Shown one piece after another: positions 1-52,459 of a stretch of 52,459 nucleotides of DNA (positions within the stretch are counted from its first letter, which is position 1; every line of letters starts with the position of its first letter). A program made the translations under genes and the position numbers. Location: UHGV virus genome UHGV-0060500; one strand, written 5' to 3'. The notes beneath the pieces are model-generated. The model did no database searches and had not been told where the DNA came from. It worked only from the letters and a program-made list of their open reading frames with translations. The stretch is from a virus.

Positions 1-171
1 TCAACAGTCGCGCCGCGCTGTTGGCATAAATTAACTGTTCCTCAAAGGGCGAAACGATCCAGACAGGACCAGCGCACTATGTTTAAAGGCGTTTAACTCT
101 GTTCAATCTCTCCACTAAAATTACTTAAAAATCATCCGGTTGCAACCAAAACCAAGCATCACGTTTCTAAT

Positions 172-200
172 TCCGTACAATACTGTTAATATCCGTACAA
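172..200. promoter_or_regulatory. Direct repeat TCCGTACAA x2 (172-180, 192-200) upstream of integrase; possible int promoter or arm-type site
   Basis: Two identical 9-mers 20 bp apart, about 45 bp upstream of the int start codon. Confidence 0.25.
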
Positions 201-242
201 CAAAAACTGTGTACCAAAACGTGACCAAAATGGGGGGGCAAC

Positions 243-1433
243 ATGCTTACGGATACCAGGTTAAGGACTATTGCCAACAAGCCATATGACGGCCCAAGCG
301 AGATAGCTGATCGTGATGGCCTGTCAGCCAGGATAAGTCCAAAAGGGAAAATTACTTTCCAGTACCGTTACAGATTCAACGGTAAGCCAGTGCGAATGAA
401 GATCGGCGAGTACGGGAAAATGAGTCTGAAAGACGCCCGCTATGCGGTGGCTGAATACAGGGAGTTGCTTGCGAAAGGGAAGAATCCGGCACTGTGCGTA
501 AAGCAGGCCATAGCCTTTGAACAGGGCAAGAGATCGATAACAGACGTAGTGGAAGACTATCTATCCCTGCCGAACGTCATTAAGCTGGTGGCATATAAAG
601 AAGTCAAAAGCGCATTGATGCGCCATGTTGTCAACAAGTACGGCGACTACATAGCTGACGACGTAACGACAAAACAGTGGATGGATATATTTGGCGAGAT
701 CACTGCGGCGGGTCACGCGGTTACGGCTGGTTTGATATTGAAGCGAATGAAAATCATCGTTAACAGCGCAATCAGGCGCGGGCTAATGACTAACACGGCG
801 ATAAACAATATCCGTGTAGCTGACGTTGGCGAGCATTATGCGGTGGGGGAGCGTTACCTTTCATGTGAGGAGATAGGCCACTTCTGGCGCACGGTAGACA
901 GTTCGCAGATCTATCCGCAGAACAAAATAGCCTTAAAGCTATTATTGCTAACCGGGTGCAGGGTTGGTGAATTGCAGAAAATGAGAAGGGAACACCTAGA
1001 CCTGGACAACGGTGTGTGGACCGTTCCGGCGGCGGTGGCGAAGACAAGAAGTGAAATCAGGCGGGGATTATCTGACTTGTCGATAAAAATGCTCAGGGAG
1101 GTTTTAACCTCCCATGAGTATGATTATGTATTCCCGCCAGTGATTAACGGCGGCAACAGGCCAGTAAACGCATCAGTGATAAAAGTAGCTGCAATATTCG
1201 TGCGTAAAAGGATGGGCGGTAAATCATGGTCCTGTCACGACCTCCGCAGGACGTGCCGGACACACCTTTCAGCTATAGGTGTTCCGGTACATATTGCAGA
1301 AAAGGTCTTAGGCCATTCATTAAGGGGGATACTGGCGGTGTACGATAAATATGATTATCTTGATGAACAAAAGGAGGCACTAAATAAGTTTGCGGATTAT
1401 GTATTATCTTTGGCTGACGTTAAACCAATCTGA
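243..1433 (+). CDS. int: Tyrosine site-specific integrase (P4-like)
   Basis: 396 aa; N-terminal arm-binding-like region, C-terminal catalytic region with R...HDLRRT...H...Y pattern (CHDLRRTCRTHL, LGHS, VYDKYDY) typical of tyrosine recombinases. Confidence 0.85.
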   Translation: MLTDTRLRTIANKPYDGPSEIADRDGLSARISPKGKITFQYRYRFNGKPVRMKIGEYGKMSLKDARYAVAEYRELLAKGKNPALCVKQAIAFEQGKRSITDVVEDYLSLPNVIKLVAYKEVKSALMRHVVNKYGDYIADDVTTKQWMDIFGEITAAGHAVTAGLILKRMKIIVNSAIRRGLMTNTAINNIRVADVGEHYAVGERYLSCEEIGHFWRTVDSSQIYPQNKIALKLLLLTGCRVGELQKMRREHLDLDNGVWTVPAAVAKTRSEIRRGLSDLSIKMLREVLTSHEYDYVFPPVINGGNRPVNASVIKVAAIFVRKRMGGKSWSCHDLRRTCRTHLSAIGVPVHIAEKVLGHSLRGILAVYDKYDYLDEQKEALNKFADYVLSLADVKPI

Positions 1434-1627
1434 TCAAAGAACTGCATTACGTCCTGATAGCGGTACATAACGCCACGCCCGGTACCAAGTACATCAACAG
1501 GGGCCGGGAACGGAGTTCCGTTCCGTTCCCACTTTTTACGCCATAAATAAAACGTTCCCCTGCTAATTCCTCCCAGCATCCGGCAGATGGCAGGGCGACT
1601 AAGAAGAATTGTCCCGGTTTTATCCAT
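1397..1627 (-). CDS. AlpA-family phage transcriptional regulator / excisionase-like protein
   Basis: 76 aa; ICRMLGGISRGTFYLWRKK...RYQDVMQF resembles the AlpA/Xis HTH; convergent with and adjacent to int. Confidence 0.65.
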   Translation of the reverse strand: MDKTGTILLSRPAICRMLGGISRGTFYLWRKKWERNGTPFPAPVDVLGTGRGVMYRYQDVMQFFDQIGLTSAKDNT

Positions 1628-2286
1628 TATTCCCCCTTGTATTCAGTGAACGGGATATTGCCATCAATGATCTCGCAGGCCATGTTGCGATAATCATGCG
1701 ACCATTCGTTTTCATGATAAAAATCAATCTCTTTTGCCGCATCTTTACCAATAACGACAATAGCCAGAGATTTAGCTATTCTCCCCAACGCCTGGTTGCG
1801 CGGATCTATATACAGCTTGAAAGAGCATGTTTTCCATGATAGCGGCCTCTCGCCACCGCAATCTTCCTTGCTTTCACATATAGCCCATTTATCACCAACA
1901 TATTTAAATTTAACGACATCGAGAACCGTTCCGCTCGTAAGACCCACACAATCAAGCCATACATTAACAGGAGGTTTATCACCTGCGGCCCATTCCGTTT
2001 TTTCTGGTTGTGTTTCGCAGTCATGGCGTTCATCTTCGATTAATTCATCAATGATTTCACTTTCTTTATTCATGCCATCATCATCCTTATTAGATAAATT
2101 AGCGTATTTATCAAATTTCCAGCCCGCAGCCATAACAGAATAAGTGCCGCCAGTGTCAGCGCGAACACCCAATAAATAGTATGTTCCAAAATTATATTCT
2201 GTGCGGCATGTTGTTACCTCAAACGATGGGTAACACTCAGGGTTAGTGCGATGGCTAATCACACCGATTGCTTTTGATTTACTCAT
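1627..2286 (-). CDS. Hypothetical protein (219 aa)
   Basis: Long ORF in operon context on the minus strand; no motif recognised. Confidence 0.5.
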   Translation of the reverse strand: MSKSKAIGVISHRTNPECYPSFEVTTCRTEYNFGTYYLLGVRADTGGTYSVMAAGWKFDKYANLSNKDDDGMNKESEIIDELIEDERHDCETQPEKTEWAAGDKPPVNVWLDCVGLTSGTVLDVVKFKYVGDKWAICESKEDCGGERPLSWKTCSFKLYIDPRNQALGRIAKSLAIVVIGKDAAKEIDFYHENEWSHDYRNMACEIIDGNIPFTEYKGE

Positions 2287-2300
2287 TTGTTTATCCTCAA

Positions 2301-2477
2301 TTATGCCACTGGTACATCGTCAACTTTAATAAAATAATGTGGATGATTTCTAATATCTCTCAGGTAGTAGCATTGACACTCTCGCCACTCATTAGCCGCG
2401 CGATTAAGATAAAACACATTACCATTTTCTACCTTGTAATAAATCCCGGTCGGTTTAGCTTTAAAATACTCAACCAT
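2301..2477 (-). CDS. Hypothetical small protein (58 aa)
   Basis: ATG overlaps the NinB stop (TAATG); no recognised motif. Confidence 0.3.
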   Translation of the reverse strand: MVEYFKAKPTGIYYKVENGNVFYLNRAANEWRECQCYYLRDIRNHPHYFIKVDDVPVA

Positions 2478-2908
2478 TATTGCCCCCAGCGTTTTATGAA
2501 TTCCTCGTTTAATTTCGTATCACCCGACCATTGAACATCATGTTCAGCACCGAACGAGTAAATTAATTCGATTAGTTCACTGAATTCTGATTTACTCATT
2601 CGACTTGTAGATGTTCCCAATACAACGAAGCCGGATTTATCCAGATTAGGCACGACGCCATATTTTTTAAGCCCGGCGGTGAATACCGCTTTCCAGTCTT
2701 CCGGCGACAGCTTCTTACCGTACCAATTAACCTGATCACTAATGTCGGTTAGCAACGCCCATAGAAAGCTATTTTGGCTTAGCGAGCGGGTTTTCTCCTG
2801 GATGGTAATTATCAGCGGGCTTTTGCTATCAGGCTGGATCTCTCTTATCTGCCTGATAGCGTTTTCTTTTACGGCGTCGTTTACTATTTCAAATCTAATT
2901 TGCCTCAT
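2477..2908 (-). CDS. ninB: NinB-like recombination protein (Orf family)
   Basis: 143 aa; ITIQEKTRSLSQNSFLWALLTDISDQV...VVPNLDKSGFVVLGTSTSRMSKSEFSELIELI aligns closely with lambda NinB as recalled. Confidence 0.8.
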   Translation of the reverse strand: MRQIRFEIVNDAVKENAIRQIREIQPDSKSPLIITIQEKTRSLSQNSFLWALLTDISDQVNWYGKKLSPEDWKAVFTAGLKKYGVVPNLDKSGFVVLGTSTSRMSKSEFSELIELIYSFGAEHDVQWSGDTKLNEEFIKRWGQ

Positions 2909-3102
2909 AATACACCGTTACTGTTTTTCCACTGCGCCCGCGCATACATGATCGCCTGCAAAGAAATTAGACGTGAGCTTGTCATGAAAGCGCTTTTTAA
3001 GTATCTCATATCAACCACAACAGGTTTATCAGGATCGTCACCGCGCATGTATTCCGCAATAGTGCTAAAGTCTTCAATGGTTAAATCTAACTCCTTATTC
3101 AT
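2905..3102 (-). CDS. Hypothetical protein (65 aa)
   Basis: ORF with start/stop coupling to neighbours in the nin-like region. Confidence 0.4.
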   Translation of the reverse strand: MNKELDLTIEDFSTIAEYMRGDDPDKPVVVDMRYLKSAFMTSSRLISLQAIMYARAQWKNSNGVL

Positions 3103-3111
3103 GATCGCCCC

Positions 3112-3318
3112 TCACACAATACGCATTGTGTTTCGTAATTCACCGCGCAGCACCCGCAGTGCATCACGCATTGGTACAAAAAACCGGTTAAATTTTACGT
3201 GTTTATATTTCCGCATCAGTGGCGGTGTATACACCTTTGCGTCGTATACTTCCCACGGATAATAAACACGCGTATCGTCGACAAACGTTTCAACTGAATA
3301 AAAGATTACCCGTCTCAT
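3112..3318 (-). CDS. Hypothetical protein (68 aa)
   Basis: ORF coupled to the upstream gene (overlap at 3315-3318). Confidence 0.35.
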   Translation of the reverse strand: MRRVIFYSVETFVDDTRVYYPWEVYDAKVYTPPLMRKYKHVKFNRFFVPMRDALRVLRGELRNTMRIV

Positions 3319-3908
3319 AATTCTAACCCCGTTTCACCGTTAAGTTTTTCGATCTCAAATACTGGTTTATCCGGTAACAGTCCGTTATTTTTCCGGTATT
3401 CATTCAGGCGGCTGTCAAAATCAAACGCGAGATCATTAGCGTGACCAAAGCGACCAGGTTTAAACAGTGAGTAAAAATTAAGGCCGTGTTTATTGGTATC
3501 TATGCAAAGCGTTTCATCCAGCACCATTAAACGCAGCGTGCGCGAAAGGTAATTCCACGGAATACCAGTTTCCGCGCTAATATCTCTCATTCGCTTTCTA
3601 ACGTTGTAGTCAGTAAATAACGCGGCTACACGCTCGCGTCGTTGTTCGTATAAATATTTAATTCGATAGCCCAGCAAGCGGCGGCGCGGGCCAAAATATG
3701 TATACACCCGCTCAACCAGATTAGTGTCGATCAGGTGTTTAACTGTTTCCGGCAAGCATCCGGCTTCGTCGTATTCCGCTGATAATCCGGTTTTCTGGCG
3801 TAGCTGGTGCATTGTTGCGATGCCATCAAGTTCAAGGATATTGATAATTTTTGCTTCAAGTTCAATGCTCATTGTTTTTCGCCTCGTTTTAAGCGCGAAA
3901 ACAGCCAC
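3315..3908 (-). CDS. Hypothetical protein (197 aa), replication/nin region
   Basis: Long ORF immediately downstream of the helicase gene in the same operon. Confidence 0.5.
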   Translation of the reverse strand: MAVFALKTRRKTMSIELEAKIINILELDGIATMHQLRQKTGLSAEYDEAGCLPETVKHLIDTNLVERVYTYFGPRRRLLGYRIKYLYEQRRERVAALFTDYNVRKRMRDISAETGIPWNYLSRTLRLMVLDETLCIDTNKHGLNFYSLFKPGRFGHANDLAFDFDSRLNEYRKNNGLLPDKPVFEIEKLNGETGLEL

Positions 3909-3951
3909 CAGAAAGCGGTCAACTTTCCGGTAAGCCGTTTGCTCAAGTTAA

Positions 3952-5367
3952 TTAAAAAGATGCGTTGTTCTGGCTGTTTCGTGGGGAGAATCTACTTGCC
4001 GCCGGACGTTGTTGCATTGACTGAATGCAAGCGGACGCCGCGCGGGCCTGGTCGCATGGGATGATGTTGCCGTTATCGTCAAACCGCTGGTAAACAGTCC
4101 CCGTTTTCCCGTGACGGTTTTTTGAAACGATGATCTCCATATATTCGCGGGCAACCGATTGTTCGTTGTAGTAGCCGTCGCGGTAGACCATGATGATCCG
4201 GTCTGCGTCCTGCTCAAGATTACCGGAATCACGCAGATCAGAATTGTTCGGGCGCTTGTTCGGTCGTTCCTCAACGCGGCGGGATAATTGCGCCAGCGCC
4301 GCCACTGGCACGCGCAACTCTTTCGCCATCATTTTCAATGACCACGACAATTGCCCTACGGCGAGATCATGACGTTCGGCCTTAGCCAGCTTCATTAACC
4401 CGATGTAGTCAATCATTACCATCCCCAGGTTAGGATGGTCCTGTTTCATCCGTTCGACGGTGGCGCGTATTTCCTCGACCGTTAACTGCGATGCGTCAAC
4501 AATCCACACATCGAGATCGGCAAGGGCACTCATTCCCTGGGCGACGTGCGCCCAACCTTCGTCATCCAGTTTTACCGGATTACGTAGGCAATCCGTTGAT
4601 AAGTTCCCAGCGCCAGCGATAGCACGTTCAGTCATCTGATCGAGCGACATTTCAAGCGTGAACAGCAAAACGCCGACCCGCTGACCTTCGCCGCCAGGGT
4701 ATGGACGTTCAGCCGCCGCGCGGGCAATTGCCAACGCCAACGCCGATTTACCAGACCCTGGGCGTCCGGCGATAAGCACCAGATCAGTAGCATTAATGCC
4801 GCCTAACATTTCGTCGAGTGGGTCAATACCTGTTTTGATGTTGTCAGAGTTCACGCCACACTCCATGCGTTTACTTAGCACTTCCGTGTATTCCTGGACC
4901 GCATCGCGCAACAGCACCGGGATAATTTGATCTTTTGTTACCTTTAATTTTGAATACCGGGAATCAAAATCTTTCATCGTCTCTTTGACGACCTCAAGTG
5001 TCCCAGTTTCCAGTTTGTAGCGCATATCGTCGATGAGTTCCAACATCTGCCGCCGCTGGTGCTCTTCACGTAGTAGCTGTGCATATCCCTTCAGGTTGGC
5101 AGCAGAAGGGCACGATCGCGCCGTTTGCATTAGCGGTACAAAGTTTTCATTACCAATCTCATCACCAACCAGTAACGCGTCGATAAGATTTCTGTTTCTG
5201 GCTTGCGCCCGGATAATTTCAAAAGCCCGCTTATATAGCGGAATAGTGAATACTTCAGGATCGAGCGTAGCAAGAACGTCTTGCGCGTTAGGTGTAAGCC
5301 CGCCTAACAGGAGTCCGCCTATCACAGCAGACTCTCGTTCTTGTCGCAGTGAGTTAACAGAATCCAT
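3952..5367 (-). CDS. Replicative DNA helicase, DnaB family
   Basis: 471 aa; Walker A GRPGSGKSALALAIA, DnaB-like N-terminal and RecA-like C-terminal regions. Confidence 0.9.
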   Translation of the reverse strand: MDSVNSLRQERESAVIGGLLLGGLTPNAQDVLATLDPEVFTIPLYKRAFEIIRAQARNRNLIDALLVGDEIGNENFVPLMQTARSCPSAANLKGYAQLLREEHQRRQMLELIDDMRYKLETGTLEVVKETMKDFDSRYSKLKVTKDQIIPVLLRDAVQEYTEVLSKRMECGVNSDNIKTGIDPLDEMLGGINATDLVLIAGRPGSGKSALALAIARAAAERPYPGGEGQRVGVLLFTLEMSLDQMTERAIAGAGNLSTDCLRNPVKLDDEGWAHVAQGMSALADLDVWIVDASQLTVEEIRATVERMKQDHPNLGMVMIDYIGLMKLAKAERHDLAVGQLSWSLKMMAKELRVPVAALAQLSRRVEERPNKRPNNSDLRDSGNLEQDADRIIMVYRDGYYNEQSVAREYMEIIVSKNRHGKTGTVYQRFDDNGNIIPCDQARAASACIQSMQQRPAASRFSPRNSQNNASF

Positions 5368-5385
5368 TATGGCATTACCTCCGGT

Positions 5386-6504
5386 TTACAAAATGGAATA
5401 TTCAGGGTAATAAACAAAGCGCCCGATTTCCCCGTGATCAGGACTGTAAATTATTACCGCCGCCAGACGCCGCGACCGCCAGCCGCCATTCGTTGAATAA
5501 GCGTCTTTGCCCGCTAACGTGCCGTGATACTCAACAACGCCTAACGATGATTCAATCAACCGTTGGTGGTGCCAGTGCCCGCAATGAGCATAAACCGCCG
5601 CAGACTTACCGAAATCTTCCCGCCAGTCAGAGACGCAGGCAGACAACAAATTTTCTGGTTTTTTGATGGTGTGTCCGTGGTGGTAAGCAAGGAATGTTTT
5701 GCCGTACTGTGTGTGGTGTACGATAGCAGGTGACACGTCAACCGTTACGCGCGGTTCATCTTCGTAAAAAGCCGCCAGCGCAGCACGTAGCCAAATCATC
5801 CCCGACTGATCGTGATTACCTGATAATACCTGGATTTCGATTTCTTTGTGGTTTAACAACATCTTTCCTACAGCACGGCGGACTGACCGGATCGCCACAT
5901 AAACAAGTTTTGCGTAGCGTGAATCGCAATCAAGTACGTGATTGCTTGATGGCGTCACTGGCAACAGCCCATCAGTGTGAAGAACATCCCCACCGAGAAG
6001 CAATACAGCTTTTTCAGACATCGGCGCTGCGCCTACCGCGTAGTCAAAGAAATCATTTAGCACGCGTTCAGCGATCCCGGTGTCGTAGCTCTCACCGCAT
6101 TCAGCTTTATGAGCAAGCGCCCCGATATGCAGATCGAATACCGGATAAAGGGCCAGGCTTTTTTGGAAATCAATTTCCGGCACTGGCACGGCCTCCGCGC
6201 GTGGCATGTCTTCCGTGAAAGCATCGCAAGCCGCTTGCATTAGCCTTTCCATTTCATCGCGATCACGGGCTGTTTTAATCCAGCGCATAATCACATTGCC
6301 ATCCTTATCGACGAGCAATGACTCACCATTGACGCCAAAGCCCGGCGCGCGACGCGTGGATATTAAACCGCGTTTCGCCAACCGTGCGCCCAGGCGTTCG
6401 ACGTTGCGTTTTGCCATTCCATATTCTTCTGCTATTTGCTTGTAAGTTTTCCCCTTGTTGTACTCGGCGATCAGTTCCTCATCGCTGATCTTTCTTTGTG
6501 ACAT
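5386..6504 (-). CDS. HTH domain protein fused to calcineurin-like metallophosphoesterase domain (replication-module protein)
   Basis: 372 aa; N-terminal HTH (TYKQIAEEYGMAKRNVERL); phosphoesterase motifs FDLHIG, GGDVLHTDG, SGNHDQ, GHWHH. Confidence 0.6.
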   Translation of the reverse strand: MSQRKISDEELIAEYNKGKTYKQIAEEYGMAKRNVERLGARLAKRGLISTRRAPGFGVNGESLLVDKDGNVIMRWIKTARDRDEMERLMQAACDAFTEDMPRAEAVPVPEIDFQKSLALYPVFDLHIGALAHKAECGESYDTGIAERVLNDFFDYAVGAAPMSEKAVLLLGGDVLHTDGLLPVTPSSNHVLDCDSRYAKLVYVAIRSVRRAVGKMLLNHKEIEIQVLSGNHDQSGMIWLRAALAAFYEDEPRVTVDVSPAIVHHTQYGKTFLAYHHGHTIKKPENLLSACVSDWREDFGKSAAVYAHCGHWHHQRLIESSLGVVEYHGTLAGKDAYSTNGGWRSRRLAAVIIYSPDHGEIGRFVYYPEYSIL

Positions 6505-6681
6505 AACGTTATTACCTCCGGTTCGCGGAATGAGTATTTATTCATAAATAACTAATTTTTATTAACATGGATTTCACGGTGTCAAAAAATGCCAGTAGGG
6601 TTAATCAACAACTTATGCAAATTGAAATAACCACTTAATGAATAACTAATCGTATACATTGCGGTTTACAATTTGTATACA

Positions 6682-7818
6682 TTAGGATATAGCACAACGG
6701 AAAAACTTGCACCCCAAATAATCTTCAATGCGTTTTTGTCTTATCGCATCGCTTTTTACTTGCCGTTTGTGATGTGACTCATCAATTTCTACAGCAACGT
6801 TATTCACAGGATCGTAGCCATCAATAAAATACTTATTGCCAGCAACATCAACAGGATATTGCCTTATTAATTTAACTCCTTTTAGTTTTTCATACATAGT
6901 TAAGCCAGCATGTTCATAACGCTTCCTAATCATATTTTTACAATTATCTCTCATTTCTGATAATTTCGAGTCGTACTCCTTTTTTATTTCTTCAATTACA
7001 TTTTTATCGCTTTTTAATTCAATAAAGTTTTCTATGTCGTTATAATTCCCGCATTCAAAATTATTATTAAGACCTTTATTTTCACCCCATGCATGATACT
7101 TTTCTGCTATCTTATCGCTAATATATCTTTCATACCCATAATTTGTTTTAACTATAAAATATTCAATATTTAAATCAATGGTAAACTCATCATTATTGAG
7201 GTGTTCAGTTAAAAACGCATCTGGATCTGCAATATCGCTTGAATGGAACAACCTTACCCATAGCTTTTCTATTGATACTCCGCGAGTGACGAACAACCAT
7301 TTTTTGTACTTTTCAGCATCTTCTTTTGACACATACACAGAACATCGCCCAGGAGTATCACTCGTTTCAACATAATTGTTACACCATAAAATATAATTAT
7401 AAGCATAAGGACTATCTTTTTTGGTGTTATTTGAATATGTATTAAAGATATCTTGCAAGTCAACTAATCCACAAGATTCAATAACTGGCTTAACCCATTT
7501 TTCATTATATTCATAATGTCTATATTTACCAGGTGTAACGAATCTAATAAACGTTATGGGTGTGATATACACATCATCACCATCAACAATAAAATCCTTG
7601 TATTCCTCAAATCCGTAAAGATCAGAGTATTTAACAAATGATTTAAGTCTATCAATTTCAAGTTCAGAAACCAGATTATTAACAGACAGTAATTGCGTGT
7701 CCTTACAATTGAGTTTCATATGATAAGTAGCAATCACATATACCTCCTTTATTAATTTTCTATATAACGCCTCAGACGCGCTACAACGCAAAAATCCCAC
7801 CGCGTAACCCGTTTGCAC
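6682..7818 (-). CDS. AT-rich moron protein with C-terminal PD-(D/E)xK (DUF559/Vsr-like) nuclease-like domain; true start probably 7720-7745
   Basis: Markedly lower GC than neighbours; C-terminus YPVDVAGNKYFIDGYDPVNNVAVEIDESHHKRQ...RQKRIEDYLGCKFFR fits the restriction-endonuclease-like fold pattern; strong SD AAGGAGG near 7750. Confidence 0.55.
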   Translation of the reverse strand: MQTGYAVGFLRCSASEALYRKLIKEVYVIATYHMKLNCKDTQLLSVNNLVSELEIDRLKSFVKYSDLYGFEEYKDFIVDGDDVYITPITFIRFVTPGKYRHYEYNEKWVKPVIESCGLVDLQDIFNTYSNNTKKDSPYAYNYILWCNNYVETSDTPGRCSVYVSKEDAEKYKKWLFVTRGVSIEKLWVRLFHSSDIADPDAFLTEHLNNDEFTIDLNIEYFIVKTNYGYERYISDKIAEKYHAWGENKGLNNNFECGNYNDIENFIELKSDKNVIEEIKKEYDSKLSEMRDNCKNMIRKRYEHAGLTMYEKLKGVKLIRQYPVDVAGNKYFIDGYDPVNNVAVEIDESHHKRQVKSDAIRQKRIEDYLGCKFFRCAIS

Positions 7819-7890
7819 AGGTTGCAGTGTCTTATTGCGCCAGAGACGCTATCAGGTGGCTAATTTTCGGTTTACAGACTGGTAGGTAGG

Positions 7891-7992
7891 TTATGGATTA
7901 ACGAGAAGGTACAAACCGCCGAACAAAACGACGTTAACATCTATTGCCGCAGCTATGGCGAAAGCCAGGGCGAAAACGTGTTTACTATCCAT
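7891..7992 (-). CDS. Tiny hydrophobic peptide (33 aa, MDSKHVFALAFAIAAAIDVNVVLFGGLYLLVNP)
   Basis: ATG preceded by GAGAGGA; single predicted TM helix; between the O-like gene and the AT-rich moron. Confidence 0.3.
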   Translation of the reverse strand: MDSKHVFALAFAIAAAIDVNVVLFGGLYLLVNP

Positions 7993-8125
7993 TTTAAAAT
8001 CCTCTCTGTAACGCTCTCTAACGAGCTAATCGCAAAAAGGTAAGCAAGTGTAGCACCACATGCGATTTAGCTCGCTGGTGAGGTTGTTTTGTGGGTAATT
8101 TTGGATTTTTGCGGATCGTGGTTGG

Positions 8126-9067
8126 TCAAAGAGCGCCAGCGCGCGTATCACGTAGCGTTTTTGGTTTAAGCAGGAAATCAAGTGTCGCAGTGAAGCCATT
8201 GCCGAAGTAAAAATCTGAAGCCGTGTTTTTGAACGTTTCGAAGTAGGCGACAAAGCCGTTAATGCTTTTGTCTTTCAGGTAGTCAGTGAACGCATAGATC
8301 TTGCGTTCAAGATCCCGATCCAGTTCGGCAGGTGGTAACAGGCCGTCAAACGTGCTGTTAAATGCTTCCACCACGTCGGCAGCGTTTACAGTAGATGATA
8401 GCTTGCGCCATTGTTCAGCATCAGCCAGATACCCATCGAATTTAGTTACCCGGCAAATGTTAACAGGCTTAGGCACTCCACCACGGCTACGCCATTGTGT
8501 CAAAGCCCATTCGATTACTAATGTGATCTCATCCTCCGTGTATGCCTTACGTGTTTTTGTTTCTGTCAGTAGTTCGATAAATGGTTTAGCGTCACGACAC
8601 TTGCATCCTGCCTTGTCGTTGTAGAAGGCCAGGCAACGATAAGCCGCCAGATTAACCTCCCGATCTTCTTCGCTGATAGACCAGTCTTTTTCCAATACAC
8701 GGAGTGTATTGTTTTTAATGTTCTCTTTACTGGTTATATATGACTGGTTAGGGTGACTCTGTGACACTACCCCCGGTGACTCTGTGTCACTACCCCGGTG
8801 ACTCTGTGTCACTACCCCCGGTGTCACAGTGACACTACCATGCAATGACGGAAGGACTATTACATAGAAATTACTAGTTTGCTCTTTTCCTCCGATTAAG
8901 TATCTTGGTTGTTTAATCAACAACCCTTTTTCACAAAGTGAGTCTACAGCCCTCATAGCTGTTCTTTTGCTGATCTCACACTCCTTTGCTATGTGATGGT
9001 AAGAAGGGTAACACTCGCCGTTATCATTAGCGTTATCAGCTAACTTCAACAGCACTAGTTTGTGCAT
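8126..9067 (-). CDS. Replication initiation protein (lambda O-like, N-terminal winged HTH, conserved phage C-terminal domain)
   Basis: N-terminus LKLADNANDNGECYPSYHHIAKECEISKRTAMRAV typical of phage replication initiator HTH; iterons inside the gene; start taken at Met 9067 (SD GAGGT), longer ORF-track start to 9133 is unlikely. Confidence 0.75.
   Translation of the reverse strand: MHKLVLLKLADNANDNGECYPSYHHIAKECEISKRTAMRAVDSLCEKGLLIKQPRYLIGGKEQTSNFYVIVLPSLHGSVTVTPGVVTQSHRGSDTESPGVVSQSHPNQSYITSKENIKNNTLRVLEKDWSISEEDREVNLAAYRCLAFYNDKAGCKCRDAKPFIELLTETKTRKAYTEDEITLVIEWALTQWRSRGGVPKPVNICRVTKFDGYLADAEQWRKLSSTVNAADVVEAFNSTFDGLLPPAELDRDLERKIYAFTDYLKDKSINGFVAYFETFKNTASDFYFGNGFTATLDFLLKPKTLRDTRAGAL
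8752..8840. repeat. Origin iterons: three and a half copies of the 22-23 bp repeat GGTGACTCTGTGTCACTACCCC inside the O-like gene, followed by an AT-rich segment
   Basis: Direct tandem repeats each containing the inverted half-sites GTGAC/GTCAC; the AT-rich stretch 8690-8750 lies downstream in the O reading direction, as in lambda ori. Confidence 0.7.
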
Positions 9068-9232
9068 TGGGTCGCCGACCTCAGTATGGAAGACCTCTAC
9101 CATTAGCCGCATACTCATAAGCATTAACCTCATGGCGAACTAAAACATTAACTGATAAACACAGAAGAAACCTGGCAGCTGGCTGATTAGGCCGCTTCTT
9201 TTCAGTTGATGCAGTGCAGAGATAGTGTCGCG

Positions 9233-9385
9233 TTACGAAATTTCGCACATTTCCGCGATCTCTTCTGGCGTTACTTCGCTTTTGCCGTTGCATCCAGCCT
9301 TTGTTGCCAGTGCAATTAAGATGAGTTTTTGCGCCGGATCATTGTTATTCAGGCGAATATCAAAAGCCTTGCGCACGTAATACAT
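9233..9385 (-). CDS. Small protein (50 aa) paralogous to the N-terminal HTH segment of the O-like initiator
   Basis: DPAQKLILIALATKAGCNGKSEVTPEEIAEMCEIS aligns with O residues DPMHKLVLLKLADNANDNGECYPSYHHIAKECEIS; strong SD AGGAGA 8 nt upstream of the ATG at 9385. Confidence 0.45.
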   Translation of the reverse strand: MYYVRKAFDIRLNNNDPAQKLILIALATKAGCNGKSEVTPEEIAEMCEIS

Positions 9386-9427
9386 ATTCTTTTCTCCTAT
9401 GGTTAGAGTGAACGCGCGGGCGGGCAT

Positions 9428-9690
9428 CCCATTAGCATTAGATAGCAGTGACTGACCGCTGAACAGATCCCGCCGTTGCGTGATATTTGTTTTTCGCTTC
9501 GCAGCGACACCGGATTTTTAAAGAGCTTAAGGTAAGTGCCTTTTTGTGCCTTCAGTTATCTTTTTCCTTGCGTCTTTGCAAGTATGGCCTTACCTTGTCT
9601 GCAAGTTTACAAAATGGAATTTTAAGATCAAGGCTTAAAATACACGTTTTGTGACTTGCATCAAACTTTTTGAGGTTATAGGGTAGCGAC
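9428..9690. promoter_or_regulatory. Divergent immunity-region control region between the replication operon and the cI-like repressor
   Basis: 263 bp non-coding region between divergent operons; contains the repeated TGCAAGT elements and one copy of the dispersed GTTTACAAAATGG motif (9605-9617). Confidence 0.5.
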
Positions 9691-10338
9691 ATGAAAACAA
9701 AATGGTATGACTTAGCAAAGCAGCTCATGCGGGCGCAGGGCATGAGCCAGGATTCACTCGCGGATCGTATGGGGATAACTAAAGGCGGCCTGTCACACTG
9801 GCTGAACGGTCGCCGAGAGCCAAATCTTGAAGATATTGCGCGGATTATGCGCGAGCTTGGTCGTCGGCAGTTTACTGTTACACATGATGGCATGGTCATT
9901 GATGATTCTGTTTCTAATACACTTCAGGCCGTGCCGCCGCGTGATTTAGGTAGTTACCCGGTTATTGACTGGAAGGACACAGTAAACAATATGGATGACG
10001 CAAGGCGTTCAGCATTACGACACGTTACGACTAGCGTTATTTGTTCAGATGACAGTTACTGGCTGGTTGCCAAAGGTGAATCAATGAACGCGCCGCAGGG
10101 GTTGAGCATCCCGGCGGGGACGATGATACTTGTGGACCCGCACGCGCCAGCTATTGACGGCAAACTGGTTATAGCCCAGCTTGAGGAAGGGCAGATACCG
10201 ACGTTTAAACAGTTGATTATTGATGGAGGTCAAAGGCTTTTACGTTCGCTCAATCCGCTGTATCCGCCAATCCCTATGAATCCAGAATCAAAAATTATAG
10301 GCGTGGTGGTTGATGCGAAGATCGTAAACCTGCCATAA
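9691..10338 (+). CDS. cI: CI-like repressor (HTH_XRE plus S24 LexA-like peptidase domain)
   Basis: 215 aa; N-terminal HTH (QDSLADRMGITKGGLSHWLNGRREP); C-terminal GESM...K self-cleavage motif pattern. Confidence 0.85.
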   Translation: MKTKWYDLAKQLMRAQGMSQDSLADRMGITKGGLSHWLNGRREPNLEDIARIMRELGRRQFTVTHDGMVIDDSVSNTLQAVPPRDLGSYPVIDWKDTVNNMDDARRSALRHVTTSVICSDDSYWLVAKGESMNAPQGLSIPAGTMILVDPHAPAIDGKLVIAQLEEGQIPTFKQLIIDGGQRLLRSLNPLYPPIPMNPESKIIGVVVDAKIVNLP

Positions 10339-10343
10339 ACATT

Positions 10344-10369
10344 AGCCGCCGAATGGCGGCTTTTCTTTG
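10344..10369 (+). terminator. Rho-independent terminator after the repressor gene
   Basis: Hairpin AGCCGCCGAATGGCGGCT followed by TTTTCTTT. Confidence 0.55.
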
Positions 10370-10838
10370 CCTGGGAAACACCAAAACGTAAACAGAAAAC
10401 GTTATTTATTATTTAAATATCAATGGCATATAAAATATTTTAAAAAAGTATACAAAATGGATTGACTCGATGTTTTACGGGGCGTATATTGCGAGTCAAA
10501 GGAAGGGCGCAGGTAACAAAAGCAACTTCCTGGCACTTTAAAAATCAGGCTTAACACCTTGTCAACCGTGGAGTAACTCCCCGATGGGGGACCGAAAGCG
10601 GCACTGATAACAAGGCGCATGGGGTGTTTAAAGCGTTACATCCCCCACGAAACCGCACGCAAGGCGACGAGTCAGCTTGCTTGGAGTGAGCAAGGTCACG
10701 CCGGGAACGGCGATGATTGCGGGATTAGTTGAAAGATGTTAAGCCGCTCATTAACAATCTGGTCAGCCGCTGGAAGTGCGGCAATTAACGAAGATGATTT
10801 TTTATTAAGTATCATCAAGGATATACGGAGATCAGATT
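10370..10838 (+). promoter_or_regulatory. Long GC-rich untranslated region (candidate early leftward-type promoter and antitermination/structured RNA region)
   Basis: About 470 bp without a plausible ORF, several GC-rich hairpins (CCCCGATGGGGG, GGGGTGTTTAAAGCGTTACATCCCCC), one dispersed-motif copy at 10448-10460. Confidence 0.3.
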
Positions 10839-11129
10839 ATGAGCGTTACAATTATATATGGTAAATGTGATAGCAAAATGAATGCCAGGGAACGCAGAAG
10901 GATAAAAAGAGAAAACGAAAGAAAATCATCACCTGCAATCAATAAAACAGACAATGTGGATAAAGCTATTCGATTTGCAAACGAGGAAAGATGCAAACCA
11001 AATAGCATTAAAGAACGTCGCAAAGGATCAGTAAAATGGTATACGGAAAATGAAAGCGGCAGCTACTACCACGCAACGCAACCACGCCATTTAGGGGAAA
11101 AACCCCTGGATAAAGTCCGCTACCATTAA
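10839..11129 (+). CDS. Putative N-like antitermination protein (arginine-rich motif)
   Basis: 96 aa; MNARERRRIKRENERK resembles N-family arginine-rich RNA-binding motifs; first gene after the repressor; start may be the internal Met at 10878. Confidence 0.4.
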   Translation: MSVTIIYGKCDSKMNARERRRIKRENERKSSPAINKTDNVDKAIRFANEERCKPNSIKERRKGSVKWYTENESGSYYHATQPRHLGEKPLDKVRYH

Positions 11130-11159
11130 TACAAAATGTAAACATCCGGAGATGACATT

Positions 11160-11282
11160 ATGGTTATTCAGGCGCTTCAATTCAAACTGGCAGTAGCGGA
11201 AATGCTTCACGATGCCGAAATGTGGAGCGCCGCGAATAAAGCCTTATACATAGTGTTAACAGCACGGGAGATTAAATGGTGA
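11160..11282 (+). CDS. Hypothetical small protein (40 aa)
   Basis: ATG with GGAG 9 nt upstream; stop overlaps the erf start. Confidence 0.3.
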   Translation: MVIQALQFKLAVAEMLHDAEMWSAANKALYIVLTAREIKW

Positions 11283-11920
11283 AAACAGAGTTACATAAAA
11301 AGCTATGGACGATTCAGCAAACGCTGAACGCGCCGAAAAATCAGCGTAATAATTTTGGTGGATATAATTACAGGTCGGCGGAGGATATTTTAGAGGCGGT
11401 TAAACCACTGCTTCAAAGTATTACGCTGACTGTAAGCGATGAAATTGTCCTGATCGGCAATCGCTATTATGTGAAAGCTACGGCGACGCTAAGCGACGGT
11501 GAAGACGAAATAGCGGTAACGGCTTACGCCAGGGAAGAAGAAAGCAAGAAGGGAATGGACGCAAGCCAGCTAACAGGTGCGACATCAAGTTACGCGCGAA
11601 AATATGCTTTGAACGGTTTATTCTGCATTGATGATGCGCGAGATCCTGATACTGACGCATACGCTAAGCAGACAGGCCAGCAGCCTCGCCAGCAGAAAAA
11701 CCCACCAAAACAACAACCACAGCAGCAGAAAGCGCCGCCAAATCCTGATGAAGTATTAGCACGTTTCTGTGATGCAGCAGCGAAAGCGCAGGACGCTAAC
11801 AAGCTGCGTGAAATATTTGGCAAATGCTGGAAATTACTACCGGAAGGATCGGAACATCGAATCAAGGCAAAAGATGTTTATGACATCCGGGTAGCAGAGC
11901 TTAACGGGGAGATGGGTTAA
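11276..11920 (+). CDS. erf: Erf-family single-strand annealing protein
   Basis: 214 aa; N-terminal region (GGYNYRSAEDILEAVKPLL...VTAYARE...GATSSYARKYALNGLF) matches the Erf family as recalled; Q/P-rich linker. Confidence 0.7.
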   Translation: MVKTELHKKLWTIQQTLNAPKNQRNNFGGYNYRSAEDILEAVKPLLQSITLTVSDEIVLIGNRYYVKATATLSDGEDEIAVTAYAREEESKKGMDASQLTGATSSYARKYALNGLFCIDDARDPDTDAYAKQTGQQPRQQKNPPKQQPQQQKAPPNPDEVLARFCDAAAKAQDANKLREIFGKCWKLLPEGSEHRIKAKDVYDIRVAELNGEMG

Positions 11921-12324
11921 TGAGTTTAAATTCAATCACGCTGGGCGGGAATATCGGTAATGATATGGAGGTTCGCTACACACAAAACGGGAAAGCGATT
12001 GGTAGTTTTCCGTTAGCTGTAACGAATGGCTACGGCGATAATAAGCGGACAATGTGGGTCACTTGCCTGGTATTTGGTGAGCGTGCGGAAAAATTAGCGC
12101 CACATATCCGCAAGGGTGGAAAAATAGTGGTAAGCGGTCGCCTGGATGTTCGGCAATATGACCGGAACGACGGCACGAAGGGAACGGCGGTAGAAGTGGC
12201 GGTTAACGAATTTGAATTCATGAACGTTAACCAACAAGGCCAGCAGCAGAAAGCGCCTCCGCAGCAGCAGAATAATAACGGGAATAATCCGCCGATGGAC
12301 TTTGATGACGATATCCCGTTTTGA
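11920..12324 (+). CDS. ssb: Single-stranded DNA-binding protein
   Basis: 134 aa OB-fold protein with Gln/Pro-rich tail ending in the acidic DFDDDIPF, as in bacterial SSB. Confidence 0.9.
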   Translation: MSLNSITLGGNIGNDMEVRYTQNGKAIGSFPLAVTNGYGDNKRTMWVTCLVFGERAEKLAPHIRKGGKIVVSGRLDVRQYDRNDGTKGTAVEVAVNEFEFMNVNQQGQQQKAPPQQQNNNGNNPPMDFDDDIPF

Positions 12325-12339
12325 TCCAATAGGTTAGCG

Positions 12340-12618
12340 ATGGTTGATTATCTAAAACCGCCACCACCGCCACGAACAAAAGAGCAAGTATTAAAAGAAG
12401 CCCGTGATCAAATCGATCGCGGGCTTTTTTTATGCGGCACGGCAGCGGAACGGATGGCAAAAAGATTTAGTGACCTGTACGCAAAACAAATATGGTTCGA
12501 CAACTGGCAGGCAAGTTTTTATCCGCTGCAAAGAAAACCGGATATGCACTGGCCTGAATATGTCGATCCACGTATGCGCAAATATCGCGGGCGTATGGGC
12601 CAGGTCATTAACGATTAA
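12340..12618 (+). CDS. Hypothetical protein (92 aa)
   Basis: Plus-strand ORF in the tightly packed early operon. Confidence 0.4.
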   Translation: MVDYLKPPPPPRTKEQVLKEARDQIDRGLFLCGTAAERMAKRFSDLYAKQIWFDNWQASFYPLQRKPDMHWPEYVDPRMRKYRGRMGQVIND

Positions 12619-12630
12619 TGAGGTGTTATC

Positions 12631-12855
12631 ATGATTGAAGAAAAAGAAGTAGACAAGGAAATTCCTGACGGTTGTGATGAGCTTATTTGTTTTGACGGCG
12701 GCCTGTATGAGTTCGAAACGTCTGCAGGGTGGCACGATAAATGGCCTAAGCCTACTCGCCAGGAATTAAGCGACCGTAAATCATTCGGCGAAGATGCCGA
12801 ACGGCTGGCTAATAACAAATGGCTTGATAAGTTAATTGCGGAGGGTGGCAAATGA
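12631..12855 (+). CDS. Hypothetical protein (74 aa)
   Basis: ORF with coupled stop/start to the next gene. Confidence 0.4.
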   Translation: MIEEKEVDKEIPDGCDELICFDGGLYEFETSAGWHDKWPKPTRQELSDRKSFGEDAERLANNKWLDKLIAEGGK

Positions 12856-12965
12856 GCTTTGCAAAAATTGCCGCATTGCTTGCGGCTTTATCTATCGCCG
12901 TGCTGTATCTCAGTGTATCTCTTTATATCACGGTAGCGATCATTAAACTCATTACTAACATGTGA
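12852..12965 (+). CDS. Small membrane protein (37 aa)
   Basis: MSFAKIAALLAALSIAVLYLSVSLYITVAIIKLITNM; ATGA overlap with the upstream stop. Confidence 0.35.
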   Translation: MSFAKIAALLAALSIAVLYLSVSLYITVAIIKLITNM

Positions 12966-12973
12966 GGCCAATC

Positions 12974-13093
12974 ATGAAAGTCGGTAAGGATATTGTGACT
13001 GTCGCGTTTTGCATTATTTGCTTCCTGTTTGTGGTTGTTTCTTGTGGCGCATTTGCTGCGTTGGTTAGCTTTATTTTTAGAGGGTTGCCGTGA
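12974..13093 (+). CDS. Small membrane protein (39 aa)
   Basis: MKVGKDIVTVAFCIICFLFVVVSCGAFAALVSFIFRGLP; follows the previous small membrane ORF. Confidence 0.35.
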   Translation: MKVGKDIVTVAFCIICFLFVVVSCGAFAALVSFIFRGLP

Positions 13094-13365
13094 TGAAAAC
13101 ATGGGATGCAAAGGCTGGTGATCTTGTTGTGTTGCCTGAATATCGTGATGACCCTGGCCTGGTTGTACTGAATAAGATATATAACGATCTCGAGCGCCCG
13201 CTAGTGGTTAAATACCTGGACGGAACAATCATAGAACCGCGCTACTTTGATGAGATTGAACTAAAGGCCCACAATGTTCGCGTTAAGCCGTTCCGTGCTT
13301 ATGTTGAAAACCACTGGCGGAAATTGTTCGCCGGACTGAATGGGATGTTTGGCGTATGGCTATAA
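13093..13365 (+). CDS. Hypothetical protein (about 90 aa)
   Basis: ORF; ATG at 13093 preferred over the GTG at 13090. Confidence 0.4.
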   Translation: MKTWDAKAGDLVVLPEYRDDPGLVVLNKIYNDLERPLVVKYLDGTIIEPRYFDEIELKAHNVRVKPFRAYVENHWRKLFAGLNGMFGVWL

Positions 13366-13547
13366 AATTAGTGAAAGTTAAAGACCTGAAAGGCGGCGAA
13401 AAGATCCGCACGTGGTATGGCTATAAATTTATTGTCGCTGCCTTTTCTTTCGGGTCAGGGGGTCAAGTAACATTATTTGATGAAGAAGACGACGAGGTGG
13501 GTAAATGGCATCTTGAACAATATGTTGAGGTGTTAAATGAAAATTAA
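13356..13547 (+). CDS. Hypothetical protein (63 aa)
   Basis: ORF in operon. Confidence 0.35.
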   Translation: MAIKLVKVKDLKGGEKIRTWYGYKFIVAAFSFGSGGQVTLFDEEDDEVGKWHLEQYVEVLNEN

Positions 13548-13869
13548 ATTACATAAGGCCTATGATAGCGAAACAAATAAGCTATCACTATTTATTGAGT
13601 TCGAACGCCGGATCGTGTGTGTACCGTGGGCGCGTCGCTTTAATGATGCAGCAGGGCGGCGACAGTTCGCGTTAGACATGTTGTTGCGCGGTTGCGGCCT
13701 TATGCGCCCGCTATCTGATTTAAAACGGATGATGCCGGGATCGTTCGGTCAGATTGATGAAATAGAAATAAGCCCGGAAGAACTGAAACGTGAGCGTGAT
13801 TTATTCCTTTCAAGCGAAGGAAACCCGTTTAATTCAGAAACTGAAATGAAATGGCATCATCCACTATAA
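13537..13869 (+). CDS. Hypothetical protein (110 aa)
   Basis: ORF in operon. Confidence 0.4.
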   Translation: MKIKLHKAYDSETNKLSLFIEFERRIVCVPWARRFNDAAGRRQFALDMLLRGCGLMRPLSDLKRMMPGSFGQIDEIEISPEELKRERDLFLSSEGNPFNSETEMKWHHPL

Positions 13870-14501
13870 GGGTAAATATTATGAACAATATCAAAACGGC
13901 TTATTCACTCGGCAGCGAAGGCATGTTAATTACTCGCTACACAGAGGACGCGAGCTTTCACGAAGTGGTAACTAAGGATTATCACGAAGTTTTAAAAGAT
14001 ATGGAAGCAGGAGTGTATGACAGTGACTTAAATCTGGCGCTACAGATTGTTGATATTATGATGGATGCATCAATCCGCGATTACGTGTCTTTAAGCATGG
14101 AAGAAAAAACATCGGTAGCGCGTTATGTGTTCTGCCTCACTTTCGTAAGACGCATGGAGGAGGAATTCGGACGCGCACCAGTGCCGGAAGATGTTGATCC
14201 GCTCGCGTTCGGAAGTGCTGTTATTTTCCCGTTGAACAAGGATCGGCTTGGCAGTGTTTCACTGCATTCTATGCGCGCCCTGATGAAAAAGGTCTTTGAG
14301 GTTAAGATGTTGCAGAAATTTATTGAGGAAGGACACGAAGAAGTGAACGTTAAGGCGTTTATTCCGGTGCTTTACGGAAATTTTGTTGGCGATGATATGC
14401 GCGCTAATGAATTAGGCGTACAGGCGGCTATAGCTACGCTTAACGAAGCAATGAAAAGTGCACAGCCTATTCATGAACAGGAAAAACGTGTACTGCATTA
14501 A
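13851..14501 (+). CDS. Hypothetical protein (about 200 aa; start uncertain, possibly 13881)
   Basis: Long ORF, no motif recognised. Confidence 0.45.
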   Translation: MASSTIRVNIMNNIKTAYSLGSEGMLITRYTEDASFHEVVTKDYHEVLKDMEAGVYDSDLNLALQIVDIMMDASIRDYVSLSMEEKTSVARYVFCLTFVRRMEEEFGRAPVPEDVDPLAFGSAVIFPLNKDRLGSVSLHSMRALMKKVFEVKMLQKFIEEGHEEVNVKAFIPVLYGNFVGDDMRANELGVQAAIATLNEAMKSAQPIHEQEKRVLH

Positions 14502-14543
14502 CAGCGTGATTGCGATCACATAAATATACATTTTGTATTGTGA

Positions 14544-14819
14544 TTGCATATCCGTTTTGTAAGCCGAAATCAAAAGGTTTACGGTGCGGAGGAAGCAAAA
14601 ATGGAACGCGAATTGATGCTTTATTGCGTAGAAGGTGGCGTAGGTCACGATGCCTACGTCGCCGGGAAAGGCTATCCAGCCGATGAAGTGCTTTCTAATA
14701 TGCACTTCAGAGAAAATGAAAGCCAGGTGTCTGTGTGGAAACGGTGCATTGATGGTATTGAAGTTGTAAGTATCGAGCGGTATTTAGGCACGTTTGATTA
14801 CGGTGTTATTGAGGCTTAA
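14544..14819 (+). CDS. Hypothetical protein (start possibly 14601)
   Basis: ORF after an intergenic region carrying repeat motifs. Confidence 0.35.
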   Translation: MHIRFVSRNQKVYGAEEAKMERELMLYCVEGGVGHDAYVAGKGYPADEVLSNMHFRENESQVSVWKRCIDGIEVVSIERYLGTFDYGVIEA

Positions 14820-14917
14820 TTATGGACGATACATTGTTTTATATGTGCTGTTGCTGGGGTTTTATTGCTTTATGCCTGTTTATCAGGTGGTTTATTGAAT
14901 ACCATATGAGGTGATTT

Positions 14918-15109
14918 ATGAAATGCGTTGCATATTACAGGCTACCGGATAACGCCAAGTTAGCTGGGATCGGTCAATTTGGCTGTTATTACTATAACTC
15001 AATCGGTGATATTTACTTTGTAAATATTGTTGGTGGTGTGCAGCATTTTCGCTTGATGACTTGCACATTAAAAGAACTAAAACAGGCGGTAAAAATGTAT
15101 GAAGTATAA
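14918..15109 (+). CDS. Hypothetical protein (63 aa)
   Basis: ORF. Confidence 0.35.
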   Translation: MKCVAYYRLPDNAKLAGIGQFGCYYYNSIGDIYFVNIVGGVQHFRLMTCTLKELKQAVKMYEV

Positions 15110-15302
15110 ACGCTATAAAGAATGGAAAATACCGGAATCAGCAACAAAAGCAGCGCCAGGAAATTATTCTGGCGTTTACTTTTTTATGGATGGCAAATGG
15201 TATTTCGGCAGCAGGCCAGATCGCTATTATCAGGAAATATGCAAGCCTCACGTATGGGATATTAAAGAGCGCGTGAAAGGCGGGGTAATTGAGGACGTTT
15301 AA
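15099..15302 (+). CDS. Hypothetical protein (67 aa)
   Basis: ORF. Confidence 0.35.
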   Translation: MKYKRYKEWKIPESATKAAPGNYSGVYFFMDGKWYFGSRPDRYYQEICKPHVWDIKERVKGGVIEDV

Positions 15303-15303
15303 A

Positions 15304-15540
15304 ATGCTTAAGAGCTTTTTTAACTGGTTGGGGGCGTGGCTTTTGGCTACGCTTTTTGTTTTACTGGCGGCCCTGACTGTTATCGGTGTTATTATGCTGG
15401 GGGCTATGTTTATTACGTGGTCGCTTCCTGAATTTAACGACATTGGGAATATTCTTTTTGCAGCCCGCGCTTTATTGGCTGTTAGCGCATTCATTGGTTT
15501 TTGCTGGACTGCCGCGCCTGATTGGGCTGACACATGGTGA
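15304..15540 (+). CDS. Small membrane protein (about 78 aa, two predicted TM helices)
   Basis: MLKSFFNWLGAWLLATLFVLLAALTVIGVIMLGAMF...; SD GAGGACG. Confidence 0.4.
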   Translation: MLKSFFNWLGAWLLATLFVLLAALTVIGVIMLGAMFITWSLPEFNDIGNILFAARALLAVSAFIGFCWTAAPDWADTW

Positions 15541-15544
15541 TCCT

Positions 15545-15778
15545 ATGGCTTTATTCAATATGTCAGAGCCGCAATTTAACGCCGTAAAGACTGCCGCCCG
15601 CGCCGCGCTTTCGGCCTGCAAAGCGGAGGTAGAGAAGAACGGCTACAGCGATAAAGCCACGCGGCTGATATTAGACAAGCATTATCGCAAGGTCGCCCCG
15701 CTAATCAGTATTGAGCGTTTTGTGTGGTTGGTGGGGTATCTGAATAACCGCTGGGGAACAGATCAGGATTATTTCTAA
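15545..15778 (+). CDS. Hypothetical protein (about 77 aa)
   Basis: ORF; internal ATG start chosen to avoid a long overlap. Confidence 0.3.
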   Translation: MALFNMSEPQFNAVKTAARAALSACKAEVEKNGYSDKATRLILDKHYRKVAPLISIERFVWLVGYLNNRWGTDQDYF

Positions 15779-15787
15779 GGGGGCGTA

Positions 15788-16327
15788 ATGAAAAATGATT
15801 ACGGCGGCAGCCATACGCCGAAAGAAATAAAGGACTTATGGCAAACGCCAAAACCCGTTTTTAGAGGAATGGATCGTGAATTCGAATTCGTCGCGGACGT
15901 GGCGGCAAACAAGGCAAACGCATTAATCCCGCGATATATAACCGAAGAAATGGACACGCTGCATTATCCGTGGGGAGCGGTGGCAATGCCTGGTGAGTAT
16001 GTCTGGCTTAATCCGCCATATTCGAATCCGGGGCCATTCGTTGATAAGGCAGCGATGGAACATCACCGAAATCATATTGGCTGTGTAATGTTGTTGCCCG
16101 CTGATATCTCTGTTGGCTGGTTTATGAACGGCGTGGAGACGGCAAACGAATGCCGATTAATCACGCGCGGGCGGCTGGCGTTTATCAATGCTGCGACAGG
16201 GAAACCAGCAAGCGGAAACAATAAGGGTAGCTTGTTTTTGATCTGGCATCCACGGTGCAGACATGAATGTATTTTCACGCAGATAACACGTAAAGAGCTA
16301 TATGCAAGAGGTGCAGAAAATGAGTAA
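15788..16327 (+). CDS. dam: Phage DNA N6-adenine methyltransferase (Dam-like)
   Basis: 179 aa; catalytic NPPY motif (VWLNPPYSNPG) and overall pattern of the phage N-6-adenine methyltransferase family. Confidence 0.75.
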   Translation: MKNDYGGSHTPKEIKDLWQTPKPVFRGMDREFEFVADVAANKANALIPRYITEEMDTLHYPWGAVAMPGEYVWLNPPYSNPGPFVDKAAMEHHRNHIGCVMLLPADISVGWFMNGVETANECRLITRGRLAFINAATGKPASGNNKGSLFLIWHPRCRHECIFTQITRKELYARGAENE

Positions 16328-16832
16328 AGCGGCTGAATTGCTAAGACTTGCGGCTGAAACTATTGAGGCAAGAGGGGAACAAAACGGATACGATCGAAAA
16401 GAAGAAAAATCAGCGCCAAAAGTAGCGGCTATTTTCAACGCTAAGATGAATGCAAATTTAACCCCGCTTGATGTATGGGATCTACTAATTTGTCTCAAGG
16501 AAGCGCGTTTAGGGGCTATTTTAAGCAATGGTAGCGACCCGCTCGATACTCTTATAGACCTTATTGCTTATAACGCGCTAAAAGCGGAGCAAATATTAAC
16601 GGAGCGGGAGGAAGAGCAAAAGAAAAAACAGGGCGTTTTTGATCTCCCTATCGGTGGATTGAAGAAAACTTTTGCTGACCTTGCCGGACCAGAACCATCT
16701 ATTGTACCGGGGACAATCCCACCTGTGATGTTTAACGGTGGTGAGATTACTAATCGGCTTGATGTGAAGTTTGACAACGAATCGCTATTACGCGCGGCGG
16801 GGTATCATAAAAATGGAAAGGGTGACAATTGA
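16320..16832 (+). CDS. Hypothetical protein (about 170 aa)
   Basis: ORF between the two methyltransferase genes; SD GAGGTG before the ATG at 16320. Confidence 0.4.
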   Translation: MSKAAELLRLAAETIEARGEQNGYDRKEEKSAPKVAAIFNAKMNANLTPLDVWDLLICLKEARLGAILSNGSDPLDTLIDLIAYNALKAEQILTEREEEQKKKQGVFDLPIGGLKKTFADLAGPEPSIVPGTIPPVMFNGGEITNRLDVKFDNESLLRAAGYHKNGKGDN

Positions 16833-17316
16833 TAGGTTATTAGCCTGCGTTTATGTCGCCGTTTTTGTGATCATCAATCTTATTGTTAATCATTGCGGCC
16901 CGTGGGTAATTCCGATCACCACGGTAGCCGCCGTGTGTGTCAATATGATGATCCGTGACCTCCTGTTATATGACGGCGGCCTGAAATGGTCGGCTACAAC
17001 ATGCGCCGCCGCTGGCGCAATCACGGTGCTGATAAATTACGACGCCGGGATGGTGGCGATCGCGTCATTCGTCGCGGTTGTTTCCGGTGCGCTTATTTCT
17101 GGCGGCGTTTACCGGGTTTTGCCTGGTGGCTTTGATTCTAAACGTTGGCCTGCAAATATAGCGTCCGCCATTGGTGATGCGTTAATTTTTCCTACGCTAT
17201 CGTTTATGGCGTTTATGCCGGAAATATCAGCTATGCAATTCATCTCAAAAATGGCAGCGGTAACGGTGATTACTATCATCATGCGACGCTACTTCACGTT
17301 TGAGGGTAGAAAATGA
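16771..17316 (+). CDS. Multi-pass membrane protein, tentatively VUT/YhhQ-like (queuosine-precursor transporter family); start possibly 16813
   Basis: 4-5 predicted TM helices; loose resemblance to YhhQ segments (PANIASAIGDALIFPTLSFMAF versus YhhQ PTASTLFGNVSDTLAFFFIAF as recalled); assignment is tentative. Confidence 0.35.
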   Translation: MTTNRYYARRGIIKMERVTIDRLLACVYVAVFVIINLIVNHCGPWVIPITTVAAVCVNMMIRDLLLYDGGLKWSATTCAAAGAITVLINYDAGMVAIASFVAVVSGALISGGVYRVLPGGFDSKRWPANIASAIGDALIFPTLSFMAFMPEISAMQFISKMAAVTVITIIMRRYFTFEGRK

Positions 17317-18095
17317 GCAGGGCTAAACATTGGTTAAATAATTGGCTTAGAAGTTGGGTGGTGTGGTCGCTGTACGACGGCAGCGGGTACGCCGTTAAAG
17401 ATTGGGCGGAAGCAGGATATAAGTGCTATTGCTTCAACTATGACGGCGCAAATCACGGCGATTATGAAGGCGTTAAAATCATTCATCCAAATATTGAATA
17501 CGTTAACGTATGGATTGACAACCATTTCCTGGTAATGTTCTCCCCTGAATTGTCTGTTTATCCAGAGCCTGACATTATCTTGGGCTTTCCTCCGTGTGAT
17601 GATCTTGCCGTGTCCGGCGCTCGTTGGTTCGCTGACAAGCGGAAGAAAGATCCTCACTTCCAGCAAAAAGCAGCGTACAACGCAAAGTTAGTAGAAACGC
17701 TGGCGAGTATGTATAACGTCCCGTGGATGGTGGAAAATCCGGTGGGCGCACTGTCAACGCTATGGCGTAAACCGGATTTTATCTTCAATCCGTGCGCTTA
17801 CGGTGGCTACCTGCCGGAAGATGACAAACATCCTGCTTTCCCGGATGTTTACCCGCCGCGCGACGCGTATACGAAGAAAACTTGTATTTGGTGCGGCAAC
17901 GGATTTAAGCAGCCTCTTTTTAGGCCTGTAGATCTTAACTCTGGTGATAACCCTGGGTGGGCGAAAACCGGAGGCAGGACGAAACGAACAAAGATGATCC
18001 GCTCACTAACACCGCGTGGCTTTGCCCGTGCTGTATTCCTGGCTAACGACCGGGCCATCACGCGGACTACGCTTAACCGCGTTTTACCGGACTAA
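17313..18095 (+). CDS. DNA cytosine-5 methyltransferase-like protein (short)
   Basis: 260 aa; motif I-like LYDGSGY, motif IV-like GFPPCDDLAVSG (PC catalytic dipeptide), motif VI-like VENPVG. Confidence 0.55.
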   Translation: MSRAKHWLNNWLRSWVVWSLYDGSGYAVKDWAEAGYKCYCFNYDGANHGDYEGVKIIHPNIEYVNVWIDNHFLVMFSPELSVYPEPDIILGFPPCDDLAVSGARWFADKRKKDPHFQQKAAYNAKLVETLASMYNVPWMVENPVGALSTLWRKPDFIFNPCAYGGYLPEDDKHPAFPDVYPPRDAYTKKTCIWCGNGFKQPLFRPVDLNSGDNPGWAKTGGRTKRTKMIRSLTPRGFARAVFLANDRAITRTTLNRVLPD

Positions 18096-18254
18096 AGTTT
18101 ACAAAATGGCGTCATTGCGTGATATGGATCACATAATGGCGCTTTTCGCCTTGTTCTGGTGTATCCATTTTGTATACTTCAAGCAAACAAAATGCTCTTT
18201 AAAAATCCGGCAGCGCTGAAATGCGTAGAAATCACCTGAAAAGGAGAGAGCATT

Positions 18255-18431
18255 ATGTCTTTTGATGATTACCAATGGCATGACGACTATGAAAGAGAAA
18301 GCGTCATGCGTGCAATGTGCAATGTATGCAGCACGAAGAAAGGAGGCTGTAACGAGTGCAACGAATGCTTAGAACATTGGCTAAGGGCCGGACACGCCGA
18401 AAGGCTGAACGAAACAGAGAATCAAAAATAA
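18255..18431 (+). CDS. Small Cys-rich protein (58 aa)
   Basis: MSFDDYQWHDDYERESVMRAMCNVCSTKKGGCNECNEC...; strong SD AAGGAGAGAG. Confidence 0.4.
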   Translation: MSFDDYQWHDDYERESVMRAMCNVCSTKKGGCNECNECLEHWLRAGHAERLNETENQK

Positions 18432-18445
18432 TCGGGGTGGTTTTT

Positions 18446-19051
18446 ATGCAGAACCCTAAAAAACCCATAAGACGCCGTTGCAAATGCTGCGGCGTTTTTT
18501 TTGAGCCTAAATATCACAATCAAACGTGGTGCAGCGATGAATGTCTGGAAGAACTGAAGTTTGATCAGCTATGTCGCGACCGTGAGAAGGCTATGAAGGC
18601 TATGGAGCGGAAGAAACGCCGTGATAGCCAGCGTGAAGAACGCAACCGGAAGCGTAAACAGTTAAATCCGCGTAGTTATTGGATCAAACAAGTTCAAAAT
18701 GTATTTAACGCCTATATTCGCGAACGTGACGCGCGCTTGCCGTGTATATCTTGCGGGACTTACTACGGTGAGCAATGCGGGTGGGATGCGGGCCATTATA
18801 GGACGGTTGCCGCCGCCGGACACCTTCGCTTTAACGAGGATAATTGCCATAAACAATGCAGGCACTGCAACCAGACATTAGACGGAAACATAGGAGGGTA
18901 TCGCCCGGCACTGATTCGAAAAATTGGCCTCGCCAGGGTGGTGGCGCTGGAAAACAACAATGATACGCATAAATGGACGATCGCAGAATGTAAGGAGCTA
19001 ATAAACATCTATCAGGCTAAATTGGACGCCTTAAGGAGAAAGGCAGCATGA
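18446..19051 (+). CDS. ninG: NinG/Rap-like recombination protein
   Basis: Zinc-binding RRRCKCCG...WCSDEC and PRSYWIKQVQNVFNAYIRERDARLPCISCGT...WDAGHYRT...LRFNEDNCHKQC match lambda NinG closely as recalled; ORF-track start at 18356 is an upstream extension. Confidence 0.8.
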   Translation: MQNPKKPIRRRCKCCGVFFEPKYHNQTWCSDECLEELKFDQLCRDREKAMKAMERKKRRDSQREERNRKRKQLNPRSYWIKQVQNVFNAYIRERDARLPCISCGTYYGEQCGWDAGHYRTVAAAGHLRFNEDNCHKQCRHCNQTLDGNIGGYRPALIRKIGLARVVALENNNDTHKWTIAECKELINIYQAKLDALRRKAA

Positions 19052-19455
19052 ATGAATATTCTTTTAGCCTGCCTTACCCGCCATCGAATAATCGCTATTA
19101 CCGACATTCGCGCGGTTTTCACTATATCAGCAAAGTGGGGAAGGAATACAGGGAACAAGTAAGAGACATCATCGAGCTATTAAATTTAAATATTAACCTA
19201 CCTTGCCGACTGGCAATTGCCATTTACGCCGCGCCGCCGGATAACCGGATCAGAGATCTGGATAATATCCCTAAATGCCTTTTTGACAGCCTTACTTATG
19301 CCGGATTCTGGAGGGATGACGGGCAAATCGACTCAATAAAAATTGTTCGCTGCCGGAAGGCAAAAGGCGGACGCTTGTTTATTAAGATCCGCGAACGCGG
19401 CGACCTACTACCGGATATTGACGAATACGCGACTAATATGTGGGGTGAGCAATGA
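19048..19455 (+). CDS. rusA: RusA-family Holliday junction resolvase
   Basis: 135 aa; LPYPPSNNRYYRHSRG...DLDNIPKCLFDSL...WRDDGQI matches the RusA pattern. Confidence 0.8.
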   Translation: MNEYSFSLPYPPSNNRYYRHSRGFHYISKVGKEYREQVRDIIELLNLNINLPCRLAIAIYAAPPDNRIRDLDNIPKCLFDSLTYAGFWRDDGQIDSIKIVRCRKAKGGRLFIKIRERGDLLPDIDEYATNMWGEQ

Positions 19456-19634
19456 AAAACGAAGTTAAAGATCTGCAAATAGATATTCAGCGCGACGAGC
19501 GTGATTTAGAGACGGTCCGACAAATCCAGGCTTTCCACATGCGCGAATTACTTGCGCTGAAAGAGTTCGAAAGAAAGCTGGTGCAATCCATTTCTGATCG
19601 TAAACGTCTGGCGGCACGTTATGAGGGCAAATAA
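19452..19634 (+). CDS. Hypothetical coiled-coil protein (60 aa)
   Basis: ORF coupled to rusA. Confidence 0.35.
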   Translation: MKNEVKDLQIDIQRDERDLETVRQIQAFHMRELLALKEFERKLVQSISDRKRLAARYEGK

Positions 19635-20362
19635 TGAATTTAGAATCCATTCTAAAATTCCACTTTCCTAAATCACCGCGATTATCTGACGAAAGCCGGG
19701 GCACGTCCCCGGACGCTCTTAATACGACGGATGCGCTAACCGCTGCGGGTATGGCGCAATCGCGCGTAGAGCTTGGATATAGCGCTTTTTTAGGGAAGAT
19801 GGAACTATCACAAGCCGAAAAACACAGGGCCGTAGTTTTGCTTACAGAGCGTTTAAGGGCTATGGCGAAAGATTACGAATACGTGATGGAGTTAAACGAG
19901 GCACAACGCAATGATCTTATTATTCTTGTTGCCGTTTTCGCATTTCGGGATTATTGCCAGAGTGCGGCGACCGAAAAAGTTTGCCCTAAGTGCGGCGGTC
20001 ACGGGCATTTACCAAATCCATATGGCGAATACACATCAACAATTTGCGCACGGTGCGGCGGCAAAGGCTACGTTAAAAACCATTGCCAACGTTGCAAGGG
20101 GCGCGGCGAAGTACCGGATAAAACAGCCAGCGAAGCGGCGGAAATGCCAGTATTCAAAACGTGCCAGCATTGCGGCGGGCGCGGGTACTCGCGTTACCCT
20201 GTAGATCTTGTCCGGCAGGCAGTTAATCAGCTTGTTTTCCCGGTGAGCCGATCAACATGGTGGAAGAAATACCGTGCTTTCTATGAAGACGCCATTGCTG
20301 AATTGTTCAAAGAAGAGGCGCGGGCTGACAACGAAATTAAACGAGTGACGCGGGGTGAATAA
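19634..20362 (+). CDS. Putative late-gene antiterminator Q-like protein with DnaJ-type CxxCxGxG zinc-finger repeats
   Basis: Four CxxCGG(H/K/R)G repeats (CPKCGGHG, CARCGGKG, CQRCKGRG, CQHCGGRG); position after ninG/rusA as in lambdoid phages; assignment is tentative. Confidence 0.4.
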   Translation: MNLESILKFHFPKSPRLSDESRGTSPDALNTTDALTAAGMAQSRVELGYSAFLGKMELSQAEKHRAVVLLTERLRAMAKDYEYVMELNEAQRNDLIILVAVFAFRDYCQSAATEKVCPKCGGHGHLPNPYGEYTSTICARCGGKGYVKNHCQRCKGRGEVPDKTASEAAEMPVFKTCQHCGGRGYSRYPVDLVRQAVNQLVFPVSRSTWWKKYRAFYEDAIAELFKEEARADNEIKRVTRGE

Positions 20363-20565
20363 TGGATAAGTTAGAAATAAACGATCAGTTTGCCGTTATC
20401 TTGTTCGAAGATAAAACAGGCGGCGCATGGTGTAAGAAAGTCACTGGCGCAGAAGCGCGTTTGGTGTTGGGTATGGCAAGCGCGTTAAATGAAGGTGAAT
20501 TGCCAGCCGTACCTATTGAGCCTGTTCACATTTACGGGAGGAATAGAGAAGATGAAAATAATTAA
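20362..20565 (+). CDS. Hypothetical protein (67 aa)
   Basis: ORF. Confidence 0.35.
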   Translation: MDKLEINDQFAVILFEDKTGGAWCKKVTGAEARLVLGMASALNEGELPAVPIEPVHIYGRNREDENN

Positions 20566-20899
20566 TATCGGGTGGTTATATTGCAAAAACTGCGACGACG
20601 ACGGCATGGTTGTTAAGACTGAAAAAGGTTGCGGCTTCTTTTTGTATCAAGGCGATAAGTTTGTTTGTCCGCGATGCGGTGGTCATGGTGAGATAGAAAT
20701 TATTGAAGATAATGCTACAGCACCAGAGCCGGAGCGCATTGTTCTTGACGAAAAAATAAAAATTCATCCTGATTTATTGCAGCAAATTATCGATCACATA
20801 TCGGCAGCAGCAATCTATGCAGATAATAATTATCATCGTGAAATGAACGTAAAACGTGTTCTTGAGCAGTATTTCGAGGGTGGTGATAATGAAGCCTAA
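20552..20899 (+). CDS. Small zinc-ribbon protein (about 115 aa)
   Basis: CKNCDDDG...CPRCGGHG pair of CxxC motifs; SD GGGAGG. Confidence 0.4.
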   Translation: MKIINIGWLYCKNCDDDGMVVKTEKGCGFFLYQGDKFVCPRCGGHGEIEIIEDNATAPEPERIVLDEKIKIHPDLLQQIIDHISAAAIYADNNYHREMNVKRVLEQYFEGGDNEA

Positions 20900-21158
20900 A
20901 TTAAAAGAACATGAATTTAGGGATCTTGTAAACGGAATAACTGATAAGACCAGGACGTACTCAAATACACAACAATTAAGGGCGATGATAATTACGGAAT
21001 TAAGGAAATACATTGAGCCAGGCGGGCCAGGCGACGAAATGACTATGGACAAGGCCATCAAGCGCCGTTCGGCTGATTGGTCAGTCAGTAACACTGGATT
21101 AACCGGATACATCGAAGGCTATAACGACTGTTTACAGGATCATAGCAATGGCAAATAA
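20889..21158 (+). CDS. Hypothetical protein (about 89 aa)
   Basis: ORF; SD GAGGGTGGTGA. Confidence 0.35.
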   Translation: MKPKLKEHEFRDLVNGITDKTRTYSNTQQLRAMIITELRKYIEPGGPGDEMTMDKAIKRRSADWSVSNTGLTGYIEGYNDCLQDHSNGK

Positions 21159-21447
21159 ACACTTACATTTAAATTTAAAAGGGGAATACTTTCACGCTAT
21201 CCGGGCGGGAAAGAAGGTGGAGGAATACCGGCTTTATAATGACTATTGGCGTAAACGCCTGGAAGGGCGGGAATACACAAGATTAATCATCAAATGGGGA
21301 TACCCGGCTAACGACGAGAAGGAACGAATACTGATTCTTCCTTATATGGGGTACACAATCAAGACAATTCAGCATCCTTTATTTGGTGACGATCCTGTTA
21401 AAGTTTTTGCTATCAAATGCGATATTTATTGGCAATATAGGTTTTAG
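21148..21447 (+). CDS. ASCH/DUF3850-like PUA-fold protein
   Basis: HLNLKGEYFHAIRAGKKVEEYRLYNDYW...LIIKWGY resembles ASCH-domain proteins. Confidence 0.4.
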   Translation: MANKHLHLNLKGEYFHAIRAGKKVEEYRLYNDYWRKRLEGREYTRLIIKWGYPANDEKERILILPYMGYTIKTIQHPLFGDDPVKVFAIKCDIYWQYRF

Positions 21448-21450
21448 AAT

Positions 21451-21663
21451 ATGAAAAGTAACCGTAAACGCCTTGTAAGGGCATACGACAAAGCATTAAA
21501 GGCTTTTGATGATCTGCGACGCAATAAGCGCCAGCGCCGCAAATGGGCGCGAATGCTTGTTAGTGAATGGCATAACGAAGATTTCTTTCTGGAAGCGCGG
21601 CACATGACGCAAGAAGACGCGGATCAATTAGCTTACGATAACGTTTACTATATGATGTGGTGA
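21451..21663 (+). CDS. Hypothetical protein (70 aa)
   Basis: ORF. Confidence 0.35.
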   Translation: MKSNRKRLVRAYDKALKAFDDLRRNKRQRRKWARMLVSEWHNEDFFLEARHMTQEDADQLAYDNVYYMMW

Positions 21664-21667
21664 TAAT

Positions 21668-22033
21668 ATGCAGATAATCATTGATTACCTTTGCCACGCT
21701 GCAAATACAATTTTCGGTATGTATCAACAACCGTTTCTCAAAGAATGGGATGATATGCTAAACGACATCCTCGACAAAGGATTAATAATGGAGGTTGACG
21801 AGCTTACAATCAGATTTAATTATGAAGGTGAAGAATATCTAATTTGGGTGGGTAATAGATGGTATTCATACGGTCATATTTATTCAATTGGTGGTAAGTT
21901 CATTAAAAGAAACCAGGAATTCAGACCGCGCTTCCGCACTATGCGCCGCCTGCATGATCTGCATATAAAGCTATTCGAAGATCAGGAAGCGCGGGAATTA
22001 TTCAAAATTTACGGGGATAAATCATGGAGCTAA
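21668..22033 (+). CDS. Hypothetical protein (121 aa)
   Basis: ORF. Confidence 0.4.
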   Translation: MQIIIDYLCHAANTIFGMYQQPFLKEWDDMLNDILDKGLIMEVDELTIRFNYEGEEYLIWVGNRWYSYGHIYSIGGKFIKRNQEFRPRFRTMRRLHDLHIKLFEDQEARELFKIYGDKSWS

Positions 22034-22254
22034 AAATCTGGCAGGCTATCGACGTTGTTGATAACGAATTGTCTATGTTCGCCACTAACGGGAAACGCGT
22101 TGTGATCGCTACATGGACACGTAACCATGATGATATTGCTTTTCGTCGCGCTGCGGCGGAATTGCTTTTCTCTGATGGCGGCTACACGATGAACATCGCA
22201 CAGCTTGCCAGAATGAAAGATGAAAAGCTGGTGGACAGCTACACAACTGCGTAA
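22024..22254 (+). CDS. Hypothetical protein (76 aa)
   Basis: ORF. Confidence 0.35.
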   Translation: MELKIWQAIDVVDNELSMFATNGKRVVIATWTRNHDDIAFRRAAAELLFSDGGYTMNIAQLARMKDEKLVDSYTTA

Positions 22255-22264
22255 CGGGGTAAAT

Positions 22265-22498
22265 ATGCGTATCTATGAACACAAGCGGGATAAAACCCGC
22301 TTTTTTGTTCGTGCTGGCGTGGCGTACCAGTATCACGAATGCGGTTACATTGAGGCGCTAGCCTACGATCTGGATTTCGAACAGGAAAAAGCATGGTTCG
22401 ATTTTAAAATTTACCGGAAGCGCAAACCAACGCGCGACGAGCGACACGCTATCCGTGACTTTTTAATCAGTATTGAGCGCTGGGAGACAGAGGAATGA
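22265..22498 (+). CDS. Hypothetical protein (about 77 aa)
   Basis: ORF. Confidence 0.35.
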   Translation: MRIYEHKRDKTRFFVRAGVAYQYHECGYIEALAYDLDFEQEKAWFDFKIYRKRKPTRDERHAIRDFLISIERWETEE

Positions 22499-22722
22499 AG
22501 GTAAAATTCTTGCACGATCACGGTTATCCGTCACTGAAACAGGTTGTTGGTAAGGTGGTTAATGTCGTTCATGGCGATGATGTCACTTGCATGATTAACG
22601 GTGCTGATTTAATCGCCGCTGGCGCTGATGGCCATTACATAAATCCGGCATGGTCGTATACGTTCAGCCTGGGCGACTTCGTTGGCGATAAGGGGCGCGG
22701 GCTGGAAGTAGTCGAGGGTTAA
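22495..22722 (+). CDS. Hypothetical protein (75 aa)
   Basis: ORF. Confidence 0.35.
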   Translation: MKVKFLHDHGYPSLKQVVGKVVNVVHGDDVTCMINGADLIAAGADGHYINPAWSYTFSLGDFVGDKGRGLEVVEG

Positions 22723-22726
22723 CATC

Positions 22727-22975
22727 ATGGACGTTTACGAAGATCTATACCTCCAGACAAACACCCGCACTTTTTATTTTCTGAAAAACGGCGTCGTATA
22801 TCGCAGCGACGACGGGGTAATAATGAAGGAGTGGTTATTTAAGCGTAAAGACCTACTCGACGATTTGGTTTTTGCCGGAATATTTCGTAAACGTCCGGCT
22901 AACCTGGAAGAAGAAATGTTGATTGAGGTTATTAAAAATGAAAATCAGGGTAAGTTATTTCCGGGCGAAAGATAA
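22727..22975 (+). CDS. Hypothetical protein (82 aa)
   Basis: ORF. Confidence 0.35.
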   Translation: MDVYEDLYLQTNTRTFYFLKNGVVYRSDDGVIMKEWLFKRKDLLDDLVFAGIFRKRPANLEEEMLIEVIKNENQGKLFPGER

Positions 22976-23189
22976 GGCAACAGGAAAGCAGATGGCGATC
23001 CTGGTTAACGAGGCCAATTACATGTTTGTGCTTCAGCCGTGGTGTATAGCTGACTATAACGATGATTATCGCCGTCACGCGGCGCGGAGTGCGGTCGGGA
23101 TGAAAGGGTGGCAACCGCGCGACATGGAAAATTATTGCGACTGGAAACTGATTGCTAAATATACGGTTAATTATAAAGGGGTTTTCTGA
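22938..23189 (+). CDS. Hypothetical protein (about 83 aa)
   Basis: ORF; SD GAGGT. Confidence 0.35.
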   Translation: MKIRVSYFRAKDKATGKQMAILVNEANYMFVLQPWCIADYNDDYRRHAARSAVGMKGWQPRDMENYCDWKLIAKYTVNYKGVF

Positions 23190-23191
23190 TT

Positions 23192-23407
23192 ATGTTTGCA
23201 AGATGTGTTTATTCTGACACTACGTGCTTTACTACTGGCGAACTATATAGCGTTGATCTTCTTAATGGGTGCAAGCGCGGCGCTGGCCGGATTTATTATG
23301 TAAAAGATAATGATGGTGATGCGTGGCAATTTTACGGCGAGCATGCGAAAGGGGTTGTTAAGAGTAGTTTTGATAATCGTGTAATGGCGCATTTTGTTAA
23401 GTGGTGA
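23192..23407 (+). CDS. Hypothetical protein (71 aa)
   Basis: ORF. Confidence 0.35.
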   Translation: MFARCVYSDTTCFTTGELYSVDLLNGCKRGAGRIYYVKDNDGDAWQFYGEHAKGVVKSSFDNRVMAHFVKW

Positions 23408-23521
23408 GGTGTTGGACAACCATAAATGTGATCTGTATCACAATGTATACGAAATGGCATTGTTCCGGCAGTGCCGTTTTGTTATATATGAGCCACAGAA
23501 AGACGGAGGGGAGGCAAGAAG

Positions 23522-23662
23522 ATGAACGCAAACGCAAAATATCCTGCCTGGGTGTTTGAGTTATATGCCAGATACTTCGAACTACTGGCACCAGGTGAAG
23601 AAGCATTAAGCATTGACGAATACGCGGAGTGTCTGGGGTTCAAAGGAGGCAAAGAAGGATAA
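23522..23662 (+). CDS. Hypothetical small protein (46 aa)
   Basis: ATG with SD GACGGAGGGG upstream. Confidence 0.3.
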   Translation: MNANAKYPAWVFELYARYFELLAPGEEALSIDEYAECLGFKGGKEG

Positions 23663-23706
23663 AGCACGGGGTCGGATGGCCCCCATCAAACCAGAAGGGT
23701 TGAATT

Positions 23707-24006
23707 ATGAAAAGCGATAAATTCATAGCGTGCTGTTTTGTTGAAGTGCCTAAAGGTGATGTTTTCTGTAATTACGAATTTAAAGACAGTTTAGGCCGAT
23801 CTCATGTTGTTGTTGGTAAGCGCGGTGACTGGTTATATATAACAGACGACGACATGATTTTTACCAGAAATCAACTATTTCACATCAACTCGGTAAATAA
23901 TTATGCGCCAGTTGCCGCTATATCCATGATGGATCTTAAATCTAATATGTGGCTTGAAAAGGACACTGTGCATAAAGCGCGTAGCTTACCTGGTGCGGAG
24001 TTTTAA
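23707..24006 (+). CDS. Hypothetical protein (99 aa)
   Basis: ORF. Confidence 0.4.
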   Translation: MKSDKFIACCFVEVPKGDVFCNYEFKDSLGRSHVVVGKRGDWLYITDDDMIFTRNQLFHINSVNNYAPVAAISMMDLKSNMWLEKDTVHKARSLPGAEF

Positions 24007-24008
24007 TT

Positions 24009-24266
24009 ATGGTTGTGTTCAGGCTGTGGCGCGGCAATAGCATACTCGATGGCGAGTACAGCCGCGTGATTGAAGATGTTAATCGCGGGCGTTTTTATGA
24101 ACTGGCATACAGGGAGGCAATGGAGAACACCTATTTTGATGAGTCAATCCCTATGTGGCGGAAGATGTCTGGCGAAATAGCTTTCGCAATGCGCCACGGG
24201 TTTTATACAGATCATAACACGCTAATTGATGCCGAACTGGTGACAATTCTTTACGAAGGAGAATAA
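24009..24266 (+). CDS. Hypothetical protein (85 aa)
   Basis: ORF. Confidence 0.35.
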   Translation: MVVFRLWRGNSILDGEYSRVIEDVNRGRFYELAYREAMENTYFDESIPMWRKMSGEIAFAMRHGFYTDHNTLIDAELVTILYEGE

Positions 24267-24269
24267 CAA

Positions 24270-24593
24270 ATGTCTAAATTTATCAGCGTTAAGGTTTTCC
24301 GTGGCACTATTCCAGAAGATAAAAAATATGGACAATTCGCCGGACAACCTGGCGCATGTTTCCGTGTAGCCACTGACGACGAAGTTAGTGTCAAATGCTT
24401 CCATGTAGCTGAACCGCCTTTTGACGTGAAAGACCTTGATAATGCAGATCACGTTAAACATTTTGTTTTCGCATCGGTAGTGCTTAATCCTTGCCCTGAT
24501 GCTGAAGTGGAATTGCTTGGGGCTGAACTGGTTGCAGAATACCAAATGACTGAAGGAGAAAACGGAGGGATTGAAATTGAGCGCATCAAGTAA
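24270..24593 (+). CDS. Hypothetical protein (107 aa)
   Basis: ORF. Confidence 0.4.
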   Translation: MSKFISVKVFRGTIPEDKKYGQFAGQPGACFRVATDDEVSVKCFHVAEPPFDVKDLDNADHVKHFVFASVVLNPCPDAEVELLGAELVAEYQMTEGENGGIEIERIK

Positions 24594-24822
24594 GCTATAC
24601 AAGATCAGGTGTAAAGGCGAATATCCTGGCTTTACGATTGGTTGCGAATACATGGGCCACATTGGGTACGGCCCTTTCGGTGAATTAGGGATGAATACGC
24701 TGGACGACGACGGCGACAGCAGGACGCTTGATCTTGATTCTGATGATTTCGAATACATCCCGCCGATAACTTACCGCGACGTTGATGATTTCATGGCTGA
24801 ACATGACGACGAGGACGATTAA
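24571..24822 (+). CDS. Hypothetical acidic protein (83 aa)
   Basis: ORF with Asp-rich C-terminus. Confidence 0.35.
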   Translation: MKLSASSKLYKIRCKGEYPGFTIGCEYMGHIGYGPFGELGMNTLDDDGDSRTLDLDSDDFEYIPPITYRDVDDFMAEHDDEDD

Positions 24823-24954
24823 ATGGAAGAGTGGTATAAAAATTTATTAATCATGTTTCTTTCTGAAAATTGGGCGCTATTTGAGCGTTTTTGCGAGGAA
24901 CATGGTGAAGACCCTAACGATATTTATCACGATCTTGGTGGTGAAGATGACTGA
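24823..24954 (+). CDS. Hypothetical small protein (43 aa)
   Basis: ATG immediately after the upstream stop. Confidence 0.3.
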   Translation: MEEWYKNLLIMFLSENWALFERFCEEHGEDPNDIYHDLGGEDD

Positions 24955-25144
24955 ATGCCTTATTGTTGCGGTAGTTATAATTTACCTGGCTGGTGTCATT
25001 TTAATGGGCGCTTTTCAGAAGGCTGTTGATAGTGACGGCGTTATTTGGTTCGAGCTAGTCTTCTGGCCTTTCATTACGATATACGCATTCAGTGATGCTA
25101 TGCGTATTAACATCATGCGAGCCATTAAGGAGCGCAAAAAATGA
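24947..25144 (+). CDS. Small membrane protein (about 65 aa)
   Basis: MTECLIVAVVIIYLAGVILMGAF...; two hydrophobic helices. Confidence 0.35.
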   Translation: MTECLIVAVVIIYLAGVILMGAFQKAVDSDGVIWFELVFWPFITIYAFSDAMRINIMRAIKERKK

Positions 25145-25323
25145 TTGAAGATGGGGTGTACGCAGCAACAGTAGTCGACGGGTTGTTTTACCGCGTGGAA
25201 GGTGATGATATTCGTATCCGTGTTGGCGGTGGCGAGTGGGTAGCGCCAATCATTAAGACGACGCGAGAAACAATTAAAATATTTCTTGATGCTGGTGAAC
25301 TGGTAAAGGTTAGCGACCTATGA
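25141..25323 (+). CDS. Hypothetical protein (60 aa), paralogue of the next ORF
   Basis: MIEDGVYAATVVDGLFYRVEG... shares the IEDG.Y pattern with the ORF at 25320. Confidence 0.35.
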   Translation: MIEDGVYAATVVDGLFYRVEGDDIRIRVGGGEWVAPIIKTTRETIKIFLDAGELVKVSDL

Positions 25324-25496
25324 ACGAGATCGAAGATGGCATCTATTTGCATAAGGTATTTGACATCGCCTATTTGGTAAGAGGCGAAGAGGTGATGATA
25401 AGGAATGAAGATGTTCCTTATTGGGAATTAAGCGACATGGATCGCGAACACATGCAAACATTGCTTGATAACGGACTGATATACAGAACTGCGTAA
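25320..25496 (+). CDS. Hypothetical protein (58 aa), paralogue of the previous ORF
   Basis: MNEIEDGIYLHKVFDIAYLVRGEE...; ATGA overlap with the upstream stop. Confidence 0.35.
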   Translation: MNEIEDGIYLHKVFDIAYLVRGEEVMIRNEDVPYWELSDMDREHMQTLLDNGLIYRTA

Positions 25497-25560
25497 AGCC
25501 GTATTTGTGGGTCGAAAACAAACAGATTAAAATATTACCTAACAATGCGAAACTGTAACT

Positions 25561-25586
25561 ACCCGGCCCAGTGCCGGGTTTTTGCT
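25561..25586 (+). terminator. Hairpin plus T-tract immediately upstream of the lysis cassette (candidate late-operon terminator/antitermination site)
   Basis: ACCCGGCCCAGTGCCGGGT followed by TTTTGCTTTG, 18 bp before the holin start. Confidence 0.4.
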
Positions 25587-25603
25587 TTGTTGGAGGAAAA
25601 TCT

Positions 25604-25804
25604 ATGTTCGACAGAATACGGGAGGCGTGTGCGTATGTGACTGGGGCCGTAACTGCTTTTTTCGGCGCGATAACCATCAATGACATTGCCGTCTTTGTGG
25701 GTATTTTATCAACCGTAGGCACATTTGCCGTTAATTATTACTTCAAATCACAGGAGAACAAGCGAGCGCAAGAGGAACACGACGCGCGAATGGGGAATAA
25801 GTAA
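25604..25804 (+). CDS. Class II holin (pinholin-like)
   Basis: 66 aa, two TM helices then charged C-terminus (YFKSQENKRAQEEHDARMGNK); followed by a SAR endolysin; SD GGAGG. Confidence 0.7.
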   Translation: MFDRIREACAYVTGAVTAFFGAITINDIAVFVGILSTVGTFAVNYYFKSQENKRAQEEHDARMGNK

Positions 25805-26296
25805 ATGATTAGCCAATCGCTGAAAAACAAGATTGTTGCGGCGGCGGCTGGTGGGGCGATCGCTATTGCGGCGGTGATGATTAAGCCATTAGAGGGCGTG
25901 GAACACGATCCTTATCGTGATGTTGTTGGCGTATGGACTGTTTGCTACGGTCACACCGGAAAAGACATCATGCTTGGGAAGACTTACACGCAATCAGAAT
26001 GCGATGCTTTGTTGAACAAAGATCTACATAAGACCGCAAAAGCGATTGACCCATATATCAAAGTCGAAATATCAGATTTTACCCGCGCTGCACTTTATTC
26101 GTTCGCCTATAACGTAGGCGCAACCAACTTCAAAACATCAACCTTATTAAAGCTACTCAATGACGGCAAGAAATCAGAGGCGTGCGCACAGCTTAAGCGC
26201 TGGGTATACGCTGGCGGTAAGAAGTGGCAAGGCCTGGTTAACCGCCGCGAGGTTGAATATGCCGTTTGCGAATGGGGTGAGAAATGGACAAGGTGA
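25805..26296 (+). CDS. SAR endolysin (lysozyme, T4-lysozyme-like catalytic triad region)
   Basis: 163 aa; N-terminal signal-anchor-release helix [17 protein letters not shown], then E...D...T catalytic spacing ([16 protein letters not shown]). Confidence 0.8.
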
Positions 26297-26754
26297 AGAC
26301 GTTAATCATCGCCGTTGTTGTTTGCATTATTGCCGGACTAACCGCCGTAACGTGTTATTACCAGGGTGAGGCGGCAAGGTTACAGGAAGAAGTCACGGTG
26401 ACGAAAGGCGCACTGAAGACAGCAAGTAACACTATTCAGCAGATGAAGGAGCGAAACGCCGAACTGTCAAAACTTGATAAGAGGTATCACGATGAGATTA
26501 AAGCTATCAGATCTGACATTGCCGATCTGCGCACTGGCATTGATAACGGCACTATCAGGCTGCGCGTCAACGCAATACCGGTGCGAGTGTCTGACCCCAC
26601 CGGAACCGCCAGCGCCATTGATGGAGCCGCCTGTAGACTCACTCCCGACGCTGAATCGGCTTATCTATCCCTCAGAGAACAACTAAAAACGAAAGACGCT
26701 CAGATTACTGGTCTTCAGGACTACATCAAAACTCAGTGCTTACGCAAAGAATAA
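26284..26754 (+). CDS. Rz: Rz-like i-spanin
   Basis: 156 aa; N-terminal TM helix, coiled-coil periplasmic domain; embedded Rz1-like ORF in another frame. Confidence 0.75.
26474..26686 (+). CDS. Rz1: Rz1-like o-spanin lipoprotein (embedded in Rz); start probably the Met at 26492
   Basis: Lipobox LSGC followed by a Pro-rich sequence, entirely inside the Rz gene in the +1 frame. Confidence 0.7.
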   Translation: MIRGITMRLKLSDLTLPICALALITALSGCASTQYRCECLTPPEPPAPLMEPPVDSLPTLNRLIYPSENN

Positions 26755-27032
26755 CAGCGCGTGGACGTGTCGCCGTTTCTGCCAGCCAGCCATAACCGGG
26801 CCAATCCTTCCCGCGAGCGACGGCGGAAATTCAAAAACACGTAATACCGGATCAACAGTCCCATTAACAGGTCAGGCGCTACCTGGGTAGAAGAAAGCGC
26901 CATCCACCAATTTTATAAAATTCTGTAAACGGTACTCACACAGCGCCGTTTTCAGTGTTTTATAGCTGTTTTCACTCCCTGCGGTGTCCAGTTTTGCGGG
27001 GGTTATATTTTTCAGGATAGAGGAATATTCTG

Positions 27033-27575
27033 ATGGCTAAGGGTAAAGGCATTAAGTTGCCTCAATTCAAAGTCCCGCTCTTTGAGCATACAACAGTTTT
27101 CTTCTGCCCGACTCGCGACATGTTCTATGAATTTTGCGAAAAGGCAGGGATCCCAATCGAACCTGATTTCGAACTGGCTGGAGGATTGACGCTTACTTGC
27201 ACTGGTGAGAAAGGCGGTAACTTCTACGTGATCGCAGTATTCGACAATGAGTTGGGTACGCTGGTACATGAATGCGCCCACACTACATTCCACGTCTTAA
27301 GTGATGTAGGCGTCGTGGCGACCACTGATCCAATTCATCCGGCAAACGAGACTTACGCTTACATGGTGGGCCGCATCTTTGACGCATTCTTCCCAATCCT
27401 GGCTGAATCAAACGAAGCGCAGGTTGCAGCAATGCAGGCGGCTGAAGTCGTAGAGAAGGCATTAGAACAGGCAGAACAGCCGAAGGAAGAGGAAAAGCCC
27501 GCTAAGAAAGGCAAACGCAAGCCGAAAGCAAAAGATGCGCTTGTGCCGCGTGTAATGAGCTTTAAACGAGGCTGA
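27033..27575 (+). CDS. Hypothetical protein with HExxH motif and lysine-rich acidic/basic C-terminal tail
   Basis: 180 aa; LVHECAHTTFH (HExxH) and C-terminal EQAEQPKEEEKPAKKGKRKPKAK; SD GAGGAA. Confidence 0.5.
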   Translation: MAKGKGIKLPQFKVPLFEHTTVFFCPTRDMFYEFCEKAGIPIEPDFELAGGLTLTCTGEKGGNFYVIAVFDNELGTLVHECAHTTFHVLSDVGVVATTDPIHPANETYAYMVGRIFDAFFPILAESNEAQVAAMQAAEVVEKALEQAEQPKEEEKPAKKGKRKPKAKDALVPRVMSFKRG

Positions 27576-27577
27576 TT

Positions 27578-28154
27578 ATGGACGCTTACATCATCGCCGG
27601 ATTAATTGGTATTCTGTATTTCTGGTGAGTTTTGTTATTGCCGTACTGATAACCGTAAAGAGCAAGTATTAGATGTGGTGGCAATATGATTGACCCGCTA
27701 ATTATCCTTTCTGCCTGCGTCGCTGTATGGCTGGCGATCATGATATTCATTGAAAGCTGAAGGTATCCACAATGAACGCATACGAAATGCTATTGCTGGT
27801 GGCTGTTATTACAGTTATTGCCGTAGATGTTTATCGGGAGTTTAAAAAATGAAATGGCTTGATTTCTTTTTCCTGATCGTTGCGATTGTTCTCACTATGA
27901 CCGCGCTTGCTCAATAGGTGAAAGCATGAACGCTATTGATATTATGTTGATCGTGTGTACCGTTGCATTAGTTATTATTGGGGTGATTATCAATGTCTGA
28001 TGGTGATTTCTTAATCATGGCTATATGCACGCTGTTAACTGTTATTGTTTTCTTCGCGTAAAGGTAAACAATGAAAGAATTATTCGATTGGTTGGAAGTA
28101 TTAACATACTGTGCAAGTTTTGTTGCTTGCGTATATATCATCAATAAATATTGA
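27578..28154 (+). other. Array of seven tandem micro-ORFs encoding 16-27 aa hydrophobic peptides (27578-27628, 27686-27760, 27772-27852, 27849-27917, 27926-28000, 27993-28061, 28071-28154)
   Basis: Each ATG is preceded by an SD-like purine run; peptides MDAYIIAGLIGILYFW, MIDPLIILSACVAVWLAIMIFIES, MNAYEMLLLVAVITVIAVDVYREFKK, MKWLDFFFLIVAIVLTMTALAQ, MNAIDIMLIVCTVALVIIGVIINV, MSDGDFLIMAICTLLTVIVFFA, MKELFDWLEVLTYCASFVACVYIINKY. Confidence 0.4.
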
Positions 28155-28164
28155 GAGGTGAATT

Positions 28165-28680
28165 ATGGCCCGCACTAAAAAGGCAAAAGCTGACGACAAA
28201 AAGCCAGCCGCAAAAAGGGTGGGCCGTCCGCATGGTTATACCGAAGAAAAGGCGTTAGAAATCTGTGAACTGGTGGCGGACGGTCAGAGCGTTAACAAAA
28301 TTTCGAAGATGCCTGGTATGCCTACCCGTTCAACAATCCTGAAATGGTTTAGAGACGTGCCGGAATTCTCGGACATGTACATGCGCGCGAAGGAAATCGG
28401 CTTCGAGGTATTAGCTGATGAGATCCTCGATATAGCTGATGATGCTAAGAACGTTGATAAAGACCAACTACGCCGCCACCAATTAATGATTGAAACGCGT
28501 AAATGGTTATTGGCTAAGCTACAACCGCGCAAATACGGCGAACGCGTCACACAGGAGATCGTCGGTAACAAGGAAGAAGCACCCGTCCAGGTAGAAGTAA
28601 ATCAGACTACTGTCCTTGAGATAATCGATAACCTGAATAAGGAGTACAATACTCATGGAGACTGCGACGACAAAGATTGA
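28165..28680 (+). CDS. Terminase small subunit
   Basis: 171 aa; N-terminal basic HTH-like region (GRPHGYTEEKALEICELVADGQSVNKISKMPGMPTRSTI), immediately upstream of and overlapping the large subunit. Confidence 0.75.
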   Translation: MARTKKAKADDKKPAAKRVGRPHGYTEEKALEICELVADGQSVNKISKMPGMPTRSTILKWFRDVPEFSDMYMRAKEIGFEVLADEILDIADDAKNVDKDQLRRHQLMIETRKWLLAKLQPRKYGERVTQEIVGNKEEAPVQVEVNQTTVLEIIDNLNKEYNTHGDCDDKD

Positions 28681-30169
28681 CAGAGAGGTTCTAAGGGGGT
28701 TGTGTGTTAAAGGTTGTGCTCCCAAAGACATATCAGCACCTTTGTTTTTTAGTTCCTACTTTTATAAGCAACAGGTTGGCAAGGACTTTTTGGTTGGGCG
28801 TCATCACAGAATAATTGCCGATACGCTACAACGAGTTATTAATGGTGAAATCACCAGGTTGATAATCAACATCCCACCGGGCTATGGCAAAACAATGATT
28901 GCCACAATTCACATGATGGCCCGCTGCCTCGCAATAGAACCCCGCACCAGATTCCTGCATGTATCGTATTCACACGGACTCGCCTTGCTTAATTCCTCAG
29001 AGACAAGAAACATAATCACGATGCCGCAATATCAGGAATTGTGGCCTATGCAAATGCGCAACGATTCGAACGCGAAAAACCTGTGGTGGACCACTCAGGG
29101 TGGCGGCGTGTATGCGACGTCATCGCTTGGACAGGTGACAGGGTTCCGCGCCGGGTACATGGAACCTGGGTTTAACGGCGCAATGATTATTGATGACCCC
29201 CTGAAACCAGCTGACGCTTATTCTGATGTGGTGCGAAAGCAGGTTAATACCAATTACAACGACACGCTTTCTTCGCGCCTGGCTGTGCAAACAACGCCAG
29301 TGATCGTCATCATGCAGCGTATCCACTACGATGATTTATCCGGCTACCTGTTACGTGGCGGTAGTGGTGAGAAATGGCATCACCTTTGCCTGCCAGTGAA
29401 GATCGACAACAGTCTTGACTATTGGGATCTGTACCCGGAAAACAAATTCGCTATTCCTGTTCCTCACAACCTGCCGGATGGCTGGCTATGGTTGCATAAG
29501 CATAGTGATAAAGATGAATCAACTCTTAAATCACATCGCCGAACATTCGAAGCTCAATATATGCAGTGTCCGCGCAAGTTCGATCAAGAGGGCGCATTGT
29601 GGACTGAAGCGATGATAACCGCCGCGCACATGATGCAGATAACGCAGGAGAAAATTCGCACGGTGATAGCCATCGACCCGGCGACAACATCATCTGATGA
29701 GTCAGACGAAACAGGGATTGTAGCCTGTTCCGCTTATGGTGGTGGCAAGAATGCTCAGTATTCAGTAGACGGTGACTACTCAGGCCGCATGTCACCTAAT
29801 GACTGGGCGCAAGCAGCAATGAACGCCTACAACATCCATGAAGCTGACGCGATGGTTATCGAAACCAACCAGGGTGGTGATATGGCAGAGGCCACACTAC
29901 GCAATGCAGGATTTAAGGGCCGCATTGTTAAGGTGCACGCAAGCAAGGGTAAATTTGCCCGCGCCGAACCAATATCTGCATTGTATGCACAGGGTAGGGT
30001 AGCCCACACTGGCAGCCTGTACACGCTGGAAAATCAAATGATGGAATATGTGCCAGCCACCGCTAAAAAATCCCCTGACCGTATGGATGCTATGGTATGG
30101 GGTATCACTGAACTAAGCCAGCCACAGGCGATGGGCCTCATGTTACCTAAGCGCCTGCGAGGGTTTTAA
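28655..30169 (+). CDS. Terminase large subunit
   Basis: 504 aa; Walker A-like PPGYGKTM, ATPase then nuclease domain arrangement. Confidence 0.85.
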   Translation: METATTKIDREVLRGLCVKGCAPKDISAPLFFSSYFYKQQVGKDFLVGRHHRIIADTLQRVINGEITRLIINIPPGYGKTMIATIHMMARCLAIEPRTRFLHVSYSHGLALLNSSETRNIITMPQYQELWPMQMRNDSNAKNLWWTTQGGGVYATSSLGQVTGFRAGYMEPGFNGAMIIDDPLKPADAYSDVVRKQVNTNYNDTLSSRLAVQTTPVIVIMQRIHYDDLSGYLLRGGSGEKWHHLCLPVKIDNSLDYWDLYPENKFAIPVPHNLPDGWLWLHKHSDKDESTLKSHRRTFEAQYMQCPRKFDQEGALWTEAMITAAHMMQITQEKIRTVIAIDPATTSSDESDETGIVACSAYGGGKNAQYSVDGDYSGRMSPNDWAQAAMNAYNIHEADAMVIETNQGGDMAEATLRNAGFKGRIVKVHASKGKFARAEPISALYAQGRVAHTGSLYTLENQMMEYVPATAKKSPDRMDAMVWGITELSQPQAMGLMLPKRLRGF

Positions 30170-30317
30170 GTTATTGATTATTATCAACTTCGAAAAATTT
30201 TCGAAGATGAACAATAATAATTCTCAATTAGCTACACAAAATCTGCCTCACAATCCCTCACGAATTTTTCTATTTTTCGCGTAGCAACGCGTAAACATGT
30301 ATTCAGGAGTAAACATT

Positions 30318-31688
30318 ATGCCATCCAATTTAGAATTGGCGGTTAATGCTGCCTTGTCTCAACGCCAGGCGGCCTTTGCCCGCTATGCAGCGGCACATCC
30401 GTTCACTATGGGGATAGATGCCAAACGTGATGCTGCGTGGAGTGAATACGGATTTAAAGAAGAGATCACGTATCACGATCTATACAAACTGTACAGACGC
30501 GGCGGCATCGCTCACGGTGCTGTAGAAAAGATTGTTACTACTTGCTGGCGCACCAAGCCAAAGATGATTGAAGGAACTGAAGACGAGAAAGCGAAAAAGG
30601 AAACACCGTGGGAAAGAGAAATCAAGAAGAAATTTAACAACAGATTTTGGCGCACTGTTGCTGAATGTGATCGCCGCCGCCTCATTGGTCGTTACTCTGG
30701 TCTGTTAATTCATATCAGAGATAACAAGCCGTGGGATCAGCCAGTGACAAAAGGCGTAGGCATTGCAAAATTTACCCCTGTGTGGGCTGGCGCTCTTACA
30801 CCGAAGGACTTCGAAGAAAACCCGGATAATGAAAACTATGGCCTGCCAACGTGGTGGGAATACAAAGAACGCATTAACAGTAAGACCATTGCCAGAAAGA
30901 TCCACCCTGACCGCATATTCATCTTTGGCGACTATTCTGATGATGTCATCGCTTTCCTTGAACCTTCCTACAACGCATTCGTATCACTGGAAAAAGTGGA
31001 AGGCGGTAGTGGTGAATCATTCCTGAAAAACGCAGCGCGTCAGCTTGCCATTTCGTTCGATAAAGAGATTGACTTCCGTTCCCTGGCTGCAACATACGAT
31101 TGCGACGTTACAGAGTTACGCGAAAGATTCAATGAGGCTACGGCTGAAATGAATAAGGGTAATGACGTAATGATGGCGTTACAGGGTGCGACAGTAAGCC
31201 CGCTGGTTACTGCCGTATCTGACCCGTCATCAACCTATGACGTAAACCTGCAAACCGCCGCCGCTGGTGTTGATATTCCAACCCGCATCTTGGTTGGGAA
31301 CCAGCAGGGAGAACGCGCATCAACCGAAGACCTGCGTTACTTCAACAGCCGCTGCATGACCCGCAGGGAGGAAATCGGTGGCGAGATTGAAGATCTGTTT
31401 CGCAAGATGGCAGATCTACGCCTTATCAGTATGCCAGTAGATGTATCAGTGCTATGGGACGACCTTAACGCCATGACCAAAGCAGAGCTACTGGAAGCCG
31501 CAGACAAGATGGCGCAAATCAATCAGGCTTGTTTGGCTACTGGTGAAGAAATATTTAGCGGCGATGAGATCCGCGAGGCTGCCGGATACGATGGCCCAGC
31601 CAGTGAAGTAGAAACGGAAGAGGATGACGATGATGAAGGTGAAGAAAATAATCAGGCGAATACCTCCAGCCGCGATAATGCCATCTAA
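30318..31688 (+). CDS. Portal protein
   Basis: About 456 aa following terminase, acidic C-terminus; SD AGGAGT before the ATG at 30318 (ORF-track start 30297). Confidence 0.7.
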   Translation: MPSNLELAVNAALSQRQAAFARYAAAHPFTMGIDAKRDAAWSEYGFKEEITYHDLYKLYRRGGIAHGAVEKIVTTCWRTKPKMIEGTEDEKAKKETPWEREIKKKFNNRFWRTVAECDRRRLIGRYSGLLIHIRDNKPWDQPVTKGVGIAKFTPVWAGALTPKDFEENPDNENYGLPTWWEYKERINSKTIARKIHPDRIFIFGDYSDDVIAFLEPSYNAFVSLEKVEGGSGESFLKNAARQLAISFDKEIDFRSLAATYDCDVTELRERFNEATAEMNKGNDVMMALQGATVSPLVTAVSDPSSTYDVNLQTAAAGVDIPTRILVGNQQGERASTEDLRYFNSRCMTRREEIGGEIEDLFRKMADLRLISMPVDVSVLWDDLNAMTKAELLEAADKMAQINQACLATGEEIFSGDEIREAAGYDGPASEVETEEDDDDEGEENNQANTSSRDNAI

Positions 31689-32574
31689 CACCGAAGACCC
31701 GACCATGACAGGGAAGTTAAGGTCGGGAGCTATTAAGCGTTTTAAAGCCTGCCTGAAGAAAGTTGCGGATCCGTATATCGCCATATTGGACAGAATCCAA
31801 TATAGCCTGGCTGTTAATAAGAAATACACCTTTCAGATTTACATGGATGAATTTCACGACATGCTGGAGGACGCAAGCGACATGATTGATGAGATATTCG
31901 AGTTAACAGACCCGGAAAACTTCTGGTTCTGGCAGAATTACGTGAAGGTGGCCTATCAGCGCGGCACGGCACAGGAATATGCCAACCTCGCTAACCAGTC
32001 TGTCACGTACTCAAGCGTTTATCCCGATGTATCTGCCGTACTATCAAGCACAACCTACCGCACGCGCCTTGCCCTGGTCCGTACCCGTGTATTTGAGGAA
32101 ATGCGCGGGCTGACAGCACAGATCAAAAAGGATATGGCCCGCCGACTAACTGAAGGCATGGCCCGTGGTTTAAACCCACTGGAAATAGCGCGCACATTGA
32201 ATCAGGAGACGCAATTACCGCTATACAGGTGTAAACGTATTGCTCGAACTGAAATATGCACAGCGTTACGCACAGCGCGTATGGATGAGGCAGAAGCGGC
32301 GACAGAAGAATTTAATCTGCGCACTATGCAAATGCACATTTCGGCATTATCACCGACTACCAGGCTATCGCACGCGCAGCGGCACGGTAAAACATACACC
32401 ATAGATGAGCAGCGCGAATGGTGGAGTAGATCCCCTAATTCAATTAACTGCAAATGTAGCACGATTACCGTATTAGTTGACGAAGACGGTAACATATTAA
32501 ACGAACGAATATTAGATCGGGCGCAAGAAAACTATAAAGTTGCGCACGCTAAATATGGCGAAGATTGGGAGTAA
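31624..32574 (+). CDS. Head morphogenesis protein (Mu F-like minor head protein); start uncertain
   Basis: 316 aa; C-terminal HGKTYT...CKCS pattern typical of the Mu F / SPP1 gp7 family; position after portal. Confidence 0.6.
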   Translation: MTMMKVKKIIRRIPPAAIMPSNTEDPTMTGKLRSGAIKRFKACLKKVADPYIAILDRIQYSLAVNKKYTFQIYMDEFHDMLEDASDMIDEIFELTDPENFWFWQNYVKVAYQRGTAQEYANLANQSVTYSSVYPDVSAVLSSTTYRTRLALVRTRVFEEMRGLTAQIKKDMARRLTEGMARGLNPLEIARTLNQETQLPLYRCKRIARTEICTALRTARMDEAEAATEEFNLRTMQMHISALSPTTRLSHAQRHGKTYTIDEQREWWSRSPNSINCKCSTITVLVDEDGNILNERILDRAQENYKVAHAKYGEDWE

Positions 32575-33893
32575 AAACCGTGAGTAAAGAACTGATTCAG
32601 GTTAATACCAAATTAACCGCTAATACCATACGCCGGGAAACTTATAACGGACGCGAGCACATTGTTGTGCCATCATATACGCTGCCATTCAATATCGTTA
32701 TGAATCGTGAATATTACCCGGAAGCTGAAATTATCGCTAATTACCAGTCACTGGAGGGTACGCTTGCCCCGCTGGGCCATCCTACCGTTGACGGTAAATT
32801 TGTTTCAGCATTTAGCCCGGAAGGATTAAACACGGGTTTTTGTGGTGCGTGGAACAGAAACGTTGAGTTACGCGGCAACCGTGTTTATGTGGAAAAATGG
32901 GTGGATGTGGAAACCGCCAGCCATTCAAGCCAGGGCCGCGAATTATTAGCCCGACTGGAAGCACTGGAGAAAGGAGAAAGCAAAGATCCTATCTGGTCGT
33001 CCGTCGCTGTATATCGCCAGCGTATGCCAGCCACCGAAAAAATGAAAGCCCAGGGTGCTGACCATGTAGTGAAAATCATGTCGATCGACCATGACGCTAT
33101 CTTGCTGCATGAGCCGCCAGCCGCTTCGCCGGAACAGGGCGTAGGCTTAATGGTTAATACCGACCAGGCGAAGCCGTTAATGGCGGTGGCGATGAAAGAA
33201 AACAGCTACAGAACACTTGAGAAACAATTAACAGACGCGGCGCGGGATTTATTCCCTGATGCTGATTATGTGTATGTGGTGGACTTCACTGATAAAGAGG
33301 TGACGATCGCCACTAATGCGGAAAGTGCTCAAGTTTGCGCATATGAAAAACAGGCTGATAAAATTATTCTCAATAATGGCGAGCTTGCAACCAACGAGGA
33401 AAGTAAATCATGGTTTGCTCAGTTCGCTGAACACCTTTCTAATCTTTTCTCCCTGAATGAAAAAATTAAGGCCAATAAATCGGAGGACGATCCCATGCCT
33501 TTGACCAAAGAAGAACGCGCCGAACTGGTAAAAGAAATTAACGAAGGCTTAGCCGCCAACATCGCTAATGCAGTAGCAGAGGCATTAAAACCAGTACAGG
33601 CAAGCGTAGAAGAATTACAGACCAACCAAGAAGAATTACAGACCAACCAAGAAGAATTACAGACCAACCAGAAAGCAATTAAAGAAGAAATTGCAGCAAA
33701 CGCAGATAAAGAAGTAGCAGAAAAACGCGCCGCAGTAGCAAAAGTTCACGGCGAAATTGTTGCTAACGCATTAAGCGGTGAAGCGTTAGACGCAATGTTT
33801 AAATCCCTGGGTAAAGCAGCACCAATGGCAGCAAACTCAGCCGCTGGTGGAAATAAACCTGCCACCCCTGACATTAACAACTATTTCGCATAA
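32565..33893 (+). CDS. Putative head scaffolding protein with coiled-coil C-terminal half
   Basis: 442 aa; position between the morphogenesis and capsid genes; (EELQTNQ)x3 heptad tandem repeat. Confidence 0.45.
   Translation: MGVKTVSKELIQVNTKLTANTIRRETYNGREHIVVPSYTLPFNIVMNREYYPEAEIIANYQSLEGTLAPLGHPTVDGKFVSAFSPEGLNTGFCGAWNRNVELRGNRVYVEKWVDVETASHSSQGRELLARLEALEKGESKDPIWSSVAVYRQRMPATEKMKAQGADHVVKIMSIDHDAILLHEPPAASPEQGVGLMVNTDQAKPLMAVAMKENSYRTLEKQLTDAARDLFPDADYVYVVDFTDKEVTIATNAESAQVCAYEKQADKIILNNGELATNEESKSWFAQFAEHLSNLFSLNEKIKANKSEDDPMPLTKEERAELVKEINEGLAANIANAVAEALKPVQASVEELQTNQEELQTNQEELQTNQKAIKEEIAANADKEVAEKRAAVAKVHGEIVANALSGEALDAMFKSLGKAAPMAANSAAGGNKPATPDINNYFA
33609..33671 (+). repeat. 3 x 21 bp perfect/near-perfect tandem repeat GAAGAATTACAGACCAACCAA inside the scaffold gene
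   Basis: Direct tandem repeat read from the sequence; in frame (EELQTNQ). Confidence 0.8.
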
Positions 33894-33903
33894 GAGGTGA
33901 ATT

Positions 33904-34305
33904 ATGGCCCGTTTTCGTCGTGTAAATATTGACGGCAAATCCGTTACTGAAACAGCAGTATCTGCCGCAGCACTTAAGCCGGGTACTCCGGTAAAAATGG
34001 CGTCTGGTAAATTCGCTGCCGCAACTGATACCACAGGACGTATTTATGTTGTTAACCCTGCATACCATGAAGGTTTAGGCATTGAAGATGCGATCCCGGT
34101 TGGTCATTCCGTGGTTGCTGACTACGCAGAAGAAGGACGTGAATTTGCGATTCTGCTTCCTGAAGGTGCTTACACCAAAGACGCTGCCATCACCATTGGT
34201 GAAGGTGGCTTTAAATTGGTTACATCTGATGAACCTGTTTTCGCTTTCTGCCAGGAAACTGTAACCCTTGAAGCGGCTGATTTTGTACGTGTCCGCGTTG
34301 CATAA
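33904..34305 (+). CDS. Putative head decoration / capsid accessory protein
   Basis: 133 aa, immediately upstream of the major capsid gene. Confidence 0.4.
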   Translation: MARFRRVNIDGKSVTETAVSAAALKPGTPVKMASGKFAAATDTTGRIYVVNPAYHEGLGIEDAIPVGHSVVADYAEEGREFAILLPEGAYTKDAAITIGEGGFKLVTSDEPVFAFCQETVTLEAADFVRVRVA

Positions 34306-34324
34306 TAATAAGAGGTGAAAAACT

Positions 34325-35377
34325 ATGTTGTTTAATAAACACAACCTTGCTACCAACAGCCGCATTCGTGCCCAGTGGGATCACCTTTGGGCGCAGCGCA
34401 ACATGTTCAATGATCAGGACGGCGCTCTTATTGCCGCAAATATGGCAAACATGACCGCTGACATCCTGGCATGTAATGCCGTTGGCGGCTTCGATCAGGA
34501 GTTCTGGAAAGCTGTCGATAACCAGATTATCGAAATGAGCACCGAAGAGACTGGTATTGAAATCGTAAACGATTTGATGGCTGTGCAAACCGTATTGCCA
34601 ATCGGTAAAACCGAGAAAATGTACAGCGTATCCGGTGATATTAACGATGAAGTTGTCGTTAGTATCGATGGTCAAGCCCCGCATGGCTTCGATCACACTG
34701 AATATGGCAGCGATGGCGACCCGATCCCGATGTTCGCAGCGGGTTACGGTGTCAGCTGGCGTCATTCCGAAGGTCTGAAAACTGTTGGTATTGACCTTGC
34801 ACTGGATAGCCAGCGCCTGAAACTGCAAAAATTCAACAAGGCCCGCGTTGATTATTACCTTAACGGTAACGCAAAAATCAACGTCAACGGTAAACCTGGC
34901 CAGGGTATTAAAAATCACCGCAATACCCAGCAACTAGTCATGACCTCCGAAGATCTCACCACTGACGGATTCGATGCTCTCATCAAATTCTTCACCACTG
35001 GTGCATTCGGTGTTATGGCCCGCAACAACCGCGTTGACCAGTATGATCTCATGTGGGTGTCACCTGAAATTATGGCTAACCTGGCAGCGCCGCACATTGC
35101 AAACGGGACTGTCGTAGGCAGTGTTCTGAATATCGTTAAACCGTTCATTCCGGTTAAAGAAATCCGTCAGACCTATGCACTGAAAGGCAACGAGTTCATT
35201 GCCTATCAACGCCGCCGCAACGTCATTACCCCGCTGGTTGGTATGACTACTGGCGTAGTGCCTCTGCCGCGCACCATGCCTACCGATAACTACAACTTCA
35301 AAATCATGTCTGCCGAAGGCTTACAAATCACCTGCGACATGCTGGGCCGTTCCGGTGTTGTTTACGGTCACAAATAA
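34325..35377 (+). CDS. Major capsid protein
   Basis: 350 aa; position, size and terminator directly downstream. Confidence 0.75.
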   Translation: MLFNKHNLATNSRIRAQWDHLWAQRNMFNDQDGALIAANMANMTADILACNAVGGFDQEFWKAVDNQIIEMSTEETGIEIVNDLMAVQTVLPIGKTEKMYSVSGDINDEVVVSIDGQAPHGFDHTEYGSDGDPIPMFAAGYGVSWRHSEGLKTVGIDLALDSQRLKLQKFNKARVDYYLNGNAKINVNGKPGQGIKNHRNTQQLVMTSEDLTTDGFDALIKFFTTGAFGVMARNNRVDQYDLMWVSPEIMANLAAPHIANGTVVGSVLNIVKPFIPVKEIRQTYALKGNEFIAYQRRRNVITPLVGMTTGVVPLPRTMPTDNYNFKIMSAEGLQITCDMLGRSGVVYGHK

Positions 35378-35394
35378 TTTCGTATTTCCTGTAA

Positions 35395-35424
35395 CTCCCC
35401 GGCGCGATGCCGGGGATTTTTTTT
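35395..35424 (+). terminator. Rho-independent terminator after the major capsid gene
   Basis: CTCCCCGGCGCGATGCCGGGGA followed by TTTTTTTT. Confidence 0.7.
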
Positions 35425-35442
35425 GTATGTGGAGCAAACAAA

Positions 35443-35829
35443 ATGGTCACTACAGAACAGGCGCGGGAATATCTTGAAAGCCAGGGTATTGACCTGCCAG
35501 ACATTATCTTATCTTTGCTGGTGGAGCAGGCAAATAGCGTTAATGAATGCCTTGATGCCAACTATCCGGCCTCCACTGCAACATTGATTCAGCTTTATCT
35601 GATTGGCCTGTTAGGACTAAGCCAGGCTGATAAATACGTTTCCTCGCAGACTGGGCCGAACGGTGCGAGTCAGTCATACCGCTATGTCGATTTCAACAAA
35701 CGATGGAAGGCGGCCTATTCGTTGCTTTACTCCATTGATAAACATCACTGTACAGCCGAACTGATTCCAGCAGATCCAGAAAACACCGCGCACGCAGGGC
35801 TTTGGATAGGTAAAAGTGGGAGGATGTAA
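35443..35829 (+). CDS. Head-tail connector / DNA packaging protein
   Basis: About 128 aa after the capsid terminator; SD GGAG. Confidence 0.45.
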   Translation: MVTTEQAREYLESQGIDLPDIILSLLVEQANSVNECLDANYPASTATLIQLYLIGLLGLSQADKYVSSQTGPNGASQSYRYVDFNKRWKAAYSLLYSIDKHHCTAELIPADPENTAHAGLWIGKSGRM

Positions 35830-35831
35830 CA

Positions 35832-36017
35832 ATGTGGAACGACCTGACATTACCGGATCCGTTATTGCCGAAACTGTTTACCCGCGTATGGGTGAAGACA
35901 GACACCGGGCGACAGGTAGCCGCCTACCTCAATGATGCTGGCGAATGGGTAATTCTTTGCCCGCGCGTGGCGAAAACCCATCCGAAAATTGTTAAATGGA
36001 GCTATGGCTATGAGTAA
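35832..36017 (+). CDS. Hypothetical head-tail joining protein (61 aa)
   Basis: ORF in the structural operon. Confidence 0.4.
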   Translation: MWNDLTLPDPLLPKLFTRVWVKTDTGRQVAAYLNDAGEWVILCPRVAKTHPKIVKWSYGYE

Positions 36018-36378
36018 GATCGCGAGATTCAGTTACAAGGCATTAGCCACCATTTACCCCGTAACGCGTGACGACTGGACAAACTCCGACGTATACGGTG
36101 CGCCATACCTGGTAGATTGTGCATGGGAGCGTACTGACGGAACCGCAACAGACGCAAACGGGAATGAGGTTAGCAACACGATAACCGTATATACCGAACT
36201 GCTTCACAAGATGCAGCCAGTGCAGCTCCCGGAAAAAGGATGGATGCTTGCCACTGGTGACACTACTGCTATTTCCGACCCGCTGGCGGCTGGGGCCAAC
36301 TTTATAACCGGAATCGTTGAATGGGACATGAGCATGTTTAACGACACGCCGGATTATAAGATCGTAACAGGGGGTTAA
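35989..36378 (+). CDS. Head-tail joining protein (about 125 aa)
   Basis: ORF in the structural operon; start uncertain (36004/36010). Confidence 0.45.
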   Translation: MLNGAMAMSKIARFSYKALATIYPVTRDDWTNSDVYGAPYLVDCAWERTDGTATDANGNEVSNTITVYTELLHKMQPVQLPEKGWMLATGDTTAISDPLAAGANFITGIVEWDMSMFNDTPDYKIVTGG

Positions 36379-36380
36379 TT

Positions 36381-36845
36381 ATGCCTATTAAGGGCGTTAA
36401 ACGCGTCAGGGAGCGATTGAAGCAGGAGCTAAAGGAAATTACAGACAGAAAAACGCACGATGTATTATGGCGAGTGGGGCTTGTTGCTGGTGGATTTGCT
36501 GCAAATATGACGCCGATCGATACTGGTTTTTTAATTAACAGTCAATTCCAGTATATAGGTGACACTCCTGAGGGTATGCAATTACGTCTGGGTTATACCG
36601 CCCGCTACGCTGAATGGGTGCATGACATGCCGGGCACATTAAAAGGCCAGCCGCGCGAACATTTCGGGAAAACAAATAACCTTTCAGATTTCGGGCCGAA
36701 ACAGGTAATTGAGTTCGGCGGCGGTACTGGAAAAGGTAAATATTGGGACCCAAACGCGGAGCCGGAATTTTTGCGCAAGGCATTCGAAGATCCAAACAAC
36801 GCCGACGATATTTATAAAGAGATTGTAGAAGGTTACAAAACATGA
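36381..36845 (+). CDS. Tail component (HK97 gp10-like)
   Basis: 154 aa in the head-tail joining block. Confidence 0.45.
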   Translation: MPIKGVKRVRERLKQELKEITDRKTHDVLWRVGLVAGGFAANMTPIDTGFLINSQFQYIGDTPEGMQLRLGYTARYAEWVHDMPGTLKGQPREHFGKTNNLSDFGPKQVIEFGGGTGKGKYWDPNAEPEFLRKAFEDPNNADDIYKEIVEGYKT

Positions 36846-37228
36846 AACGCAGCGAAGTATACGACGAAATAAGGGATTGGATTAAATCCCACGGATACGA
36901 TGAGGGCTATATTTTGCAGGCCCGTTTCTGGAATGAGCGGAGCAATTCGAATAATGACAGATACATCGTAATCCAGCAAAACGGCGGCGCGGCGGGAGAA
37001 GAGGCGATAACCCGTGACTATTTTCGCATCCTGGTTATTTCAGCGCGTAACGATGCAAATATTAGTGAAGTGGAAGACCTCGCCGACGCAATACGTCAAA
37101 GTATGATAACCGAGTATAAAACTGATAAAATTACACACATGAAGCCAGTTGGCGCTATTCCCGCAATGCAGACGAGAGAAGGGCGCTTTATTTTTACCGT
37201 AGCTTTTCAAACCATAATATCCAGATAA
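36842..37228 (+). CDS. Tail completion / terminator-like protein
   Basis: 128 aa immediately upstream of the major tail gene. Confidence 0.45.
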   Translation: MKRSEVYDEIRDWIKSHGYDEGYILQARFWNERSNSNNDRYIVIQQNGGAAGEEAITRDYFRILVISARNDANISEVEDLADAIRQSMITEYKTDKITHMKPVGAIPAMQTREGRFIFTVAFQTIISR

Positions 37229-37241
37229 GAGGTAACTAAAC

Positions 37242-37718
37242 ATGTCTCAGACTTGCGAAAAAGGCACGTTTACAGGCCGTGACGTTGCTGTATTCTTCGC
37301 TATCGCTTGTCCAAATGCGAAGCCGGAAGCTGAAGCGTACAAAGCGTTAGGCATGATGCGTGGTAAAACACTTTCCGTTGAATGGGAAACCGCTGACGCC
37401 ACCGCCGATAAATCAGCCGATTACACGAAAGAATCAATGGTTACTTACAAATCCGTTTCTTTCTCCGGCGACGGTGTGTCCCGCACTGAAGAAATCCATA
37501 ATCAGAAAGCGCTGAAACGCCACGTAATTACGCCAGGTGAAACCACCGGATCACAACCTTATGTATGGCTGAAGATCGTTTCTCCTGTAGACGTAACTGA
37601 AGGCCCATTCCTTTGCACTTCCTTTAAAGAAGAAGATCCGCATGATGATGTTTCCACCTGGTCTATTGAGTGCGAAAGCGCTGGCAAGGTAACGGTAGGC
37701 GACGTTCCGCCAGCATAA
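37242..37718 (+). CDS. Major tail protein
   Basis: 158 aa; followed by a terminator and a chaperone-like gene, upstream of the tape measure. Confidence 0.6.
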   Translation: MSQTCEKGTFTGRDVAVFFAIACPNAKPEAEAYKALGMMRGKTLSVEWETADATADKSADYTKESMVTYKSVSFSGDGVSRTEEIHNQKALKRHVITPGETTGSQPYVWLKIVSPVDVTEGPFLCTSFKEEDPHDDVSTWSIECESAGKVTVGDVPPA

Positions 37719-37735
37719 CAGCCAATATTAACAAT

Positions 37736-37761
37736 CGGGGCCATTTGGCCCCTTTTCTTTT
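37736..37761 (+). terminator. Rho-independent terminator after the major tail gene
   Basis: GGGGCCATTTGGCCCC followed by TTTTCTTTT. Confidence 0.65.
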
Positions 37762-37773
37762 AAGGTGAATACT

Positions 37774-38472
37774 ATGATCCATGTTCGTACAGGACAATTT
37801 GCTGCCGTGGTGAACGGTAAGCGCTATGAGTTTAATCCTTGCTTTGCTGCGATGGCTAAAATCGGCAACGATAGTGAGCTTGTCGAATATTTCGCACTTA
37901 TCCACGGCGGCAAATATCCATCACGATTGCCAGCAGATCCAGACCTACGCAATCGCATTCTGGCGCGGTGTTATGGTGAAATAGTTAAGACATCAATGCA
38001 CATCCTGAAATGTTGCTCAGACGACGAAATAGGCCCGTTATTGGGCGAATGCTGGTTTACTCCTTCGGGTAAGTTAAAGTTAAAGCCCGGATTAATGCCG
38101 ATCGAGGATATCATCACGCTTGCGCAGCACTGCATGTACCACGGTCTTATTGGTGATGGCCCGGAAGAAGAGTCCGGGGAAATCCCGGAAGGGGAATATA
38201 AGCCGACTTTTAACGTCCTTGAATTCGTCTATTCTGCCGTTGCTCACCTGGGCTTGTCAGAATCGGAAGCATGGAATATGACAATGACCGGATATAGGGC
38301 CGCTGTACGCGCTAAAACGCCGCCAGACGAAAGAAACGAGAAAAGCAAGCCAAACATTCACATAAATAAACGTGCTTATGACGAGCAAATGGAGGCCGCT
38401 AAAAAGGCACTAGAAAGAATGAAAAATCGTGAGCAAGAAAAGCCCGGTAGATCCGGGCGTTTTGCTAATTGA
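37774..38472 (+). CDS. Putative tail assembly chaperone
   Basis: About 233 aa between the major tail and tape measure genes; SD AAGGTGA. Confidence 0.45.
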   Translation: MIHVRTGQFAAVVNGKRYEFNPCFAAMAKIGNDSELVEYFALIHGGKYPSRLPADPDLRNRILARCYGEIVKTSMHILKCCSDDEIGPLLGECWFTPSGKLKLKPGLMPIEDIITLAQHCMYHGLIGDGPEEESGEIPEGEYKPTFNVLEFVYSAVAHLGLSESEAWNMTMTGYRAAVRAKTPPDERNEKSKPNIHINKRAYDEQMEAAKKALERMKNREQEKPGRSGRFAN

Positions 38473-38839
38473 AATCTTTAATTGCTGTACCTGGTGAACT
38501 GTGTGTGATTGTATTGTATACAGACTTTGCCTTACTGCGATCTTTCCATTCTTTTAGGATGCAGTTATCAAACTTTGCGATAACCCTTGAAGGGGATAAT
38601 TCTTCAACATCCATGTAAGTAAATCCTATCGTGCTGGTTACTGAATACCATACGTGATAACTATAATTACCGTCATGCTCGATTCTTTGTGGTTCCCCCA
38701 TTATTTTATTCACTTGCTCACAAGTCATTCCAACTTGCAAATTTTTATCAGCTAACTTAACGAAATCAGTTGATCTTGCGCACCCTGTAAGAGCTAAAGC
38801 CATAACACCAATGAGAACCGCTTTGATTATTTTTTTCAT
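38465..38839 (-). CDS. Lipoprotein (124 aa), antisense moron in the tail module
   Basis: Signal peptide with lipobox LTGC (MKKIIKAVLIGVMALALTGC). Confidence 0.6.
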   Translation of the reverse strand: MKKIIKAVLIGVMALALTGCARSTDFVKLADKNLQVGMTCEQVNKIMGEPQRIEHDGNYSYHVWYSVTSTIGFTYMDVEELSPSRVIAKFDNCILKEWKDRSKAKSVYNTITHSSPGTAIKDFN

Positions 38840-38849
38840 GATTTACCCC

Positions 38850-39509
38850 TTAATTCCAGTTGCAAGCGTTTTTCACTTTGTCGATGTGGTTATAAAGACC
38901 ATCAATGTTAAACACTGCTTTCTCAATGTCGCCAGCTTCCGGCACTACTTCAATGATGAATTGTTTTTCGTTAACCAGTTTTTTAATCATTGGGATGGCT
39001 TTTTTGCCGTCCCATAATCCAAGAGCTTTATAATTAGTTGACCGCCACCACTCAGTAGCTACAGCTTTGTGAACGCCGATCCGGTAGTTAATATAAGTAG
39101 TGTCCCCGGCGTCAGTTACATGGTGTGACCATGCTACGAACATTTTTGTTTTATTACCCTGGCAAGCGATTGTTAATACCGGTTTATTCTTATCCTGTGC
39201 CTTCAGTGTCGGGAAAGCATCAAGACTTCCGCTGAATTGTTCTGCTTTCACAAAAAGGAATACGTTTTTTGCGTCCTGCATATCATCTTTTCTTTCAACT
39301 ACAAGCCACTGTTTACCAGCATTTTCTTTTTCTAACTGTGCATCGTATGCGGCTTGTTTTGCTTGTTGTTCTGCAAGCCATTTAGCATTTTTCTCTGCTA
39401 ATGCTTGTTGCTCTTGATTGGTCACTATAGGCGCTTTTTCATTATCCTCATTGCAACCAACCAGACCCAATACCGCCGCAATCATTGCCACTTTTGCTAA
39501 CCGTTTCAT
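38850..39509 (-). CDS. Lipoprotein (219 aa), antisense moron in the tail module
   Basis: Signal peptide with lipobox LVGC (MKRLAKVAMIAAVLGLVGC); Gln/Ala-rich linker. Confidence 0.6.
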   Translation of the reverse strand: MKRLAKVAMIAAVLGLVGCNEDNEKAPIVTNQEQQALAEKNAKWLAEQQAKQAAYDAQLEKENAGKQWLVVERKDDMQDAKNVFLFVKAEQFSGSLDAFPTLKAQDKNKPVLTIACQGNKTKMFVAWSHHVTDAGDTTYINYRIGVHKAVATEWWRSTNYKALGLWDGKKAIPMIKKLVNEKQFIIEVVPEAGDIEKAVFNIDGLYNHIDKVKNACNWN

Positions 39510-39636
39510 AACCCACCACGCTAACTTGATTTACTGACCATTCCCTTTAGCTTCCTTATACAAAATGGAGTCGTTGAAGTAAAGCCATTTTGTATAAAAT
39601 AGATACACAGATCACATTTTTGCATGAGGTTAAATC

Positions 39637-41979
39637 ATGGCTACCAGTGTAGGTACAATTTATTACGAAGTTGATGCGAAAACTGGTCAACTTCTCGTTG
39701 CACAACGACAGGCAGACCAGGCCTTTGATCGTATAGAGCGCGGCGCAAAACAGGCTGACCGCCAGGTAAACACCCTGAAAACATCCATCAAGGCACTGAC
39801 CAGGGTTATCCATCTGCTAATTGCTGCGGAGGCTGTGCGCCAATTTATGGATATGGCGGAGCAAGCAAAAATGCTTCGCGTAAAAATCAAAATGCTTACG
39901 GGCGATGCGGAGTCCGCCGGACGGGTTTTCGACGGCCTGAAAGCAATATCCAGGGAGACGGGGCAGAGCCTGAAAGATACTGGCGAATTATGGCAAGGCC
40001 TGGCTATCTCACTAAAAAACACCTCCGCTACGGAAGGGCAATTGCTTAACCTGGTTGGCACTATTCAGAAAATGGGTGCATTAGGCGGCGCGTCAGCGGA
40101 ACAGATGTCTAACTCAATGCGTCAATTCCGTCAGTCTATCGACGGCGGTGTTCTTCGTGCCGAAGAATTTAACAGCCTGCTTGAAAATACGCCGACCATC
40201 GTACAAACAATGGCCCGCCATATGGGATTATCAATGGGCCAGTTCCGCGCCGAAATGCTGGACGGCAAGATCACGGCTGAAAGGATGGTTAACGCAATAC
40301 AGGCGGCTACGCAGGAAACAAACGATAAGTTTGCTCAGTTGCCGCGCACATCCGGCATGGCTATCAATGAGCTTAAAGTAGAAATTATGGGCCTTGTTGA
40401 GCAGTTGGATGATCTTTTTGGCGTGTCAGATGGCGTTGTTTCAGCTATCGACTTGATCACGAAAGGCGTTAAAGGGCTTGGCGATGGCGCTAAATTCGCT
40501 AAAACCTGCTTCGACACACTCAAAACGGCTGGTAGCGAATTTATCGACATGTTTGATGATGTGGCTGTTAAGGCTGGAGAGGTGGCAGAGAAGATCATCG
40601 CAATGGTGACGCCAATCAAGGCGCTAATGGATGGCTATAAATGGATGAAGGAGGTAGTAGGAGAGCAAACCGACGAATATAACAGCAACTACGAGAAGAA
40701 ATACGGGAAGACCGTTGGCAAGGTCATGCAACTACAGGATGATCTGACCGCAGCAATCCAGGCTACAGAAGAAGCAAGGAAAAATGAACAGAATGCTGCC
40801 AATGACGGAGCGATTACCGGATTCGACAAGCCAGTAGACAAGCCGAAAAAACAGAAAAAAGAGAAGAAATCGGAAGCTGATCGGCTTGGTGACAAAGGTA
40901 TAAGCGTTTCTGATCAGTATAACAAAGACGCCGCCGCCATGCGCAAAGCGTTGGAGAACGGCAAGGCCATTGATGCTGCATTTGCCCAGGGTAAAATCAC
41001 GCTCCTTGAGTACCGCGCCGCGCAAAAAGGGATCGGCAAGGAACTGAAAGAAGAATTAGCACAAATTCCGGTAGATGAATTGCGTGATAAATGGTCACAA
41101 ATAGTAAGCCCGATGGATCAGCTAAAAGGCGAAGTTGACCCCATCCAGCAGGCGCAAAATGAATGGGCCATCCGTAAGCAAATGCTTATAGACCTGGGCG
41201 CTACTGAAGCGCAACAGAAACAGGAATTGTTAGCCTATGAGCAACAGATCCGCGATCTGAAATGGGAACAATGGCAGGCGCAAAGCGACACAAACGGCCT
41301 TATCGGTGATTGTGTTAATGGCCTTAAAGGCGGAATGAGTAATGCGCTTGTTGGCCTGTTAAACGGCACTCAATCATTGAGTGATGTTTTTGCTAACTTA
41401 GGAAGCAATATACTCGGCAATATCGGTAACAGACTCTCAGACATAGCTGCAAACTGGATAGCAGATCAGATCATGATGGAGACACAAAGCAAGGCCACGC
41501 AAACAAGTACAACAGCAAGCGCGGTAGCAGCTCAGGGAAGCATTGCTGCGGCGGCGGCCCCAGCAGCGGCGGCAACTGCGGCGTCAACTGGCGGTAGCTG
41601 GGCGGCGGCTGGTTCGGCGGCGCTCACTGCGATCATGTCGCTGGCTACGTCAATTTTCGGCGGCGGTCGCTTTAATGGTGGTAGCGTCATTGGTGGTAAT
41701 ATGTACCGCGTAGGGGAACACAACAGGCCGGAGCTATTCCAGACATCTAACGGCAATCAATATATGATCCCTGGCGAGAACGGCAGAGTTATTCCTGGCC
41801 GTGATATTGGCGGCGGTGGCGGTATTAGTATGCCTGTCAGTATCAGCATTCAGACCACGAACGGATTCAGCGACGAAGACAGCCGCAGACTTGAATTAAC
41901 AATGGAACGTGTAGCCATGAAAATGATAACAAGGGAATCTCAAAGACCAGGCGGAATGTTGCAACCTCGCCGCAAATAA
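39637..41979 (+). CDS. Tail tape measure protein
   Basis: 780 aa, helical N-terminal two thirds, Gly/Ala-rich C-terminal region; position before gpM/L/K/I/J homologues. Confidence 0.8.
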   Translation: MATSVGTIYYEVDAKTGQLLVAQRQADQAFDRIERGAKQADRQVNTLKTSIKALTRVIHLLIAAEAVRQFMDMAEQAKMLRVKIKMLTGDAESAGRVFDGLKAISRETGQSLKDTGELWQGLAISLKNTSATEGQLLNLVGTIQKMGALGGASAEQMSNSMRQFRQSIDGGVLRAEEFNSLLENTPTIVQTMARHMGLSMGQFRAEMLDGKITAERMVNAIQAATQETNDKFAQLPRTSGMAINELKVEIMGLVEQLDDLFGVSDGVVSAIDLITKGVKGLGDGAKFAKTCFDTLKTAGSEFIDMFDDVAVKAGEVAEKIIAMVTPIKALMDGYKWMKEVVGEQTDEYNSNYEKKYGKTVGKVMQLQDDLTAAIQATEEARKNEQNAANDGAITGFDKPVDKPKKQKKEKKSEADRLGDKGISVSDQYNKDAAAMRKALENGKAIDAAFAQGKITLLEYRAAQKGIGKELKEELAQIPVDELRDKWSQIVSPMDQLKGEVDPIQQAQNEWAIRKQMLIDLGATEAQQKQELLAYEQQIRDLKWEQWQAQSDTNGLIGDCVNGLKGGMSNALVGLLNGTQSLSDVFANLGSNILGNIGNRLSDIAANWIADQIMMETQSKATQTSTTASAVAAQGSIAAAAAPAAAATAASTGGSWAAAGSAALTAIMSLATSIFGGGRFNGGSVIGGNMYRVGEHNRPELFQTSNGNQYMIPGENGRVIPGRDIGGGGGISMPVSISIQTTNGFSDEDSRRLELTMERVAMKMITRESQRPGGMLQPRRK

Positions 41980-41983
41980 ACTA

Positions 41984-42012
41984 AACCCCGGTGCAATGCC
42001 GGGGTTATTTTT
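41984..42012 (+). terminator. Rho-independent terminator after the tape measure gene
   Basis: AACCCCGGTGCAATGCCGGGGTT followed by ATTTTT. Confidence 0.7.
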
Positions 42013-42065
42013 CGTATTTATAAACGACCATTCCGCGCGATATATCCCCTTTCGAATATCTCGAC

Positions 42066-42320
42066 TCACTTATGAGTGCCTTTCACGCCACATAACTTGT
42101 TATAGGCATGGTGCTCAACAATTAACCAAACCTTCAAATCTTCGCTAAACAGCCTCCAATCAAGATTGATATCCATTTTGTATCCGTAACCGTCGCGTAA
42201 CTTTTTGGGGTAAACTTCTTTTCTCAGAAAGGCTTTAAGTAATTCCTTACCTTTCTTGATGATCCGGTCCTGTGCGTTTTTCTGTGCTTTCAGATTTCTG
42301 TCAATCGCTACCAGTTTCAT
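42066..42320 (-). CDS. Small basic protein (84 aa), possible RelE/YafQ-like toxin; antisense moron
   Basis: C-terminal ...DW...GTHK loosely resembles the YafQ C-terminal pattern (EPDW...RTGTHAALF) as recalled; low certainty. Confidence 0.4.
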   Translation of the reverse strand: MKLVAIDRNLKAQKNAQDRIIKKGKELLKAFLRKEVYPKKLRDGYGYKMDINLDWRLFSEDLKVWLIVEHHAYNKLCGVKGTHK

Positions 42321-42337
42321 AACTCACCCCATCATCC

Positions 42338-42493
42338 TTAGTTAAGTGCCTTCAGGAAGAAGTCCCGGTATTCATCTTCTTTCGCATTCATCATGAATTG
42401 ACCGTATTTGAATGCGTCGTCGAAACCCTTAACGATTGCTATTTCCACTTGTTCGAATGCGTTATTTAGCATTACTACTACATAGCGTTTCAT
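42338..42493 (-). CDS. Small protein (51 aa) upstream of and coupled to the 84 aa gene (possible antitoxin)
   Basis: ORF ending 17 bp before the next start; MKRYVVVMLNNAFEQVEIAIVKGFDDAFKYG... Confidence 0.35.
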   Translation of the reverse strand: MKRYVVVMLNNAFEQVEIAIVKGFDDAFKYGQFMMNAKEDEYRDFFLKALN

Positions 42494-42660
42494 TTTGGGC
42501 CTCCTTCGTTGGTACTACTTTCTTCTTGCTTTCTATATACATCTTGTTGCGTGCTATGTGAAGCCATTTTGTAAACTAGCTATAATCATTGTGACAATGA
42601 TCTTATTTTTCGCGTAGAAGCGCGTAAAGATATATACAAAATGTAACTTGTGGGGGTTTT

Positions 42661-43014
42661 ATGCCGGAAGTGTTCAGATGGACGCCGCAAAGAAGCTACA
42701 GCGTGACCAGGAAGCCAGACGTATCTGTTGTTAAGCTGGGCGATGGTTATGAGCAAAGACAGGTAAAAGGTATCAATCCATTGCTTGATAGCTACACCCT
42801 GGTGTTTAAAGGCAGTAGCGCCGGATGTGGTGATGGTGGAAACGTAGCAATCCAGGCGGAAGCATTCTTGAGGGCGCGCGGCGCGGTCGAGGCTTTTTAC
42901 TGGTCGCCGTCAATGGATAACGTGCAAAGGCTTTTTGTCTGTCGGCAATGGAGCATGACTAAAGACGGGCCTTTGTACACGCTAAACGCAACGTTTGAGC
43001 AAGTTGTTGGCTAA
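42661..43014 (+). CDS. Minor tail protein M (lambda gpM homologue)
   Basis: 117 aa; FRW...GDGYEQRQ...FYWSP...TFEQVVG matches lambda M closely as recalled. Confidence 0.85.
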   Translation: MPEVFRWTPQRSYSVTRKPDVSVVKLGDGYEQRQVKGINPLLDSYTLVFKGSSAGCGDGGNVAIQAEAFLRARGAVEAFYWSPSMDNVQRLFVCRQWSMTKDGPLYTLNATFEQVVG

Positions 43015-43211
43015 TGGGGGTTGTTATGTACGGGACTTGTGTAGTTGACAAAACTTACGCTTTTACATTGTTTGACGACTATGAGATCAACGACCTTACT
43101 GTAAAAGCTGACAACGGCGATATATGGTATCTTCACGACGTTGGTGATGGGTACGTTGGGTGTAGATCCCGGGAAGGGAAGGAGGTTTTATTTTTGGTTG
43201 ATGGCGTATAA
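43014..43211 (+). CDS. Hypothetical protein (65 aa)
   Basis: ORF coupled to gpM and followed by a terminator. Confidence 0.4.
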   Translation: MGVVMYGTCVVDKTYAFTLFDDYEINDLTVKADNGDIWYLHDVGDGYVGCRSREGKEVLFLVDGV

Positions 43212-43213
43212 AC

Positions 43214-43243
43214 ACGACCCCGCGCGAAGCGGGGTTATTTTTA
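43214..43243. terminator. Bidirectional rho-independent terminator
   Basis: GACCCCGCGCGAAGCGGGGTT followed by ATTTTTATT; between convergent genes. Confidence 0.65.
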
Positions 43244-43367
43244 TTCTATTTCCATTAATGCTATATTTTCTGCTATCGTTTTCCAGTCCAGATCTACAGC
43301 ATGAACGCCAAATACTATCAACCCCATTATTATTAGCGCCAAAACTTCTATTTTTATAATCAGTCAC

Positions 43368-43616
43368 CTATAAGTTATCACGCAGATAATTAACGCCCTT
43401 ATCAGTGACGAATGAATGGTTAACCTGGTTTTCATCCGTCATGATGATGAATAACTTTTCATGTAGGTATTTCGCTTTCGGGTACAGCGTTAAACAGACC
43501 TGGTACAGTATCCCGCGCTCAATCAGCAAATCAATAAATTCGTGTTCATGATAACCGATGAGGCGGGCGGCCTGTTTCAACGTGTACACATAATCACCGT
43601 GATTGCGCCGCCCCAT
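43368..43616 (-). CDS. Small HTH-like protein (82 aa), antisense moron
   Basis: YTLKQAARLIGYHEHEFIDLL resembles a helix-turn-helix. Confidence 0.4.
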   Translation of the reverse strand: MGRRNHGDYVYTLKQAARLIGYHEHEFIDLLIERGILYQVCLTLYPKAKYLHEKLFIIMTDENQVNHSFVTDKGVNYLRDNL

Positions 43617-43625
43617 GTTGCCGCC

Positions 43626-43973
43626 TTATTTATCGAATGCTGAAAGGTTATCGATACAGAAATCTTTCGCCGCTTTTTCGTATTCGCGTTTTGCTTCTGG
43701 ATCGTCAGCCGGGAAACCTTTTGCGTGTATTTCACCAGGGCAAGACTGGTCCATAGAATCTGCATAATAAGCAGTGAAGCTACCATTAATATCTTTCGGG
43801 TTCATATCTTCCACCTCATCAACTATCTGTACCGGATTAGCAGCATATTTCACTGGATGGCCTAAACTACATTCAAGAATCCTGCCTTCTTCCAGGGCTA
43901 CTTCTTCGCTATCAAATAATCCGAAACACTCCTTGCTACCACTTAACCACACATCAAGACTGTATTTTTTCAT
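43626..43973 (-). CDS. Hypothetical protein (about 115 aa) with N-terminal region paralogous to the upstream small gene
   Basis: MKKYSLDVWLSGSKECFGLFDSEEVALEEGRILECSLGHPVKY; SD GAGG before the ATG at 43973. Confidence 0.45.
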   Translation of the reverse strand: MKKYSLDVWLSGSKECFGLFDSEEVALEEGRILECSLGHPVKYAANPVQIVDEVEDMNPKDINGSFTAYYADSMDQSCPGEIHAKGFPADDPEAKREYEKAAKDFCIDNLSAFDK

Positions 43974-44142
43974 TTTTGTTAGCCTCATATTTGACAGGTT
44001 CGATCTGGTATCCCAAAAGGCGGTCATCCTCAGCAAGTAAAAGCGCGTCAACCAATGCTTCACCCTCGTCGTCATACAGGGCGATAACCTTTTCCCTACC
44101 GTCTGTCATGAATACCGTCAACTTCCATAGCTTTTCAGTCAT
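43954..44142 (-). CDS. Hypothetical small protein (about 62 aa), paralogue of the N-terminus of the next gene
   Basis: MTEKLWKLTVFMTDGREKVIALYDDEGEALVDALLLAEDDRLLGYQIEPVKY; SD GGAGGTG. Confidence 0.45.
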   Translation of the reverse strand: MTEKLWKLTVFMTDGREKVIALYDDEGEALVDALLLAEDDRLLGYQIEPVKYEANKNEKIQS

Positions 44143-44271
44143 AACGCACCTCCGCGCCATTTTGTTAACTATGCTTCCGTTTGAGTAAAATATACATATT
44201 GTAAAAACCGCGATCAATCCATTTTGGTATGATTTAGCGTGACGCAGATCACAGAATGACAAGGTGAGAAA

Positions 44272-44976
44272 ATGCGCAATATTCCGAGAGAAATGATTAT
44301 TGATTCCGTCGATGCCGGAGTCGGCGCGGTAATTGACTTGTTTGAATTAGACCTCACGCCCCTGGGTGGCGAGGTTATCCGCTTCCATTCCGGCGTGAAT
44401 GGCTATTACGGCCCGGTTATCTGGAAGGGGGTGGCTTACAACAGCTACCCTATCGAGGCCACTGGCTTCGAAATGAAAAACGAGGGTGTCTATTCACGCC
44501 CGCAAATGGTTGTAGCCAACATTGGCGGCCTAATCACCGGGATGAATAACGATTTCAACGACCTGCGAGGAATGAAAGTTACACGCCGCCAGGTGGAAGT
44601 AAAATACCTGGACGCCATCAACTTCCCCAACGGCAACCCGGATGCAGATCCGTCTATCGAGGCGGTGTCTTTTTACGTCGTTGAGGCGATGAGCGAAGAA
44701 ACAGCCGACCAGGTGCAATATGAGCTGTCAACGCCAATTGATGCTGACAAGGCGGTTATCCCAGGGCGCACAATCCTTGCTGACGTTTGCCAATGGCAAT
44801 ATCGCGGCGACGGTTGCGGATACAGTGGCGGCCCTGTAGCTACTGATAAAGACGAATCGACCAGCGATCCAAAGCTGGATAAATGCAGCCACCGCCTGAG
44901 CGGTTGCCGTTTACGTTTCCCGCGCCCGAATCCGTTACCAATTTCATGTTTCCCAGGATCGAGCAAGGTGGGTTGA
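44272..44976 (+). CDS. Minor tail protein L (lambda gpL homologue)
   Basis: 234 aa; CQWQYRGDGCGYSG cysteine cluster and overall similarity to lambda L as recalled. Confidence 0.85.
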   Translation: MRNIPREMIIDSVDAGVGAVIDLFELDLTPLGGEVIRFHSGVNGYYGPVIWKGVAYNSYPIEATGFEMKNEGVYSRPQMVVANIGGLITGMNNDFNDLRGMKVTRRQVEVKYLDAINFPNGNPDADPSIEAVSFYVVEAMSEETADQVQYELSTPIDADKAVIPGRTILADVCQWQYRGDGCGYSGGPVATDKDESTSDPKLDKCSHRLSGCRLRFPRPNPLPISCFPGSSKVG

Positions 44977-44978
44977 TT

Positions 44979-45710
44979 ATGGCACTTGAAGATAAAATGA
45001 TTCGCTATGCAGCAGCCCACCCGCGCGAGGAAGTGTGCGGGCTGGTGATAGATAACGATTATTTTTACCCGTGCGCTAACGTGTCTGAAACGCCGCACAA
45101 CAGCTTTAAAATCTCGCCTGACGATTATATCAAAGCTGACGAATTGGGCGTTATAACAGCCGTTTTCCACTCTCACGTTGAAGATATTCCGGTATTGTCG
45201 GCACGGGATCGACAACAGCAGGTTATTTCCGGCCTGCCGTGGTTTTTATGTTCCGGTGGCATGGTGAGGAAATTCCGCCCGGTGGCGCACCTGTTAGGCC
45301 GTAAATTTGAACACGGGAAAACAGATTGCTACTCGCTTTTTCGTGACGCCTATCACCTTTGCGGCGTGGATCTGCCTGACTTTGAACGCCACGATGGGTG
45401 GTGGCTGCGTGGGGAAAACCTGTACATAAAAAACCTGCCATTGAACGGGTTTTTCATGGTTGATGCGCAAAGCATTCAGCCTGGTGACGTGATTATTCGC
45501 CAGCCGTTCAAGGGTGCTGACCCATGTCACGCGATGATTTACCTGGGCGATAACACTGTTTTGCATCATGACAATGCCGGACTGCTAAGCCGCCGCGAGC
45601 AAATGCGGCCCGCGTATGTTCGACAAACGCATTCAATATGGAGATCTGACAAATGCTCAAATTTAGATTTACGGGCAATCTTCGAAGATATTACGGCAAA
45701 GTGTGTTTAA
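44979..45710 (+). CDS. Tail assembly protein K (JAB/MPN plus NlpC/P60 domains)
   Basis: JAMM motif HSHVEDIPVLSARD; NlpC/P60-type Cys in DCYSLFRDAYHLCG; start Met after the L stop. Confidence 0.85.
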   Translation: MALEDKMIRYAAAHPREEVCGLVIDNDYFYPCANVSETPHNSFKISPDDYIKADELGVITAVFHSHVEDIPVLSARDRQQQVISGLPWFLCSGGMVRKFRPVAHLLGRKFEHGKTDCYSLFRDAYHLCGVDLPDFERHDGWWLRGENLYIKNLPLNGFFMVDAQSIQPGDVIIRQPFKGADPCHAMIYLGDNTVLHHDNAGLLSRREQMRPAYVRQTHSIWRSDKCSNLDLRAIFEDITAKCV

Positions 45711-46183
45711 ACGTTGATACGCCAGCACAAGGACTTAGCCTATTGACCGCGCAGAATCAGGAGTTCAAGAAGGCTTTTTTAAATACACCTTTGCGGTTAC
45801 GGATTGCCGGGAAAGATTATAACGAAAAGACGGCCCCGGCAGCGGTTAATAGTAAATACCCTGACGGAACTACCGTCATTATTGCGCCAGTAGTTGAAGG
45901 CGGTATTGCTGGGATTGGTGTTGTAGGCTGGATCCTGATTGGTGTTTCGGTGGTTAGCGTTGCGTTCTCAATCTTTATGTCCCGCAACATGAAGATAAAA
46001 ACATCGGCAGAAAGCGCACAAGATAACACCATAACGAACAACACCTACACCAGCATTGAAAACAAGGTGGGCCAGGGTAGACCAGTGCCAATACTATTAG
46101 GTGAAATGAAAATAGGTTCAAACGTCGGATCGTTAGGCATAGACACAAGCAACAATAGAGACGCCTTAGACGTTGTAAGTTAA
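45653..46183 (+). CDS. Tail assembly protein I-like
   Basis: 176 aa between K and J, hydrophobic central segment; overlaps the K 3' end as in lambda. Confidence 0.6.
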   Translation: MLKFRFTGNLRRYYGKVCLNVDTPAQGLSLLTAQNQEFKKAFLNTPLRLRIAGKDYNEKTAPAAVNSKYPDGTTVIIAPVVEGGIAGIGVVGWILIGVSVVSVAFSIFMSRNMKIKTSAESAQDNTITNNTYTSIENKVGQGRPVPILLGEMKIGSNVGSLGIDTSNNRDALDVVS

Positions 46184-46196
46184 CAGGAGAAAAACC

Positions 46197-49100
46197 ATGA
46201 GTAGCGGCGGCGGCAAAGCCAAAACACCAACATTATTGAACGATAACCTGTATCACAAACAGTTTTATCGTGTTTTAGATATTCTCAGCGAAGGGCCGAT
46301 ATACGGTCCGGTAAACCAGAAAGCGCCATTGAATGACGTGATGCTTAATGACACTCCTGTTACTGACGCAAACGGGAATACATCAATTCCGGGGATTAGT
46401 ATAGCCTGGCGCAACGGCACGGCTGACCAATCGCCGATTAATGGTTTTAACGCCATTGAGTCAACCGTTATTGTCAACGCAAAGGTAACTCACGACACAC
46501 CAATAATCAGGACTGTTTCAGATCCAAACGTTACCCGCGTCAGGTTGAATCTTGGTGTTGATGCTCTCGTTCAGTCAGATGAAAAGGGCAATCAATATAA
46601 TACATCCGTCATGTTGATGGTTGATGTTAAACCGTCATCATCTTCTACGTGGTCGCTGATTAAAGACATACACATTGGCCCTGGTAAACAAAGCGGTGAA
46701 TACCTGGAAGCTCACATCATTAAAGCGCCGGATGAAAAACCGTTTGATATTCGCGTTCGTCGCATAACACCAGACAGCAACGGCGATCTATTGCGGAATG
46801 ATACGCGGTGGAGTAGTTACAGCGAAATAATAGATGATAATCTGTCTTATCCTCATACCGCTGTAGCTGGCGCCGTAATTGACCATGATCAGTATACTGA
46901 TACGCCTACCCGCACCTATCACCTTCGCGGCCTGATTGTTGATGTGCCTGACAACTACAACCCTGAAACGCGCACATATTCAGGTTTATGGCTTGGTGGA
47001 TTTAAAAAGGCGTATACCAATAACCCTGCATGGCTTTTCCGGTATCTGGTTAAAAACGAGCGCTTTGGACTTGCTCGACATGCTGGTTACATTGATGTTG
47101 ATGATGGCGCTTTGTACGTGCTTTCTCAATACTGCGATCAGTTGGTTGATGATGGCTATGGTGGCCTTGAACCTCGCATGACGCTTAACGCTTACATTAC
47201 GGAGCAAATGAGCGCCCGCGACCTACTGGATAACATCGCAGGTATGTTCCGTGGTATCGCGTTATGGGACGGACAACGTCTTACCGTGATGATTGATGCG
47301 CCACAAGATCCAATCGCCACCATCACAAATGCAAACGTCGTTGATGGCGCGTTTACTCGTTCAAGTATCGCACGCGCAGAATGCTACAACGCCGTGATCG
47401 TATCCTGGACTGACCCTGAAAACGGCTGGGAGCAATCAAAAGAATATGTCGCAGATGATAAACTAATCGCCCGTGATGGTTATAACGAAACCACGTTGGA
47501 GGCGTTCGGTTGCACTTCACGCGGGCAAGCGCACCGCGCTGGTAAATGGCTGATCGAAACAGCGAAACGCGAGCCGTCAAAATTCACATTTAAAATGGCC
47601 CGTGACGCCATTCACTTTACGCCGGGGGATATAATCGAGATCCTCGATAATAATCGCGCAGGCGCTCGTTTAGGCGGTCGCATCGTGGCGAACAATGGCA
47701 GAGCGATCACGGTCGACAAGGTTGATTCTGAATATATCGCGGCTGGCGACACCATCAGCTTACTTGATAGCGATGGTAAATTTAAAAAACACCAGATCAT
47801 CGGAGTTAACGGGAACATTATCACCCTTGCAGCCGCCCCGGCGTGGATTCGTAACGGCACTGTTTTTGCTGTATCAACCAACGCAGCAAAACCCGTTTTA
47901 TGTCGAATCACCAGTGTAGCAGAAACAGAAAATAACAGCGTATACACCATCGAGGCCGCACAGCATGATCCACATAAGCAGGCCGTAGTCGATAATGGCG
48001 CAATCTTCGAGATCAATAACGACACGCTTAATCACTTCCGCGTGCCGAACATTGAAAATCTGAAGGTGTTAAACGTTGGATCTGAAACGGTTCAATGTCG
48101 CGCAACATGGGAAACACAGACGACAACGCGTCGCCTGACCTTTGAGATTCGCGTGTATAACGCCGAAGGCGCTGTAGTTAAAAGCTACGAAACCACGAAT
48201 TACAGTTATGATTTTTATGGCATTGATGCTGGCAACTACTCATTAGGCATTCGTGGCAGAAATGACACGGGCATGAAGGGTGCGGAAAGCATTGTCGATC
48301 TGGTTATTGGCGCACCAGCGGCCCCAGTTGGCGTTAATTGGGTTCCCGGTGTATTCCAGGCTACAGTTTACCCGATCAGCAGAACAACGCTCACCACTGA
48401 TACCAGTTACGAGTTTTATTACTCAGGTGAAACGCAGATCACTGATCCGGCATCAATAACCACTAAAGCACAATATACCGGGCGTGGTCATCAGTGGACG
48501 TTTGGCGGCATGAATACAGGTCACACATATTACGTTTATGTGCGCGCGCGTAACGCTTTTGGTGTGTCTGACTTTGTGGAAGCGTCAGGTAAGCCAACAG
48601 AAAACTTTGATGAAATTACCGATTACGTCACCAAAGACGTAATGAATTCCAAACAATTTAAAGAAATGGTTGGTGACATTAAAGATCTAGGCGACCGCAC
48701 TGATCTTATCGAAAGCGCTACGAATGACCTTAAAACTGCTACTGACAACCTCAAAACTGCAACTGATAATCTGACCAACATAACTGACGATTTAAGGACT
48801 GAAACTGACAACCTAACCATAGAAACAGGATCAATAAAAGCTGATACTGATACGCTCAAAAAAGAAACGGAAGATCTTTATAAAAAAGTTAAGGAAAACG
48901 CCGATGATATTGGACAGCATGAGTCGAGAATCGACTCGCTGGAGGTGTCTAGCGAAAAAGTTGGCAGCGAACTGGCGCAAGCAAAAGCAAGTCTGCAAAA
49001 CGCCTCACTTGCTCTTATTAATAACTCGCTTGCACAGACTAACACTCGCGTAACTCTTACCGCTCAGTACAAGAAAGGCAGGACAGAGACGAAAGCGGAA

Positions 49101-51167
49101 ATTGACCGCATTGACAACGTTATCGCTGAAGAGAAAAAAGCGACAGCGGAATCACTGGAAACCATCACGGCAGAAATGAATGTGATGGACACAAACCTTA
49201 AAGGTCAGATCTCTAATGTGCAACGCGCAGTAGCTGACGAGGCCAGCGCCCGCGCTGAAGCTATTAACGGTGTAAATGCCTCAATAAGCAATCTTGACAA
49301 GAAAACTGACGCCAGCGTAAACCGTCTTGATCAGGCAATTGCAGACGAAACAAGTGCGCGTACTCAGGCTATCAGCGACGTGAACGCAAGTATCTCAACA
49401 CTTGACAAGAAAACTGACGCCAGCGTTAAGCGCCTCGATAATGCAATATCAGATGAAACGCAGGCAAGAAGCGACGCAATAACAGTGGTTAAAGCTGATT
49501 TAACAACGCTTGAAAATAACACAAATGCCAGTGTTAGCCGTCTTGATCAAGCTATCGCTGATGAATCAAGCGCACGTGCTCAGGCGATATCAGGTATCAG
49601 CGCGACGCTTGGCGGCGTTAAAAGTGAGGTTGATAAAAACAGCGACGAGATAGATCAGGCGAAAGCAAGTCTGCAAAACGCATCTCTGGCGCTTATTAAT
49701 AACTCAATGGCGCAAAGCAAGATGAGCACTGTTATTGAGGCGAAATACAGGAAAGGACAAACAAAAACAAAAGCGGAAATAGCAAGGGTAGACACAGCAA
49801 TCGCAGATGAGGCGAGCGCACGCGCAGAAGCTATTAGCAACGTTAACGCCAGCGTCAGTAGTCTTGAAAGCAAAACCGACGCGAGCGTTTCCCGTCTTGA
49901 TAAAGCAATCGCAGATGAGGCGAGCGCACGCGCAGAAGCTATTAGCGGGGTTAATGCGTCAATTTCCACGCTCGATAGCAAGGTGACAAGCAACGTAACC
50001 AGGATGGATAAAGCGATCGCAGATGAGAAGAATGCACGCACTGACGCAATCAGCAGCCTTAACTCATCGCTTACCAGTACGATTAATTCGAAAGTATCCG
50101 AAGTGTCAACTGCACTTTCTACGCATGAAACATCAAGCGCGGAAAAATTTGGCCAGATCTCGGCATCTTTCGACGATGTAAACTCAAGCATCACGGAATG
50201 GTCACAGGCTATGGCAACGGCAGACGAGGCATTGTCAACCAGAATCGACCAGTTGAAAGTAACTATTAACGGAAACACAACGGCGATAGAAACGACATCA
50301 AAAGCACTGACTGACTTCAAAGGTAACGTTGATGCGTCATATTCAATTAAGATTGCCACTGATAAAAACGGTATGAAATACGCTACAGGAATGTCGCTCG
50401 GCCTTACTGGTAGCGGGACTAACGTTCAATCGCAGTGTATTTTCCTCGTTGACCGTTTCGTGCTTATGACTGCGGCAGGTGGCTCCTATCAGACCCCGTT
50501 CTATGTTACTAACGGTGCTTGCTACATCCGTGATGCGTGGATCAGAGACGCATCAATCACTACCGCGAAGATTGCGCAGCAAATTCAGTCAACCAACTAT
50601 AAAGCTGGTTCGGCTGGCTGGATGCTAAATAAAAACGGCAATGCGGAGTTCAACAACGTCACTGTACGCGGTACGGTGTACGCAACATCTGGTAAATTCA
50701 CTGGTGAGATTCAGGCCACAAGCGGGAAGTTTAAAGGTACAGTAGAGGCAAAGTCATTTGTCGGTGACGTTGCTAACATGGGGGTTGGTCCAGATCGAGT
50801 GCTTGGGCATAACGGAAGTTATAGCGCAACCATCACATATAAAGACAGCACGGATAATGCATTGACGAAATCAGTTATGCTTATGGCGACTATTTCATTA
50901 ATGTCTGGTGAATATAGATCCACTTATAACGTAACGTTTAGTTGCGGAGATAAAAACAAAACAATTTCATATTACGTGCCTTATGGTGGATGCACATTAA
51001 CAGTGCAATGCGCTTTTTCTGGTTTAAAAGCATCAGATATTATCGGGAAAATATATTGTCCTCAAACATCATCATCTGAAGGATACGCATATTGTACCGC
51101 GTTGTATTCTCCAACAATGATAGTAGCAAGAGGCACCGGATCATTTAGAACATCAACGACAGCATAA
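46197..51167 (+). CDS. Host specificity protein J (central tail fibre / tip attachment protein)
   Basis: 1656 aa; N-terminal two thirds typical of lambda J-like proteins, followed by a long coiled-coil repeat region and a C-terminal receptor-binding region. Confidence 0.85.
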   Translation: MSSGGGKAKTPTLLNDNLYHKQFYRVLDILSEGPIYGPVNQKAPLNDVMLNDTPVTDANGNTSIPGISIAWRNGTADQSPINGFNAIESTVIVNAKVTHDTPIIRTVSDPNVTRVRLNLGVDALVQSDEKGNQYNTSVMLMVDVKPSSSSTWSLIKDIHIGPGKQSGEYLEAHIIKAPDEKPFDIRVRRITPDSNGDLLRNDTRWSSYSEIIDDNLSYPHTAVAGAVIDHDQYTDTPTRTYHLRGLIVDVPDNYNPETRTYSGLWLGGFKKAYTNNPAWLFRYLVKNERFGLARHAGYIDVDDGALYVLSQYCDQLVDDGYGGLEPRMTLNAYITEQMSARDLLDNIAGMFRGIALWDGQRLTVMIDAPQDPIATITNANVVDGAFTRSSIARAECYNAVIVSWTDPENGWEQSKEYVADDKLIARDGYNETTLEAFGCTSRGQAHRAGKWLIETAKREPSKFTFKMARDAIHFTPGDIIEILDNNRAGARLGGRIVANNGRAITVDKVDSEYIAAGDTISLLDSDGKFKKHQIIGVNGNIITLAAAPAWIRNGTVFAVSTNAAKPVLCRITSVAETENNSVYTIEAAQHDPHKQAVVDNGAIFEINNDTLNHFRVPNIENLKVLNVGSETVQCRATWETQTTTRRLTFEIRVYNAEGAVVKSYETTNYSYDFYGIDAGNYSLGIRGRNDTGMKGAESIVDLVIGAPAAPVGVNWVPGVFQATVYPISRTTLTTDTSYEFYYSGETQITDPASITTKAQYTGRGHQWTFGGMNTGHTYYVYVRARNAFGVSDFVEASGKPTENFDEITDYVTKDVMNSKQFKEMVGDIKDLGDRTDLIESATNDLKTATDNLKTATDNLTNITDDLRTETDNLTIETGSIKADTDTLKKETEDLYKKVKENADDIGQHESRIDSLEVSSEKVGSELAQAKASLQNASLALINNSLAQTNTRVTLTAQYKKGRTETKAEIDRIDNVIAEEKKATAESLETITAEMNVMDTNLKGQISNVQRAVADEASARAEAINGVNASISNLDKKTDASVNRLDQAIADETSARTQAISDVNASISTLDKKTDASVKRLDNAISDETQARSDAITVVKADLTTLENNTNASVSRLDQAIADESSARAQAISGISATLGGVKSEVDKNSDEIDQAKASLQNASLALINNSMAQSKMSTVIEAKYRKGQTKTKAEIARVDTAIADEASARAEAISNVNASVSSLESKTDASVSRLDKAIADEASARAEAISGVNASISTLDSKVTSNVTRMDKAIADEKNARTDAISSLNSSLTSTINSKVSEVSTALSTHETSSAEKFGQISASFDDVNSSITEWSQAMATADEALSTRIDQLKVTINGNTTAIETTSKALTDFKGNVDASYSIKIATDKNGMKYATGMSLGLTGSGTNVQSQCIFLVDRFVLMTAAGGSYQTPFYVTNGACYIRDAWIRDASITTAKIAQQIQSTNYKAGSAGWMLNKNGNAEFNNVTVRGTVYATSGKFTGEIQATSGKFKGTVEAKSFVGDVANMGVGPDRVLGHNGSYSATITYKDSTDNALTKSVMLMATISLMSGEYRSTYNVTFSCGDKNKTISYYVPYGGCTLTVQCAFSGLKASDIIGKIYCPQTSSSEGYAYCTALYSPTMIVARGTGSFRTSTTA
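48960..50060 (+). repeat. Nested in-frame repeats within J: duplicated block of about 690 bp (starting near 48963 and 49661) containing repeats of a 34 aa unit
   Basis: Repeated peptide DASV.RLD.AIADE.SARA.AIS.VNASIS.LD.KT and duplicated QAKASLQNASLALINNS...KAEI segments visible in the translation. Confidence 0.7.
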
Positions 51168-51197
51168 AAAACGGGGCATAAGCCCCGTTTTTTTTTA
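51166..51197. terminator. Strong bidirectional rho-independent terminator after J
   Basis: AAAAACGGGGCATAAGCCCCGTTTTTTTTT. Confidence 0.8.
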
Positions 51198-51207
51198 TGC
51201 ATTGTTT

Positions 51208-51453
51208 TTATTTTTTACACCCATCATTTACACCAGAAAAATGGATAGGTAAATTACATTCACTGTCAATAATTTTACCTTGTAGTTGTTTTTCTTTCCA
51301 TGAGTCAGTATTGAAATAACTCGAACGTTGGTTATCAAGGCCAGTATCACCATATTGAGCAGTGCCAGCATCACTCTTATCTGTCGAATTTACAGAAGCA
51401 AAAGCACCAAAAGACAGAGCTGATAAGATGCAAGCAACAATTAGTTTTTTCAT
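51208..51453 (-). CDS. Small secreted protein (about 81 aa, signal peptide), moron downstream of J
   Basis: MKKLIVACILSALSFGAFA signal peptide; SD AAGGTGA; longer ORF-track start to 51510 unlikely. Confidence 0.5.
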   Translation of the reverse strand: MKKLIVACILSALSFGAFASVNSTDKSDAGTAQYGDTGLDNQRSSYFNTDSWKEKQLQGKIIDSECNLPIHFSGVNDGCKK

Positions 51454-51651
51454 TGTATTCACCTTACTGTTTGTTTTACTGTCATTTGTTGTTCGTGATG
51501 ATCCACCCATCCGATGAGCAAATCACCGCAGAAGCTATCATTTCGTATGTTGATATAGATCAAAAAAATACATTATGTATAAGCCCAAAGTGTAACACAG
51601 ATCACAAAATGGTAGAATTGTTTAGTTAATTAACAAAACGGAGTTATTGCG

Positions 51652-52459
51652 ATGATTTACACAACAGGCACTATAGCTGTTAGCGGAAACACAGTTACCG
51701 GGGCAGGGACTGAATTCAACGCCGCATTATCTCTGATCAGAGTGGGTTGCACTCTTATTGCCATTAGCGATCCGGTGCAGATTTTTTCAATCACAAAGGT
51801 AAAAAGCGCAACAAGTTTGTCGGTAACTCCTGCGGCAAGTCCGGCTATTCCGGCTGGAACTAAATTTAGCATCCTGCTTTCAGATTCGATCTCTGTGGAT
51901 GGTCTTGCTCAGGATGTTGCCGAAACACTGCGTTACTACCAGGGCAAAGAATCAGAAATAGCTGACGCTGTGGAGTTTTTCAGCGACAACAAAGATGTGA
52001 TTTCAGCATCAAAATTAGCATTAGCATCAGCTACCACTGCAACCAATGCGGCAACAACAGCGACAAGCGCCGCCGATTCAGCTAAGACATACAGAGACGA
52101 AGCCCACGAATACGCCAATCAGACCGCACAGCCTTACGCGTATGTTTTGCAACCGCTGCCGGACGTATGGATACCGTTTAACGATTCTCTCGATATGATC
52201 ACGGGCTACGGCCCTGGTACTAAAAAAGTAACCATTAATGGGGAAGAAAAAACAATATCATCAGATAAAGTTGTTTCTTTCTCACGCGCAAGCACTGCTA
52301 CTTACATTAACAAATCAGGTGTTTTAACTGTGGCTGGTATTAATGAGCCACGTTTTGAACGCGAAGGATTACTGATTGAGGGGACGCGCACAAACCTGTT
52401 AATAAACAGTACAGACCCTTCGAAGTGGAATAAGTCAACTTCACTGGACGTTACAGAAA
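51652..52459 (+). CDS. Putative tail fibre protein (5' part; continues beyond window)
   Basis: Open frame from the ATG at 51652 (SD AACGGAG) to the window end with no stop; Ala/Thr/Ser-rich repeats typical of fibre shafts; location after J. Confidence 0.5.
   Translation, partial: MIYTTGTIAVSGNTVTGAGTEFNAALSLIRVGCTLIAISDPVQIFSITKVKSATSLSVTPAASPAIPAGTKFSILLSDSISVDGLAQDVAETLRYYQGKESEIADAVEFFSDNKDVISASKLALASATTATNAATTATSAADSAKTYRDEAHEYANQTAQPYAYVLQPLPDVWIPFNDSLDMITGYGPGTKKVTINGEEKTISSDKVVSFSRASTATYINKSGVLTVAGINEPRFEREGLLIEGTRTNLLINSTDPSKWNKSTSLDVTE

Follow-up and report, generated by a model that had tools for sequence, protein, structure and literature searches.

Early region of a mEp021-type prophage at dgcM probably follows the standard architecture of its clade

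The window analysed here, the whole 52,459-nt stretch of the UHGV virus genome UHGV-0060500, is most probably (a likelihood of about 80%) the left 52 kb of a mEpimmI (mEp021-type) prophage inserted at the dgcM (ydaM) 5′ end; its early region is then of the standard type inherited in that clade. The early-region layout is fixed throughout the group and its sister lineage, and is therefore not a one-off mosaic but ordinary for the phages to which it belongs.

Results

In 2025, mEpimmI was introduced as a family-level, "Nus-dependent non-lambdoid" clade that has a proteomic branch to itself and comprises 48 genomes with 'high synteny' and a conserved architecture; its archetype is Enterobacteria phage mEp021 (MH706966) (Negrete-Mendez et al. 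2025; PMC11893012). In synteny comparisons, seven phage records and no fewer than 21 complete E. coli genomes proved colinear with the window on one strand. These seven were the only matches in a DNA comparison covering 50,697 phage records: mEp554, mEp010, mEp044, mEp021, mEp515 and mEp013 covered 77–91% of the window at 86–90% DNA identity, and MagusPhagus covered 55% of its first half and 87% of its second. Beyond trivial matches of 36–74 nt, no DNA segment in these records was common to the window and any non-mEp phage, and exchange with lambdoid phages was not found at the DNA level. The complete E. coli genomes each carried at least 80% of window positions 1–25000 in a single place; relatives were surveyed chiefly in this species, and coverage outside it is thin. 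The window is identical to no record, its best match being E. coli strain M15 (92% identity over 91% of the query). Against mEp021 it aligned in local colinear blocks, with homology beginning at position 172, and gene order and strands are the same in the mEp021 and M15 annotations. A further 41 IMG/VR contigs (mostly 47–57 kb, range ∼13–77 kb) encode NinB at 94–99% identity, in most cases near the contig end.

Group-specific features point the same way. The commonest integration site in mEpimmI is ydaM, with abgT and mppA also used, and four integrase types occur (PMC11893012). The window has a tyrosine integrase gene at 243 and starts inside the dgcM (ydaM) 5′ end; base 1 corresponds to position 12001 of the M15 locus (L003), within the dgcM CDS, which ends at locus position 12058. 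Its predicted repressor is of the Rep021 type (HTH + S24, 95% identical over 215 aa to that of mEp021), and the immunity-I repressor is ∼96% similar across mEpimmI (PMC11893012). The window also encodes a predicted N-like Gp17 with the conserved arginines and has three putative boxA elements at the reported nut positions.

Pfam and PHROGs profile matches identified the following genes at the left end and on the leftward arm:

1–242, no strand: host dgcM (ydaM) 5′ end and attL region upstream of int, by alignment
243–1433, plus: tyrosine integrase Int (PF00589, 1e-20; Arm-DNA-bind_3, 2e-20)
1397–1627, minus: small HTH protein encoded last in the leftward operon (HTH_23, 2e-6; phrog_4745, DNA-binding protein)
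2477–2908, minus: NinB/Orf recombination mediator (PF05772, 1e-45; 53% identical to NinB of the P22-type phage ST104)
3952–5367, minus: DnaB-type replicative helicase, P22 gp12 homologue (DnaB_C, 1e-75)
5386–6504, minus: metallophosphoesterase or 'DNA repair exonuclease' that has an HTH at its N-terminus, encoded between the O and DnaB genes (phrog_704, 9e-137)
6682–7818, minus: low-GC accessory ORF in a variable slot, C-terminus Vsr/DUF559-like (DUF559, 2e-4; PvuRts1I-like, 1e-3)
8126–9133, minus: O-like replication initiator (HTH_36, 5e-15; many 'replication initiation O-like' PHROGs)
9233–9427, minus: gp14 homologue, a small wHTH protein and first gene of the leftward operon, in the Cro position (mEp021 alignment; phrog_4617, 5e-8)

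The O-like, helicase and NinB genes thus lie on the minus strand and run from the cI-like gene towards int, as the initial annotation had stated. Int points inward, convergent with the leftward operon, and has the same position and strand in mEp021, M15 and the sister lineage; it shares only 24% identity over 141 aa with P22-type Int. From its position, we infer that the neighbouring HTH protein is an excisionase (Xis-like); a 56% identical homologue occupies the matching place in the sister lineage. A Ren-like match lies between NinB and the helicase. DnaB is 56–57% identical to P22-like gp12, and in a large protein database no homologue fell between 57% and 89% identity. The phosphoesterase is 71% identical to that of the sister lineage, and proteins from Salmonella phage ST44 and from the Escherichia phages damhaus, egaa, aaroes and Fulano1 match it at 66–71% identity. 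Since its closest relatives outside the clade are in virulent phages, T1-type ones among them, the replication arm is not purely P22-like. The accessory ORF lies in a region of 34% GC and matches PADLOC mREase_II (1.5e-8). The O-like protein resembles P22-type gp18 at the C-terminus only (29% identity), and its gene contains three or four copies of a ∼21–23 bp repeat, GGTGACTCTGTGACACTACC, at 8729–8839, iterons that are presumed to be the origin. The gp14 homologue is a wHTH protein paralogous to the initiator N-terminus rather than a Cro/HTH_3 protein, and is shortened by a TTA-to-TAA change; mEp021, M15 and the relative L045 encode the intact 81-aa form.

The immunity region and the signals around it comprise:

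9428–9690, no strand: divergent control region, with a 61-bp imperfect palindrome (9600–9660) and the boxA of nutL (9514–9526, minus)
9691–10338, plus: cI-type repressor, Rep021 homologue (HTH_3 + Peptidase_S24)
10344–10545, plus: post-cI terminator (10344–10361), promoter (10462–10490) and nutR1 boxA (10533–10545)
18097–18254, plus: junction where the PL-type arm meets the distal nin genes, with a terminator-like hairpin and the nutR2 boxA (18194–18206)

Along its whole length, the repressor shares 39% identity with P22 C2. A boxA occurs at 9514–9526 (minus; the exact sequence GCTCTTTAAAAAT), 10533–10545 (plus) and 18194–18206 (plus), that is, at the start of both early operons and once more just before ninF. 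These positions match nutL, reported upstream of the repressor gene, and nutR1 and nutR2, also mapped in mEp021 (PMC11893012). The 10462–10490 promoter is the only strong sigma-70-like promoter in 9–26 kb (the sole site scoring 10/12), and the motif GTATACAAAATGGA adjoins its −35 hexamer, as it does in the sister lineage. The predicted terminator, promoter and nutR1 after cI are topologically the tIMM-PL-nutL arrangement of lambda. At the 18097–18254 junction, where nutR2 and terminator t4 are reported at the equivalent position in mEp021 (PMC11893012), the dispersed motif is present in two inverted copies, and a further strong terminator lies at 25561–25579. GC skew switches sign at ∼9 kb, as expected for divergent transcription. 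Of the components of cI/Cro-type immunity with N and Q antitermination, the window has cI, N-like and Q homologues and boxA elements; its Cro position is occupied by the initiator-paralogous wHTH protein.

On the rightward arm we found:

10839–11129, plus: N-like antiterminator Gp17 (phrog_271, 1e-13)
11276–11920, plus: Erf (ERF, 7e-42; 53% identical to P22 Erf)
11920–12324, plus: SSB (1.5e-23)
12340–12618, plus: Abc2 (phrog_656, 2e-32)
12631–18095, plus: accessory early genes with colinear homologues in the sister lineage
15788–16327, plus: Dam (2.5e-51)
17313–18095, plus: second methylase (phrog_757, 2e-87)
18255–18431, plus: NinF-like, first in the 18255–20362 block
∼18458–19051, plus: NinG (1e-66; 52% identical to lambda and P22 NinG, lambda 52.6%)
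19048–19455, plus: RusA (4.5e-15)
19634–20362, plus: Q antiterminator (PF03589, Antiterm, 5e-31; 37.5% identical to ST104 gp23)
20362–25570, plus: small ORFs filling the ∼5 kb from Q to the lysis genes, variable among relatives and closed by the strong terminator at 25561–25579
25571–26754, plus: lysis cassette of holin, lysozyme and Rz (Pfam; 48%, 62% and 32% identity, respectively, with their ST104 counterparts)
28165–51167, plus: morphogenesis genes, beginning with TerS and ending with the J tail-tip protein (Sf6_terminase, Terminase_6C, Phage_portal_3, DUF6260 capsid, TMP_3, GpJ)

These assignments also bear out the claim that the N-like, erf, ssb, methylase, ninG, rusA and Q-like genes follow cI on the plus strand and continue into lysis and structural genes. 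Gp17 is 93% identical to mEp021 Gp17 and has R17, R19, R20, R21 and R24; arginines 17, 19, 20 and 24 are conserved in mEpimmI (PMC11893012), and its antitermination function is cited there as shown experimentally by others. The functions given here to the repressor and the nut elements likewise come from published work. The Erf-SSB-Abc2 module (11276–12618) follows the order of the P22 PL operon. A 60-aa ORF is also present in the NinF-NinG-RusA-Q block (18255–20362), and the ORF at 21148–21447 is 62% identical to an ST104 ASCH 'ea-region' gene. The morphogenesis genes are co-oriented with the cI-side operon and colinear with those of the mEp phages; no close lambdoid relatives of them were seen in the phage-record DNA comparison.

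Together, this layout suggests two divergent early operons around a P22-C2-like repressor gene, both of which would be under N-type antitermination. The leftward (Cro-side) operon would comprise nutL, the small wHTH gene, the O-like initiator with its iteron origin, the phosphoesterase, DnaB, NinB and the Xis-like HTH gene, and would dead-end against the inward int. The rightward (cI-side) operon probably starts from the promoter just past the cI terminator, i.e. in the position of lambda PL, and would run through nutR1, Gp17, Erf-SSB-Abc2, the accessory genes, nutR2 and NinF-NinG-RusA-Q into lysis and morphogenesis. With this layout, the switch to late genes would run via the topological equivalent of the lambda PL operon, and replication would lie on an arm separate from that switch.

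The same frame is kept in an uncultured sister lineage, represented by Logan contigs of ∼52 kb from SRR16327189/198/202 and SRR23253289/295/395. Its proteins share only 28–71% identity with those of the window (DnaB 57%, cI 55%, Int 45%, NinG ∼60%, being 62% for the matched protein and 58.5% by tblastn). From int to portal, order and orientation are nevertheless the same gene for gene, through the replication arm, cI, N-like, Erf, SSB, Dam, NinG, RusA, Q, lysis and terminase genes. Where the window has gp14 and the O-like initiator, however, this lineage has a Cro-like HTH_3 gene and a gene for an unrelated protein of 291 aa.

Discussion

Outside the clade, the closest matches are to P22-like or lambda genes, at 37–57% identity (C2 39%, Erf 53%, NinB 53%, gp12 57%, NinG 52%, Q 37%), and in their own genomes these genes stand in canonical order. 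Pairwise matches to P22 itself were weak for Abc2 (32% over 37 aa), N (E 0.017) and NinF (E 0.005). P22, according to its annotated record, has the order int xis ... abc2 erf ... 24 c2, cro 18 12 ninB ... ninF ninG 23 lysis. Against this order the layout is indeed non-canonical and NinB is separated from NinG and RusA, as the initial annotation had noted. The window departs from the lambdoid module order (int-xis-recombination-N-cI, cro-replication-nin-Q-lysis-morphogenesis) in that the abc2-to-ninB block is inverted. If P22 genes are numbered 1–14 (int, abc2, erf, N, cI, O, dnaB, ninB, ninF, ninG, Q, holin, lysozyme, Rz), the window reads −1, −8...−2, +9...+14. P22 order could be converted to that of the window by one inversion of abc2-erf-N-cI/cro-O-dnaB-ninB, together with a replaced or reversed int module. 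The int reversal needs a second event besides the block inversion. We infer that the layout arose by inversion in a lambdoid-type ancestor; this includes the direction of change, which is not readable from the data, and the mEp order could be the older.

An old, separate arrangement that drew its genes singly from the lambdoid pool and never passed through an inverted lambda-like ancestor is unlikely. It would accord with the proteomic branch of mEpimmI's own (PMC11893012), with morphogenesis genes that have no close lambdoid relatives, with the presence of some of its gene families (phosphoesterase, DUF7274, Dam and PNKP) in virulent T1-type phages as well, and with the finding of neither canonical-order intermediates nor breakpoint remnants among the relatives examined. 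However, the leftward arm is in P22 order (Cro position, O, helicase, Ren-like match, NinB), as is the rightward arm (N, Erf, Abc2, accessory genes), followed by NinF, NinG, Q and lysis in lambda order, and piecemeal capture is not expected to yield both arm orders.

The initial annotation had instead read the layout as a mosaic of different module sources. A recent patching of the genome from different phages' modules, leaving NinB and the replication genes the 'wrong' way round, would fit several observations: slots at 6518–7763, 8647–9390, 20366–22011 and 23192–25300 vary among the window, mEp021 and M15, the NinB of L045 has a swapped C-terminal half, the phosphoesterase is shared with virulent phages, and integrases are of four types. 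Gene-level mosaicism therefore exists, but inside a fixed frame. All relatives examined, the divergent sister lineage included, have the same overall order, the 48 mEpimmI genomes are reported as highly syntenic (PMC11893012), P22-type homologues of both arms are similarly diverged (∼37–57%), and the 50,697 records gave no DNA match to non-mEp phages beyond 36–74 nt. This conserved synteny largely refutes a recent mosaic, to which we assign a very low probability. The arrangement essentially proved to be the common order of a known group, the finding that the initial annotation had named as counting against its reading, although mEpimmI is recent rather than well known. A strain-specific rearrangement or assembly artefact, to which the unusual orientation and the nonsense codon of the gp14 homologue (a copy that may be slightly decayed) might point, was rejected as having a negligible probability, because the same order occurs in virion-sequenced phages (mEp021 and five others), at least 21 complete chromosomes and dozens of metagenomic contigs.

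Comparison with known phages

As a probable mEpimmI prophage, the window resembles mEp021 in whole-genome colinearity and in the orientation of every early gene. It differs in the slot between O and the phosphoesterase, which contains a DUF559 ORF in place of the zinc-ribbon gene of mEp021, in lacking the HNH gene and extra methylase of mEp021, and in the premature stop of its gp14 homologue.

With the P22-like Lederbergvirus phages (P22, ST104, BTP1), it shares gene order inside each early operon, homologous C2, Erf, NinB, gp12, NinG, Q, lysozyme and holin, predicted N-type antitermination with boxA in the leaders, and iterons within the initiator gene. In contrast to these phages, abc2...ninB is inverted in the window, so that the cI/N side leads on to the nin-distal genes, Q and the late genes, and the replication arm ends at int, which is reversed and of a different subfamily. 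The window also has a second nut site before ninF and an extra phosphoesterase between O and DnaB. Its genes indicate a siphovirus virion with unrelated morphogenesis genes, and no DNA-level similarity to these phages was found.

Crosses with a lambda tester gave no viable progeny or hybrids (Kameyama 1999, as cited in PMC11893012). The likeness to lambda lies in cI and its terminator, followed on one side by a strong early promoter, nut and N, with a divergent promoter to replication on the other side, and in the predicted cascade from N through terminators to Q. Unlike lambda, the window has a DnaB-type helicase rather than P and Erf/SSB rather than Red recombination, and the distal contents of its two early operons are swapped.

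Gene content and strand layout

ORF listing and profile searches upheld every gene call of the initial annotation on its stated strand. The replication genes and NinB lie on the minus strand and run from the immunity region towards int, and the N-like, erf, ssb, methylase, ninG, rusA and Q genes lie on the plus strand and continue into the lysis and structural genes.

Features of the window, in order (nt)
243-1433, plus: tyrosine integrase
1397-1627, minus: HTH protein in the Xis position
between this gene and NinB, minus: two hypothetical genes
2477-2908, minus: NinB
between NinB and DnaB, minus: a few small genes, among them one weakly similar to Ren-like/MarR proteins
3952-5367, minus: DnaB
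5386-6504, minus: metallophosphoesterase
6682-7818, minus: low-GC accessory ORF
8126-9133, minus: O-like initiator
9233-9427, minus: small wHTH gene (gp14 homologue)
9691-10338, plus: cI
10839-11129, plus: N-like Gp17
after Gp17, plus, in this order: Erf, SSB, Abc2, about a dozen small genes, Dam, second methylase
then, plus: NinF-like, NinG, RusA and Q (Q at 19634-20362)
20362-25570: block of ~5 kb with roughly 20 small ORFs, from Q to holin
25571-26754, plus: holin, lysozyme, Rz
after the lysis genes, plus: terminase, portal, capsid, tape measure, J

The O-like gene contains three or four iterons of 21-23 bp (8729-8839), and the sign of the GC skew reverses at ~9 kb. In lambda, the late promoter and terminator come directly after Q. 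Within the Q-holin block of the window, an ASCH 'ea-region' gene that adjoins xis in the P22-like phage ST104 has a 62% identical counterpart, the ORF at 21148-21447. Further downstream, the J/tail-tip gene has six diverged repeats with 108-bp spacing (49221-50065) and an ORF in the portal-capsid interval (32565-33893) has three 21-bp tandem repeats (33595-33675), probably repeated structural domains in both cases. Two minus-strand genes inside the tail-gene cluster (38465-39509), one of them VasI-like (PF11319), may represent a moron expressed during lysogeny, like the exclusion lipoprotein reported from the mEpimmI group.

The layout is the norm of the mEpimmI group and of a deeper lineage

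When both halves of the window were compared with 50,697 phage records by megablast, only seven genomes matched (mEp554, mEp010, mEp044, mEp021, mEp515, mEp013 and MagusPhagus), all colinear on one strand at 86-90% identity; non-mEp phages gave nothing beyond trivial matches of 36-74 nt. At least 80% of positions 1-25000 was found in a single place and on one strand in 21 of 5,426 complete E. coli genomes, the closest being strain M15 (92% identity), and the annotations of mEp021 and M15 have the gene set and strands of the window. A further 41 IMG/VR contigs, mostly 47-57 kb, encode a NinB 94-99% identical to that of the window, mostly near the contig end. One seemingly divergent NinB match (L045) proved to be an ordinary group member in which the C-terminal half of NinB is swapped. 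Compared with mEp021, identity is 95% for the repressor ORF and 93% for Gp17, which keeps the conserved arginines. The window opens, at base 1, within the 5′ end of dgcM (ydaM), where phages of this group most often integrate (PMC11893012). DNA colinearity and gene matches therefore make the window a new member of mEpimmI, with no match above 92% identity in the collections searched. The 48 mEpimmI genomes described by Negrete-Mendez et al. 2025 show "conserved genome architecture" and "high synteny", and a new family has been proposed for these phages (PMC11893012). An assembly artefact or strain-specific inversion was ruled out, because the order is identical in virion-derived genomes and many chromosomes.

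In a database of 5.8 billion proteins, DnaB homologues were either 89-97% identical (E. coli, mEpimmI group) or at most 57%. Metagenomic contigs (46.6 and 52.5 kb) encode a 57% homologue (P0006), with SSB, ERF, an N-like gene and cI on one strand and, on the divergent strand, a Cro-like HTH_3 gene, a 291-aa protein, phosphoesterase, DnaB, small genes, NinB and a Xis-like gene, followed by a convergent integrase and then tail genes. A NinG homologue ~60% identical (P0127) was listed in 30 blocks of the collection, 12 of them with contigs >50 kb, and 24 contigs were examined. These contigs cover the remaining half of the genome, from cI, N-like, ERF, SSB and Abc2-like through accessory genes, Dam, methylase, NinF-like, NinG, RusA and Q to a stretch of small ORFs, then holin, lysozyme and Rz, and finally TerS, TerL and portal. 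Window proteins matched this sister lineage colinearly in both halves at 28-71% identity (tblastn). Given this gene-for-gene match in a diverged lineage, the layout is older than the mEpimmI cluster and stably inherited; a recently described phage group and a deeper sister lineage both have it as their usual arrangement. The sister-lineage genomes (L051-L053 and L055-L058, Logan metagenome, ~52 kb) differ from the window in their Cro-like HTH_3 gene and initiator, and have a HAD/PNKP gene between Q and lysis. Three scans, with the sister DnaB and a phosphoesterase alignment, did not find the lineage in IMG/VR or species-representative genomes, a weak negative because the back-translated patterns were few and poor.

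Local replacements within an invariant frame

The initial annotation had read the early region as a non-canonical layout assembled from different module sources. The non-canonical layout stands and a recent mosaic is not supported, as the frame is invariant in the group and the sister lineage. The window does have local replacements inside this frame, with nothing pointing to the frame itself as a recent assembly. Its differences from mEp021 and M15 lie at 2900-2908, 5401-5410, 6518-7763, 8647-9390, 12153-12346, 20366-22011 and 23192-25300; the first two are places where mEp021 has insertions, one a methylase gene and one an HNH gene.

Between the O-like and phosphoesterase genes, a variable slot holds the ORF at 6682-7818 (minus, ~34% GC), a candidate defence or moron gene: its last ~65 aa are similar to the fold of Vsr/DUF559 and methyl-directed restriction endonucleases (PADLOC mREase_II, 1.5e-8). 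The same slot encodes a zinc-ribbon protein in mEp021 and a different 267-aa protein in L045. Four DnaB relatives (P0002, P0003, P0005 and P0114) are 797-821 aa long compared with 471 aa in the window and 97% identical over the aligned parts, and one of them has a LAGLIDADG domain, which suggests intein-containing alleles in some mEpimmI members.

Among the early proteins of the clade, the phosphoesterase is conserved best, with 71% identity to its sister-lineage counterpart, and some mEpimmI prophages have an allele just ~60% identical. Homologues with 66-71% identity are also encoded by Salmonella phage ST44 and by the Escherichia phages damhaus, egaa, aaroes and Fulano1. As a marker of distant same-layout relatives the phosphoesterase failed: searches reached another mEpimmI prophage, and also virulent phages (ST44 and one known from a metagenomic contig with a T1-type holin) whose layouts are quite different from that of the window. 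It is a horizontally shared gene and not an architecture marker, and its distribution points to exchange between temperate and virulent phages.

A dispersed motif, GT(T/A)TACAAAATGG, occurs 10-14 times in the window compared with ~1 expected (sites at 5384, 9605, 10448, 14527/14551, 18097/18162, 23445, 39556/39584, 42172 and 42561/42635). A role as marker of mosaic breakpoints is not supported: among ~9 sites in the first 28 kb, only two (5387 and 23448) coincide with breakpoints relative to mEp021 or M15. Copies are nearly always intergenic, often form inverted pairs and are kept at equivalent sites in mEp021 and M15; the motif was not found in ST104. In the window and the sister lineage alike, one copy adjoins the -35 hexamer of the early promoter; several copies adjoin TGTGA-N6-TCACA (CRP-like) palindromes, and a perfect inverted pair, TACAAAATGG-N16-CCATTTTGTA, lies at 39556-39594, upstream of the minus-strand genes at 38465-39509. 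An operator and a promoter element are both possibilities.

A proposed single reversal relating the window to P22-type phages

For the early and lysis proteins listed here, the closest relatives outside the clade were P22-like or lambda proteins.

Closest relatives outside the clade (amino acid identity)
DnaB: P22-type gp12, 56-57%
NinB: ST104 NinB, 53%
Erf: P22 Erf, 53%, full length
cI: P22 C2, 39%, full length, with a shared C-terminal motif
NinG: lambda and P22-like NinG, 52%
Q: ST104 gp23, 37.5%
lysozyme: ST104, 62%
holin: ST104, 48%

For Abc2, N and NinF, likeness to P22-type proteins is at the level of family or short motifs only. The whole-genome comparison was made with ST104 (L054), together with pairwise comparisons. 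Numbering markers in P22 prophage order (1 int, 2 abc2, 3 erf, 4 N, 5 cI, 6 O, 7 dnaB, 8 ninB, 9 ninF, 10 ninG, 11 Q, 12-14 lysis), the window reads -1, -8, -7, -6, -5, -4, -3, -2, +9 ... +14. A single reversal of markers 2-8 therefore turns the P22 order into that of the window, int excepted; the inward-pointing window integrase belongs to another subfamily than P22-type Int (24% identity over 141 aa). Reversal as one block would explain why each arm keeps P22's internal order and, with one breakpoint inside the nin region, why NinB (minus strand, 2477-2908) is parted from the plus-strand NinF, NinG and RusA, a separation that the initial annotation had noted correctly. The canonical order is found in P22, ST104 and the nearest Salmonella and Xenorhabdus NinG contexts. 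Since it is far more widespread, parsimony leads us to infer that the layout arose by inversion of a lambdoid-type ancestor, and not by the reverse change or by independent assembly.

Probable regulation of the early operons

For mEpimmI, published work reports a repressor that is functional, Gp17 as antiterminator and three nut sites, and we take Gp17 function, Nus dependence and repressor function from it (PMC11893012); promoter assignments are putative and come from consensus scans. A strong terminator ends cI (10344-10361), and is followed by a promoter-like site (10462-10490, the sole 10/12 score within 9-26 kb), a boxA (10533-10545) and the N-like gene, the topology of lambda tIMM-PL-nutL-N. 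The cI-gp14 intergenic region contains an imperfect 61-bp palindrome (9600-9660), and the leftward leader an exact boxA, GCTCTTTAAAAAT, at 9514-9526. This 13-mer recurs with four more identical bases at 18194-18206, in the short interval that separates a terminator-like hairpin, 3′ of the methylase gene, from ninF. The three boxA places coincide with nutL, nutR1 and nutR2, at the positions published for the group (PMC11893012). Candidate terminators on the rightward transcript lie at 12870, 15152/15330 and ~18140, all upstream of Q, so the early transcript must pass several to reach it. A strong terminator upstream of the holin gene (25561-25579) is the likely target of Q. A separate leftward operon would serve the replication genes, the origin and the Xis-like gene.

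In the gp14 homologue, which opens the leftward operon at the Cro position, a TTA-to-TAA change cuts the 81-aa wHTH protein to ~50 aa (MYYV start), before the recognition helix; since gp14 is intact in mEp021, M15 and L045, the prophage copy may be impaired in lytic development. The repressor keeps the Ser and Lys protease motifs and, in alignment (residues ~93-103), has KDTV where P22 C2 has SAGQ. RecA-dependent cleavage of C2 takes place at Ala94-Gly95. Most mEpimmI phages are reported not to be UV-inducible, to which a repressor without the Ala-Gly site could relate.

A tentative inversion model

We propose, with a probability of about one in four, that the mEp021-type clade is lambdoid-derived, its developmental cascade rewired by one inversion of the promoter-proximal early region as a whole, which would also bar recombination. 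After such an inversion the PL-type operon would drive Q and the late genes, and replication would be left on a dead-end arm. Single crossovers with canonical lambdoid phages would yield inviable genomes. A barrier of this kind would account for gene families held in common with P22 and lambda in the absence of recent shared DNA, and for the 'non-lambdoid' behaviour of mEp phages in crosses; if true, it would in effect be chromosomal speciation in temperate phages. In the text of the group description (PMC11893012) we found no reading of the early region as flipped and no mention of inversion, rearrangement or orientation, and our literature search found no earlier account of the inversion, leading only to a paper on Chi sites in lambdoid phages that is not relevant (PMC12315714).

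For annotation, the region should be treated as a standard mEpimmI early region and not as a scrambled lambdoid prophage. The group offers a test case for how far a lambda-type regulatory cascade tolerates a swap of PL and PR cargo, and for whether an inversion can cut off a phage lineage from the gene pool of lambdoid phages. What we add is to read the norm explicitly as a putative P22-type early layout in which a single block has been inverted, with a nut site where the new junction lies. On this reading, the "non-lambdoid" mEpimmI phages have a P22-type early gene set with both operon heads flipped as a single block, and a second nut site at the new junction, upstream of ninF-ninG-rusA-Q.

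Follow-up and report, generated by a model that had tools for sequence, protein, structure and literature searches.

A dispersed 17-bp pseudo-palindrome is a candidate operator of the lambda-type CI repressor in a prophage of the mEpimmI group

INTRODUCTION

What reads a short sequence that recurs at module junctions throughout a prophage genome? The question is raised by UHGV virus genome UHGV-0060500 (hereafter the window, meaning the whole analysed stretch of 52,459 nucleotides), for which an earlier note described a dispersed 13-bp motif and proposed a binding site for a phage- or host-encoded regulator, a phage-specific promoter element, or a recombination boundary. This prophage belongs to the mEpimmI (mEp021) group of coliphages and encodes a CI-like repressor:

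9691-10338, + strand: cI-like repressor gene, 215 aa, HTH_3 and Peptidase_S24 domains (Pfam)

The protein aligns with lambda repressor 3bdn along its entire length (E = 1.4e-20) and is a homologue of Rep021 of phage mEp021, which confers immunity to all mEpimmI phages (PMC11893012). Unlike the lambda protein, it lacks the Ala-Gly cleavage site, and the lysogens are mostly not UV-inducible. A literature search retrieved no described operator for the CI-like repressor of the mEpimmI group, and no binding or transcription-start data for phages of this type. Here we argue that the motif is probably the operator of this repressor (probability about 0.78). The earlier proposal of a phage-encoded regulator is thereby upheld and narrowed to the cI-like repressor, because the sites surround cI, have the form of a lambda-type 17-bp dyad, and co-occur with a CI clade in unrelated prophages. 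The enrichment, dyad form, positions, and conservation of the sites were all computed, as was their association with the CI clade.

RESULTS

The repeat is part of an enriched 17-bp pseudo-palindrome

All eight exact copies of (G/T)T(A/T)TACAAAATGG listed by the earlier note are present, with the same coordinates and strands, whereas its core 9-mer ACAAAATGG, also put at eight exact copies, occurs 13 times.

5384, 9605, 10448, 18097 and 39556, + strand: exact copies of (G/T)T(A/T)TACAAAATGG
18165, 39585 and 42564, reverse complement: exact copies of (G/T)T(A/T)TACAAAATGG
9697: additional core copy in cI codons 3-5
35438: additional core copy at a gene start, probably there by chance
42173, reverse complement: additional core copy within a ParE-like ORF
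44157 (reverse complement) and 51604: additional core copies

The enrichment test with a shuffled control that had been called for gave 0.79 expected copies against the 13 observed and confirms the excess; the earlier chance figure was 0.4. Specifically, dinucleotide-preserving shuffles of the window contained at most three copies, none of 100 reached 13, and ACAAAATGG is the most over-represented strand-collapsed 9-mer of the window. The one-mismatch copies reported earlier all exist as well:

23445: GTATACGAAATGG
11127: TAATACAAAATGTAAAC
14548, reverse complement: GCTTACAAAACGG
42632: ATATACAAAATGTAACT
44215, reverse complement: weak copy
51600: copy with an exact core

A matrix scan adds the sites at 6664-6680, 14524-14540, 44190-44206, 51566-51582, and 51629-51645. 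The 13-mer, a real repeat that had been read on one strand, is composed of the strong half and the centre of a 17-bp pseudo-palindrome, GTWTACA-AAA-TG(G/T)AWWC, and the true site has dyad symmetry. The 17-mer matrix, trained on the window, yields 19 matches at or above 14 bits (1.04 expected from Markov simulations of the window) and 17 at or above 16 bits (0.32 expected); we refer to sites of at least 14 bits as strong. In a frequency table of 158 distinct sites, positions 11-17 (T11 G12 (G/T)13 A14 W15 W16 C17) partly mirror G1 T2 W3 T4 A5 C6 A7, and C6, G12, and G13 are near-invariant. Near-perfect palindromes, GTATACAAAATGTAAAC and ATATACAAAATGTATAC, occur among the family variants. One half-site is strong and the other weaker, as expected for a helix-turn-helix dimer, and the conservation of G13 exceeds the prediction of a simple symmetric dimer model. 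Among the short distances between neighbouring sites, 24-25 bp is the commonest (47 distinct sequence contexts). The earlier reading had overlooked the symmetry of the site, its pairing at 25 bp, and the CRP-like palindromes next to it.

The sites are spread over 52 kb, with ~20 copies at roughly ten promoter regions, those of accessory genes included, and 17 of the 19 strong sites lie more than 700 bp from cI (range 0.7 to 41 kb). Thirteen of the 19 are non-coding, compared with 7% of the window under a deliberately generous ORF model (P = 2e-11), and the ORFs that hold four of the six 'coding' sites are missing from the annotations of both mEp021 and mEp010. The claim that every copy is non-coding or at a gene end thus nearly holds, with the exceptions of 42169-42185 and the copy at the start of cI. 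The LexA (SOS) box CTGT-N8-ACAG has zero matches in the window.

Sites lie on both sides of cI and overlap the predicted early promoters

Motif copies flank cI on both sides and overlap the divergent early promoters PL and PR and a PRM-like promoter.

9605-9621, + strand: candidate operator O_a, GTTTACAAAATGGAATT, 23.9 bits
9631 to 9604: putative leftward early promoter PL, TTGATC-16-TAAACT, reading into nutL
9510-9526, - strand: nutL boxA-like element GCTCTTTAAAAATCCGG, downstream of putative PL, read from the sequence
9641-9657, - strand: candidate operator O_b, degenerate in the window (AGTCACAAAACGTGTAT), located by alignment of relatives
9677-9682: TATAGG of a putative leaderless, PRM-like cI promoter
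9693-9709, + strand: operator-like copy GAAAACAAAATGGTATG in cI codons 1-7, 13.6 bits
10448-10464, + strand: candidate operator upstream of PR, at -41, 23.4 bits
10462-10490: predicted rightward early promoter PR, TTGACT-17-TATATT, from an unbiased promoter scan, reading into nutR1 and the N-like gene
10473-10489, + strand: weak candidate operator TTTTACG-GGG-CGTATAT, at -16 of PR, recognised by inspection of the sequence

O_a covers the spacer and -10 element of putative PL, with its centre at -16, and is conserved in 28 distinct relatives, in which base 8 (A, G, or T) is the sole varying position. O_b abuts the -35 element of the putative leaderless cI promoter, with its centre at about -40 of PRM and -52 of PL; most relatives carry AGTCACAAAATGTATTT, a better version than that of the window. 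The copy at 9693-9709 sits at about +12 of putative PRM and is kept in all relatives, a conservation confounded with coding constraint, so that the copy may serve autoregulation or may be retained merely as coding sequence. The position of the nutL boxA-like element agrees with the published location of nutL, upstream of the repressor gene.

On the rightward side, the site at 10448 is conserved in relatives, including the divergent syntenic relative L130. The operator at 10473-10489 is one that we infer, because its score falls below the matrix threshold; its centre is GC-rich, both half-sites are recognisable, and its counterparts are TATCACGGGGCGTATAT in mEp021 and CATCACAAGGCGTATAG in L130.

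Further sites in the leftward and early-right operons

5384-5400, + strand: stand-alone candidate operator of the leftward operon, 21.8 bits, 17 bp before the start codon of the helicase gene
6664-6680, - strand: near-perfect palindromic candidate operator GTATACAAATTGTAAAC, 16.6 bits (11.6 on the other strand)
11127-11143, + strand: stand-alone candidate operator TAATACAAAATGTAAAC, 17.6 bits, over the stop codon of the N-like gene
14524-14564, - strand: pair of candidate operators 24 bp apart (14524-14540 and 14548-14564), 16.8 and 17.6 bits
18097-18113, + strand: candidate operator 3' of the methyltransferase gene, 23.0 bits
18161-18177, - strand: candidate operator of an internal rightward promoter, centre at -16, 23.6 bits
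23445-23486, + strand: pair of candidate operators, 23445-23461 (strong, 20.8 bits) and 23470-23486 (reverse complement, weak, 11.9 bits)

In the leftward operon, mEp010, mEp021, and L130 all keep a site at the position homologous to 5384, and in the first two an HNH endonuclease gene is inserted beside it. The site at 6664-6680 occupies a 180-bp gap separating two leftward genes. The site at 11127 is conserved in mEp010 and mEp021 and is represented in L130 by GTATACAAAACGTATAA.

The pair at 14524-14564 lies upstream of a gene starting at 14602, centred at -40 and -16 relative to a weak putative promoter, and forms with a CRP-like site a cassette paralogous to 18116-18177. There, the site at 18161-18177 covers the spacer and -10 element of the internal promoter TTGTTC-16-TATACT (P18165), and the site at 18097 precedes a terminator-like hairpin, with its centre at -80 of the same promoter. 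The nutR2 boxA follows this promoter at 18194-18210, which fits the published placement of nutR2 downstream of the methyltransferase gene. The sites at 23445 and 23470 are at -42 and -17 of TTGTTC-17-TATATA, upstream of a small gene at 23523.

Sites bracket accessory cassettes in the tail region

As the earlier note had observed, copies flank the accessory (moron) insertions; in particular, they bracket three reverse-strand cassettes of the tail region.

39556-39597, inverted: pair of candidate operators, 22.2 and 22.3 bits, centres 25 bp apart
42169-42185, - strand: operator-like copy inside the ParE-like ORF, 19.4 bits, function uncertain
42560-42576, - strand: candidate operator of the ParE-like toxin cassette, at -41, 23.6 bits
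42632-42648, + strand: candidate operator before a minor-tail gene, 13 bp upstream of its start at 42661, 17.9 bits
44153-44231, - strand: three candidate operators of the antirepressor cassette, 44215-44231, 44190-44206 and 44153-44169, 10.4 (weak), 14.8 and 17.1 bits
51566-51645, both orientations: three operator-like sites, 51566-51582 (reverse complement), 51600-51616 and 51629-51645

The pair at 39556-39597, conserved in mEp021, lies between leftward lipoprotein (exclusion-type) genes, whose ORFs have lipoboxes, and the tape-measure gene. Two predicted promoters diverge here, and each site of the pair is placed at -41 relative to one of them and at -16 relative to the other. The ParE-like toxin cassette (42066-42493; Pfam ParE_like match) has the putative promoter TTCACA-17-TATATA; the copy at 42169-42185 is missing from mEp021, where the cassette differs. 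The operators at 44215, 44190, and 44153 are at -41, -16, and +21 of the leftward promoter TTGATC-17-TATATT, which was found by the unbiased scan and whose cassette includes a KilAC/ANT-like antirepressor gene (43368-43616; Pfam ANT domain match). The sites at 51566-51645, two of which score 16.1 and 14.5 bits while the third has the exact 9-mer core at 51604, have a leftward secreted-protein gene on one side and the last tail-fibre gene on the other, with an extended -10 element TGGTAGAAT at 51611-51619.

CRP-like palindromes adjoin many of the sites

18118-18133, + strand: CRP-like palindrome CGTGATATGGATCACA, between both operators of the nutR2 promoter region
14505-14520, 44238-44253 and 51591-51606: similar CRP-like palindromes
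23427-23442: perfect TGTGA-N6-TCACA

The window contains six CRP-like palindromes (1.47 expected), and five sites with at most one mismatch adjoin operators. Across the family loci, 205 of 240 CRP-like sites lie within 60 bp of an operator, a zone that makes up 4.8% of the DNA. Their predicted positions, -59.5, -59.5, -60.5, and -63.5, are near, not exactly at, the class I position of -61.5.

The motif accompanies a CI recognition helix

Site density in tail regions is 0.375 per kb in the family, compared with 0.002 per kb in lambdoid phages outside it whose L protein is 70% identical. A host-encoded regulator, as alternatively proposed, is unlikely because other lambdoid phages of E. coli do not carry the motif. 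Occurrence of the motif always goes together with a conserved CI N-terminal domain and recognition helix, and no DNA-binding protein other than CI was found to be constant across the family. In L130, whose CI is 55% identical overall, the recognition helix TKGGLSHWLNGRR is identical, and the motif is retained at homologous places despite a different first leftward protein.

We also scanned prophages that have just a CI homologue in common, using the matrix trained on the window only. Four otherwise unrelated prophage types (L133/L134, L047-L049, L135, and L136), all having a CI with a SHWLNxRR (xSHWLNxRR) recognition helix, show clusters of GTATAC-type palindromes on the flanks of cI. Specifically, the two best matches in Citrobacter L133/L134 are 44 bp before and 98 bp after cI, six of seven matches in L049 are at most 200 bp from cI, all five in Enterobacter L135 are within 116 bp, and all four in Serratia L136 are within 187 bp. 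The P22-C2-like control L137 has zero matrix matches near cI.

DISCUSSION

Proposed mode of regulation

From these arrangements we infer binding, transcription starts, cooperativity, and, at each promoter, positive or negative regulation. CI dimers would bind ~20 sites. At sigma-70 promoters with a pair of sites spaced 24-25 bp, near -41 and -16, cooperative binding would block RNA polymerase. The promoters blocked in this way would be the two divergent early promoters beside cI, the internal promoter before nutR2, those of at least two further early-right cassettes, and those of the lipoprotein, ParE-like toxin, and antirepressor-cluster cassettes, together with the tail genes after them. Transcription of cI from its leaderless promoter would be stimulated through the site near -40, in the manner of lambda OR2 at PRM, and could be limited through the +12 copy. 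Single sites in short gene gaps could be auxiliary sites for looping, or roadblocks. Ipe causes a lysogen phenotype (PMC11893012), which suggests that part of early-right expression escapes repression.

The promoter geometry is uneven. The -16 position is partly true by construction, because the -10 hexamer belongs to the operator. Only PR and the antirepressor-cassette promoter pass the unbiased scan, and at PR just the -41 site is strong, the -16 site having a GC-rich centre and a score below threshold. A protein at -41 is classically positioned for activation, not repression. No convincing promoter was found at 5384, 6664, 11127, 42169, or 42632.

Alternative explanations

The -41 geometry would suit an activator, and so might point to another phage protein, either a Cro-like lytic-switch factor or the small winged-helix first leftward protein, that switches promoters on or off in lytic growth. 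In lambda-type switches the CI operators are also bound by Cro, and the unrelated prophages cannot separate CI from Cro because a Cro-like HTH gene (HTH_3) always adjoins cI in them. Within the family, however, no conserved Cro homologue was found, and conservation of the motif does not extend to the first leftward gene, which varies among winged-helix alleles (a gp14 allele with an in-frame stop in the window, a ~35% identical allele in L046) and is replaced in L130 by an unrelated HTH_3 Cro-like protein, whereas the CI N-terminal domain and recognition helix are kept. We consider such a binder quite unlikely. We regard as very improbable a promoter-architecture element read by host RNA polymerase, either UP-like or supplying spacer and -10 in reverse complement, and spread by cassette duplication. 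The proximal UP subsite is AAAAAARNR, which ACAAAATGG at -45 to -37 resembles; the reverse-complemented outer half, TAWACT, forms the -10 hexamer at PL and P18165; and 14503-14564 and 18116-18177 are paralogous. The motif does overlap promoters, as would be explained by its being an operator, but copies also occur at +12, at +21, and in promoterless places. A UP element, an A/T-rich sequence that is recognised by the alpha subunits of RNA polymerase and occurs in host-typical promoters, would lie at a fixed -40 to -60, and was rejected, given copies at -80, -52, -41, -16, +12, and +21 in both orientations. Strongly conserved G/C positions and dyad symmetry are alien to UP elements, and a promoter element does not fit the absence of the motif from other E. 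coli lambdoid phages or the related palindromes exactly at the cI flanks of unrelated prophages, tracking the CI recognition helix.

Exceedingly improbable, in our estimate, is a recombination linker that promotes exchange of modules and accessory cassettes between related phages. The sites do bracket variable reverse-strand cassettes and the HNH insertion point, and the comparison with mosaic breakpoints suggested earlier shows a mild excess, with 11 of 194 breakpoints within 30 bp of a site, about twice the 5.1 for random positions (P = 0.03). However, the other 183 lie away from any site, a mild excess is expected of any intergenic feature, and a match of 9-17 bp is very short for homologous exchange; the dyad, the 25-bp pairing, the fixed promoter geometry, and the CI-clade link would also be left unexplained. 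A stoperator-like role, in which repressor at the stand-alone copies (5384, 6664, 11127, and 42632) halts elongating RNA polymerase in the lysogen, would be additional to and compatible with a CI operator, and we hold it to be unlikely. These copies lie in gaps of 10-180 bp within one operon and lack a convincing promoter, and cluster A mycobacteriophages offer a precedent for roadblocks (PMC9283540). Against this, orientation does not track transcription (11127 +, 14524 -, 14548 -, 18097 +, 18161 -, and 23445 + in the rightward early operon; 5384 + in the leftward operon), a lambda-type dimer serves as repressor in place of the two-domain monomer of the stoperator system, and transcription under N-type antitermination at three nut sites should pass through roadblocks.

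Comparison with known systems

A CI operator would make the system close in form to lambda OL/OR at the immunity region. Both have a repressor of the HTH_3 and S24 family, 17-bp pseudo-palindromes with 24-25 bp between neighbouring sites here (about 23-24 bp being the lambda-type criterion), overlap with divergent early promoters on either side of cI, a site near -40 of a leaderless cI promoter (comparable to OR2 at PRM), and N-type nut sites after the early promoters. Unlike in lambda, the half-site here is GTWTACA, each promoter of the immunity region has one or two strong sites instead of three, there is no conserved Cro homologue, and the ~20 sites extend to the late (tail) region, before accessory cassettes, and to the second nutR. 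Confinement to the immunity region, as in OL and OR, does not hold here, in contrast to L135 and L136, in which all matches are within 190 bp of cI. If the reading is correct, what is unusual is a genome-wide distribution that includes accessory-gene promoters and not only the surroundings of the repressor gene.

The dispersal to which the earlier note likened stoperators is shared with cluster A phages (L5 gp71 type), which have more than 20 short repressor sites at promoters and in short intergenic gaps genome-wide; those stoperators are 13-bp asymmetric sequences that act in just one orientation relative to transcription, and the protein they bind is a monomer containing two DNA-binding domains (PMC9283540). 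The sites here are 17-bp pseudo-palindromes that point either way in a single operon, and they go with a lambda-type repressor (HTH_3 and S24). A stoperator system was therefore rejected, as site form, repressor type, and orientation all differ.

The conserved inverted repeats (CIRs) of phiC31, in which a repressor-bound 17-bp inverted repeat occurs at many early-region loci of a temperate phage and overlaps promoters, are similar in layout; host, repressor family, and sequence differ, and the CIRs are to our knowledge confined to the early region. In extent, the arrangement resembles the P1 C1 network of 22 dispersed operators, with ~20 17-bp operators genome-wide at many separate operons, an antirepressor locus included (PMC8546580). 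The P1 operators are asymmetric (ATTGCTCTAATAAATTT), whereas the sites here have dyad character; C1 is a protein unrelated to the lambda-type HTH_3/S24 repressor of this prophage; and P1 is a plasmid prophage, whereas the prophage described here integrates.

Form, enrichment and location of the motif

The 13-bp sequence that the earlier note read on one strand constitutes the left half and centre of a 17-bp pseudo-palindrome, GTWTACA-AAA-TG(G/T)AWWC, as defined by variants from the window and from 90 loci of its mEpimmI relatives (hereafter, the family). Base frequencies tabulated for 158 distinct sites show positions 11–17 partly mirroring 1–7, and near-perfect palindromic variants such as GTATACAAAATGTAAAC and ATATACAAAATGTATAC occur. 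At the site of PL, the putative leftward early promoter, base 8, the first of the three-base centre, varies freely among relatives. Judged from sequence, the form is that expected for a site of a helix-turn-helix dimer in which one half is strong and the other weak. Host-factor sites compared by eye (TyrR, OmpR, IHF, LexA and the 434 operator) do not fit the motif, and a search across the window found no LexA box. An 8-bp inverted repeat around PR, the putative rightward early promoter (TTGACTCG...CGAGTCAA), was rejected as a candidate, being unconserved and without compensatory changes in relatives.

All eight exact (G/T)T(A/T)TACAAAATGG copies lie at the positions and on the strands first assigned to them, and the one-mismatch copies are likewise present in the sequence. 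The ACAAAATGG core occurs 13 times against 0.79 expected and is the most frequent strand-collapsed 9-mer within the window; dinucleotide-preserving shuffles contain at most 3 copies (0/100 reach 13), confirming the claimed excess. A 17-mer matrix built from 14 sites of the window gave 19 matches of at least 14 bits and 17 of at least 16 bits, against 1.04 and 0.32 expected from first-order Markov simulations. The matrix added sites at 6664, 14524, 44190, 51566 and 51629, all absent from the earlier note. Thirteen of the 19 strong sites are non-coding, yet non-coding DNA, under a deliberately generous ORF model, makes up 7% of the window (P = 2e-11). The claim that all copies are non-coding or at gene ends is nearly right; of the other six sites, four fall in ORFs unannotated in mEp021/mEp010. 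The ACAAAATGG copy at 35434–35450 was not counted as an operator and is treated as chance: a head-module gene begins there (GGAG followed by ATG), and the score is just 10 bits. Rfam gave no matches, and no phage paper turned up when the literature was searched in full text for the motif sequence.

CI is the probable binder of the motif

The window is a 52-kb temperate siphophage with 85–90% identity to the mEpimmI group (mEp010, mEp021, mEp044 and others), and related prophages were found in 35 complete E. coli genomes. Members of this group are reported to be as frequent in human faeces as lambdoid phages, and they possess an N-like antiterminator and three nut sites; Rep021, the lambda-like repressor of mEp021, confers immunity to all of them (PMC11893012). 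The literature searchable here describes no mEpimmI operators, early promoters or induction route (PMC11893012). The product of 9691–10338 (+), a Rep021 homologue, is a full-length homologue of lambda CI (3bdn, E = 1.4e-20; HTH_3 and S24). The motif had been proposed as the site of a phage- or host-encoded regulator. Five lines of evidence point to the phage-encoded CI, whose binding is predicted with a probability of roughly 0.78.

Family tail regions contain 0.375 sites per kb, compared with 0.002 per kb in 36 other lambdoid phages chosen for a 70%-identical L protein, and this family specificity argues against a general host factor, making the host-encoded option unlikely. In a syntenic relative (L130–L132), the motif is kept at homologous positions despite an unrelated HTH_3 protein as first leftward gene. 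The CI of this relative is 55% identical overall, with a well-conserved N-terminal domain and an identical recognition helix, TKGGLSHWLNGRR. Considered as a heteroimmune test case, L130–L132 proved unsuitable, and since the recognition helix is shared they support the CI assignment rather than test it.

A first covariation test found zero exact cores in L047–L049, prophages with a distant CI, which tblastn identified as unrelated phages. A later scan used the matrix, whose training sites all came from the window, on prophages that have little more than a CI homologue in common with the window; it detected half-sites in the cI flanks of L047–L049 that the exact-core count had missed.

Table. 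Matrix matches in prophages with CI homologues (locus; CI identity; matches)
L133/L134 (Citrobacter); 50%; two top matches flank cI, 44 bp ahead of it and 98 bp beyond it
L047–L049; 38%; GTATACA half-sites immediately upstream of cI; in L049, 6/7 matches within 200 bp
L135 (Enterobacter); 51%; 5/5 matches ≤116 bp from cI, including a 25-bp pair then boxA
L136 (Serratia); 40%; 4/4 matches ≤187 bp from cI
L137 (control, P22-C2-type helix); 38%; no matches near cI

Proposed operators around cI and at putative promoters

Four operator or operator-like sequences surround cI.

9605–9621, O_a: covers the spacer and −10 of the putative leftward promoter TTGAYC-16-TAAACT, which reads into nutL
9641–9657, O_b: degenerate in the window, ACAAAATGTA in most relatives; abuts the −35 of the putative leaderless cI promoter
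cI codons 1–7: operator-like copy
10448–10464, PR operator: overlaps the PR −35 (TTGACT-17-TATATT; PR from an unbiased scan)

Phylogenetic footprinting of the cI flanks (26–28 distinct relatives) was limited by overall conservation too high to inform, and its yield comprised the variable base 8 and the better O_b of relatives. The cI promoter, weak and leaderless, would be stimulated from O_b at about −40, comparable to lambda OR2 at PRM, and the copy at +12 could cap expression of cI.

Each site was paired with the best nearby sigma-70-like hexamers, with the start set 7 nt past the −10. Operator centres recur at about −41 and about −16, i.e. 25 bp apart. Across the family, 24–25 bp is the commonest short gap between neighbouring sites (47 distinct contexts), and adjacent operators of lambda are likewise spaced by 24–25 bp.

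Table. Operator centres and CRP-like palindromes at putative promoters (promoter; operators; CRP-like)
PR; −41, weak GC-centred site −16; none
P23445 (near 23445); −42, −17; −60.5
ParE-like cassette; −41 (weak −16); none
Divergent lipoprotein/tape-measure promoters; each −41 and −16, via the 39556/39581 inverted pair; none
Antirepressor cassette; −41, −16, +21; −63.5
PL; −16, −52; none
Internal promoter before nutR2; −16, −80; −59.5
Paralogous 14.5-kb cassette; −16, −40; −59.5
cI promoter; −40, +12, −76; none

The −16 geometry is partly true by construction, because the −10 hexamer is the operator's own outer half; three features lend independent support: a −35-like hexamer 16–17 bp upstream, a gene in the correct direction, and boxA sequences directly 3′ of PL and the 18165 promoter, the second of which fits the published position of nutR2. 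Only PR and the antirepressor-cassette promoter pass a stringent promoter scan. The regulatory cassettes at 14503–14564 and 18116–18177 are paralogous (in each, GCGTGAT-N3-GATCACATAA is followed by TTGTxx and finally ATATCC(A/G)TTTTGTAWRC), which suggests from sequence likeness that a promoter–operator module was duplicated inside the early-right operon. The resulting predicted map is a testable operator consensus with about 20 sites and about ten putatively regulated promoter regions.

CRP-like palindromes

The window contains 6 CRP-type palindromes (TGTGA-N6-TCACA, ≤1 mismatch) against 1.47 expected, of which the following adjoin operators, each containing GATC.

14505–14520
18118–18133
23427–23442 (perfect)
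44238–44253
51591–51606

In family loci, 205/240 CRP-type sites (85%) are ≤60 bp from an operator, a zone of only 4.8% of the DNA, and their density is ninefold that in other lambdoid tail regions (0.133 versus 0.015 per kb). The predicted positions at four promoters, −59.5 to −63.5, come close to the class I CRP position without matching it exactly. The palindromes may be bound by CRP or by a phage protein. Four exact copies of the 9-mer CAGATCACA are present, where about 0.4 would be expected, at 23427–23435 (−), 39608–39616, 44245–44253 and 51598–51606; the copies at 23427, 44245 and 51598 lie inside CRP-like palindromes. It is found 6–14 nt past the predicted starts 39605 and 44240, and GATCACATTT is found at both 23427 and 39608.

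Accessory cassettes

Several accessory or otherwise notable genes lie in the window.

38465–39509 (−): two adjacent lipoprotein genes with lipoboxes
42066–42493 (−): two-gene insert between tail genes, coding for a ParE-like toxin (Pfam E = 9e-12) with a 51-aa partner encoded upstream
43368–44142 (−): cassette lying between tail genes M and L and coding for two small proteins and one with a KilAC/ANT-like antirepressor domain (43368–43616)
51208–51453 (−): third small secreted protein gene
15545–15775 (+): Ipe homologue, 95% identical

The lipoprotein and secreted-protein genes are all on the reverse strand, in or after the tail module, each bounded by bidirectional terminators. The two lipoproteins probably act in superinfection exclusion in the manner of Lpp021 and Lpp010; exclusion lipoproteins have been described for the mEpimmI group (PMC11893012). 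The ParE-like cassette promoter region contains a perfect 17-bp palindrome, ATCATTGTGACAATGAT, at 42587–42603, through which the cassette may regulate itself. The promoter of the antirepressor cassette is PR-like (ATGGATTGATC-17-TATATT) and has three operator sites. The Ipe homologue is about 1 kb downstream of the 14.5-kb CRP/operator cassette, past two terminator-like hairpins; Ipe of mEp021 is reported to give lysogens a haemolytic phenotype (PMC11893012).

Proposed mechanism and induction

CI dimers would fill the −41/−16 pairs cooperatively, keeping RNA polymerase off the early promoters, and the same exclusion is proposed for the accessory cassettes and for the promoter of the second nutR, so that one protein would silence the whole prophage except cI. 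Single sites may aid looping or serve as roadblocks. A protein bound at −41 is classically an activator, and in a lysogen CI could therefore switch on promoters whose −35 is weak; whether it represses or activates where a strong −41 site is paired with a weak −16 site is uncertain.

The window CI has no Ala-Gly self-cleavage site (alignment A1, columns 100–125) and keeps the Ser/Lys catalytic pair, while the Citrobacter and Enterobacter homologues retain a VSAG cleavage site. This agrees with the report that most mEpimmI lysogens are not UV-inducible (PMC11893012). Given these two observations and the lack of a LexA box, we speculate that the triple-operator, CRP-flanked antirepressor cassette is a candidate induction route. 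A joint reading, which we consider doubtful, is that a lambda-type repressor without a RecA cleavage site runs a genome-wide operator network directly controlling every accessory cassette and the KilAC antirepressor operon; that adjacent CRP sites couple many promoters to cAMP–CRP, with prophage expression and induction following nutritional state and antirepressor feedback, not SOS; and that the repressor at −41 also activates weak −35 promoters in the lysogen and represses strong ones.

Alternative explanations

Cro-type proteins may share sites in other, unrelated prophages, and another phage protein could bind the motif in place of CI. Of the DNA-binding proteins, CI alone is shared by the whole family: winged-helix alleles vary at the first leftward gene, and no conserved Cro is evident among the members; as judged by comparison of loci, CI is the consistent partner of the motif, and a different phage-encoded binder is quite unlikely. 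The genes divergent from cI differ between the window (9140–9385, −), L046 (7488–7823, −) and L130 (9649–9876, −): there are two winged-helix alleles, 35% identical, and an HTH_3 Cro-like protein in L130–L132. The window gene is homologous to that for gp14 in mEp021 and encodes a small winged-helix protein similar to the replication protein's N-terminus. Its codon 51 is an in-frame stop (9233–9235; EIS*RDT), Leu in relatives; this copy may be defective, or the stop a sequencing error.

TTTACA or TATACA was rejected as a −35 hexamer, since by eye most copies have no −10 hexamer at the correct spacing. We consider a pure promoter or UP-like element very unlikely. The motif could also be a recombination linker, and mosaic breakpoints do show a weak excess near sites; only 11/194 are ≤30 bp from a site, against 5.1 at random (P = 0.03), leaving this explanation highly improbable. 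Sites at 5384, 6664, 11127, 42169 and 42632 have no convincing promoter. A stoperator-like roadblock function, as an added role of the lone sites, we regard as unlikely.

Comparison with known systems

The proposed pairing of motif and CI would, if confirmed, show how exclusion lipoproteins, a toxin cassette and an antirepressor are wired into prophage immunity, and give a lead on the lytic switch of non-UV-inducible lysogens; the operator–repressor pair could become an orthogonal regulatory part for engineering. The earlier comparison with stoperators stands as regards dispersal, whereas site form, mixed orientation and repressor type exclude the stoperator family itself: stoperators are 13-bp, asymmetric and orientation-dependent and are bound by a two-domain monomer (PMC9283540), while the window sites show mixed orientation inside single operons. 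In kind, the sites would be operators of the lambda CI family. In other prophages with the same CI clade the sites stay beside cI, indicating that dispersal is a feature of the mEpimmI family. The dispersed distribution resembles that of the 22 17-bp C1 operators of P1 (PMC8546580) and that of cluster A mycobacteriophages, although the repressors of both are unrelated. Confirmation would mean that a lambda-family CI governs a dispersed regulon of the P1 or cluster A mycobacteriophage type.

Follow-up and report, generated by a model that had tools for sequence, protein, structure and literature searches.

The window, meaning the whole analysed stretch of 52,459 nucleotides (UHGV virus genome UHGV-0060500), represents a prophage of the mEp021 group, and its replication module is of the P22 type. 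The genes at the locus are the following:

3952..5367, minus strand: DnaB-family replicative helicase of the P22 gp12 type (PF03796 DnaB_C, E 1.1e-75; DnaB N-terminal domain, 6e-12)
5386..6504, minus strand: HTH-metallophosphoesterase (MPE) gene, 372 aa, ATG start, member of PHROG 704
6682..7818, minus strand: low-GC insert gene (GC about 34%) with a DUF559/Vsr-like endonuclease C-terminus, between the initiator and MPE genes
8126..9133, minus strand: O-like replication initiator with an HTH_36 N-terminal and an O-like C-terminal domain, assigned by profile matches

The MPE gene is co-transcribed with the replication genes and is located directly upstream of the helicase gene, which starts 18 nt past the MPE stop codon and is preceded by a 13-nt Shine–Dalgarno sequence identical to that of the MPE gene. 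The initiator gene contains internal iterons at 8752-8839 (repeat family D1, inverted repeat I1). An earlier, sequence-only reading had placed the MPE gene between the initiator region and the helicase; this is correct as regards the O-like/HTH_36 initiator and the DnaB-family helicase, but the low-GC insert gene was overlooked. The latter matches DUF559 (2e-4) and PADLOC mREase_II (1.5e-8) and is found in only 5/44 related loci; it fills a variable cargo slot and has no share in the function of the MPE. The window also carries a P22-style set of Erf, SSB and Abc2. This set uses RecBCD, and the T1-like phage herni encodes its own exonuclease VIII next to Erf and separate from its MPE, so a role of the MPE as the exonuclease partner of Erf was rejected.

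The ORF of the MPE gene was confirmed. As proposed from the sequence, its product is an HTH–MPE fusion; a putative DNA-binding domain precedes an intact, metal-dependent phosphoesterase of nuclease-like type. Its ATG is preceded by a strong Shine–Dalgarno sequence, AACCGGAGGTAAT. The protein matches the PHROG 704 profile with an E value of 8.7e-137, residues 4-368 of 372 being aligned to profile positions 2-387 of 390, and the AlphaFold model has a pLDDT of 93.2. Homologues were found in 2045 phage records and form 4303 representative protein clusters at 50% identity, so the ORF is not a chance one. Its parts, all on the minus strand, are as follows:

6373..6483, minus strand: N-terminal three-helix HTH, LuxR/GerE/sigma-70 region 4-like (residues 8-44)
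6211..6339, minus strand: conserved β-hairpin and helix linker (residues 56-98), family consensus GxSxLYDxDGxxxxQWVKT
5410..6165, minus strand: MPE catalytic domain (residues 114-365)
6121..6138, minus strand: MPE motif I, FDLHIG (residues 123-128), with D124 in 501/502 relatives and H126 in 500/502
5968..5994, minus strand: MPE motif II, GGDVLHTDG (residues 171-179), with D173 in 502/502 relatives, H176 in 497/502 and D178 in 491/502
5917..5958, minus strand: family-specific conserved segment VTPSSNHVLDCDSR (T184, P185, L191, D192, D194, R196; alignment A1)
5806..5823, minus strand: MPE motif III, SGNHDQ (residues 228-233), with N230 and H231 each in 501/502 relatives
5671..5682, minus strand: MPE motif IV, HHGH (residues 275-278), with H276 in 502/502 relatives
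5566..5580, minus strand: MPE motif V, GHWHH (residues 309-313), with H310 in 495/502 relatives and H312 in 501/502

Two features that define the MPE superfamily are present: a β-sandwich MPE fold and five binuclear-metal motifs (DxH, GDxxD/H, GNH[D/E], H and GHxH). The four strings quoted in the sequence-only reading (motifs I, II, III and V) were all found, and the HHGH of motif IV, missing from its list, completes the set. The metal ligands D124, H126, D173, N230, H231, H276, H310 and H312 are each retained in 495-502 of the 502 relatives, while the mean identity of the whole MPE domain is about 41%. This conservation pattern indicates that the catalytic machinery is under strong constraint. 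H176 and D178 of motif II are family-specific residues; within the family-specific segment, T184 is invariant in alignment A1 (501/502 relatives) and P185, L191, D192, D194 and R196 are at least 90% conserved in it. The window protein matches no Pfam family at E ≤0.01 and neither Metallophos nor Metallophos_2 above the gathering score, and the Pfam MPE matches among 50 relatives are weak (14-15/50, best 1.7e-4). Such a miss reflects the limited sensitivity of the models and is no argument against membership of the superfamily.

The predicted HTH is built from helices 8-16, 21-28 and 32-44, modelled with a pLDDT above 90. The window protein itself matches Pfam HTH families only below the threshold (E about 0.02), and the profile match to GerE (1fse) has an E value of 0.05; homologues match Sigma70_r4_2 (1.5e-9), GerE (2.4e-8) and also HTH_8 and HTH_28 in Pfam. 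The linker that follows is modelled as two strands (56-65 and 71-80) and a helix (82-98), and its G69 and W75 are nearly invariant. The two-domain layout is general in the family, at least 100 residues preceding motif I in 492/502 relatives. No other part of the protein is conserved as poorly as the HTH, whose mean identity is 23% as against 41.5% for the MPE domain. It is a putative DNA tether, but it might instead bind a protein partner or serve as a regulator.

The window protein belongs to the same family as the other PHROG 704 members, for example gp12 of Escherichia phage herni, ORF19 of K1ind2, mEp010_12 and MagusPhagus CDS0008: the architecture is the same, the match is full-length and there is no structural difference. 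It is 96% identical to the MagusPhagus protein, 91% to that of mEp010 and about 66% to those of T1-like phages. The labels attached to PHROG 704, ‘DNA repair exonuclease’, ‘putative phosphoesterase’ and VOG9929, are computed annotations. A literature search found no paper on the HTH-MPE family and no biochemical or genetic data for any member, and the MPE gene goes undiscussed in the paper on the mEp021 group. In classical T1 genetics, a host-DNA-degradation function (gene 2.5) maps near the replication genes; it could not be linked to the MPE ORF.

The order of genes, initiator–X–helicase, is the sole likeness between the MPE gene and the genes for helicase loaders (lambda P, DnaC/DnaI, DciA and SPP1 G39P), with which the protein shares neither sequence nor fold similarity. 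The earlier description of the protein as neither P-like nor DnaC-like was confirmed: Pfam, NCBIfam and PHROGs contain no match to lambda P, DnaC/DnaI/IstB or DciA, and PADLOC likewise gave no loader match. Nor did the protein prove to be a clear homologue of a characterised replication factor without catalytic residues, the outcome that the earlier reading had named as its refutation. The supposed location ‘in the position of a helicase-loader gene’, by contrast, is unsupported: it implies a functional slot that is absent here. The helicase is 57% identical to the gene 12 product (gp12) of P22-like phages, where initiator gene 18 abuts helicase gene 12 with no loader gene between them. The MPE gene is thus an extra gene and not a substitute for a loader, and the helicase-loader identity was rejected. 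Overall, the module amounts to an ordinary P22-type pair of initiator and helicase into which an accessory enzyme has been inserted.

The MPE could nevertheless be a replisome factor for the phage DnaB, either as a loader or adaptor or as an accessory exonuclease, similar to DP1 and the polymerase B-subunits, with the helicase or the origin-bound initiator as its docking site. This is improbable in view of the P22-like modules just described, the lack of loader similarity and the genomic context. The helicase gene follows the MPE gene in 44/44 mEp021-like loci, but in only 1/72 non-redundant lineages; the DnaB-adjacent position is peculiar to the mEp021-like clade within PHROG 704. DnaB is absent from most carriers, the T1-like phages among them, and in these the MPE gene stands ahead of the lysis cassette. 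In three related loci, an HNH homing-endonuclease gene separates the MPE gene from dnaB. The catalytic residues are also fully conserved, unlike those of scaffold-only B-subunits. As a whole, the family is not specific to replication modules.

Outside the mEp021-like clade, the context of the gene is variable. In phages of Drexlerviridae, Jerseyvirus and Kagunavirus and in Vibrio and Rhodobacter phages, the neighbours are lysis, HNH, polynucleotide kinase, dNMP kinase, ligase or terminase genes; endonuclease VII, NinG/Rap, primase-helicases and DNA polymerase also occur beside it in other lineages. A recurrent cassette combines the MPE with a PNKP-type 3′-phosphatase, a kinase and an ATP-dependent DNA ligase. 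No conserved partner gene emerged: the 652 neighbour proteins of the 72 non-redundant lineages fall into 582 clusters, the largest of which covers six loci, and PHROG counts for 272 neighbour proteins of 70 lineages show low-frequency recurrences only. Among Drexlerviridae, the gene itself is a persistent core gene, present in 508/522 (PMC13164509), which points to a general phage DNA function and not to one specific to the DnaB replisome.

In many lineages, lysis cassettes, terminase or head genes lie immediately downstream of the MPE gene. Together with the sigma-70 region 4/LuxR type of the HTH, this would suit a protein that is primarily a transcription regulator, for example of late or lysis genes, with its function residing in the HTH and the MPE domain acting as a sensor or accessory. 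Against such a role stands the pattern of conservation, the HTH being the most variable part and the catalytic site nearly invariant; in the window, moreover, the gene is far from the late genes and no sequence-specific target is evident. A regulator of this kind is barely probable.

The sequence-only reading left the choice between a nuclease and a phosphatase open and proposed comparison with Mre11/SbcD and PP2B. In the fold comparison, the protein is closest to the nuclease clades (DP1/Mre11/SbcD) and PPP-type phosphatases have the lowest score, which favours the nuclease side. The match of the family profile to Thermotoga maritima SbcD/Mre11 (2q8u) is insignificant (E 0.93). Mre11/SbcD proteins have a capping domain after the core and lack an N-terminal HTH, whereas the MPE protein begins with an HTH and ends at the MPE core. 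No Rad50/SbcC gene was found among the neighbours, either in a scan of 10 large neighbours, which gave no family match, or among the top families of the 272 neighbour proteins from 70 lineages; the remaining window ORFs of 400 aa or more (442, 463, 504, 780 and 1656 aa) lie outside the annotated set, in the late half (28.6-51.2 kb). The lack of a capping domain, of an SbcC/Rad50 partner among the scanned genes and of a significant profile match led to the rejection of a true Mre11/SbcD orthologue. The likeness to archaeal PolD small subunit DP1, a 3′-5′ proofreading exonuclease, and to eukaryotic polymerase B-subunits is also limited, the TM-score being only about 0.4. In these proteins, an OB domain precedes the MPE, while the phage protein has the HTH and the hairpin and no recognisable OB; DP1 pairs obligately with a catalytic polymerase subunit, and no DP2 or polymerase gene is located near the MPE gene.

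PPP-type Ser/Thr phosphatases (lambda-PP, PP2B/calcineurin) carry the signatures GDxHG, GDxVDRG and GNHE, none of which is matched by the FDLHIG, GGDVLHTDG and GNHD of the MPE protein. This bears on the proposal that the substrate is not DNA and that the enzyme heals RNA 2′,3′-cyclic-phosphate or 3′-phosphate ends together with polynucleotide kinase, hydrolyses second messengers or dinucleoside polyphosphates, or dephosphorylates proteins. Such a role is distinctly unlikely given the resemblance to DNA nucleases described above. The neighbouring PNKP-type proteins already bring a HAD 3′-phosphatase, the ligases of the cassettes are of the DNA-ligase type, and a conserved HTH is hard to square with a small-molecule hydrolase.

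Two characterised enzymes offer precedents for a DNA nuclease. The MPE of the Pseudomonas putida Lhr-Core/MPE/Exo/ligase repair cluster is a stand-alone Mn-dependent ssDNA endonuclease that leaves 3′-PO4 ends; helicase and ligase genes lie beside its own, the ligase being an ATP-dependent DNA ligase in the four-gene clusters (PMC7826289). This gene setting parallels both the MPE–DnaB pair of the window and the phage MPE–phosphatase–kinase–ligase cassettes. Gp48 of the Cluster A mycobacteriophage A10ZJ24 is a five-motif MPE with phosphodiesterase and DNase activity and early expression; linear, plasmid and genomic DNA are all broken down by it in vitro, host DNA suffers damage from it in vivo, and the phage requires it to overcome M. 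tuberculosis defences (PMC12287305). Gp48 differs in having no N-terminal HTH (its motif I starts from D10) and in coming from a lytic actinophage, where it acts in counter-defence on host DNA; what it has in common with the window protein is the set of five motifs.

Gp48 is also a precedent (PMC12287305) for a nuclease that attacks the chromosome or defence nucleic acid early in infection, shutting down host or defence expression and feeding nucleotide salvage. The dNMP kinase and polynucleotide kinase genes that often follow the MPE gene in virulent lineages fit salvage of nucleotides from degraded DNA (PMC13164509), and the core status of the gene in the virulent Drexlerviridae also speaks for the proposal. 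For the window, this explanation is unlikely. The gene lies in a temperate early replication operon and is kept in 44/44 related prophages, where indiscriminate damage to host DNA ahead of the lysis–lysogeny decision would be self-defeating, and the missing HTH places Gp48 in a different MPE lineage. PADLOC gave no defence or anti-defence match for the MPE protein, so it was rejected as a known defence or anti-defence protein.

The best explanation, to which an even chance can be given, is that the product is an HTH-tethered Mn2+/Mg2+-dependent DNA nuclease, accessory to the DNA metabolism of the phage and not a DnaB loader. The protein is predicted to be an active, stand-alone binuclear MPE, most likely a Mn2+/Mg2+-dependent DNA phosphodiesterase, which the N-terminal LuxR/sigma-70-region-4-type HTH would hold on DNA. 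Its likely task would be the trimming or incision of ends, nicks, flaps and single-stranded stretches arising from phage replication and recombination. The proposed DNA substrate and the presumed role in phage DNA metabolism in vivo are consistent with the DNA-metabolism genes among the neighbours, and the P. putida MPE and Gp48 suggest them by analogy. Against the DNA nuclease stand the insignificant link to the SbcD profile and the lack of a Pfam MPE match. In addition, a constitutively active nuclease encoded in a temperate early operon would have to spare the host chromosome during lysogenisation.

A bolder proposal is that the HTH-MPE is a nuclease coupled to replication, acting in physical association with the phage DnaB or, in a more general form, at the replication forks of phages. 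It could be a DP1-like 3′-5′ exonuclease riding with the helicase, or an HTH-directed nickase that mediates the transition from theta to rolling-circle replication. Such coupling has a low probability; if true, it would account for the core-gene status in Drexlerviridae and would make the HTH-MPE a previously unrecognised, widespread phage replisome component.

For annotation, the consequence is that the MPE gene should not be labelled a helicase loader. The family is very large (2045 phages, 4303 clusters) and has a near-invariant catalytic site, and it carries a computed label only. Assignment of a substrate would cover the gene in T1-like phages, Webervirus, Jersey-like phages, Kagunavirus and gut phages of the mEp021 group; many of these phages serve in therapy or are under consideration for it. 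A further outcome could be a new type of enzyme, a DNA-tethered MPE nuclease that acts without a Rad50-like partner.

The HTH-metallophosphoesterase (MPE) gene belongs to a P22-like early region that has genes for an N-like antiterminator, Erf, SSB and Abc2, plus NinB and a MarR/Ren-like gene. The main features are as follows:

8126..9133, minus strand: O-like initiator (HTH_36 at 5e-15 and PHROG replication-initiation families), upstream of the MPE gene
8752–8839, inside the initiator gene (minus strand): about four tandem iterons of 22–23 nt, GGTGACTCTGTG[A/T]CACTACCCCC
6682..7818, minus strand: low-GC (34%) gene for a 378-aa protein with a C-terminal DUF559/Vsr-like endonuclease domain, between the initiator and MPE genes
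5386..6504, minus strand: HTH-MPE gene, a 372-aa ORF with an ATG start
3952..5367, minus strand: DnaB-family helicase (DnaB_C 1.1e-75), starting 18 nt past the MPE stop codon
10839–12618, plus strand: P22-style early-left set, with N-like antiterminator (10839–11129), Erf (11276–11920) and SSB (11920–12324)
12340–12618, plus strand: Abc2 anti-RecBCD protein, the last of this set
15788–16327 and 17313–18095: two DNA methyltransferase genes
243–1433: integrase

The window corresponds to an essentially complete prophage of the mEp021/‘mEpimmI’ group of Nus-dependent non-lambdoid coliphages; this group has been described, with no discussion of the MPE gene (PMC11893012). The helicase is 94–98% identical to those of mEp010, mEp013, mEp021, mEp044, mEp515, mEp554 and MagusPhagus, and, of 5426 complete E. 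coli genomes, just 35 have a close match to the replication region. The iteron stretch contains an inverted repeat and encodes a repeated VTPGVVTQSH-like peptide; it is probably the replication origin, located within the O-like gene as in lambda. Directly downstream of dnaB, a 197-aa gene (3315–3908, minus strand) has weak MarR-family and Ren-like PHROG matches; its locus in relatives carries either the same allele (81–100% identity) or a very different one (~35%). A 64-aa HTH protein (9233–9427, minus strand) is encoded in the cro position, divergently from a LexA/CI-type repressor (9691–10338), and is similar to the N-terminal part of HTH_36 replication initiators (phrog_4617, 5e-8). Since it has counterparts in most related loci, at 42–52% identity and in a few at 88–100%, it is a small conserved gene rather than a fragment.

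The MPE gene is preceded by a strong Shine-Dalgarno sequence, AACCGGAGGTAAT. This 13-nt stretch, Shine-Dalgarno included, has only two copies in the 52-kb window, at 5374–5386 and 6511–6523 (minus strand), ahead of dnaB and the MPE gene alike; the repetition points to translation signals that are matched, or to a module-junction sequence that both share. Minus-strand terminator-like sites were found neither at the MPE–dnaB junction nor in the gap before the MPE start codon; a single weak minus-strand match (5 pairs) falls within the MPE coding sequence, at 5784–5771.

The sequence-only reading had put the gene between the initiator and DnaB, in the position of a helicase-loader gene. The initiator is indeed upstream and dnaB downstream, but the gene at 6682..7818 had been missed. 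Its product matches methyl-directed type II restriction enzymes (PADLOC, E 1.5e-8); present in just 5 of 44 related loci, with Rha-family or zinc-ribbon genes filling the slot in related prophages, it is apparently a cargo (moron) gene, perhaps for defence, in a variable initiator–MPE slot. Both the N-terminal half of the initiator and the initiator–MPE spacing vary among these loci. dnaB is downstream of the MPE gene in all 44 (prophages and viral contigs), and the junction is no longer than about 30 nt in 41. In three, a 202-aa HNH homing-endonuclease gene lies exactly between the two (7016–7624 in phage locus L042, also in L043 and L045). In environmental phages, too, the MPE gene is flanked by HNH genes, and in Jerseyvirus and Vibrio phages an HNH gene follows it; homing elements thus seem to use this conserved gene frequently as a target or landmark.

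With gene 12 of P22-like phages, ST104 and BTP1 among them, the helicase shares 57% identity. In those phages, the tblastn match overlaps genes 18 and 12, so that initiator and helicase are immediate neighbours and no loader gene comes between them; the module is therefore of a type without a loader slot, to which the MPE gene is an addition. The location between initiator and DnaB thus does not amount to a functional loader slot. That the protein is a DnaB-associated loader or replisome factor is quite improbable: apart from the P22 comparison, this role is weakened by the family's occurrence in phages that lack DnaB, by HNH genes inserted between the MPE gene and dnaB and by the conservation of the catalytic site.

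All four motifs quoted in the sequence-only reading were found in the ORF, together with a fifth, and a confident AlphaFold2 model (mean pLDDT 93.2, pTM 0.81), built with an alignment of 50 family sequences, contains no domain beyond those listed:

residues 123–128, 171–179, 228–233 and 309–313: MPE motifs FDLHIG, GGDVLHTDG, SGNHDQ and GHWHH
residues 275–278: fifth MPE motif, HHGH
residues 8–44: three-helix bundle (predicted HTH)
residues 56–80: β-hairpin
residues 82–98: helix
residues 114–365: MPE sandwich

The window protein is a full-length match to phrog_704, ‘DNA repair exonuclease’ (PHROGs, E 8.7e-137), and has no match of its own in Pfam, NCBIfam or PADLOC. Homologues occur in 2045 phage records (tblastn), with identities of 96% in Escherichia phage MagusPhagus, ~66% in T1-like Drexlerviridae, ~61% in Klebsiella Webervirus, ~38–43% in Jerseyvirus, Kagunavirus and Dhillonvirus-like phages and ~30–39% in Vibrio, Rhodobacter, Ruegeria and Sulfitobacter phages. 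When 1.84 billion cluster representatives were searched exhaustively with HMMER, 4303 clusters matched at E ≤1e-3 and 922 at ≤1e-30. As a sequence family it has been catalogued before, and the copy in the window, 96–99% identical to database entries, is not itself new.

In the 50-sequence alignment (mean column identity 37%), the MPE ligand columns D124, H126, G172, D173, N230, H231, H276, G277, G309, H310 and H312 are invariant, as are M1 and the family-specific T184. Among 502 relatives covering all five motifs, each metal ligand is retained in 495–502, and 492 have at least 100 residues ahead of motif I. The N-terminal HTH region evolves fastest (mean pairwise identity 23% vs 41.5% for the MPE domain); HTH matches fall short of the threshold for the window protein (E ~0.02) and reach significance for homologues (Sigma70_r4_2 1.5e-9, GerE 2.4e-8, HTH_8 2.6e-7). 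Because the catalytic centre is invariant, the protein is a predicted enzyme rather than a scaffold; that it acts as a regulator is very improbable.

Fold comparison of the model (scores)
PolD DP1 proofreading exonuclease (5ihe_A, 213 residues): 16.1
S. aureus SbcD and T. maritima Mre11: 14.7
MJ0936: 14.1
LpxH: 13.3
Further Mre11 structures: 12.4–13.3
Polymerase B-subunits: 9.6–12.8
Rv0805: 12.4
GpdQ: 12.1
P. putida nuclease MPE: 9.3
PPP phosphatases: about 9

The MPE domain groups with nucleic-acid nucleases, away from PP2B-like protein phosphatases, by a margin that is modest within the superfamily. Foldseek was concordant, with DP1 and Mre11 at the top (TM ~0.4), and the fold is seen in many uncharacterised phage proteins (BFVD); sequence-profile support for SbcD was nil (E 0.93). 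Relative to characterised MPE nucleases, the window protein is a distinct variant: it is fused to an HTH and has neither a capping domain nor a Rad50-like or polymerase partner.

Four divergent family members were used as queries to collect 237 further loci from viral contigs, reduced to 72 lineages at 70% identity, in which DnaB adjacency is restricted to the mEp021-like lineage. The 652 neighbour proteins fell into 582 BLAST clusters, the largest spanning 6 loci, and no SbcC/Rad50 was found among ten large neighbours scanned.

PHROG matches of the two genes on either side (counts each out of 138 or 134 proteins)
Downstream: endolysin 5; dNMP kinase 5; polynucleotide kinase 4; terminase large subunit 4; HNH endonucleases 4
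Upstream: holin 3; endonuclease VII 2; NinG/Rap, DNA polymerase, primase and exonuclease 1 each

In T1-like phage herni, the MPE gene ends a helicase, VRR-NUC and Dam operon immediately before holin; in Webervirus and Kagunavirus, polynucleotide kinase and a dNMP-kinase-like gene come after it, and in a Rhodobacter phage, lysis genes precede it. Two environmental phage loci, L083 (5413–9507) and L111 (997–4386), have a compact DNA end-processing cassette consisting, in this order, of endonuclease VII, HTH-MPE, (HNH), a PNKP-type HAD 3′-phosphatase, a P-loop kinase or dATP/dGTP diphosphohydrolase and an ATP-dependent DNA ligase. A role as the exonuclease partner of Erf was rejected, since the window relies on Abc2 together with RecBCD and T1-like phages encode exonuclease VIII as a separate enzyme.

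DNA is the most probable substrate, as indicated by a fold resembling that of nucleases, an HTH conserved in the family, neighbours that consistently belong to DNA metabolism and partners for end healing and sealing; a non-DNA phosphoesterase, acting for example in RNA end healing or on nucleotide signals, is unlikely. We therefore infer a putative HTH-tethered Mn/Mg-dependent DNA nuclease. What the sequence-only reading observed is confirmed, and its suggestion of a nuclease or phosphatase recruited to the replication module is partly supported. Stand-alone MPEs acting as DNA nucleases have precedents. The P. putida MPE, whose gene neighbours those for the Lhr-Core helicase and a DNA ligase, cleaves ssDNA as a Mn-dependent endonuclease and leaves some 3′-PO4 ends (PMC7826289); such ends would need a 3′-phosphatase like the one encoded beside the MPE gene in the phage cassettes. 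A second MPE, Gp48 of mycobacteriophage A10ZJ24, acts as a DNase and damages host DNA (PMC12287305); for the window protein, a role as a host-DNA or counter-defence nuclease is rather unlikely. As an HTH-tethered nuclease, it would be held on DNA by its N-terminal domain and may process ends, nicks or single-stranded regions in phage replication and recombination. According to a 2026 pangenome study, 508 of 522 Drexlerviridae have the MPE gene as a persistent gene located upstream of their lysis cassette (PMC13164509); in this major phage family, it belongs to the core genes.

Follow-up and report, generated by a model that had tools for sequence, protein, structure and literature searches.

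Does a 33-codon open reading frame in the early region of a temperate coliphage encode a genuine protein, and if so, what could so short and hydrophobic a product do? The question was raised by a minus-strand ORF (hereafter the micro-ORF, and its product the micro-protein) in the UHGV virus genome UHGV-0060500, of which the whole stretch of 52,459 nucleotides was analyzed and is referred to here as the window. The micro-ORF is a real, previously uncharacterized and mostly unannotated gene for a 33-residue membrane protein, accessory and modular in nature, and the reading of its sequence that we moderately favor overall is that of an early inner-membrane micro-protein which would act by helix packing.

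Translation signals of the micro-ORF

The gene and its ribosome-binding site lie as follows.

7891-7992, minus strand: coding sequence of the micro-protein, 33 codons, ATG at 7992-7990 and TAA at 7893-7891 (ORF listing)
8000-8006, minus strand: Shine-Dalgarno (SD) sequence GAGAGGA, 7 nt before the ATG (from the sequence)

An earlier note, made from the letters of this DNA, had described the ORF with exactly this location, strand, length and ATG start, and the ORF listing agrees with it in full; the minus-strand translation is MDSKHVFALAFAIAAAIDVNVVLFGGLYLLVNP. The GAGAGGA that the note had judged a good SD was indeed located at 8006-8000 and is conserved among relatives, nearly all of which retain both the SD region (AGAGAGGAT) and the ATG. 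The ORF listing of the window contained no plus-strand ORF of 25 or more amino acids overlapping the micro-ORF, and a promoter scan of the window found no sigma-70-like promoter in front of it.

The likelihood of such an arrangement arising fortuitously was estimated with a filter that required the ATG to be the first start, an SD core 5-16 nt upstream, a length of 25-60 codons and a hydrophobic stretch of transmembrane (TM) grade. Three ORFs passed in the entire window, namely the micro-ORF and a pair at 12852 and 12974, against a mean of 0.07 ORFs across 30 block-shuffled windows; the combination of SD, length and hydrophobicity seen in the micro-ORF exceeds chance. Existing annotation has largely passed it over: PGAP has never annotated it in any E. 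coli prophage examined and the mEp021 reference record omits it, while PHANOTATE-based records list it as hypothetical (mEp013_13, and CDS0006 of MagusPhagus).

Host phage and genetic neighborhood

The window is a temperate coliphage of the mEpimmI group (mEp021-like), the archetype of which is mEp021. The 501-nt region around the micro-ORF is 87-91% identical to six mEp phages and MagusPhagus, and also matches 33 complete E. coli genomes. The mEpimmI group has been described (PMC11893012), and its leftward operon is headed by nutL and antiterminated by the N-like protein Gp17 (PMC11893012). On the minus strand, a gp14-like HTH gene is followed by an O-like gene, a conserved spacer of 133 nt and the micro-ORF, after which come a conserved spacer of about 150 nt, an AT-rich cargo gene, the 372-aa gp11 gene and a DnaB-type helicase gene. 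The two neighbors nearest the micro-ORF are listed below.

8126-9133, minus strand: O-like replication initiator gene, HTH_36 / DnaD_N-like (Pfam, and annotations in relatives)
6682-7737, minus strand: AT-rich cargo gene for a DUF559 / PvuRts1I-like nuclease of 351 aa, likely GTG start at 7737 after AAGGAGG

Considering this gene order, the published Gp17/nutL control and the absence of a promoter-like site in front, we infer that the micro-ORF is an early gene of the leftward operon and is silent in the lysogen.

The earlier note had also placed the micro-ORF next to an AT-rich gene, and the base composition bears this out, the GC content being 0.28-0.33 over positions ~6700-7700 as compared with 0.45-0.50 in the flanks. 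The product of this cargo gene matched DUF559 in Pfam (2e-4) and mREase_II in PADLOC (1.3e-8), with the nuclease domain at the C-terminus, and has a homologue in a 351-aa PGAP protein of E. coli M15; from these sequence matches it is likely a modification-dependent restriction or defense gene. The contents of the cargo slot vary among relatives, and include a zinc-ribbon protein in mEp021, a 178-aa hypothetical protein in mEp013 and a Rha-family regulator in several prophages, while the slot is empty in MagusPhagus and in two prophages.

Two features of the upstream genes may be recorded here. Three iteron-like direct repeats of about 22 nt (GGTGACTCTGTGTCACTACCCC), together with an inverted copy, occupy positions 8729-8839 inside the O-like gene, and by analogy to lambda they presumably constitute the replication origin. 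The gp14-like HTH gene (~9233-9390, minus strand) has a TAA where mEp013 and mEp021 have TTA, which shortens it to approximately 50 of 81 residues in the window phage.

Selection acts on the encoded protein

The earlier note had proposed conservation analysis as a check, and had held that a frame not kept in relatives would speak against the gene. Relatives were therefore collected without regard to the frame, from megablast loci and by a flank-anchored pattern (AGAGAGGATTT, a gap of 120-145 nt, and AAATTAGCCACCTGA). The frame proved to be strongly conserved: all 33 codons were intact in 34 of 34 such relatives, with no indel and no premature stop. When changes were counted by Fitch parsimony on a neighbor-joining tree of this set, those in the micro-ORF fell 15, 20 and 76 times on codon positions 1, 2 and 3, whereas the flanks lacked periodicity (64/64/76 upstream and 73/87/67 downstream). 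The median pairwise Nei-Gojobori dN/dS was 0.15 over 590 pairs, drawn from 36 distinct ORF sequences at 66 loci and restricted to pairs with dS above 0.1. It is to be noted that one antisense frame, in which the third positions coincide with those of the sense frame, is open as well. A conserved start was not found for it and its stops shift among the relatives, and it was rejected as the selected frame on these grounds. Purifying selection maintains the minus-strand ORF at 7992-7891 as a genuine protein-coding gene.

A contrary reading, which we consider very unlikely, is that the micro-ORF is untranslated and owes its conservation to an element in the DNA or RNA, for instance a linker for recombination, a site bound by protein or part of a structured early transcript. 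Both flanks are likewise conserved and structured, PGAP skips the micro-ORF and the reverse frame is open, all of which would fit such an element; however, the strong three-base periodicity is restricted to the micro-ORF, a dN/dS of 0.15 is unexpected of it, the reverse frame has no conserved start, and the start, an SD, the stop and the length are all kept in three unrelated contexts, to which we now turn.

Recurrence in unrelated contexts

Homologues of the micro-ORF occur in three genomic contexts, of which the mEpimmI operon is one. In the second (L068), the upstream gene encodes a different replication-type protein and ends 10 nt before the micro-ORF, such that the 133-nt spacer and the GAGAGGA are absent and an AGGAG stands 7 nt before the ATG instead; the micro-ORF (MNAKRMLDLAFATAMAIVVNVVLFGSLYLLVNP) and the element 3' of it are retained, with a gp11 protein of only 60% identity. 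In the third (L065, L066 and L067), the homologue lies within a one-directional, early-region-like array of small genes, with flanks unrelated to mEpimmI, on contigs that show patchy similarity of about 70% to the rV5-like Vequintavirinae. The gene is followed here by a canonical intrinsic terminator and then by a TTGACA-17-TAAAAT promoter for the next gene. The alleles of these contigs, P0011 (MDNKRMFALVFAFVMAIVVNAILFGGLFMLVNP) and P0047 (MNSKRMFALVFAFVMAIAVNVILFGGLFMLVNP), are again 33 aa long and at least 64% identical to the window peptide. The L065 copy (P0011) has diverged to 66% nucleotide identity from the window ORF, with 18 synonymous and 16 mostly conservative non-synonymous differences, yet the protein is recognizably the same, which further argues against a DNA or RNA element.

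Nothing argues more strongly for the protein itself as the functional unit than this recurrence of the 33-residue protein between unrelated flanks, which is also the main reason for which the DNA-element reading, as well as the leader-peptide reading considered below, was rejected. The micro-protein is common to two unrelated coliphage types, the mEpimmI temperate phages and the rV5-like-related ones, and its gene is accessory, moving between phage genomes as a self-contained unit. The other TM micro-ORFs in the L065 array also suggest that early regions of virulent coliphages hold a pool of such genes.

Within the mEpimmI group itself the gene is dispensable. It was present in 33 of the 35 complete E. 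coli genomes that carry the downstream gp11, and hence does not belong to the mEpimmI core (PMC11893012). In the PAR and KKa019 prophages (L062 and L063, at 3138-3371 in both), its slot is occupied by a 77-aa MarR_2/HTH gene flanked by recognizably the same 5' and 3' elements; the slot of the micro-ORF, which is distinct from the cargo slot downstream, is thus a position at which cassettes can be exchanged. In one gut metagenome lineage (L005/L041, L010 and L015), the ATG has changed to ATT, along with the replacements A8T, L9Q and A15V; relative to the nearest intact relative there are five nucleotide changes, none of them synonymous, and this copy is probably decaying. In L010 the unit is found twice, 235 nt apart, at the contig end, and this may be an assembly artefact.

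Overall, the family is narrow and, as far as seen, confined to phages of E. coli. A HMMER search over 1.84 billion cluster representatives returned only the micro-protein family and two low-complexity artefacts, and a profile search of 5.8 billion clusters, in which the first profile row was a 78-aa over-extended homologue, returned 42 clusters, all of them the 33-residue protein or its upstream over-extensions. The largest clusters comprise 456, 152 and 103 contigs, nearly all sources naming the protein 'hypothetical'; the window allele is recorded on 36 contigs of the protein collection, and eighteen further metagenome contigs carry the micro-ORF. A tblastn search against phages, hampered by the low-complexity filter, yielded 2-3 records, and among one-genome-per-species representatives there were 0 matches to the peptide pattern and 0 relatives of the neighboring gp11 protein, the phage group being absent from that set.

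These searches also bear on the reading, extremely improbable in our estimate, that the micro-ORF is the remnant N-terminal signal-anchor of a larger gene cut by cargo insertion. That it borders a variable slot for insertions would agree with such an origin; nonetheless, it has exactly 33 codons everywhere, including the cargo-less MagusPhagus, L060 and L061 as well as the rV5-like-related contigs, and no longer homologue exists among the 1.8 billion cluster representatives, the longer matches being upstream over-extensions.

Flanking structures and possible module junctions

The spacers on the two sides of the micro-ORF contain the following features.

8022-8075, minus strand: 5' hairpin between the O-like gene and the micro-ORF, with arms GCGAGCUAAAUCGCA and UGCGAUUAGCUCG (RNA fold)
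7778-7849, minus strand: 3' extended hairpin, terminator-like, with a U-run at 7794-7790, conserved in all relatives
8004-8039, minus strand: upstream copy of a junction repeat of ~35 nt (TTTTTGCGAT-TAGCTCGTTAGAGAGCGTTACAGAGA) (local alignment)
7759-7794, minus strand: downstream copy of the junction repeat (TTTTTGCGTTGTAGCGCGTCTGAGGCGTTATATAGA), at the boundary between the part homologous to relatives and the cargo

The fold of the upstream spacer (7993-8125) has a predicted energy of -32.6 kcal/mol (z = -3.9), and none of 200 shuffles was as stable. A C-rich, G-poor tract (8076-8125) stands directly after the stop of the O-like gene and before the 5' hairpin, and from its composition and fold the region 8022-8125 could serve as a Rho-loading site with a processing or termination structure. 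The 3' hairpin, which carries an A-tract and a U-tract and was missed by a simple terminator scan, folds at -33.9 kcal/mol (z = -2.0) in the window and at -40 kcal/mol (z = -3.8) in mEp013. It stays in place whatever gene occupies the slot, being present in L068 and also in L062/L063, in which another gene replaces the ORF. On both flanks, RNAalifold returned stable helices with almost exclusively one-sided changes and few compensatory ones; RNA structure is plausible in both spacers from these models, but because of the near absence of compensatory changes no defined RNA element is claimed. A search of the micro-ORF region against Rfam found no family, the only hits being sub-threshold chance matches.

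A terminator-like structure behind a short ORF invites comparison with leader peptides of the TnaC type. The micro-ORF would then act in cis, its translation or a stalling at Pro-stop controlling a terminator in the 3' element, whether Rho-dependent or intrinsic, that gates the cargo and replication genes as in TnaC. Like the TnaC-type leaders, the micro-ORF is short, ends in an almost invariant Asn-Pro-stop and is followed by a C-rich, G-poor stretch and then by the conserved terminator-like hairpin with its U-run; its C-terminal half is also the most conserved part. However, the rV5-like-related contigs keep the protein with many synonymous changes, between unrelated flanks and before a plain terminator, while the 3' element is kept where the MarR-like gene replaces the micro-ORF. 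The two thus separate freely, the ORF being found without the element in L065-L067 and the element without the ORF in L062 and L063. Moreover, the micro-protein has the composition of a TM helix throughout, unlike known arrest peptides, and is conserved independently of the downstream sequence, which sets it apart from the TnaC-type leaders. The operon is in any case antiterminated by Gp17 (PMC11893012). Regulation by a leader peptide is, in sum, highly improbable.

The junction repeat, with the pattern TTTTTGCG..TAGC.CGT...GAG.GCGTTA.A.AGA, is found ahead of the micro-ORF and again ahead of the start of the cargo, as a direct repeat that brackets the micro-ORF and its 3' element. For the 75 nt preceding the micro-ORF, local alignment with the pre-cargo region gave scores of 30 (window) and 39 (L064), and in L064 the cargo (Rha) gene reuses CGTTGTAGAGCGTTACAGAGAGGATTT as its ribosome-binding region; no further copies of the motif were found elsewhere in the window. 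From their sequence and placement, we infer that the repeats may be module junctions for recombinational exchange of cassettes. In practical terms, the micro-ORF marks a fixed border of the cargo slot, with its nucleases and regulators, and thus aids the reading of defense and moron islands in this phage group.

The micro-protein as a predicted single transmembrane helix

The earlier note had predicted a single TM helix, and two approaches agree on this point: on the Kyte-Doolittle scale the best stretch of 19 residues begins at residue 6 and has a mean of 2.40 (mean hydropathy of 2.4-2.7), and AlphaFold2 models one helix over residues 3-31 with a mean pLDDT of 94.8. The hydrophobic helix spans about 26 residues (approximately 6-31), preceded by an N-terminus of the form M-(D/N)-(G/S/N)-K-(H/R) and followed by just two residues, Asn-Pro. 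Alignment of twelve sequences showed K4, F7, F11, A12, I17, V19, N20, L23, F24, G25, L27, L30, N32 and P33 to be invariant; it is to be noted that rare variants exist at some of these positions in a wider protein set, and that the family is shallow, most members being more than 75% identical, so that invariance of a residue is weak evidence. Within the helix, Asn20 lies mid-membrane, and the motif F24-G25-(G/S)26 is found together with an Ala-rich surface. The window allele also places Asp18 within the helix, and its insertion is predicted to be less favorable as a result.

No known family accommodates the micro-protein. Searches of PHROGs v4, Pfam-A and NCBIfam 20 gave 0 families at E <= 10, PADLOC 2.0 gave 0 families at E <= 0.1, and the sole match among PDB sequences (E = 1.3) was an unrelated oxidoreductase. 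An identity with Ipe, the haemolysis-inducing protein of mEp021, was considered and rejected, Ipe being the 77-aa product of ORF-4.3.

Proposed role in the inner membrane

Two groups of proteins offer the closest functional parallels. MgrB, AcrZ, SgrT, MgtS, KdpF and CydX are bacterial small membrane regulators of 30-50 residues, with one TM helix and few polar terminal residues; proteins of this kind often escape annotation, and they work by packing onto larger proteins of the membrane. The micro-protein is like them in size and topology, but has no sequence similarity to them (NCBIfam and Pfam being negative), and differs in being phage-borne and encoded in an early replication operon. The second group consists of phage-encoded, membrane-anchored accessory proteins such as T4 Imm, HK97 gp15 and phi29 p16.7/p1, which exclude superinfecting DNA or reorganize the membrane. 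The micro-protein would share such an accessory, membrane-anchored function with them, and the phi29 genes, like the micro-ORF, adjoin replication genes; however, all of these carry soluble domains and reach two to four times the length of the micro-protein, the prophage expresses HK97 gp15, and PHROGs detected no similarity between the micro-protein and phage early membrane proteins. By analogy, the micro-protein may work most like one or the other group, while being a member of neither.

The course of events that we propose is as follows. The leftward early operon of mEpimmI, under repressor control and antiterminated by Gp17 via nutL, would transcribe the micro-ORF together with the replication genes, such that synthesis of the micro-protein would begin soon after infection or induction, the quiescent lysogen producing none. 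Its insertion into the inner membrane would take place after translation, because a chain of 33 residues is scarcely longer than the exit tunnel and translation would end before it could leave the ribosome. The N-terminal Lys and His/Arg, contrasting with an Asn-Pro C-terminus, predict an N-in/C-out orientation by the positive-inside rule. The micro-protein would then work inside the bilayer by helix-helix packing, as suggested by the mid-span Asn20, the F24-G25-(G/S)26 motif and the Ala-rich or small-residue surfaces; an Asn in mid-bilayer drives the association of TM helices. We tentatively propose that it binds and modulates a larger inner-membrane protein or complex, as small membrane regulators of bacteria and phage factors for early exclusion or host takeover do.

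The main alternative to such packing is that the micro-protein is a membrane-damaging toxin or viroporin, a self-assembled leak or pore of which would lower the proton-motive force (PMF), in effect like the type I toxins TisB, IbsC and ShoB, or a pinholin. We regard this as unlikely, although not for want of resemblance: its size (33 aa, thus under 60), extreme hydrophobicity and single helix fit the class, the type I toxins (TisB, IbsC, ShoB, LdrD and Hok) being themselves small hydrophobic helical peptides of the inner membrane. The mid-membrane Asn, joined by Asp18 in the window allele, could line a small pore, and for an early gene found in two phage types a transient depolarization could block superinfection. 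On the other hand, almost no polar residues are available for lining a pore, and the helix is almost devoid of polar or charged residues in comparison with the type I toxins, to which it is not homologous; indeed, it matches no toxin family. The architecture of type I systems, including an antisense RNA and a promoter of the gene's own, was not found: no opposite-strand promoter-like site overlaps the ends of the micro-ORF, Rfam gave no match, and conservation does not extend to the antisense side as a unit; the sequence just 3' of the stop varies, and both flanks are replaced in the rV5-like-related contigs. Furthermore, the micro-ORF sits in a polycistronic phage operon, distant from the lysis genes, and lacks a charged holin C-terminal tail. 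A holin or pinholin proper was rejected in view of its position between the replication initiator and helicase genes and its C-terminus of only Asn-Pro. Lastly, the co-transcribed replication genes require an energized cell, which is the reason for which binding to a partner is favored over a leak or pore.

A bolder extension of the partner-binding proposal, improbable as it stands, is that the peptide is a mobile 'plug-in' traded between mEpimmI and virulent rV5-like-related coliphages, by which an inner-membrane machine of E. coli is neutralized or hijacked early in infection. Candidate targets would be a membrane-anchored abortive-infection or defense effector, or else a DNA-entry or PMF-dependent component of competing phages, and the Asn20-centered helix interface would be a candidate for the entire inhibitor.

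If the micro-protein is only a dispensable membrane peptide, the finding is an ordinary one, and in any event it will not surprise the specialist. The micro-protein exemplifies the small membrane proteins that annotation systematically misses, here on several hundred public contigs, and it is common to a temperate phage group prevalent in the human gut and an unrelated lineage of virulent type. It is also a clean and cheap candidate for studies of phage micro-protein function, being short enough to synthesize, to tag and to mutate at a single Asn.

Additional transmembrane micro-ORFs

The earlier note had suggested that the phage carries several small membrane micro-ORFs that resemble one another. 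The first part of this suggestion stands, since two further SD-preceded TM ORFs lie next to each other on the opposite strand.

12852-12965 and 12962/12974-13093, plus strand: two SD-preceded TM micro-ORFs of 37 and 43/39 aa, overlapping their neighbors by 4 nt

The second part does not extend beyond composition: comparison of the micro-ORF with this pair revealed no evident sequence similarity and no common database family. The DNA at 12852-13093 is about 90% identical in six mEp phages, and its equivalent is left unannotated in the mEp021 record, which shows a predicted terminator only. The rV5-like-related contig L065 also encodes other single-TM micro-ORFs of 33-38 aa within its array, at 1506-1616, 4560-4661 and 7104-7220.

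Follow-up and report, generated by a model that had tools for sequence, protein, structure and literature searches.

The DNA analysed here (the window, a stretch of 52,459 nucleotides) belongs to a temperate E. coli phage of the mEpimmI group and very probably carries the phage origin of bidirectional (theta) replication at 8693-8838, within the linker-coding part of the gene encoding the replication initiator. Four repeats (iterons) at this site are strongly supported, by sequence comparison, as a DNA-level, initiator-specific element, and they are followed in the direction of transcription by two AACCAGTMA boxes, an easily melted A-rich tract and a palindrome, the boxes and the palindrome being conserved DNA elements of the putative origin. 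The origin is unannotated and of the conventional in-gene iteron type; conceptually it stays within the lambda/P22 paradigm, with the conserved boxes and palindrome as the one possible exception. GenBank records of related phages have no origin marked and the 2025 description of the mEpimmI group does not address it. A sequence-only reading of this DNA had described the site as pinning down a replication origin; the comparison of more than 120 related loci presented below supports an origin at this site, if not so strong a wording.

The initiator gene and its helicase partner

As the sequence-only reading had it, the repeats lie within the O-like open reading frame, which is listed as 8126..9133 on the minus strand. 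The likely start codon is the ATG at 9118, giving a protein of 330 amino acids (Table 1), because translation from this point yields the MSMxLM consensus N-terminus of the family and because a GAGG sequence is found 9 nt upstream. The gene is 95% identical at the DNA level to its counterpart in mEp010, where the product is named 'DNA replication protein O', and 88% identical to that in mEp021, where it is named 'putative replication protein'. The protein falls in the PHROG 'replication initiation O-like' families, and its N-terminal domain has a single Pfam match, to HTH_36 (residues 22-72, E 5e-15). A PDB sequence search gave no match. The domain layout draws on an AlphaFold2 model which, with a mean pLDDT of 58, was used for domain boundaries only: an N-terminal winged helix-turn-helix domain is followed by a predicted disordered linker (residues ~90-149, pLDDT below 50 and without predicted secondary structure) and by a helical C-terminal domain that begins at around residue 150.

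The C-terminal 97 amino acids of the initiator share 33% identity with the P22 gp18 C-terminus (E 3e-14), and the presumed partner of this domain is the phage DnaB-type helicase encoded downstream, which is 56% identical to P22 gp12 over 453 amino acids. Two open reading frames, of 378 and 372 amino acids, lie between the initiator and helicase genes. The former has a GC content of 32% and encodes an endonuclease-like C-terminus; the latter is conserved and belongs to the PHROG family 'DNA repair exonuclease'. By sequence comparison the replication module is thus a mosaic: a DNA-binding domain of the HTH_36 type, which comes with iterons of its own, is joined to a helicase-recruiting half of the P22 gp18/gp12 type.

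Table 1 Features of the putative origin and its replication module, in window coordinates
Feature	Position	Strand	Basis or remark
Initiator ('O-like') gene, 330 aa	8126..9118	-	Pfam HTH_36, PHROG O-like, AlphaFold2 domain boundaries; likely start
Predicted recognition helix, residues 51-63, KRTAMRAVDSLCE	8930..8968	-	AlphaFold2 model
Iteron 1 (gene order), GTAGTGTCACTGTGACACC	8820..8838	-	Near-palindromic variant with inverted centre
Iteron 2, GTAGTGACACAGAGTCACC	8797..8815	-	
Iteron 3, GTAGTGACACAGAGTCACC	8775..8793	-	Same core as iteron 2
Iteron 4, GTAGTGTCACAGAGTCACC	8752..8770	-	Adjoins AT-rich tract
AT-rich tract	8702..8750		A-rich on coding strand, 29% GC; presumed DNA unwinding element
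Box 1, AACCAGTCA	8741..8749	-	9-mer kept right after iteron array; 78/78 family genes
Box 2, AACCAGTAA	8727..8735	-	Second AACCAGTMA box
Palindrome CAATACAC-NNN-GTGTATTG (centre TCC)	8693..8711		Far side of AT-rich tract
Phage DnaB-type replicative helicase, 471 aa	3952..5367	-	Pfam DnaB_C, E 1e-75

Four iterons in the linker-coding segment

Tandem Repeats Finder reports the array as 8752-8839, with a period of 23, 3.9 copies and a score of 134, and the 22-mer is found three times with three or fewer mismatches, compared with no occurrence in 100 shuffles. The 22-23 bp repeats that had been counted as three and a half copies (8752-8840) are thus real but number four, the fourth being the variant that is iteron 1 in gene order. 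The 19-nt cores start 23, 22 and 23 nt apart with G runs between them, and every one contains an inverted GTGAC/GTCAC pair separated by 10 bp, that is, by one helical turn. The array starts at gene nt 281 and occupies initiator residues 94-122, in the segment encoding the linker between the HTH_36 and C-terminal domains.

With a unit of 22-23 bp (mean 22.5), which is not a multiple of three, successive copies fall in frames 1, 0, 1 and 0. The peptide GVVTQSH, previously taken to be repeated, is in fact encoded once, as is GVVSQSH; the alternate copies are read in the other frame to give GSVTVTP and GSDTESP, and the period of the peptide is 15 amino acids.

No further copies of the iterons were found elsewhere in the window, nor did Tandem Repeats Finder detect another iteron-like array there outside coding peptide repeats. 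The other strong tandem repeat of the window, at 33608-33685, was ruled out as an alternative origin because it is a 21-bp in-frame repeat that encodes the heptad EELQTNQ within an open reading frame of 442 amino acids. This repeat serves as a contrast case, illustrating what a peptide-level repeat looks like beside the out-of-frame iterons.

Iteron classes and recognition-helix variants

Among related phages, the initiator occurs in natural variants of 315, 330 or 345 amino acids, corresponding to one, two or three 15-amino-acid units and to two, four or six iterons, and iteron copy number always shifts in steps of 45 bp. Within any one phage, all iteron copies share class-specific bases. Three classes can be distinguished, A (..GACACAGAGTCACC), B (..GGCACAAAGCAACC) and C (..GTCAGAGAGACACC, also written GTAGTGTCAGAGAGACACC); iterons of the mEp021 class read GTAGTGGCAcAaAGCAACC.

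The three classes track three variants of the recognition helix in 59 of 59, 25 of 25 and 33 of 33 cases, with a fourth pairing seen once, so that all 118 homologues are consistent, an association to which genetic linkage contributes since the two sites are only 80-240 bp apart in related phages. Within residues 1-93 of the protein, the classes differ from one another only at residue 16, at residues 41-68 and at residue 93. In one variant, R52S and S60A are the only differences from class A, yet its iterons are of class C. In the AlphaFold2 model both residues fall in helix 51-63, which is the second one of the helix-turn-helix, and R52 and S60 are candidate specificity residues of the initiator.

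Exchange of the N-terminal domain together with its repeats

A second group of relatives combines the same C-terminal domain with an unrelated N-terminal domain (Pfam Lin1244_N). This type includes most of the IMG/VR relatives as well as phages MagusPhagus and mEp515. In the same place as the iterons, these genes contain 11-bp repeats, either AAAGGGTCATG (4.2 copies) or AACCATGGCAC (4.7 copies), and the repeats are again followed by an A-rich tract. The exchange junction lies at residues 141-155, just beyond the origin, and from there on the C-terminal half is common to both types. The N-terminal domain, its repeats and the AT-rich tract are thus swapped together as a single unit, in keeping with the classical view of lambdoid phages.

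The AT-rich tract, the boxes and the palindrome

The AT-rich stretch that had been noted beyond the repeats, as transcription runs, is confirmed, in modest form. By nearest-neighbour calculation, the weakest duplex of the initiator gene falls in the tract at both 30-bp and 40-bp window size and ranks in the top 0.5-0.7% of the window; the least stable 40 bp (8702-8741) are in the top 0.7% of the full 52 kb. Judged on GC content, at 25-29% (1.6th-5th percentile), the tract stands out only moderately; its lowest 40-bp segment (8707-8746) has 25% GC, the 1.6th percentile for segments of this size in the window. The flank on the 5' side of the repeats (8840-8930) is likewise fairly AT-rich. A match to the DnaA box consensus TTWTNCACA is seen at 8927, but with five such matches in the window against around three expected this is not significant.

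The two AACCAGTMA boxes, which begin at gene nt 370 and 384, and the palindrome all sit inside the stretch previously described as AT-rich and had been overlooked there. The palindrome is unique in the window. Its arms (ATACAC-N3-GTGTAT) are present in 44 of 49 related loci, representing both types of N-terminal domain, with a variable centre and in differing reading frames: in loci of the Lin1244_N type the frame is such that the palindrome encodes IYTSCIV instead of NTLRVLE, and in those loci it forms an island of identity some 50 bp ahead of the shared C-terminal homology. As single-stranded DNA, the palindrome is predicted to form a hairpin of -5.5 kcal/mol (z -5.4). The most conserved 30-nt bin of the whole gene is found at 8699-8728, where identity among divergent relatives is 0.98, compared with 0.93 in the flanking bins.

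Together with a run of T residues, the palindrome also reads as a terminator-like site on the plus strand, antisense to the gene. In a promoter and terminator scan of the region, however, counts did not exceed those in shuffled sequence (4 versus 2.6) and no antisense promoter was detected. Rfam scans of the whole window at the gathering threshold, and of 8400-9700 at E <=1, returned no RNA family; thus no known RNA explains either the palindrome or the repeats.

A wider family of HTH_36 initiators with conserved boxes

The N-terminal domain of the initiator is 47-55% identical to those of the O-like proteins of the E. coli phage Ayreon, the Stx phage Min27, Vibrio phage D121 and Aggregatibacter phage S1249, and the genes of these four phages contain 21-24 bp repeats (3-4.7 copies) at residues ~88-124. 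More widely, all 78 distinct IMG/VR genes that encode this N-terminal domain have 21-24 bp repeats (2-8.3 copies) starting at gene nt 263-311; the sequences of the repeats differ among these distant genes, whilst their position is kept.

Right after the array, the family genes carry two or three AAYCAGTMA boxes within CCAGAAYCAGTCACTCTTYTGAACCAGTCAAWGAAYCAGTCA, with 90-100% nucleotide conservation in genes whose N-terminal domains are only ~50% identical as proteins. This conservation spans phages of E. coli, Vibrio and Aggregatibacter. In most family genes the boxes are in frames 2, 1 and 1; in the window they are in frames 0 and 2, small indels having cut the spacing from 17 to 14 nt, and across the family all three frames are used. 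That the frames of the boxes vary and the motif is kept indicates constraint at the DNA level. When set against the 'MSMxLM...KLVLxKLADNA' O-like family of HTH_36 proteins, the initiator matches in its N-terminal domain, in the position of its repeats and in its boxes.

Literature searches on the box sequence AACCAGTCA returned unrelated primers only, and no description of the motif was found. We suggest tentatively, and at somewhat less than even odds, that the AAYCAGTMA boxes and the palindrome together make up an undescribed origin core that is independent of initiator specificity. Such a core might be where the helicase is loaded, where priming occurs or where a host factor acts.

Relationship to the origins of lambda, P22 and the Stx phages

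Lambda was measured with the same script as the window. The lambda iterons are located at O residues 117-145, with spacings of 20, 24 and 23 nt and in frames 0, 2, 2 and 1. The 40 bp after them have 20% GC and a coding strand rich in A; the counterpart in the window has 25% GC. The published account of lambdoid origins (PMC7466680) agrees with these measurements. The organisation claimed for the site, that of lambda ori with iterons inside the initiator gene and an A-rich tract after them, is thus borne out. Both phages have four dyad-symmetric iterons of ~19 bp in the linker-coding part of the initiator gene, spaced at 20-24 bp with copies in different frames; in both, transcription passes from the iterons through ~40 bp of A-rich DNA to an inverted repeat; and in both the site is in the early rightward operon, beside the repressor gene.

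The term 'lambda-type' holds for this organisation but does not extend to family membership. There is no significant sequence similarity between the initiator and lambda O (BLASTP E 0.095; hhalign probability 1%), and membership of the lambda O family (Pfam PF04492, Phage_rep_O) was rejected, the initiator matching HTH_36 only in the same kind of scan in which lambda O and P22 gp18 both match PF04492. A published HHpred analysis ties the N-terminus of O to HTH_36 (PMC5509034), so that a remote kinship with lambda O at the level of the fold is possible. The iteron sequences of the two phages are unrelated. Lambda P loads the host DnaB, whereas the phage studied here is without a P-type loader and has its own DnaB-type helicase, with P22 gp12 as its relative. 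The two AACCAGTMA boxes between the iterons and the A-rich core are absent from that place in lambda.

The likeness to P22 lies in the gp12-type helicase, in the gp18-homologous C-terminus of the initiator and in an origin located within the initiator gene, where repeats give way to an A-rich tract and this in turn to a palindrome. P22 ori has one AATCAGTCA box, at the junction of the repeats and the AT-rich DNA. The N-terminal domain of gp18, however, is of another Pfam family (Phage_rep_O), the P22 repeats differ, and in P22 gene 18 lies next to gene 12, whereas here two reading frames intervene.

The HTH_36 initiators of Ayreon, Min27 and the 'Eru'-type phages resemble the present one in the DNA-binding half of the protein, with related N-terminal domains, repeats in the same position and AAYCAGTMA boxes. 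They differ in having other C-terminal domains and other helicase or loader partners, and in box spacing (17 and 12 nt, compared with 14 nt here), with the frames shifted. The origins of this group are likewise without a published description. Finally, the Stx phages 933W and P27 have origins with six iterons (PMC7466680). As here, the number of iterons within the gene varies among close relatives, but 933W and P27 belong with the true homologues of lambda O, and their iterons resemble those of lambda.

Alternative explanations for the repeats

Three other readings of the repeats were weighed. In one, the array arose by slippage as a coding repeat in a flexible linker and has no function as DNA. 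A linker that is predicted to be disordered would tolerate such repeats and copy number does vary among relatives, yet we consider this very improbable. The unit is not a multiple of three and its copies use two frames; each copy has dyad symmetry; and the copies change jointly, in step with the recognition helix. Repeats are found at the same position in all 78 of the distant genes despite their differing sequences, and no part of the gene is as conserved as the neighbouring DNA at 8699-8728, even though its product is predicted disordered linker. Together these separate lines of evidence argue for a DNA-level element.

If the repeats act as DNA, they might instead be a regulatory site bound by the small winged-helix protein encoded upstream (81 amino acids in relatives). 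This protein is HTH_36-like and a paralogue of the N-terminal domain of the initiator, and in the Lin1244_N (type-2) relatives its gene has been swapped along with the N-terminal domain and the repeats, so that the domain exchange by itself cannot name the protein that binds them. Other evidence makes this reading scarcely credible. Between iteron classes the small protein shows two residue changes, both outside its helix-turn-helix, compared with around ten in the helix-turn-helix of the initiator. In the lineage of the window, moreover, the small gene has a premature stop before the recognition helix, and the iterons are nevertheless intact and identical in four of four independent contigs. 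The operator region (9428-9690) holds no iteron-like sites. The remaining reading accepts the initiator as the binding protein and assigns the repeats to control (autoregulation, titration or handcuffing, or a transcription roadblock), with the origin elsewhere in the genome. Iterons serve control functions in plasmids, and the minimum of cumulative GC skew, at 9397, is away from the repeats; as an origin marker this minimum is uninformative, since it coincides with the switch in transcription direction between the divergent repressor gene and early operon. Against a control site stand the easily melted and highly conserved tract that adjoins the repeats, the uniqueness of the array and the lack of stray iteron copies in the window, and the recurrence of the layout of iterons and A-rich DNA in all related modules. 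We regard this reading as unlikely, though less so than the other two.

A model for initiation and its implications

In the origin model that we favour, dimers of the N-terminal winged-helix domain of the initiator would bind the four dyad-symmetric 19-bp iterons, which lie around two helical turns apart, forming a nucleoprotein complex that would stress and then open the adjacent A+T-rich tract. The P22 gp18-like C-terminal domain would recruit the phage DnaB-type helicase, after which host primase and polymerase would act. Each of these steps, from binding through unwinding to recruitment of the helicase, we infer from the analogy of lambda and P22. In lambda, a pair of iterons with the AT-rich tract next to them is described as the smallest fragment that can be unwound (PMC7466680, citing Dodson et al. 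1986), which fits the natural two-iteron variants seen among the relatives.

The analysis places a candidate origin for the mEpimmI coliphages, a prevalent group of gut phages, at 8693-8838 of the window. In practical terms the region offers a candidate for a minimal replicon and a point at which prophage induction might be interfered with, and the natural iteron classes offer a ready-made comparison of specificity, in which R52S and S60A can be set against GAGTCACC versus GAGACACC iterons. The same reading covers a large family of 'O-like' initiators with an HTH_36 domain, Stx-phage proteins among them. HTH_36 proteins are listed in a survey of the replication regions of Stx phages, according to which nothing is known of how Eru phages replicate (PMC8951638). 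If the tentative suggestion of an origin core is true, the boxes and palindrome would be common to hundreds of HTH_36-type phage origins, including those of non-lambdoid Stx phages.

Conserved boxes behind the iteron array

Directly after the iteron array, two or three copies of a short AAYCAGTMA box are found in all 78 of the 78 genes belonging to the window's initiator family. At the DNA level these boxes are conserved to ~90–100% among E. coli, Vibrio and Aggregatibacter phages, and their reading frames differ. A single box is present at the same junction in the P22 origin (locus L055, nt 1035). Searches of the literature for the motif found no description of it. As a contrast case to the iterons, we used the tandem repeat lying within a 442-aa ORF elsewhere in the window, which encodes EELQTNQ heptads and is a peptide-level, coiled-coil-like repeat.

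On the antisense strand (8693–8720, +), the palindrome of the origin runs into TTTTTAAT, an arrangement similar to that of an intrinsic terminator. A palindrome and then a T-rich run are likewise seen on the antisense strand in lambda and in the type-2 relatives, whose initiators carry an unrelated N-terminal domain. Scanning for promoters and terminators around the palindrome identified no antisense promoter and gave counts that were not above chance.

Coordinates of the boxes, the contrast repeat and the neighbouring genes
Feature	Position	Strand	Location
AAYCAGTMA boxes	8727–8749		Window; also in related loci L051–L135
Small winged-helix gene	9233–9385	-	Between repressor gene and initiator gene
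378-aa ORF	6682–7818	-	Between initiator gene and conserved 372-aa gene
372-aa protein gene	5386–6504	-	Between initiator and helicase
21-bp tandem repeat (x3.7)	33608–33685		In-frame, inside 442-aa ORF (32565–33893)

Genes flanking the initiator

The small winged-helix protein encoded upstream of the initiator is an HTH_36-like paralogue of the initiator N-terminal domain. The protein is 81 amino acids long in the related phages mEp010, mEp013 and mEp021; in the window, a TTA-to-TAA change ends the reading frame prematurely after codon 50, with the ochre codon (9233–9235) falling directly ahead of the recognition-helix codons. The same ochre allele is present in four of four independent public contigs encoding an identical initiator, which rules out sequencing error as its source and assigns it to a natural lineage.

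On the other side of the initiator, the 378-aa ORF has a GC content of 32%, against a window mean of 46%, and its C-terminus gives weak matches to DUF559, PvuRts1I-like and PADLOC ‘mREase_II’ endonuclease models. Its slot is filled by a 495-aa zinc-ribbon protein in mEp021, by a 178-aa ORF in mEp013 and by small hypothetical ORFs only in mEp010, and has the appearance of a hotspot for accessory or defence genes. The 372-aa protein is conserved between initiator and helicase in all relatives and may belong to the replication module. It matches PHROG 704, ‘DNA repair exonuclease’ (E 9e-137), has an HTH-like segment at its N-terminus together with metallophosphatase-like GDxxH and GNHD motifs, and gave no matches in a Pfam scan.

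Exchange of initiator types and origin halves

An alternative initiator type, in which a Lin1244_N domain is joined to the window-type C-terminal domain, is encoded by relatives L004, L005 and L012–L049 and is commoner in IMG/VR than the window's own type. These relatives carry 11-bp repeats, with either AAAGGGTCATG (x4.2) or AACCATGGCAC (x4.7) as the unit, and GAA-rich A tracts come next. In the IMG/VR locus L010 and in the genes for the related proteins P0082, P0104 and P0115, the iterons and boxes are kept and the right half of the origin differs after ...AGTAAAGAGAA, containing P22-like TA(T)CCCCCT repeats instead and encoding the peptide KDIPPY.... Replacement of the right half behind retained iterons and boxes places a recombination junction inside the AT-rich tract of the origin and shows that left and right origin halves are exchangeable.
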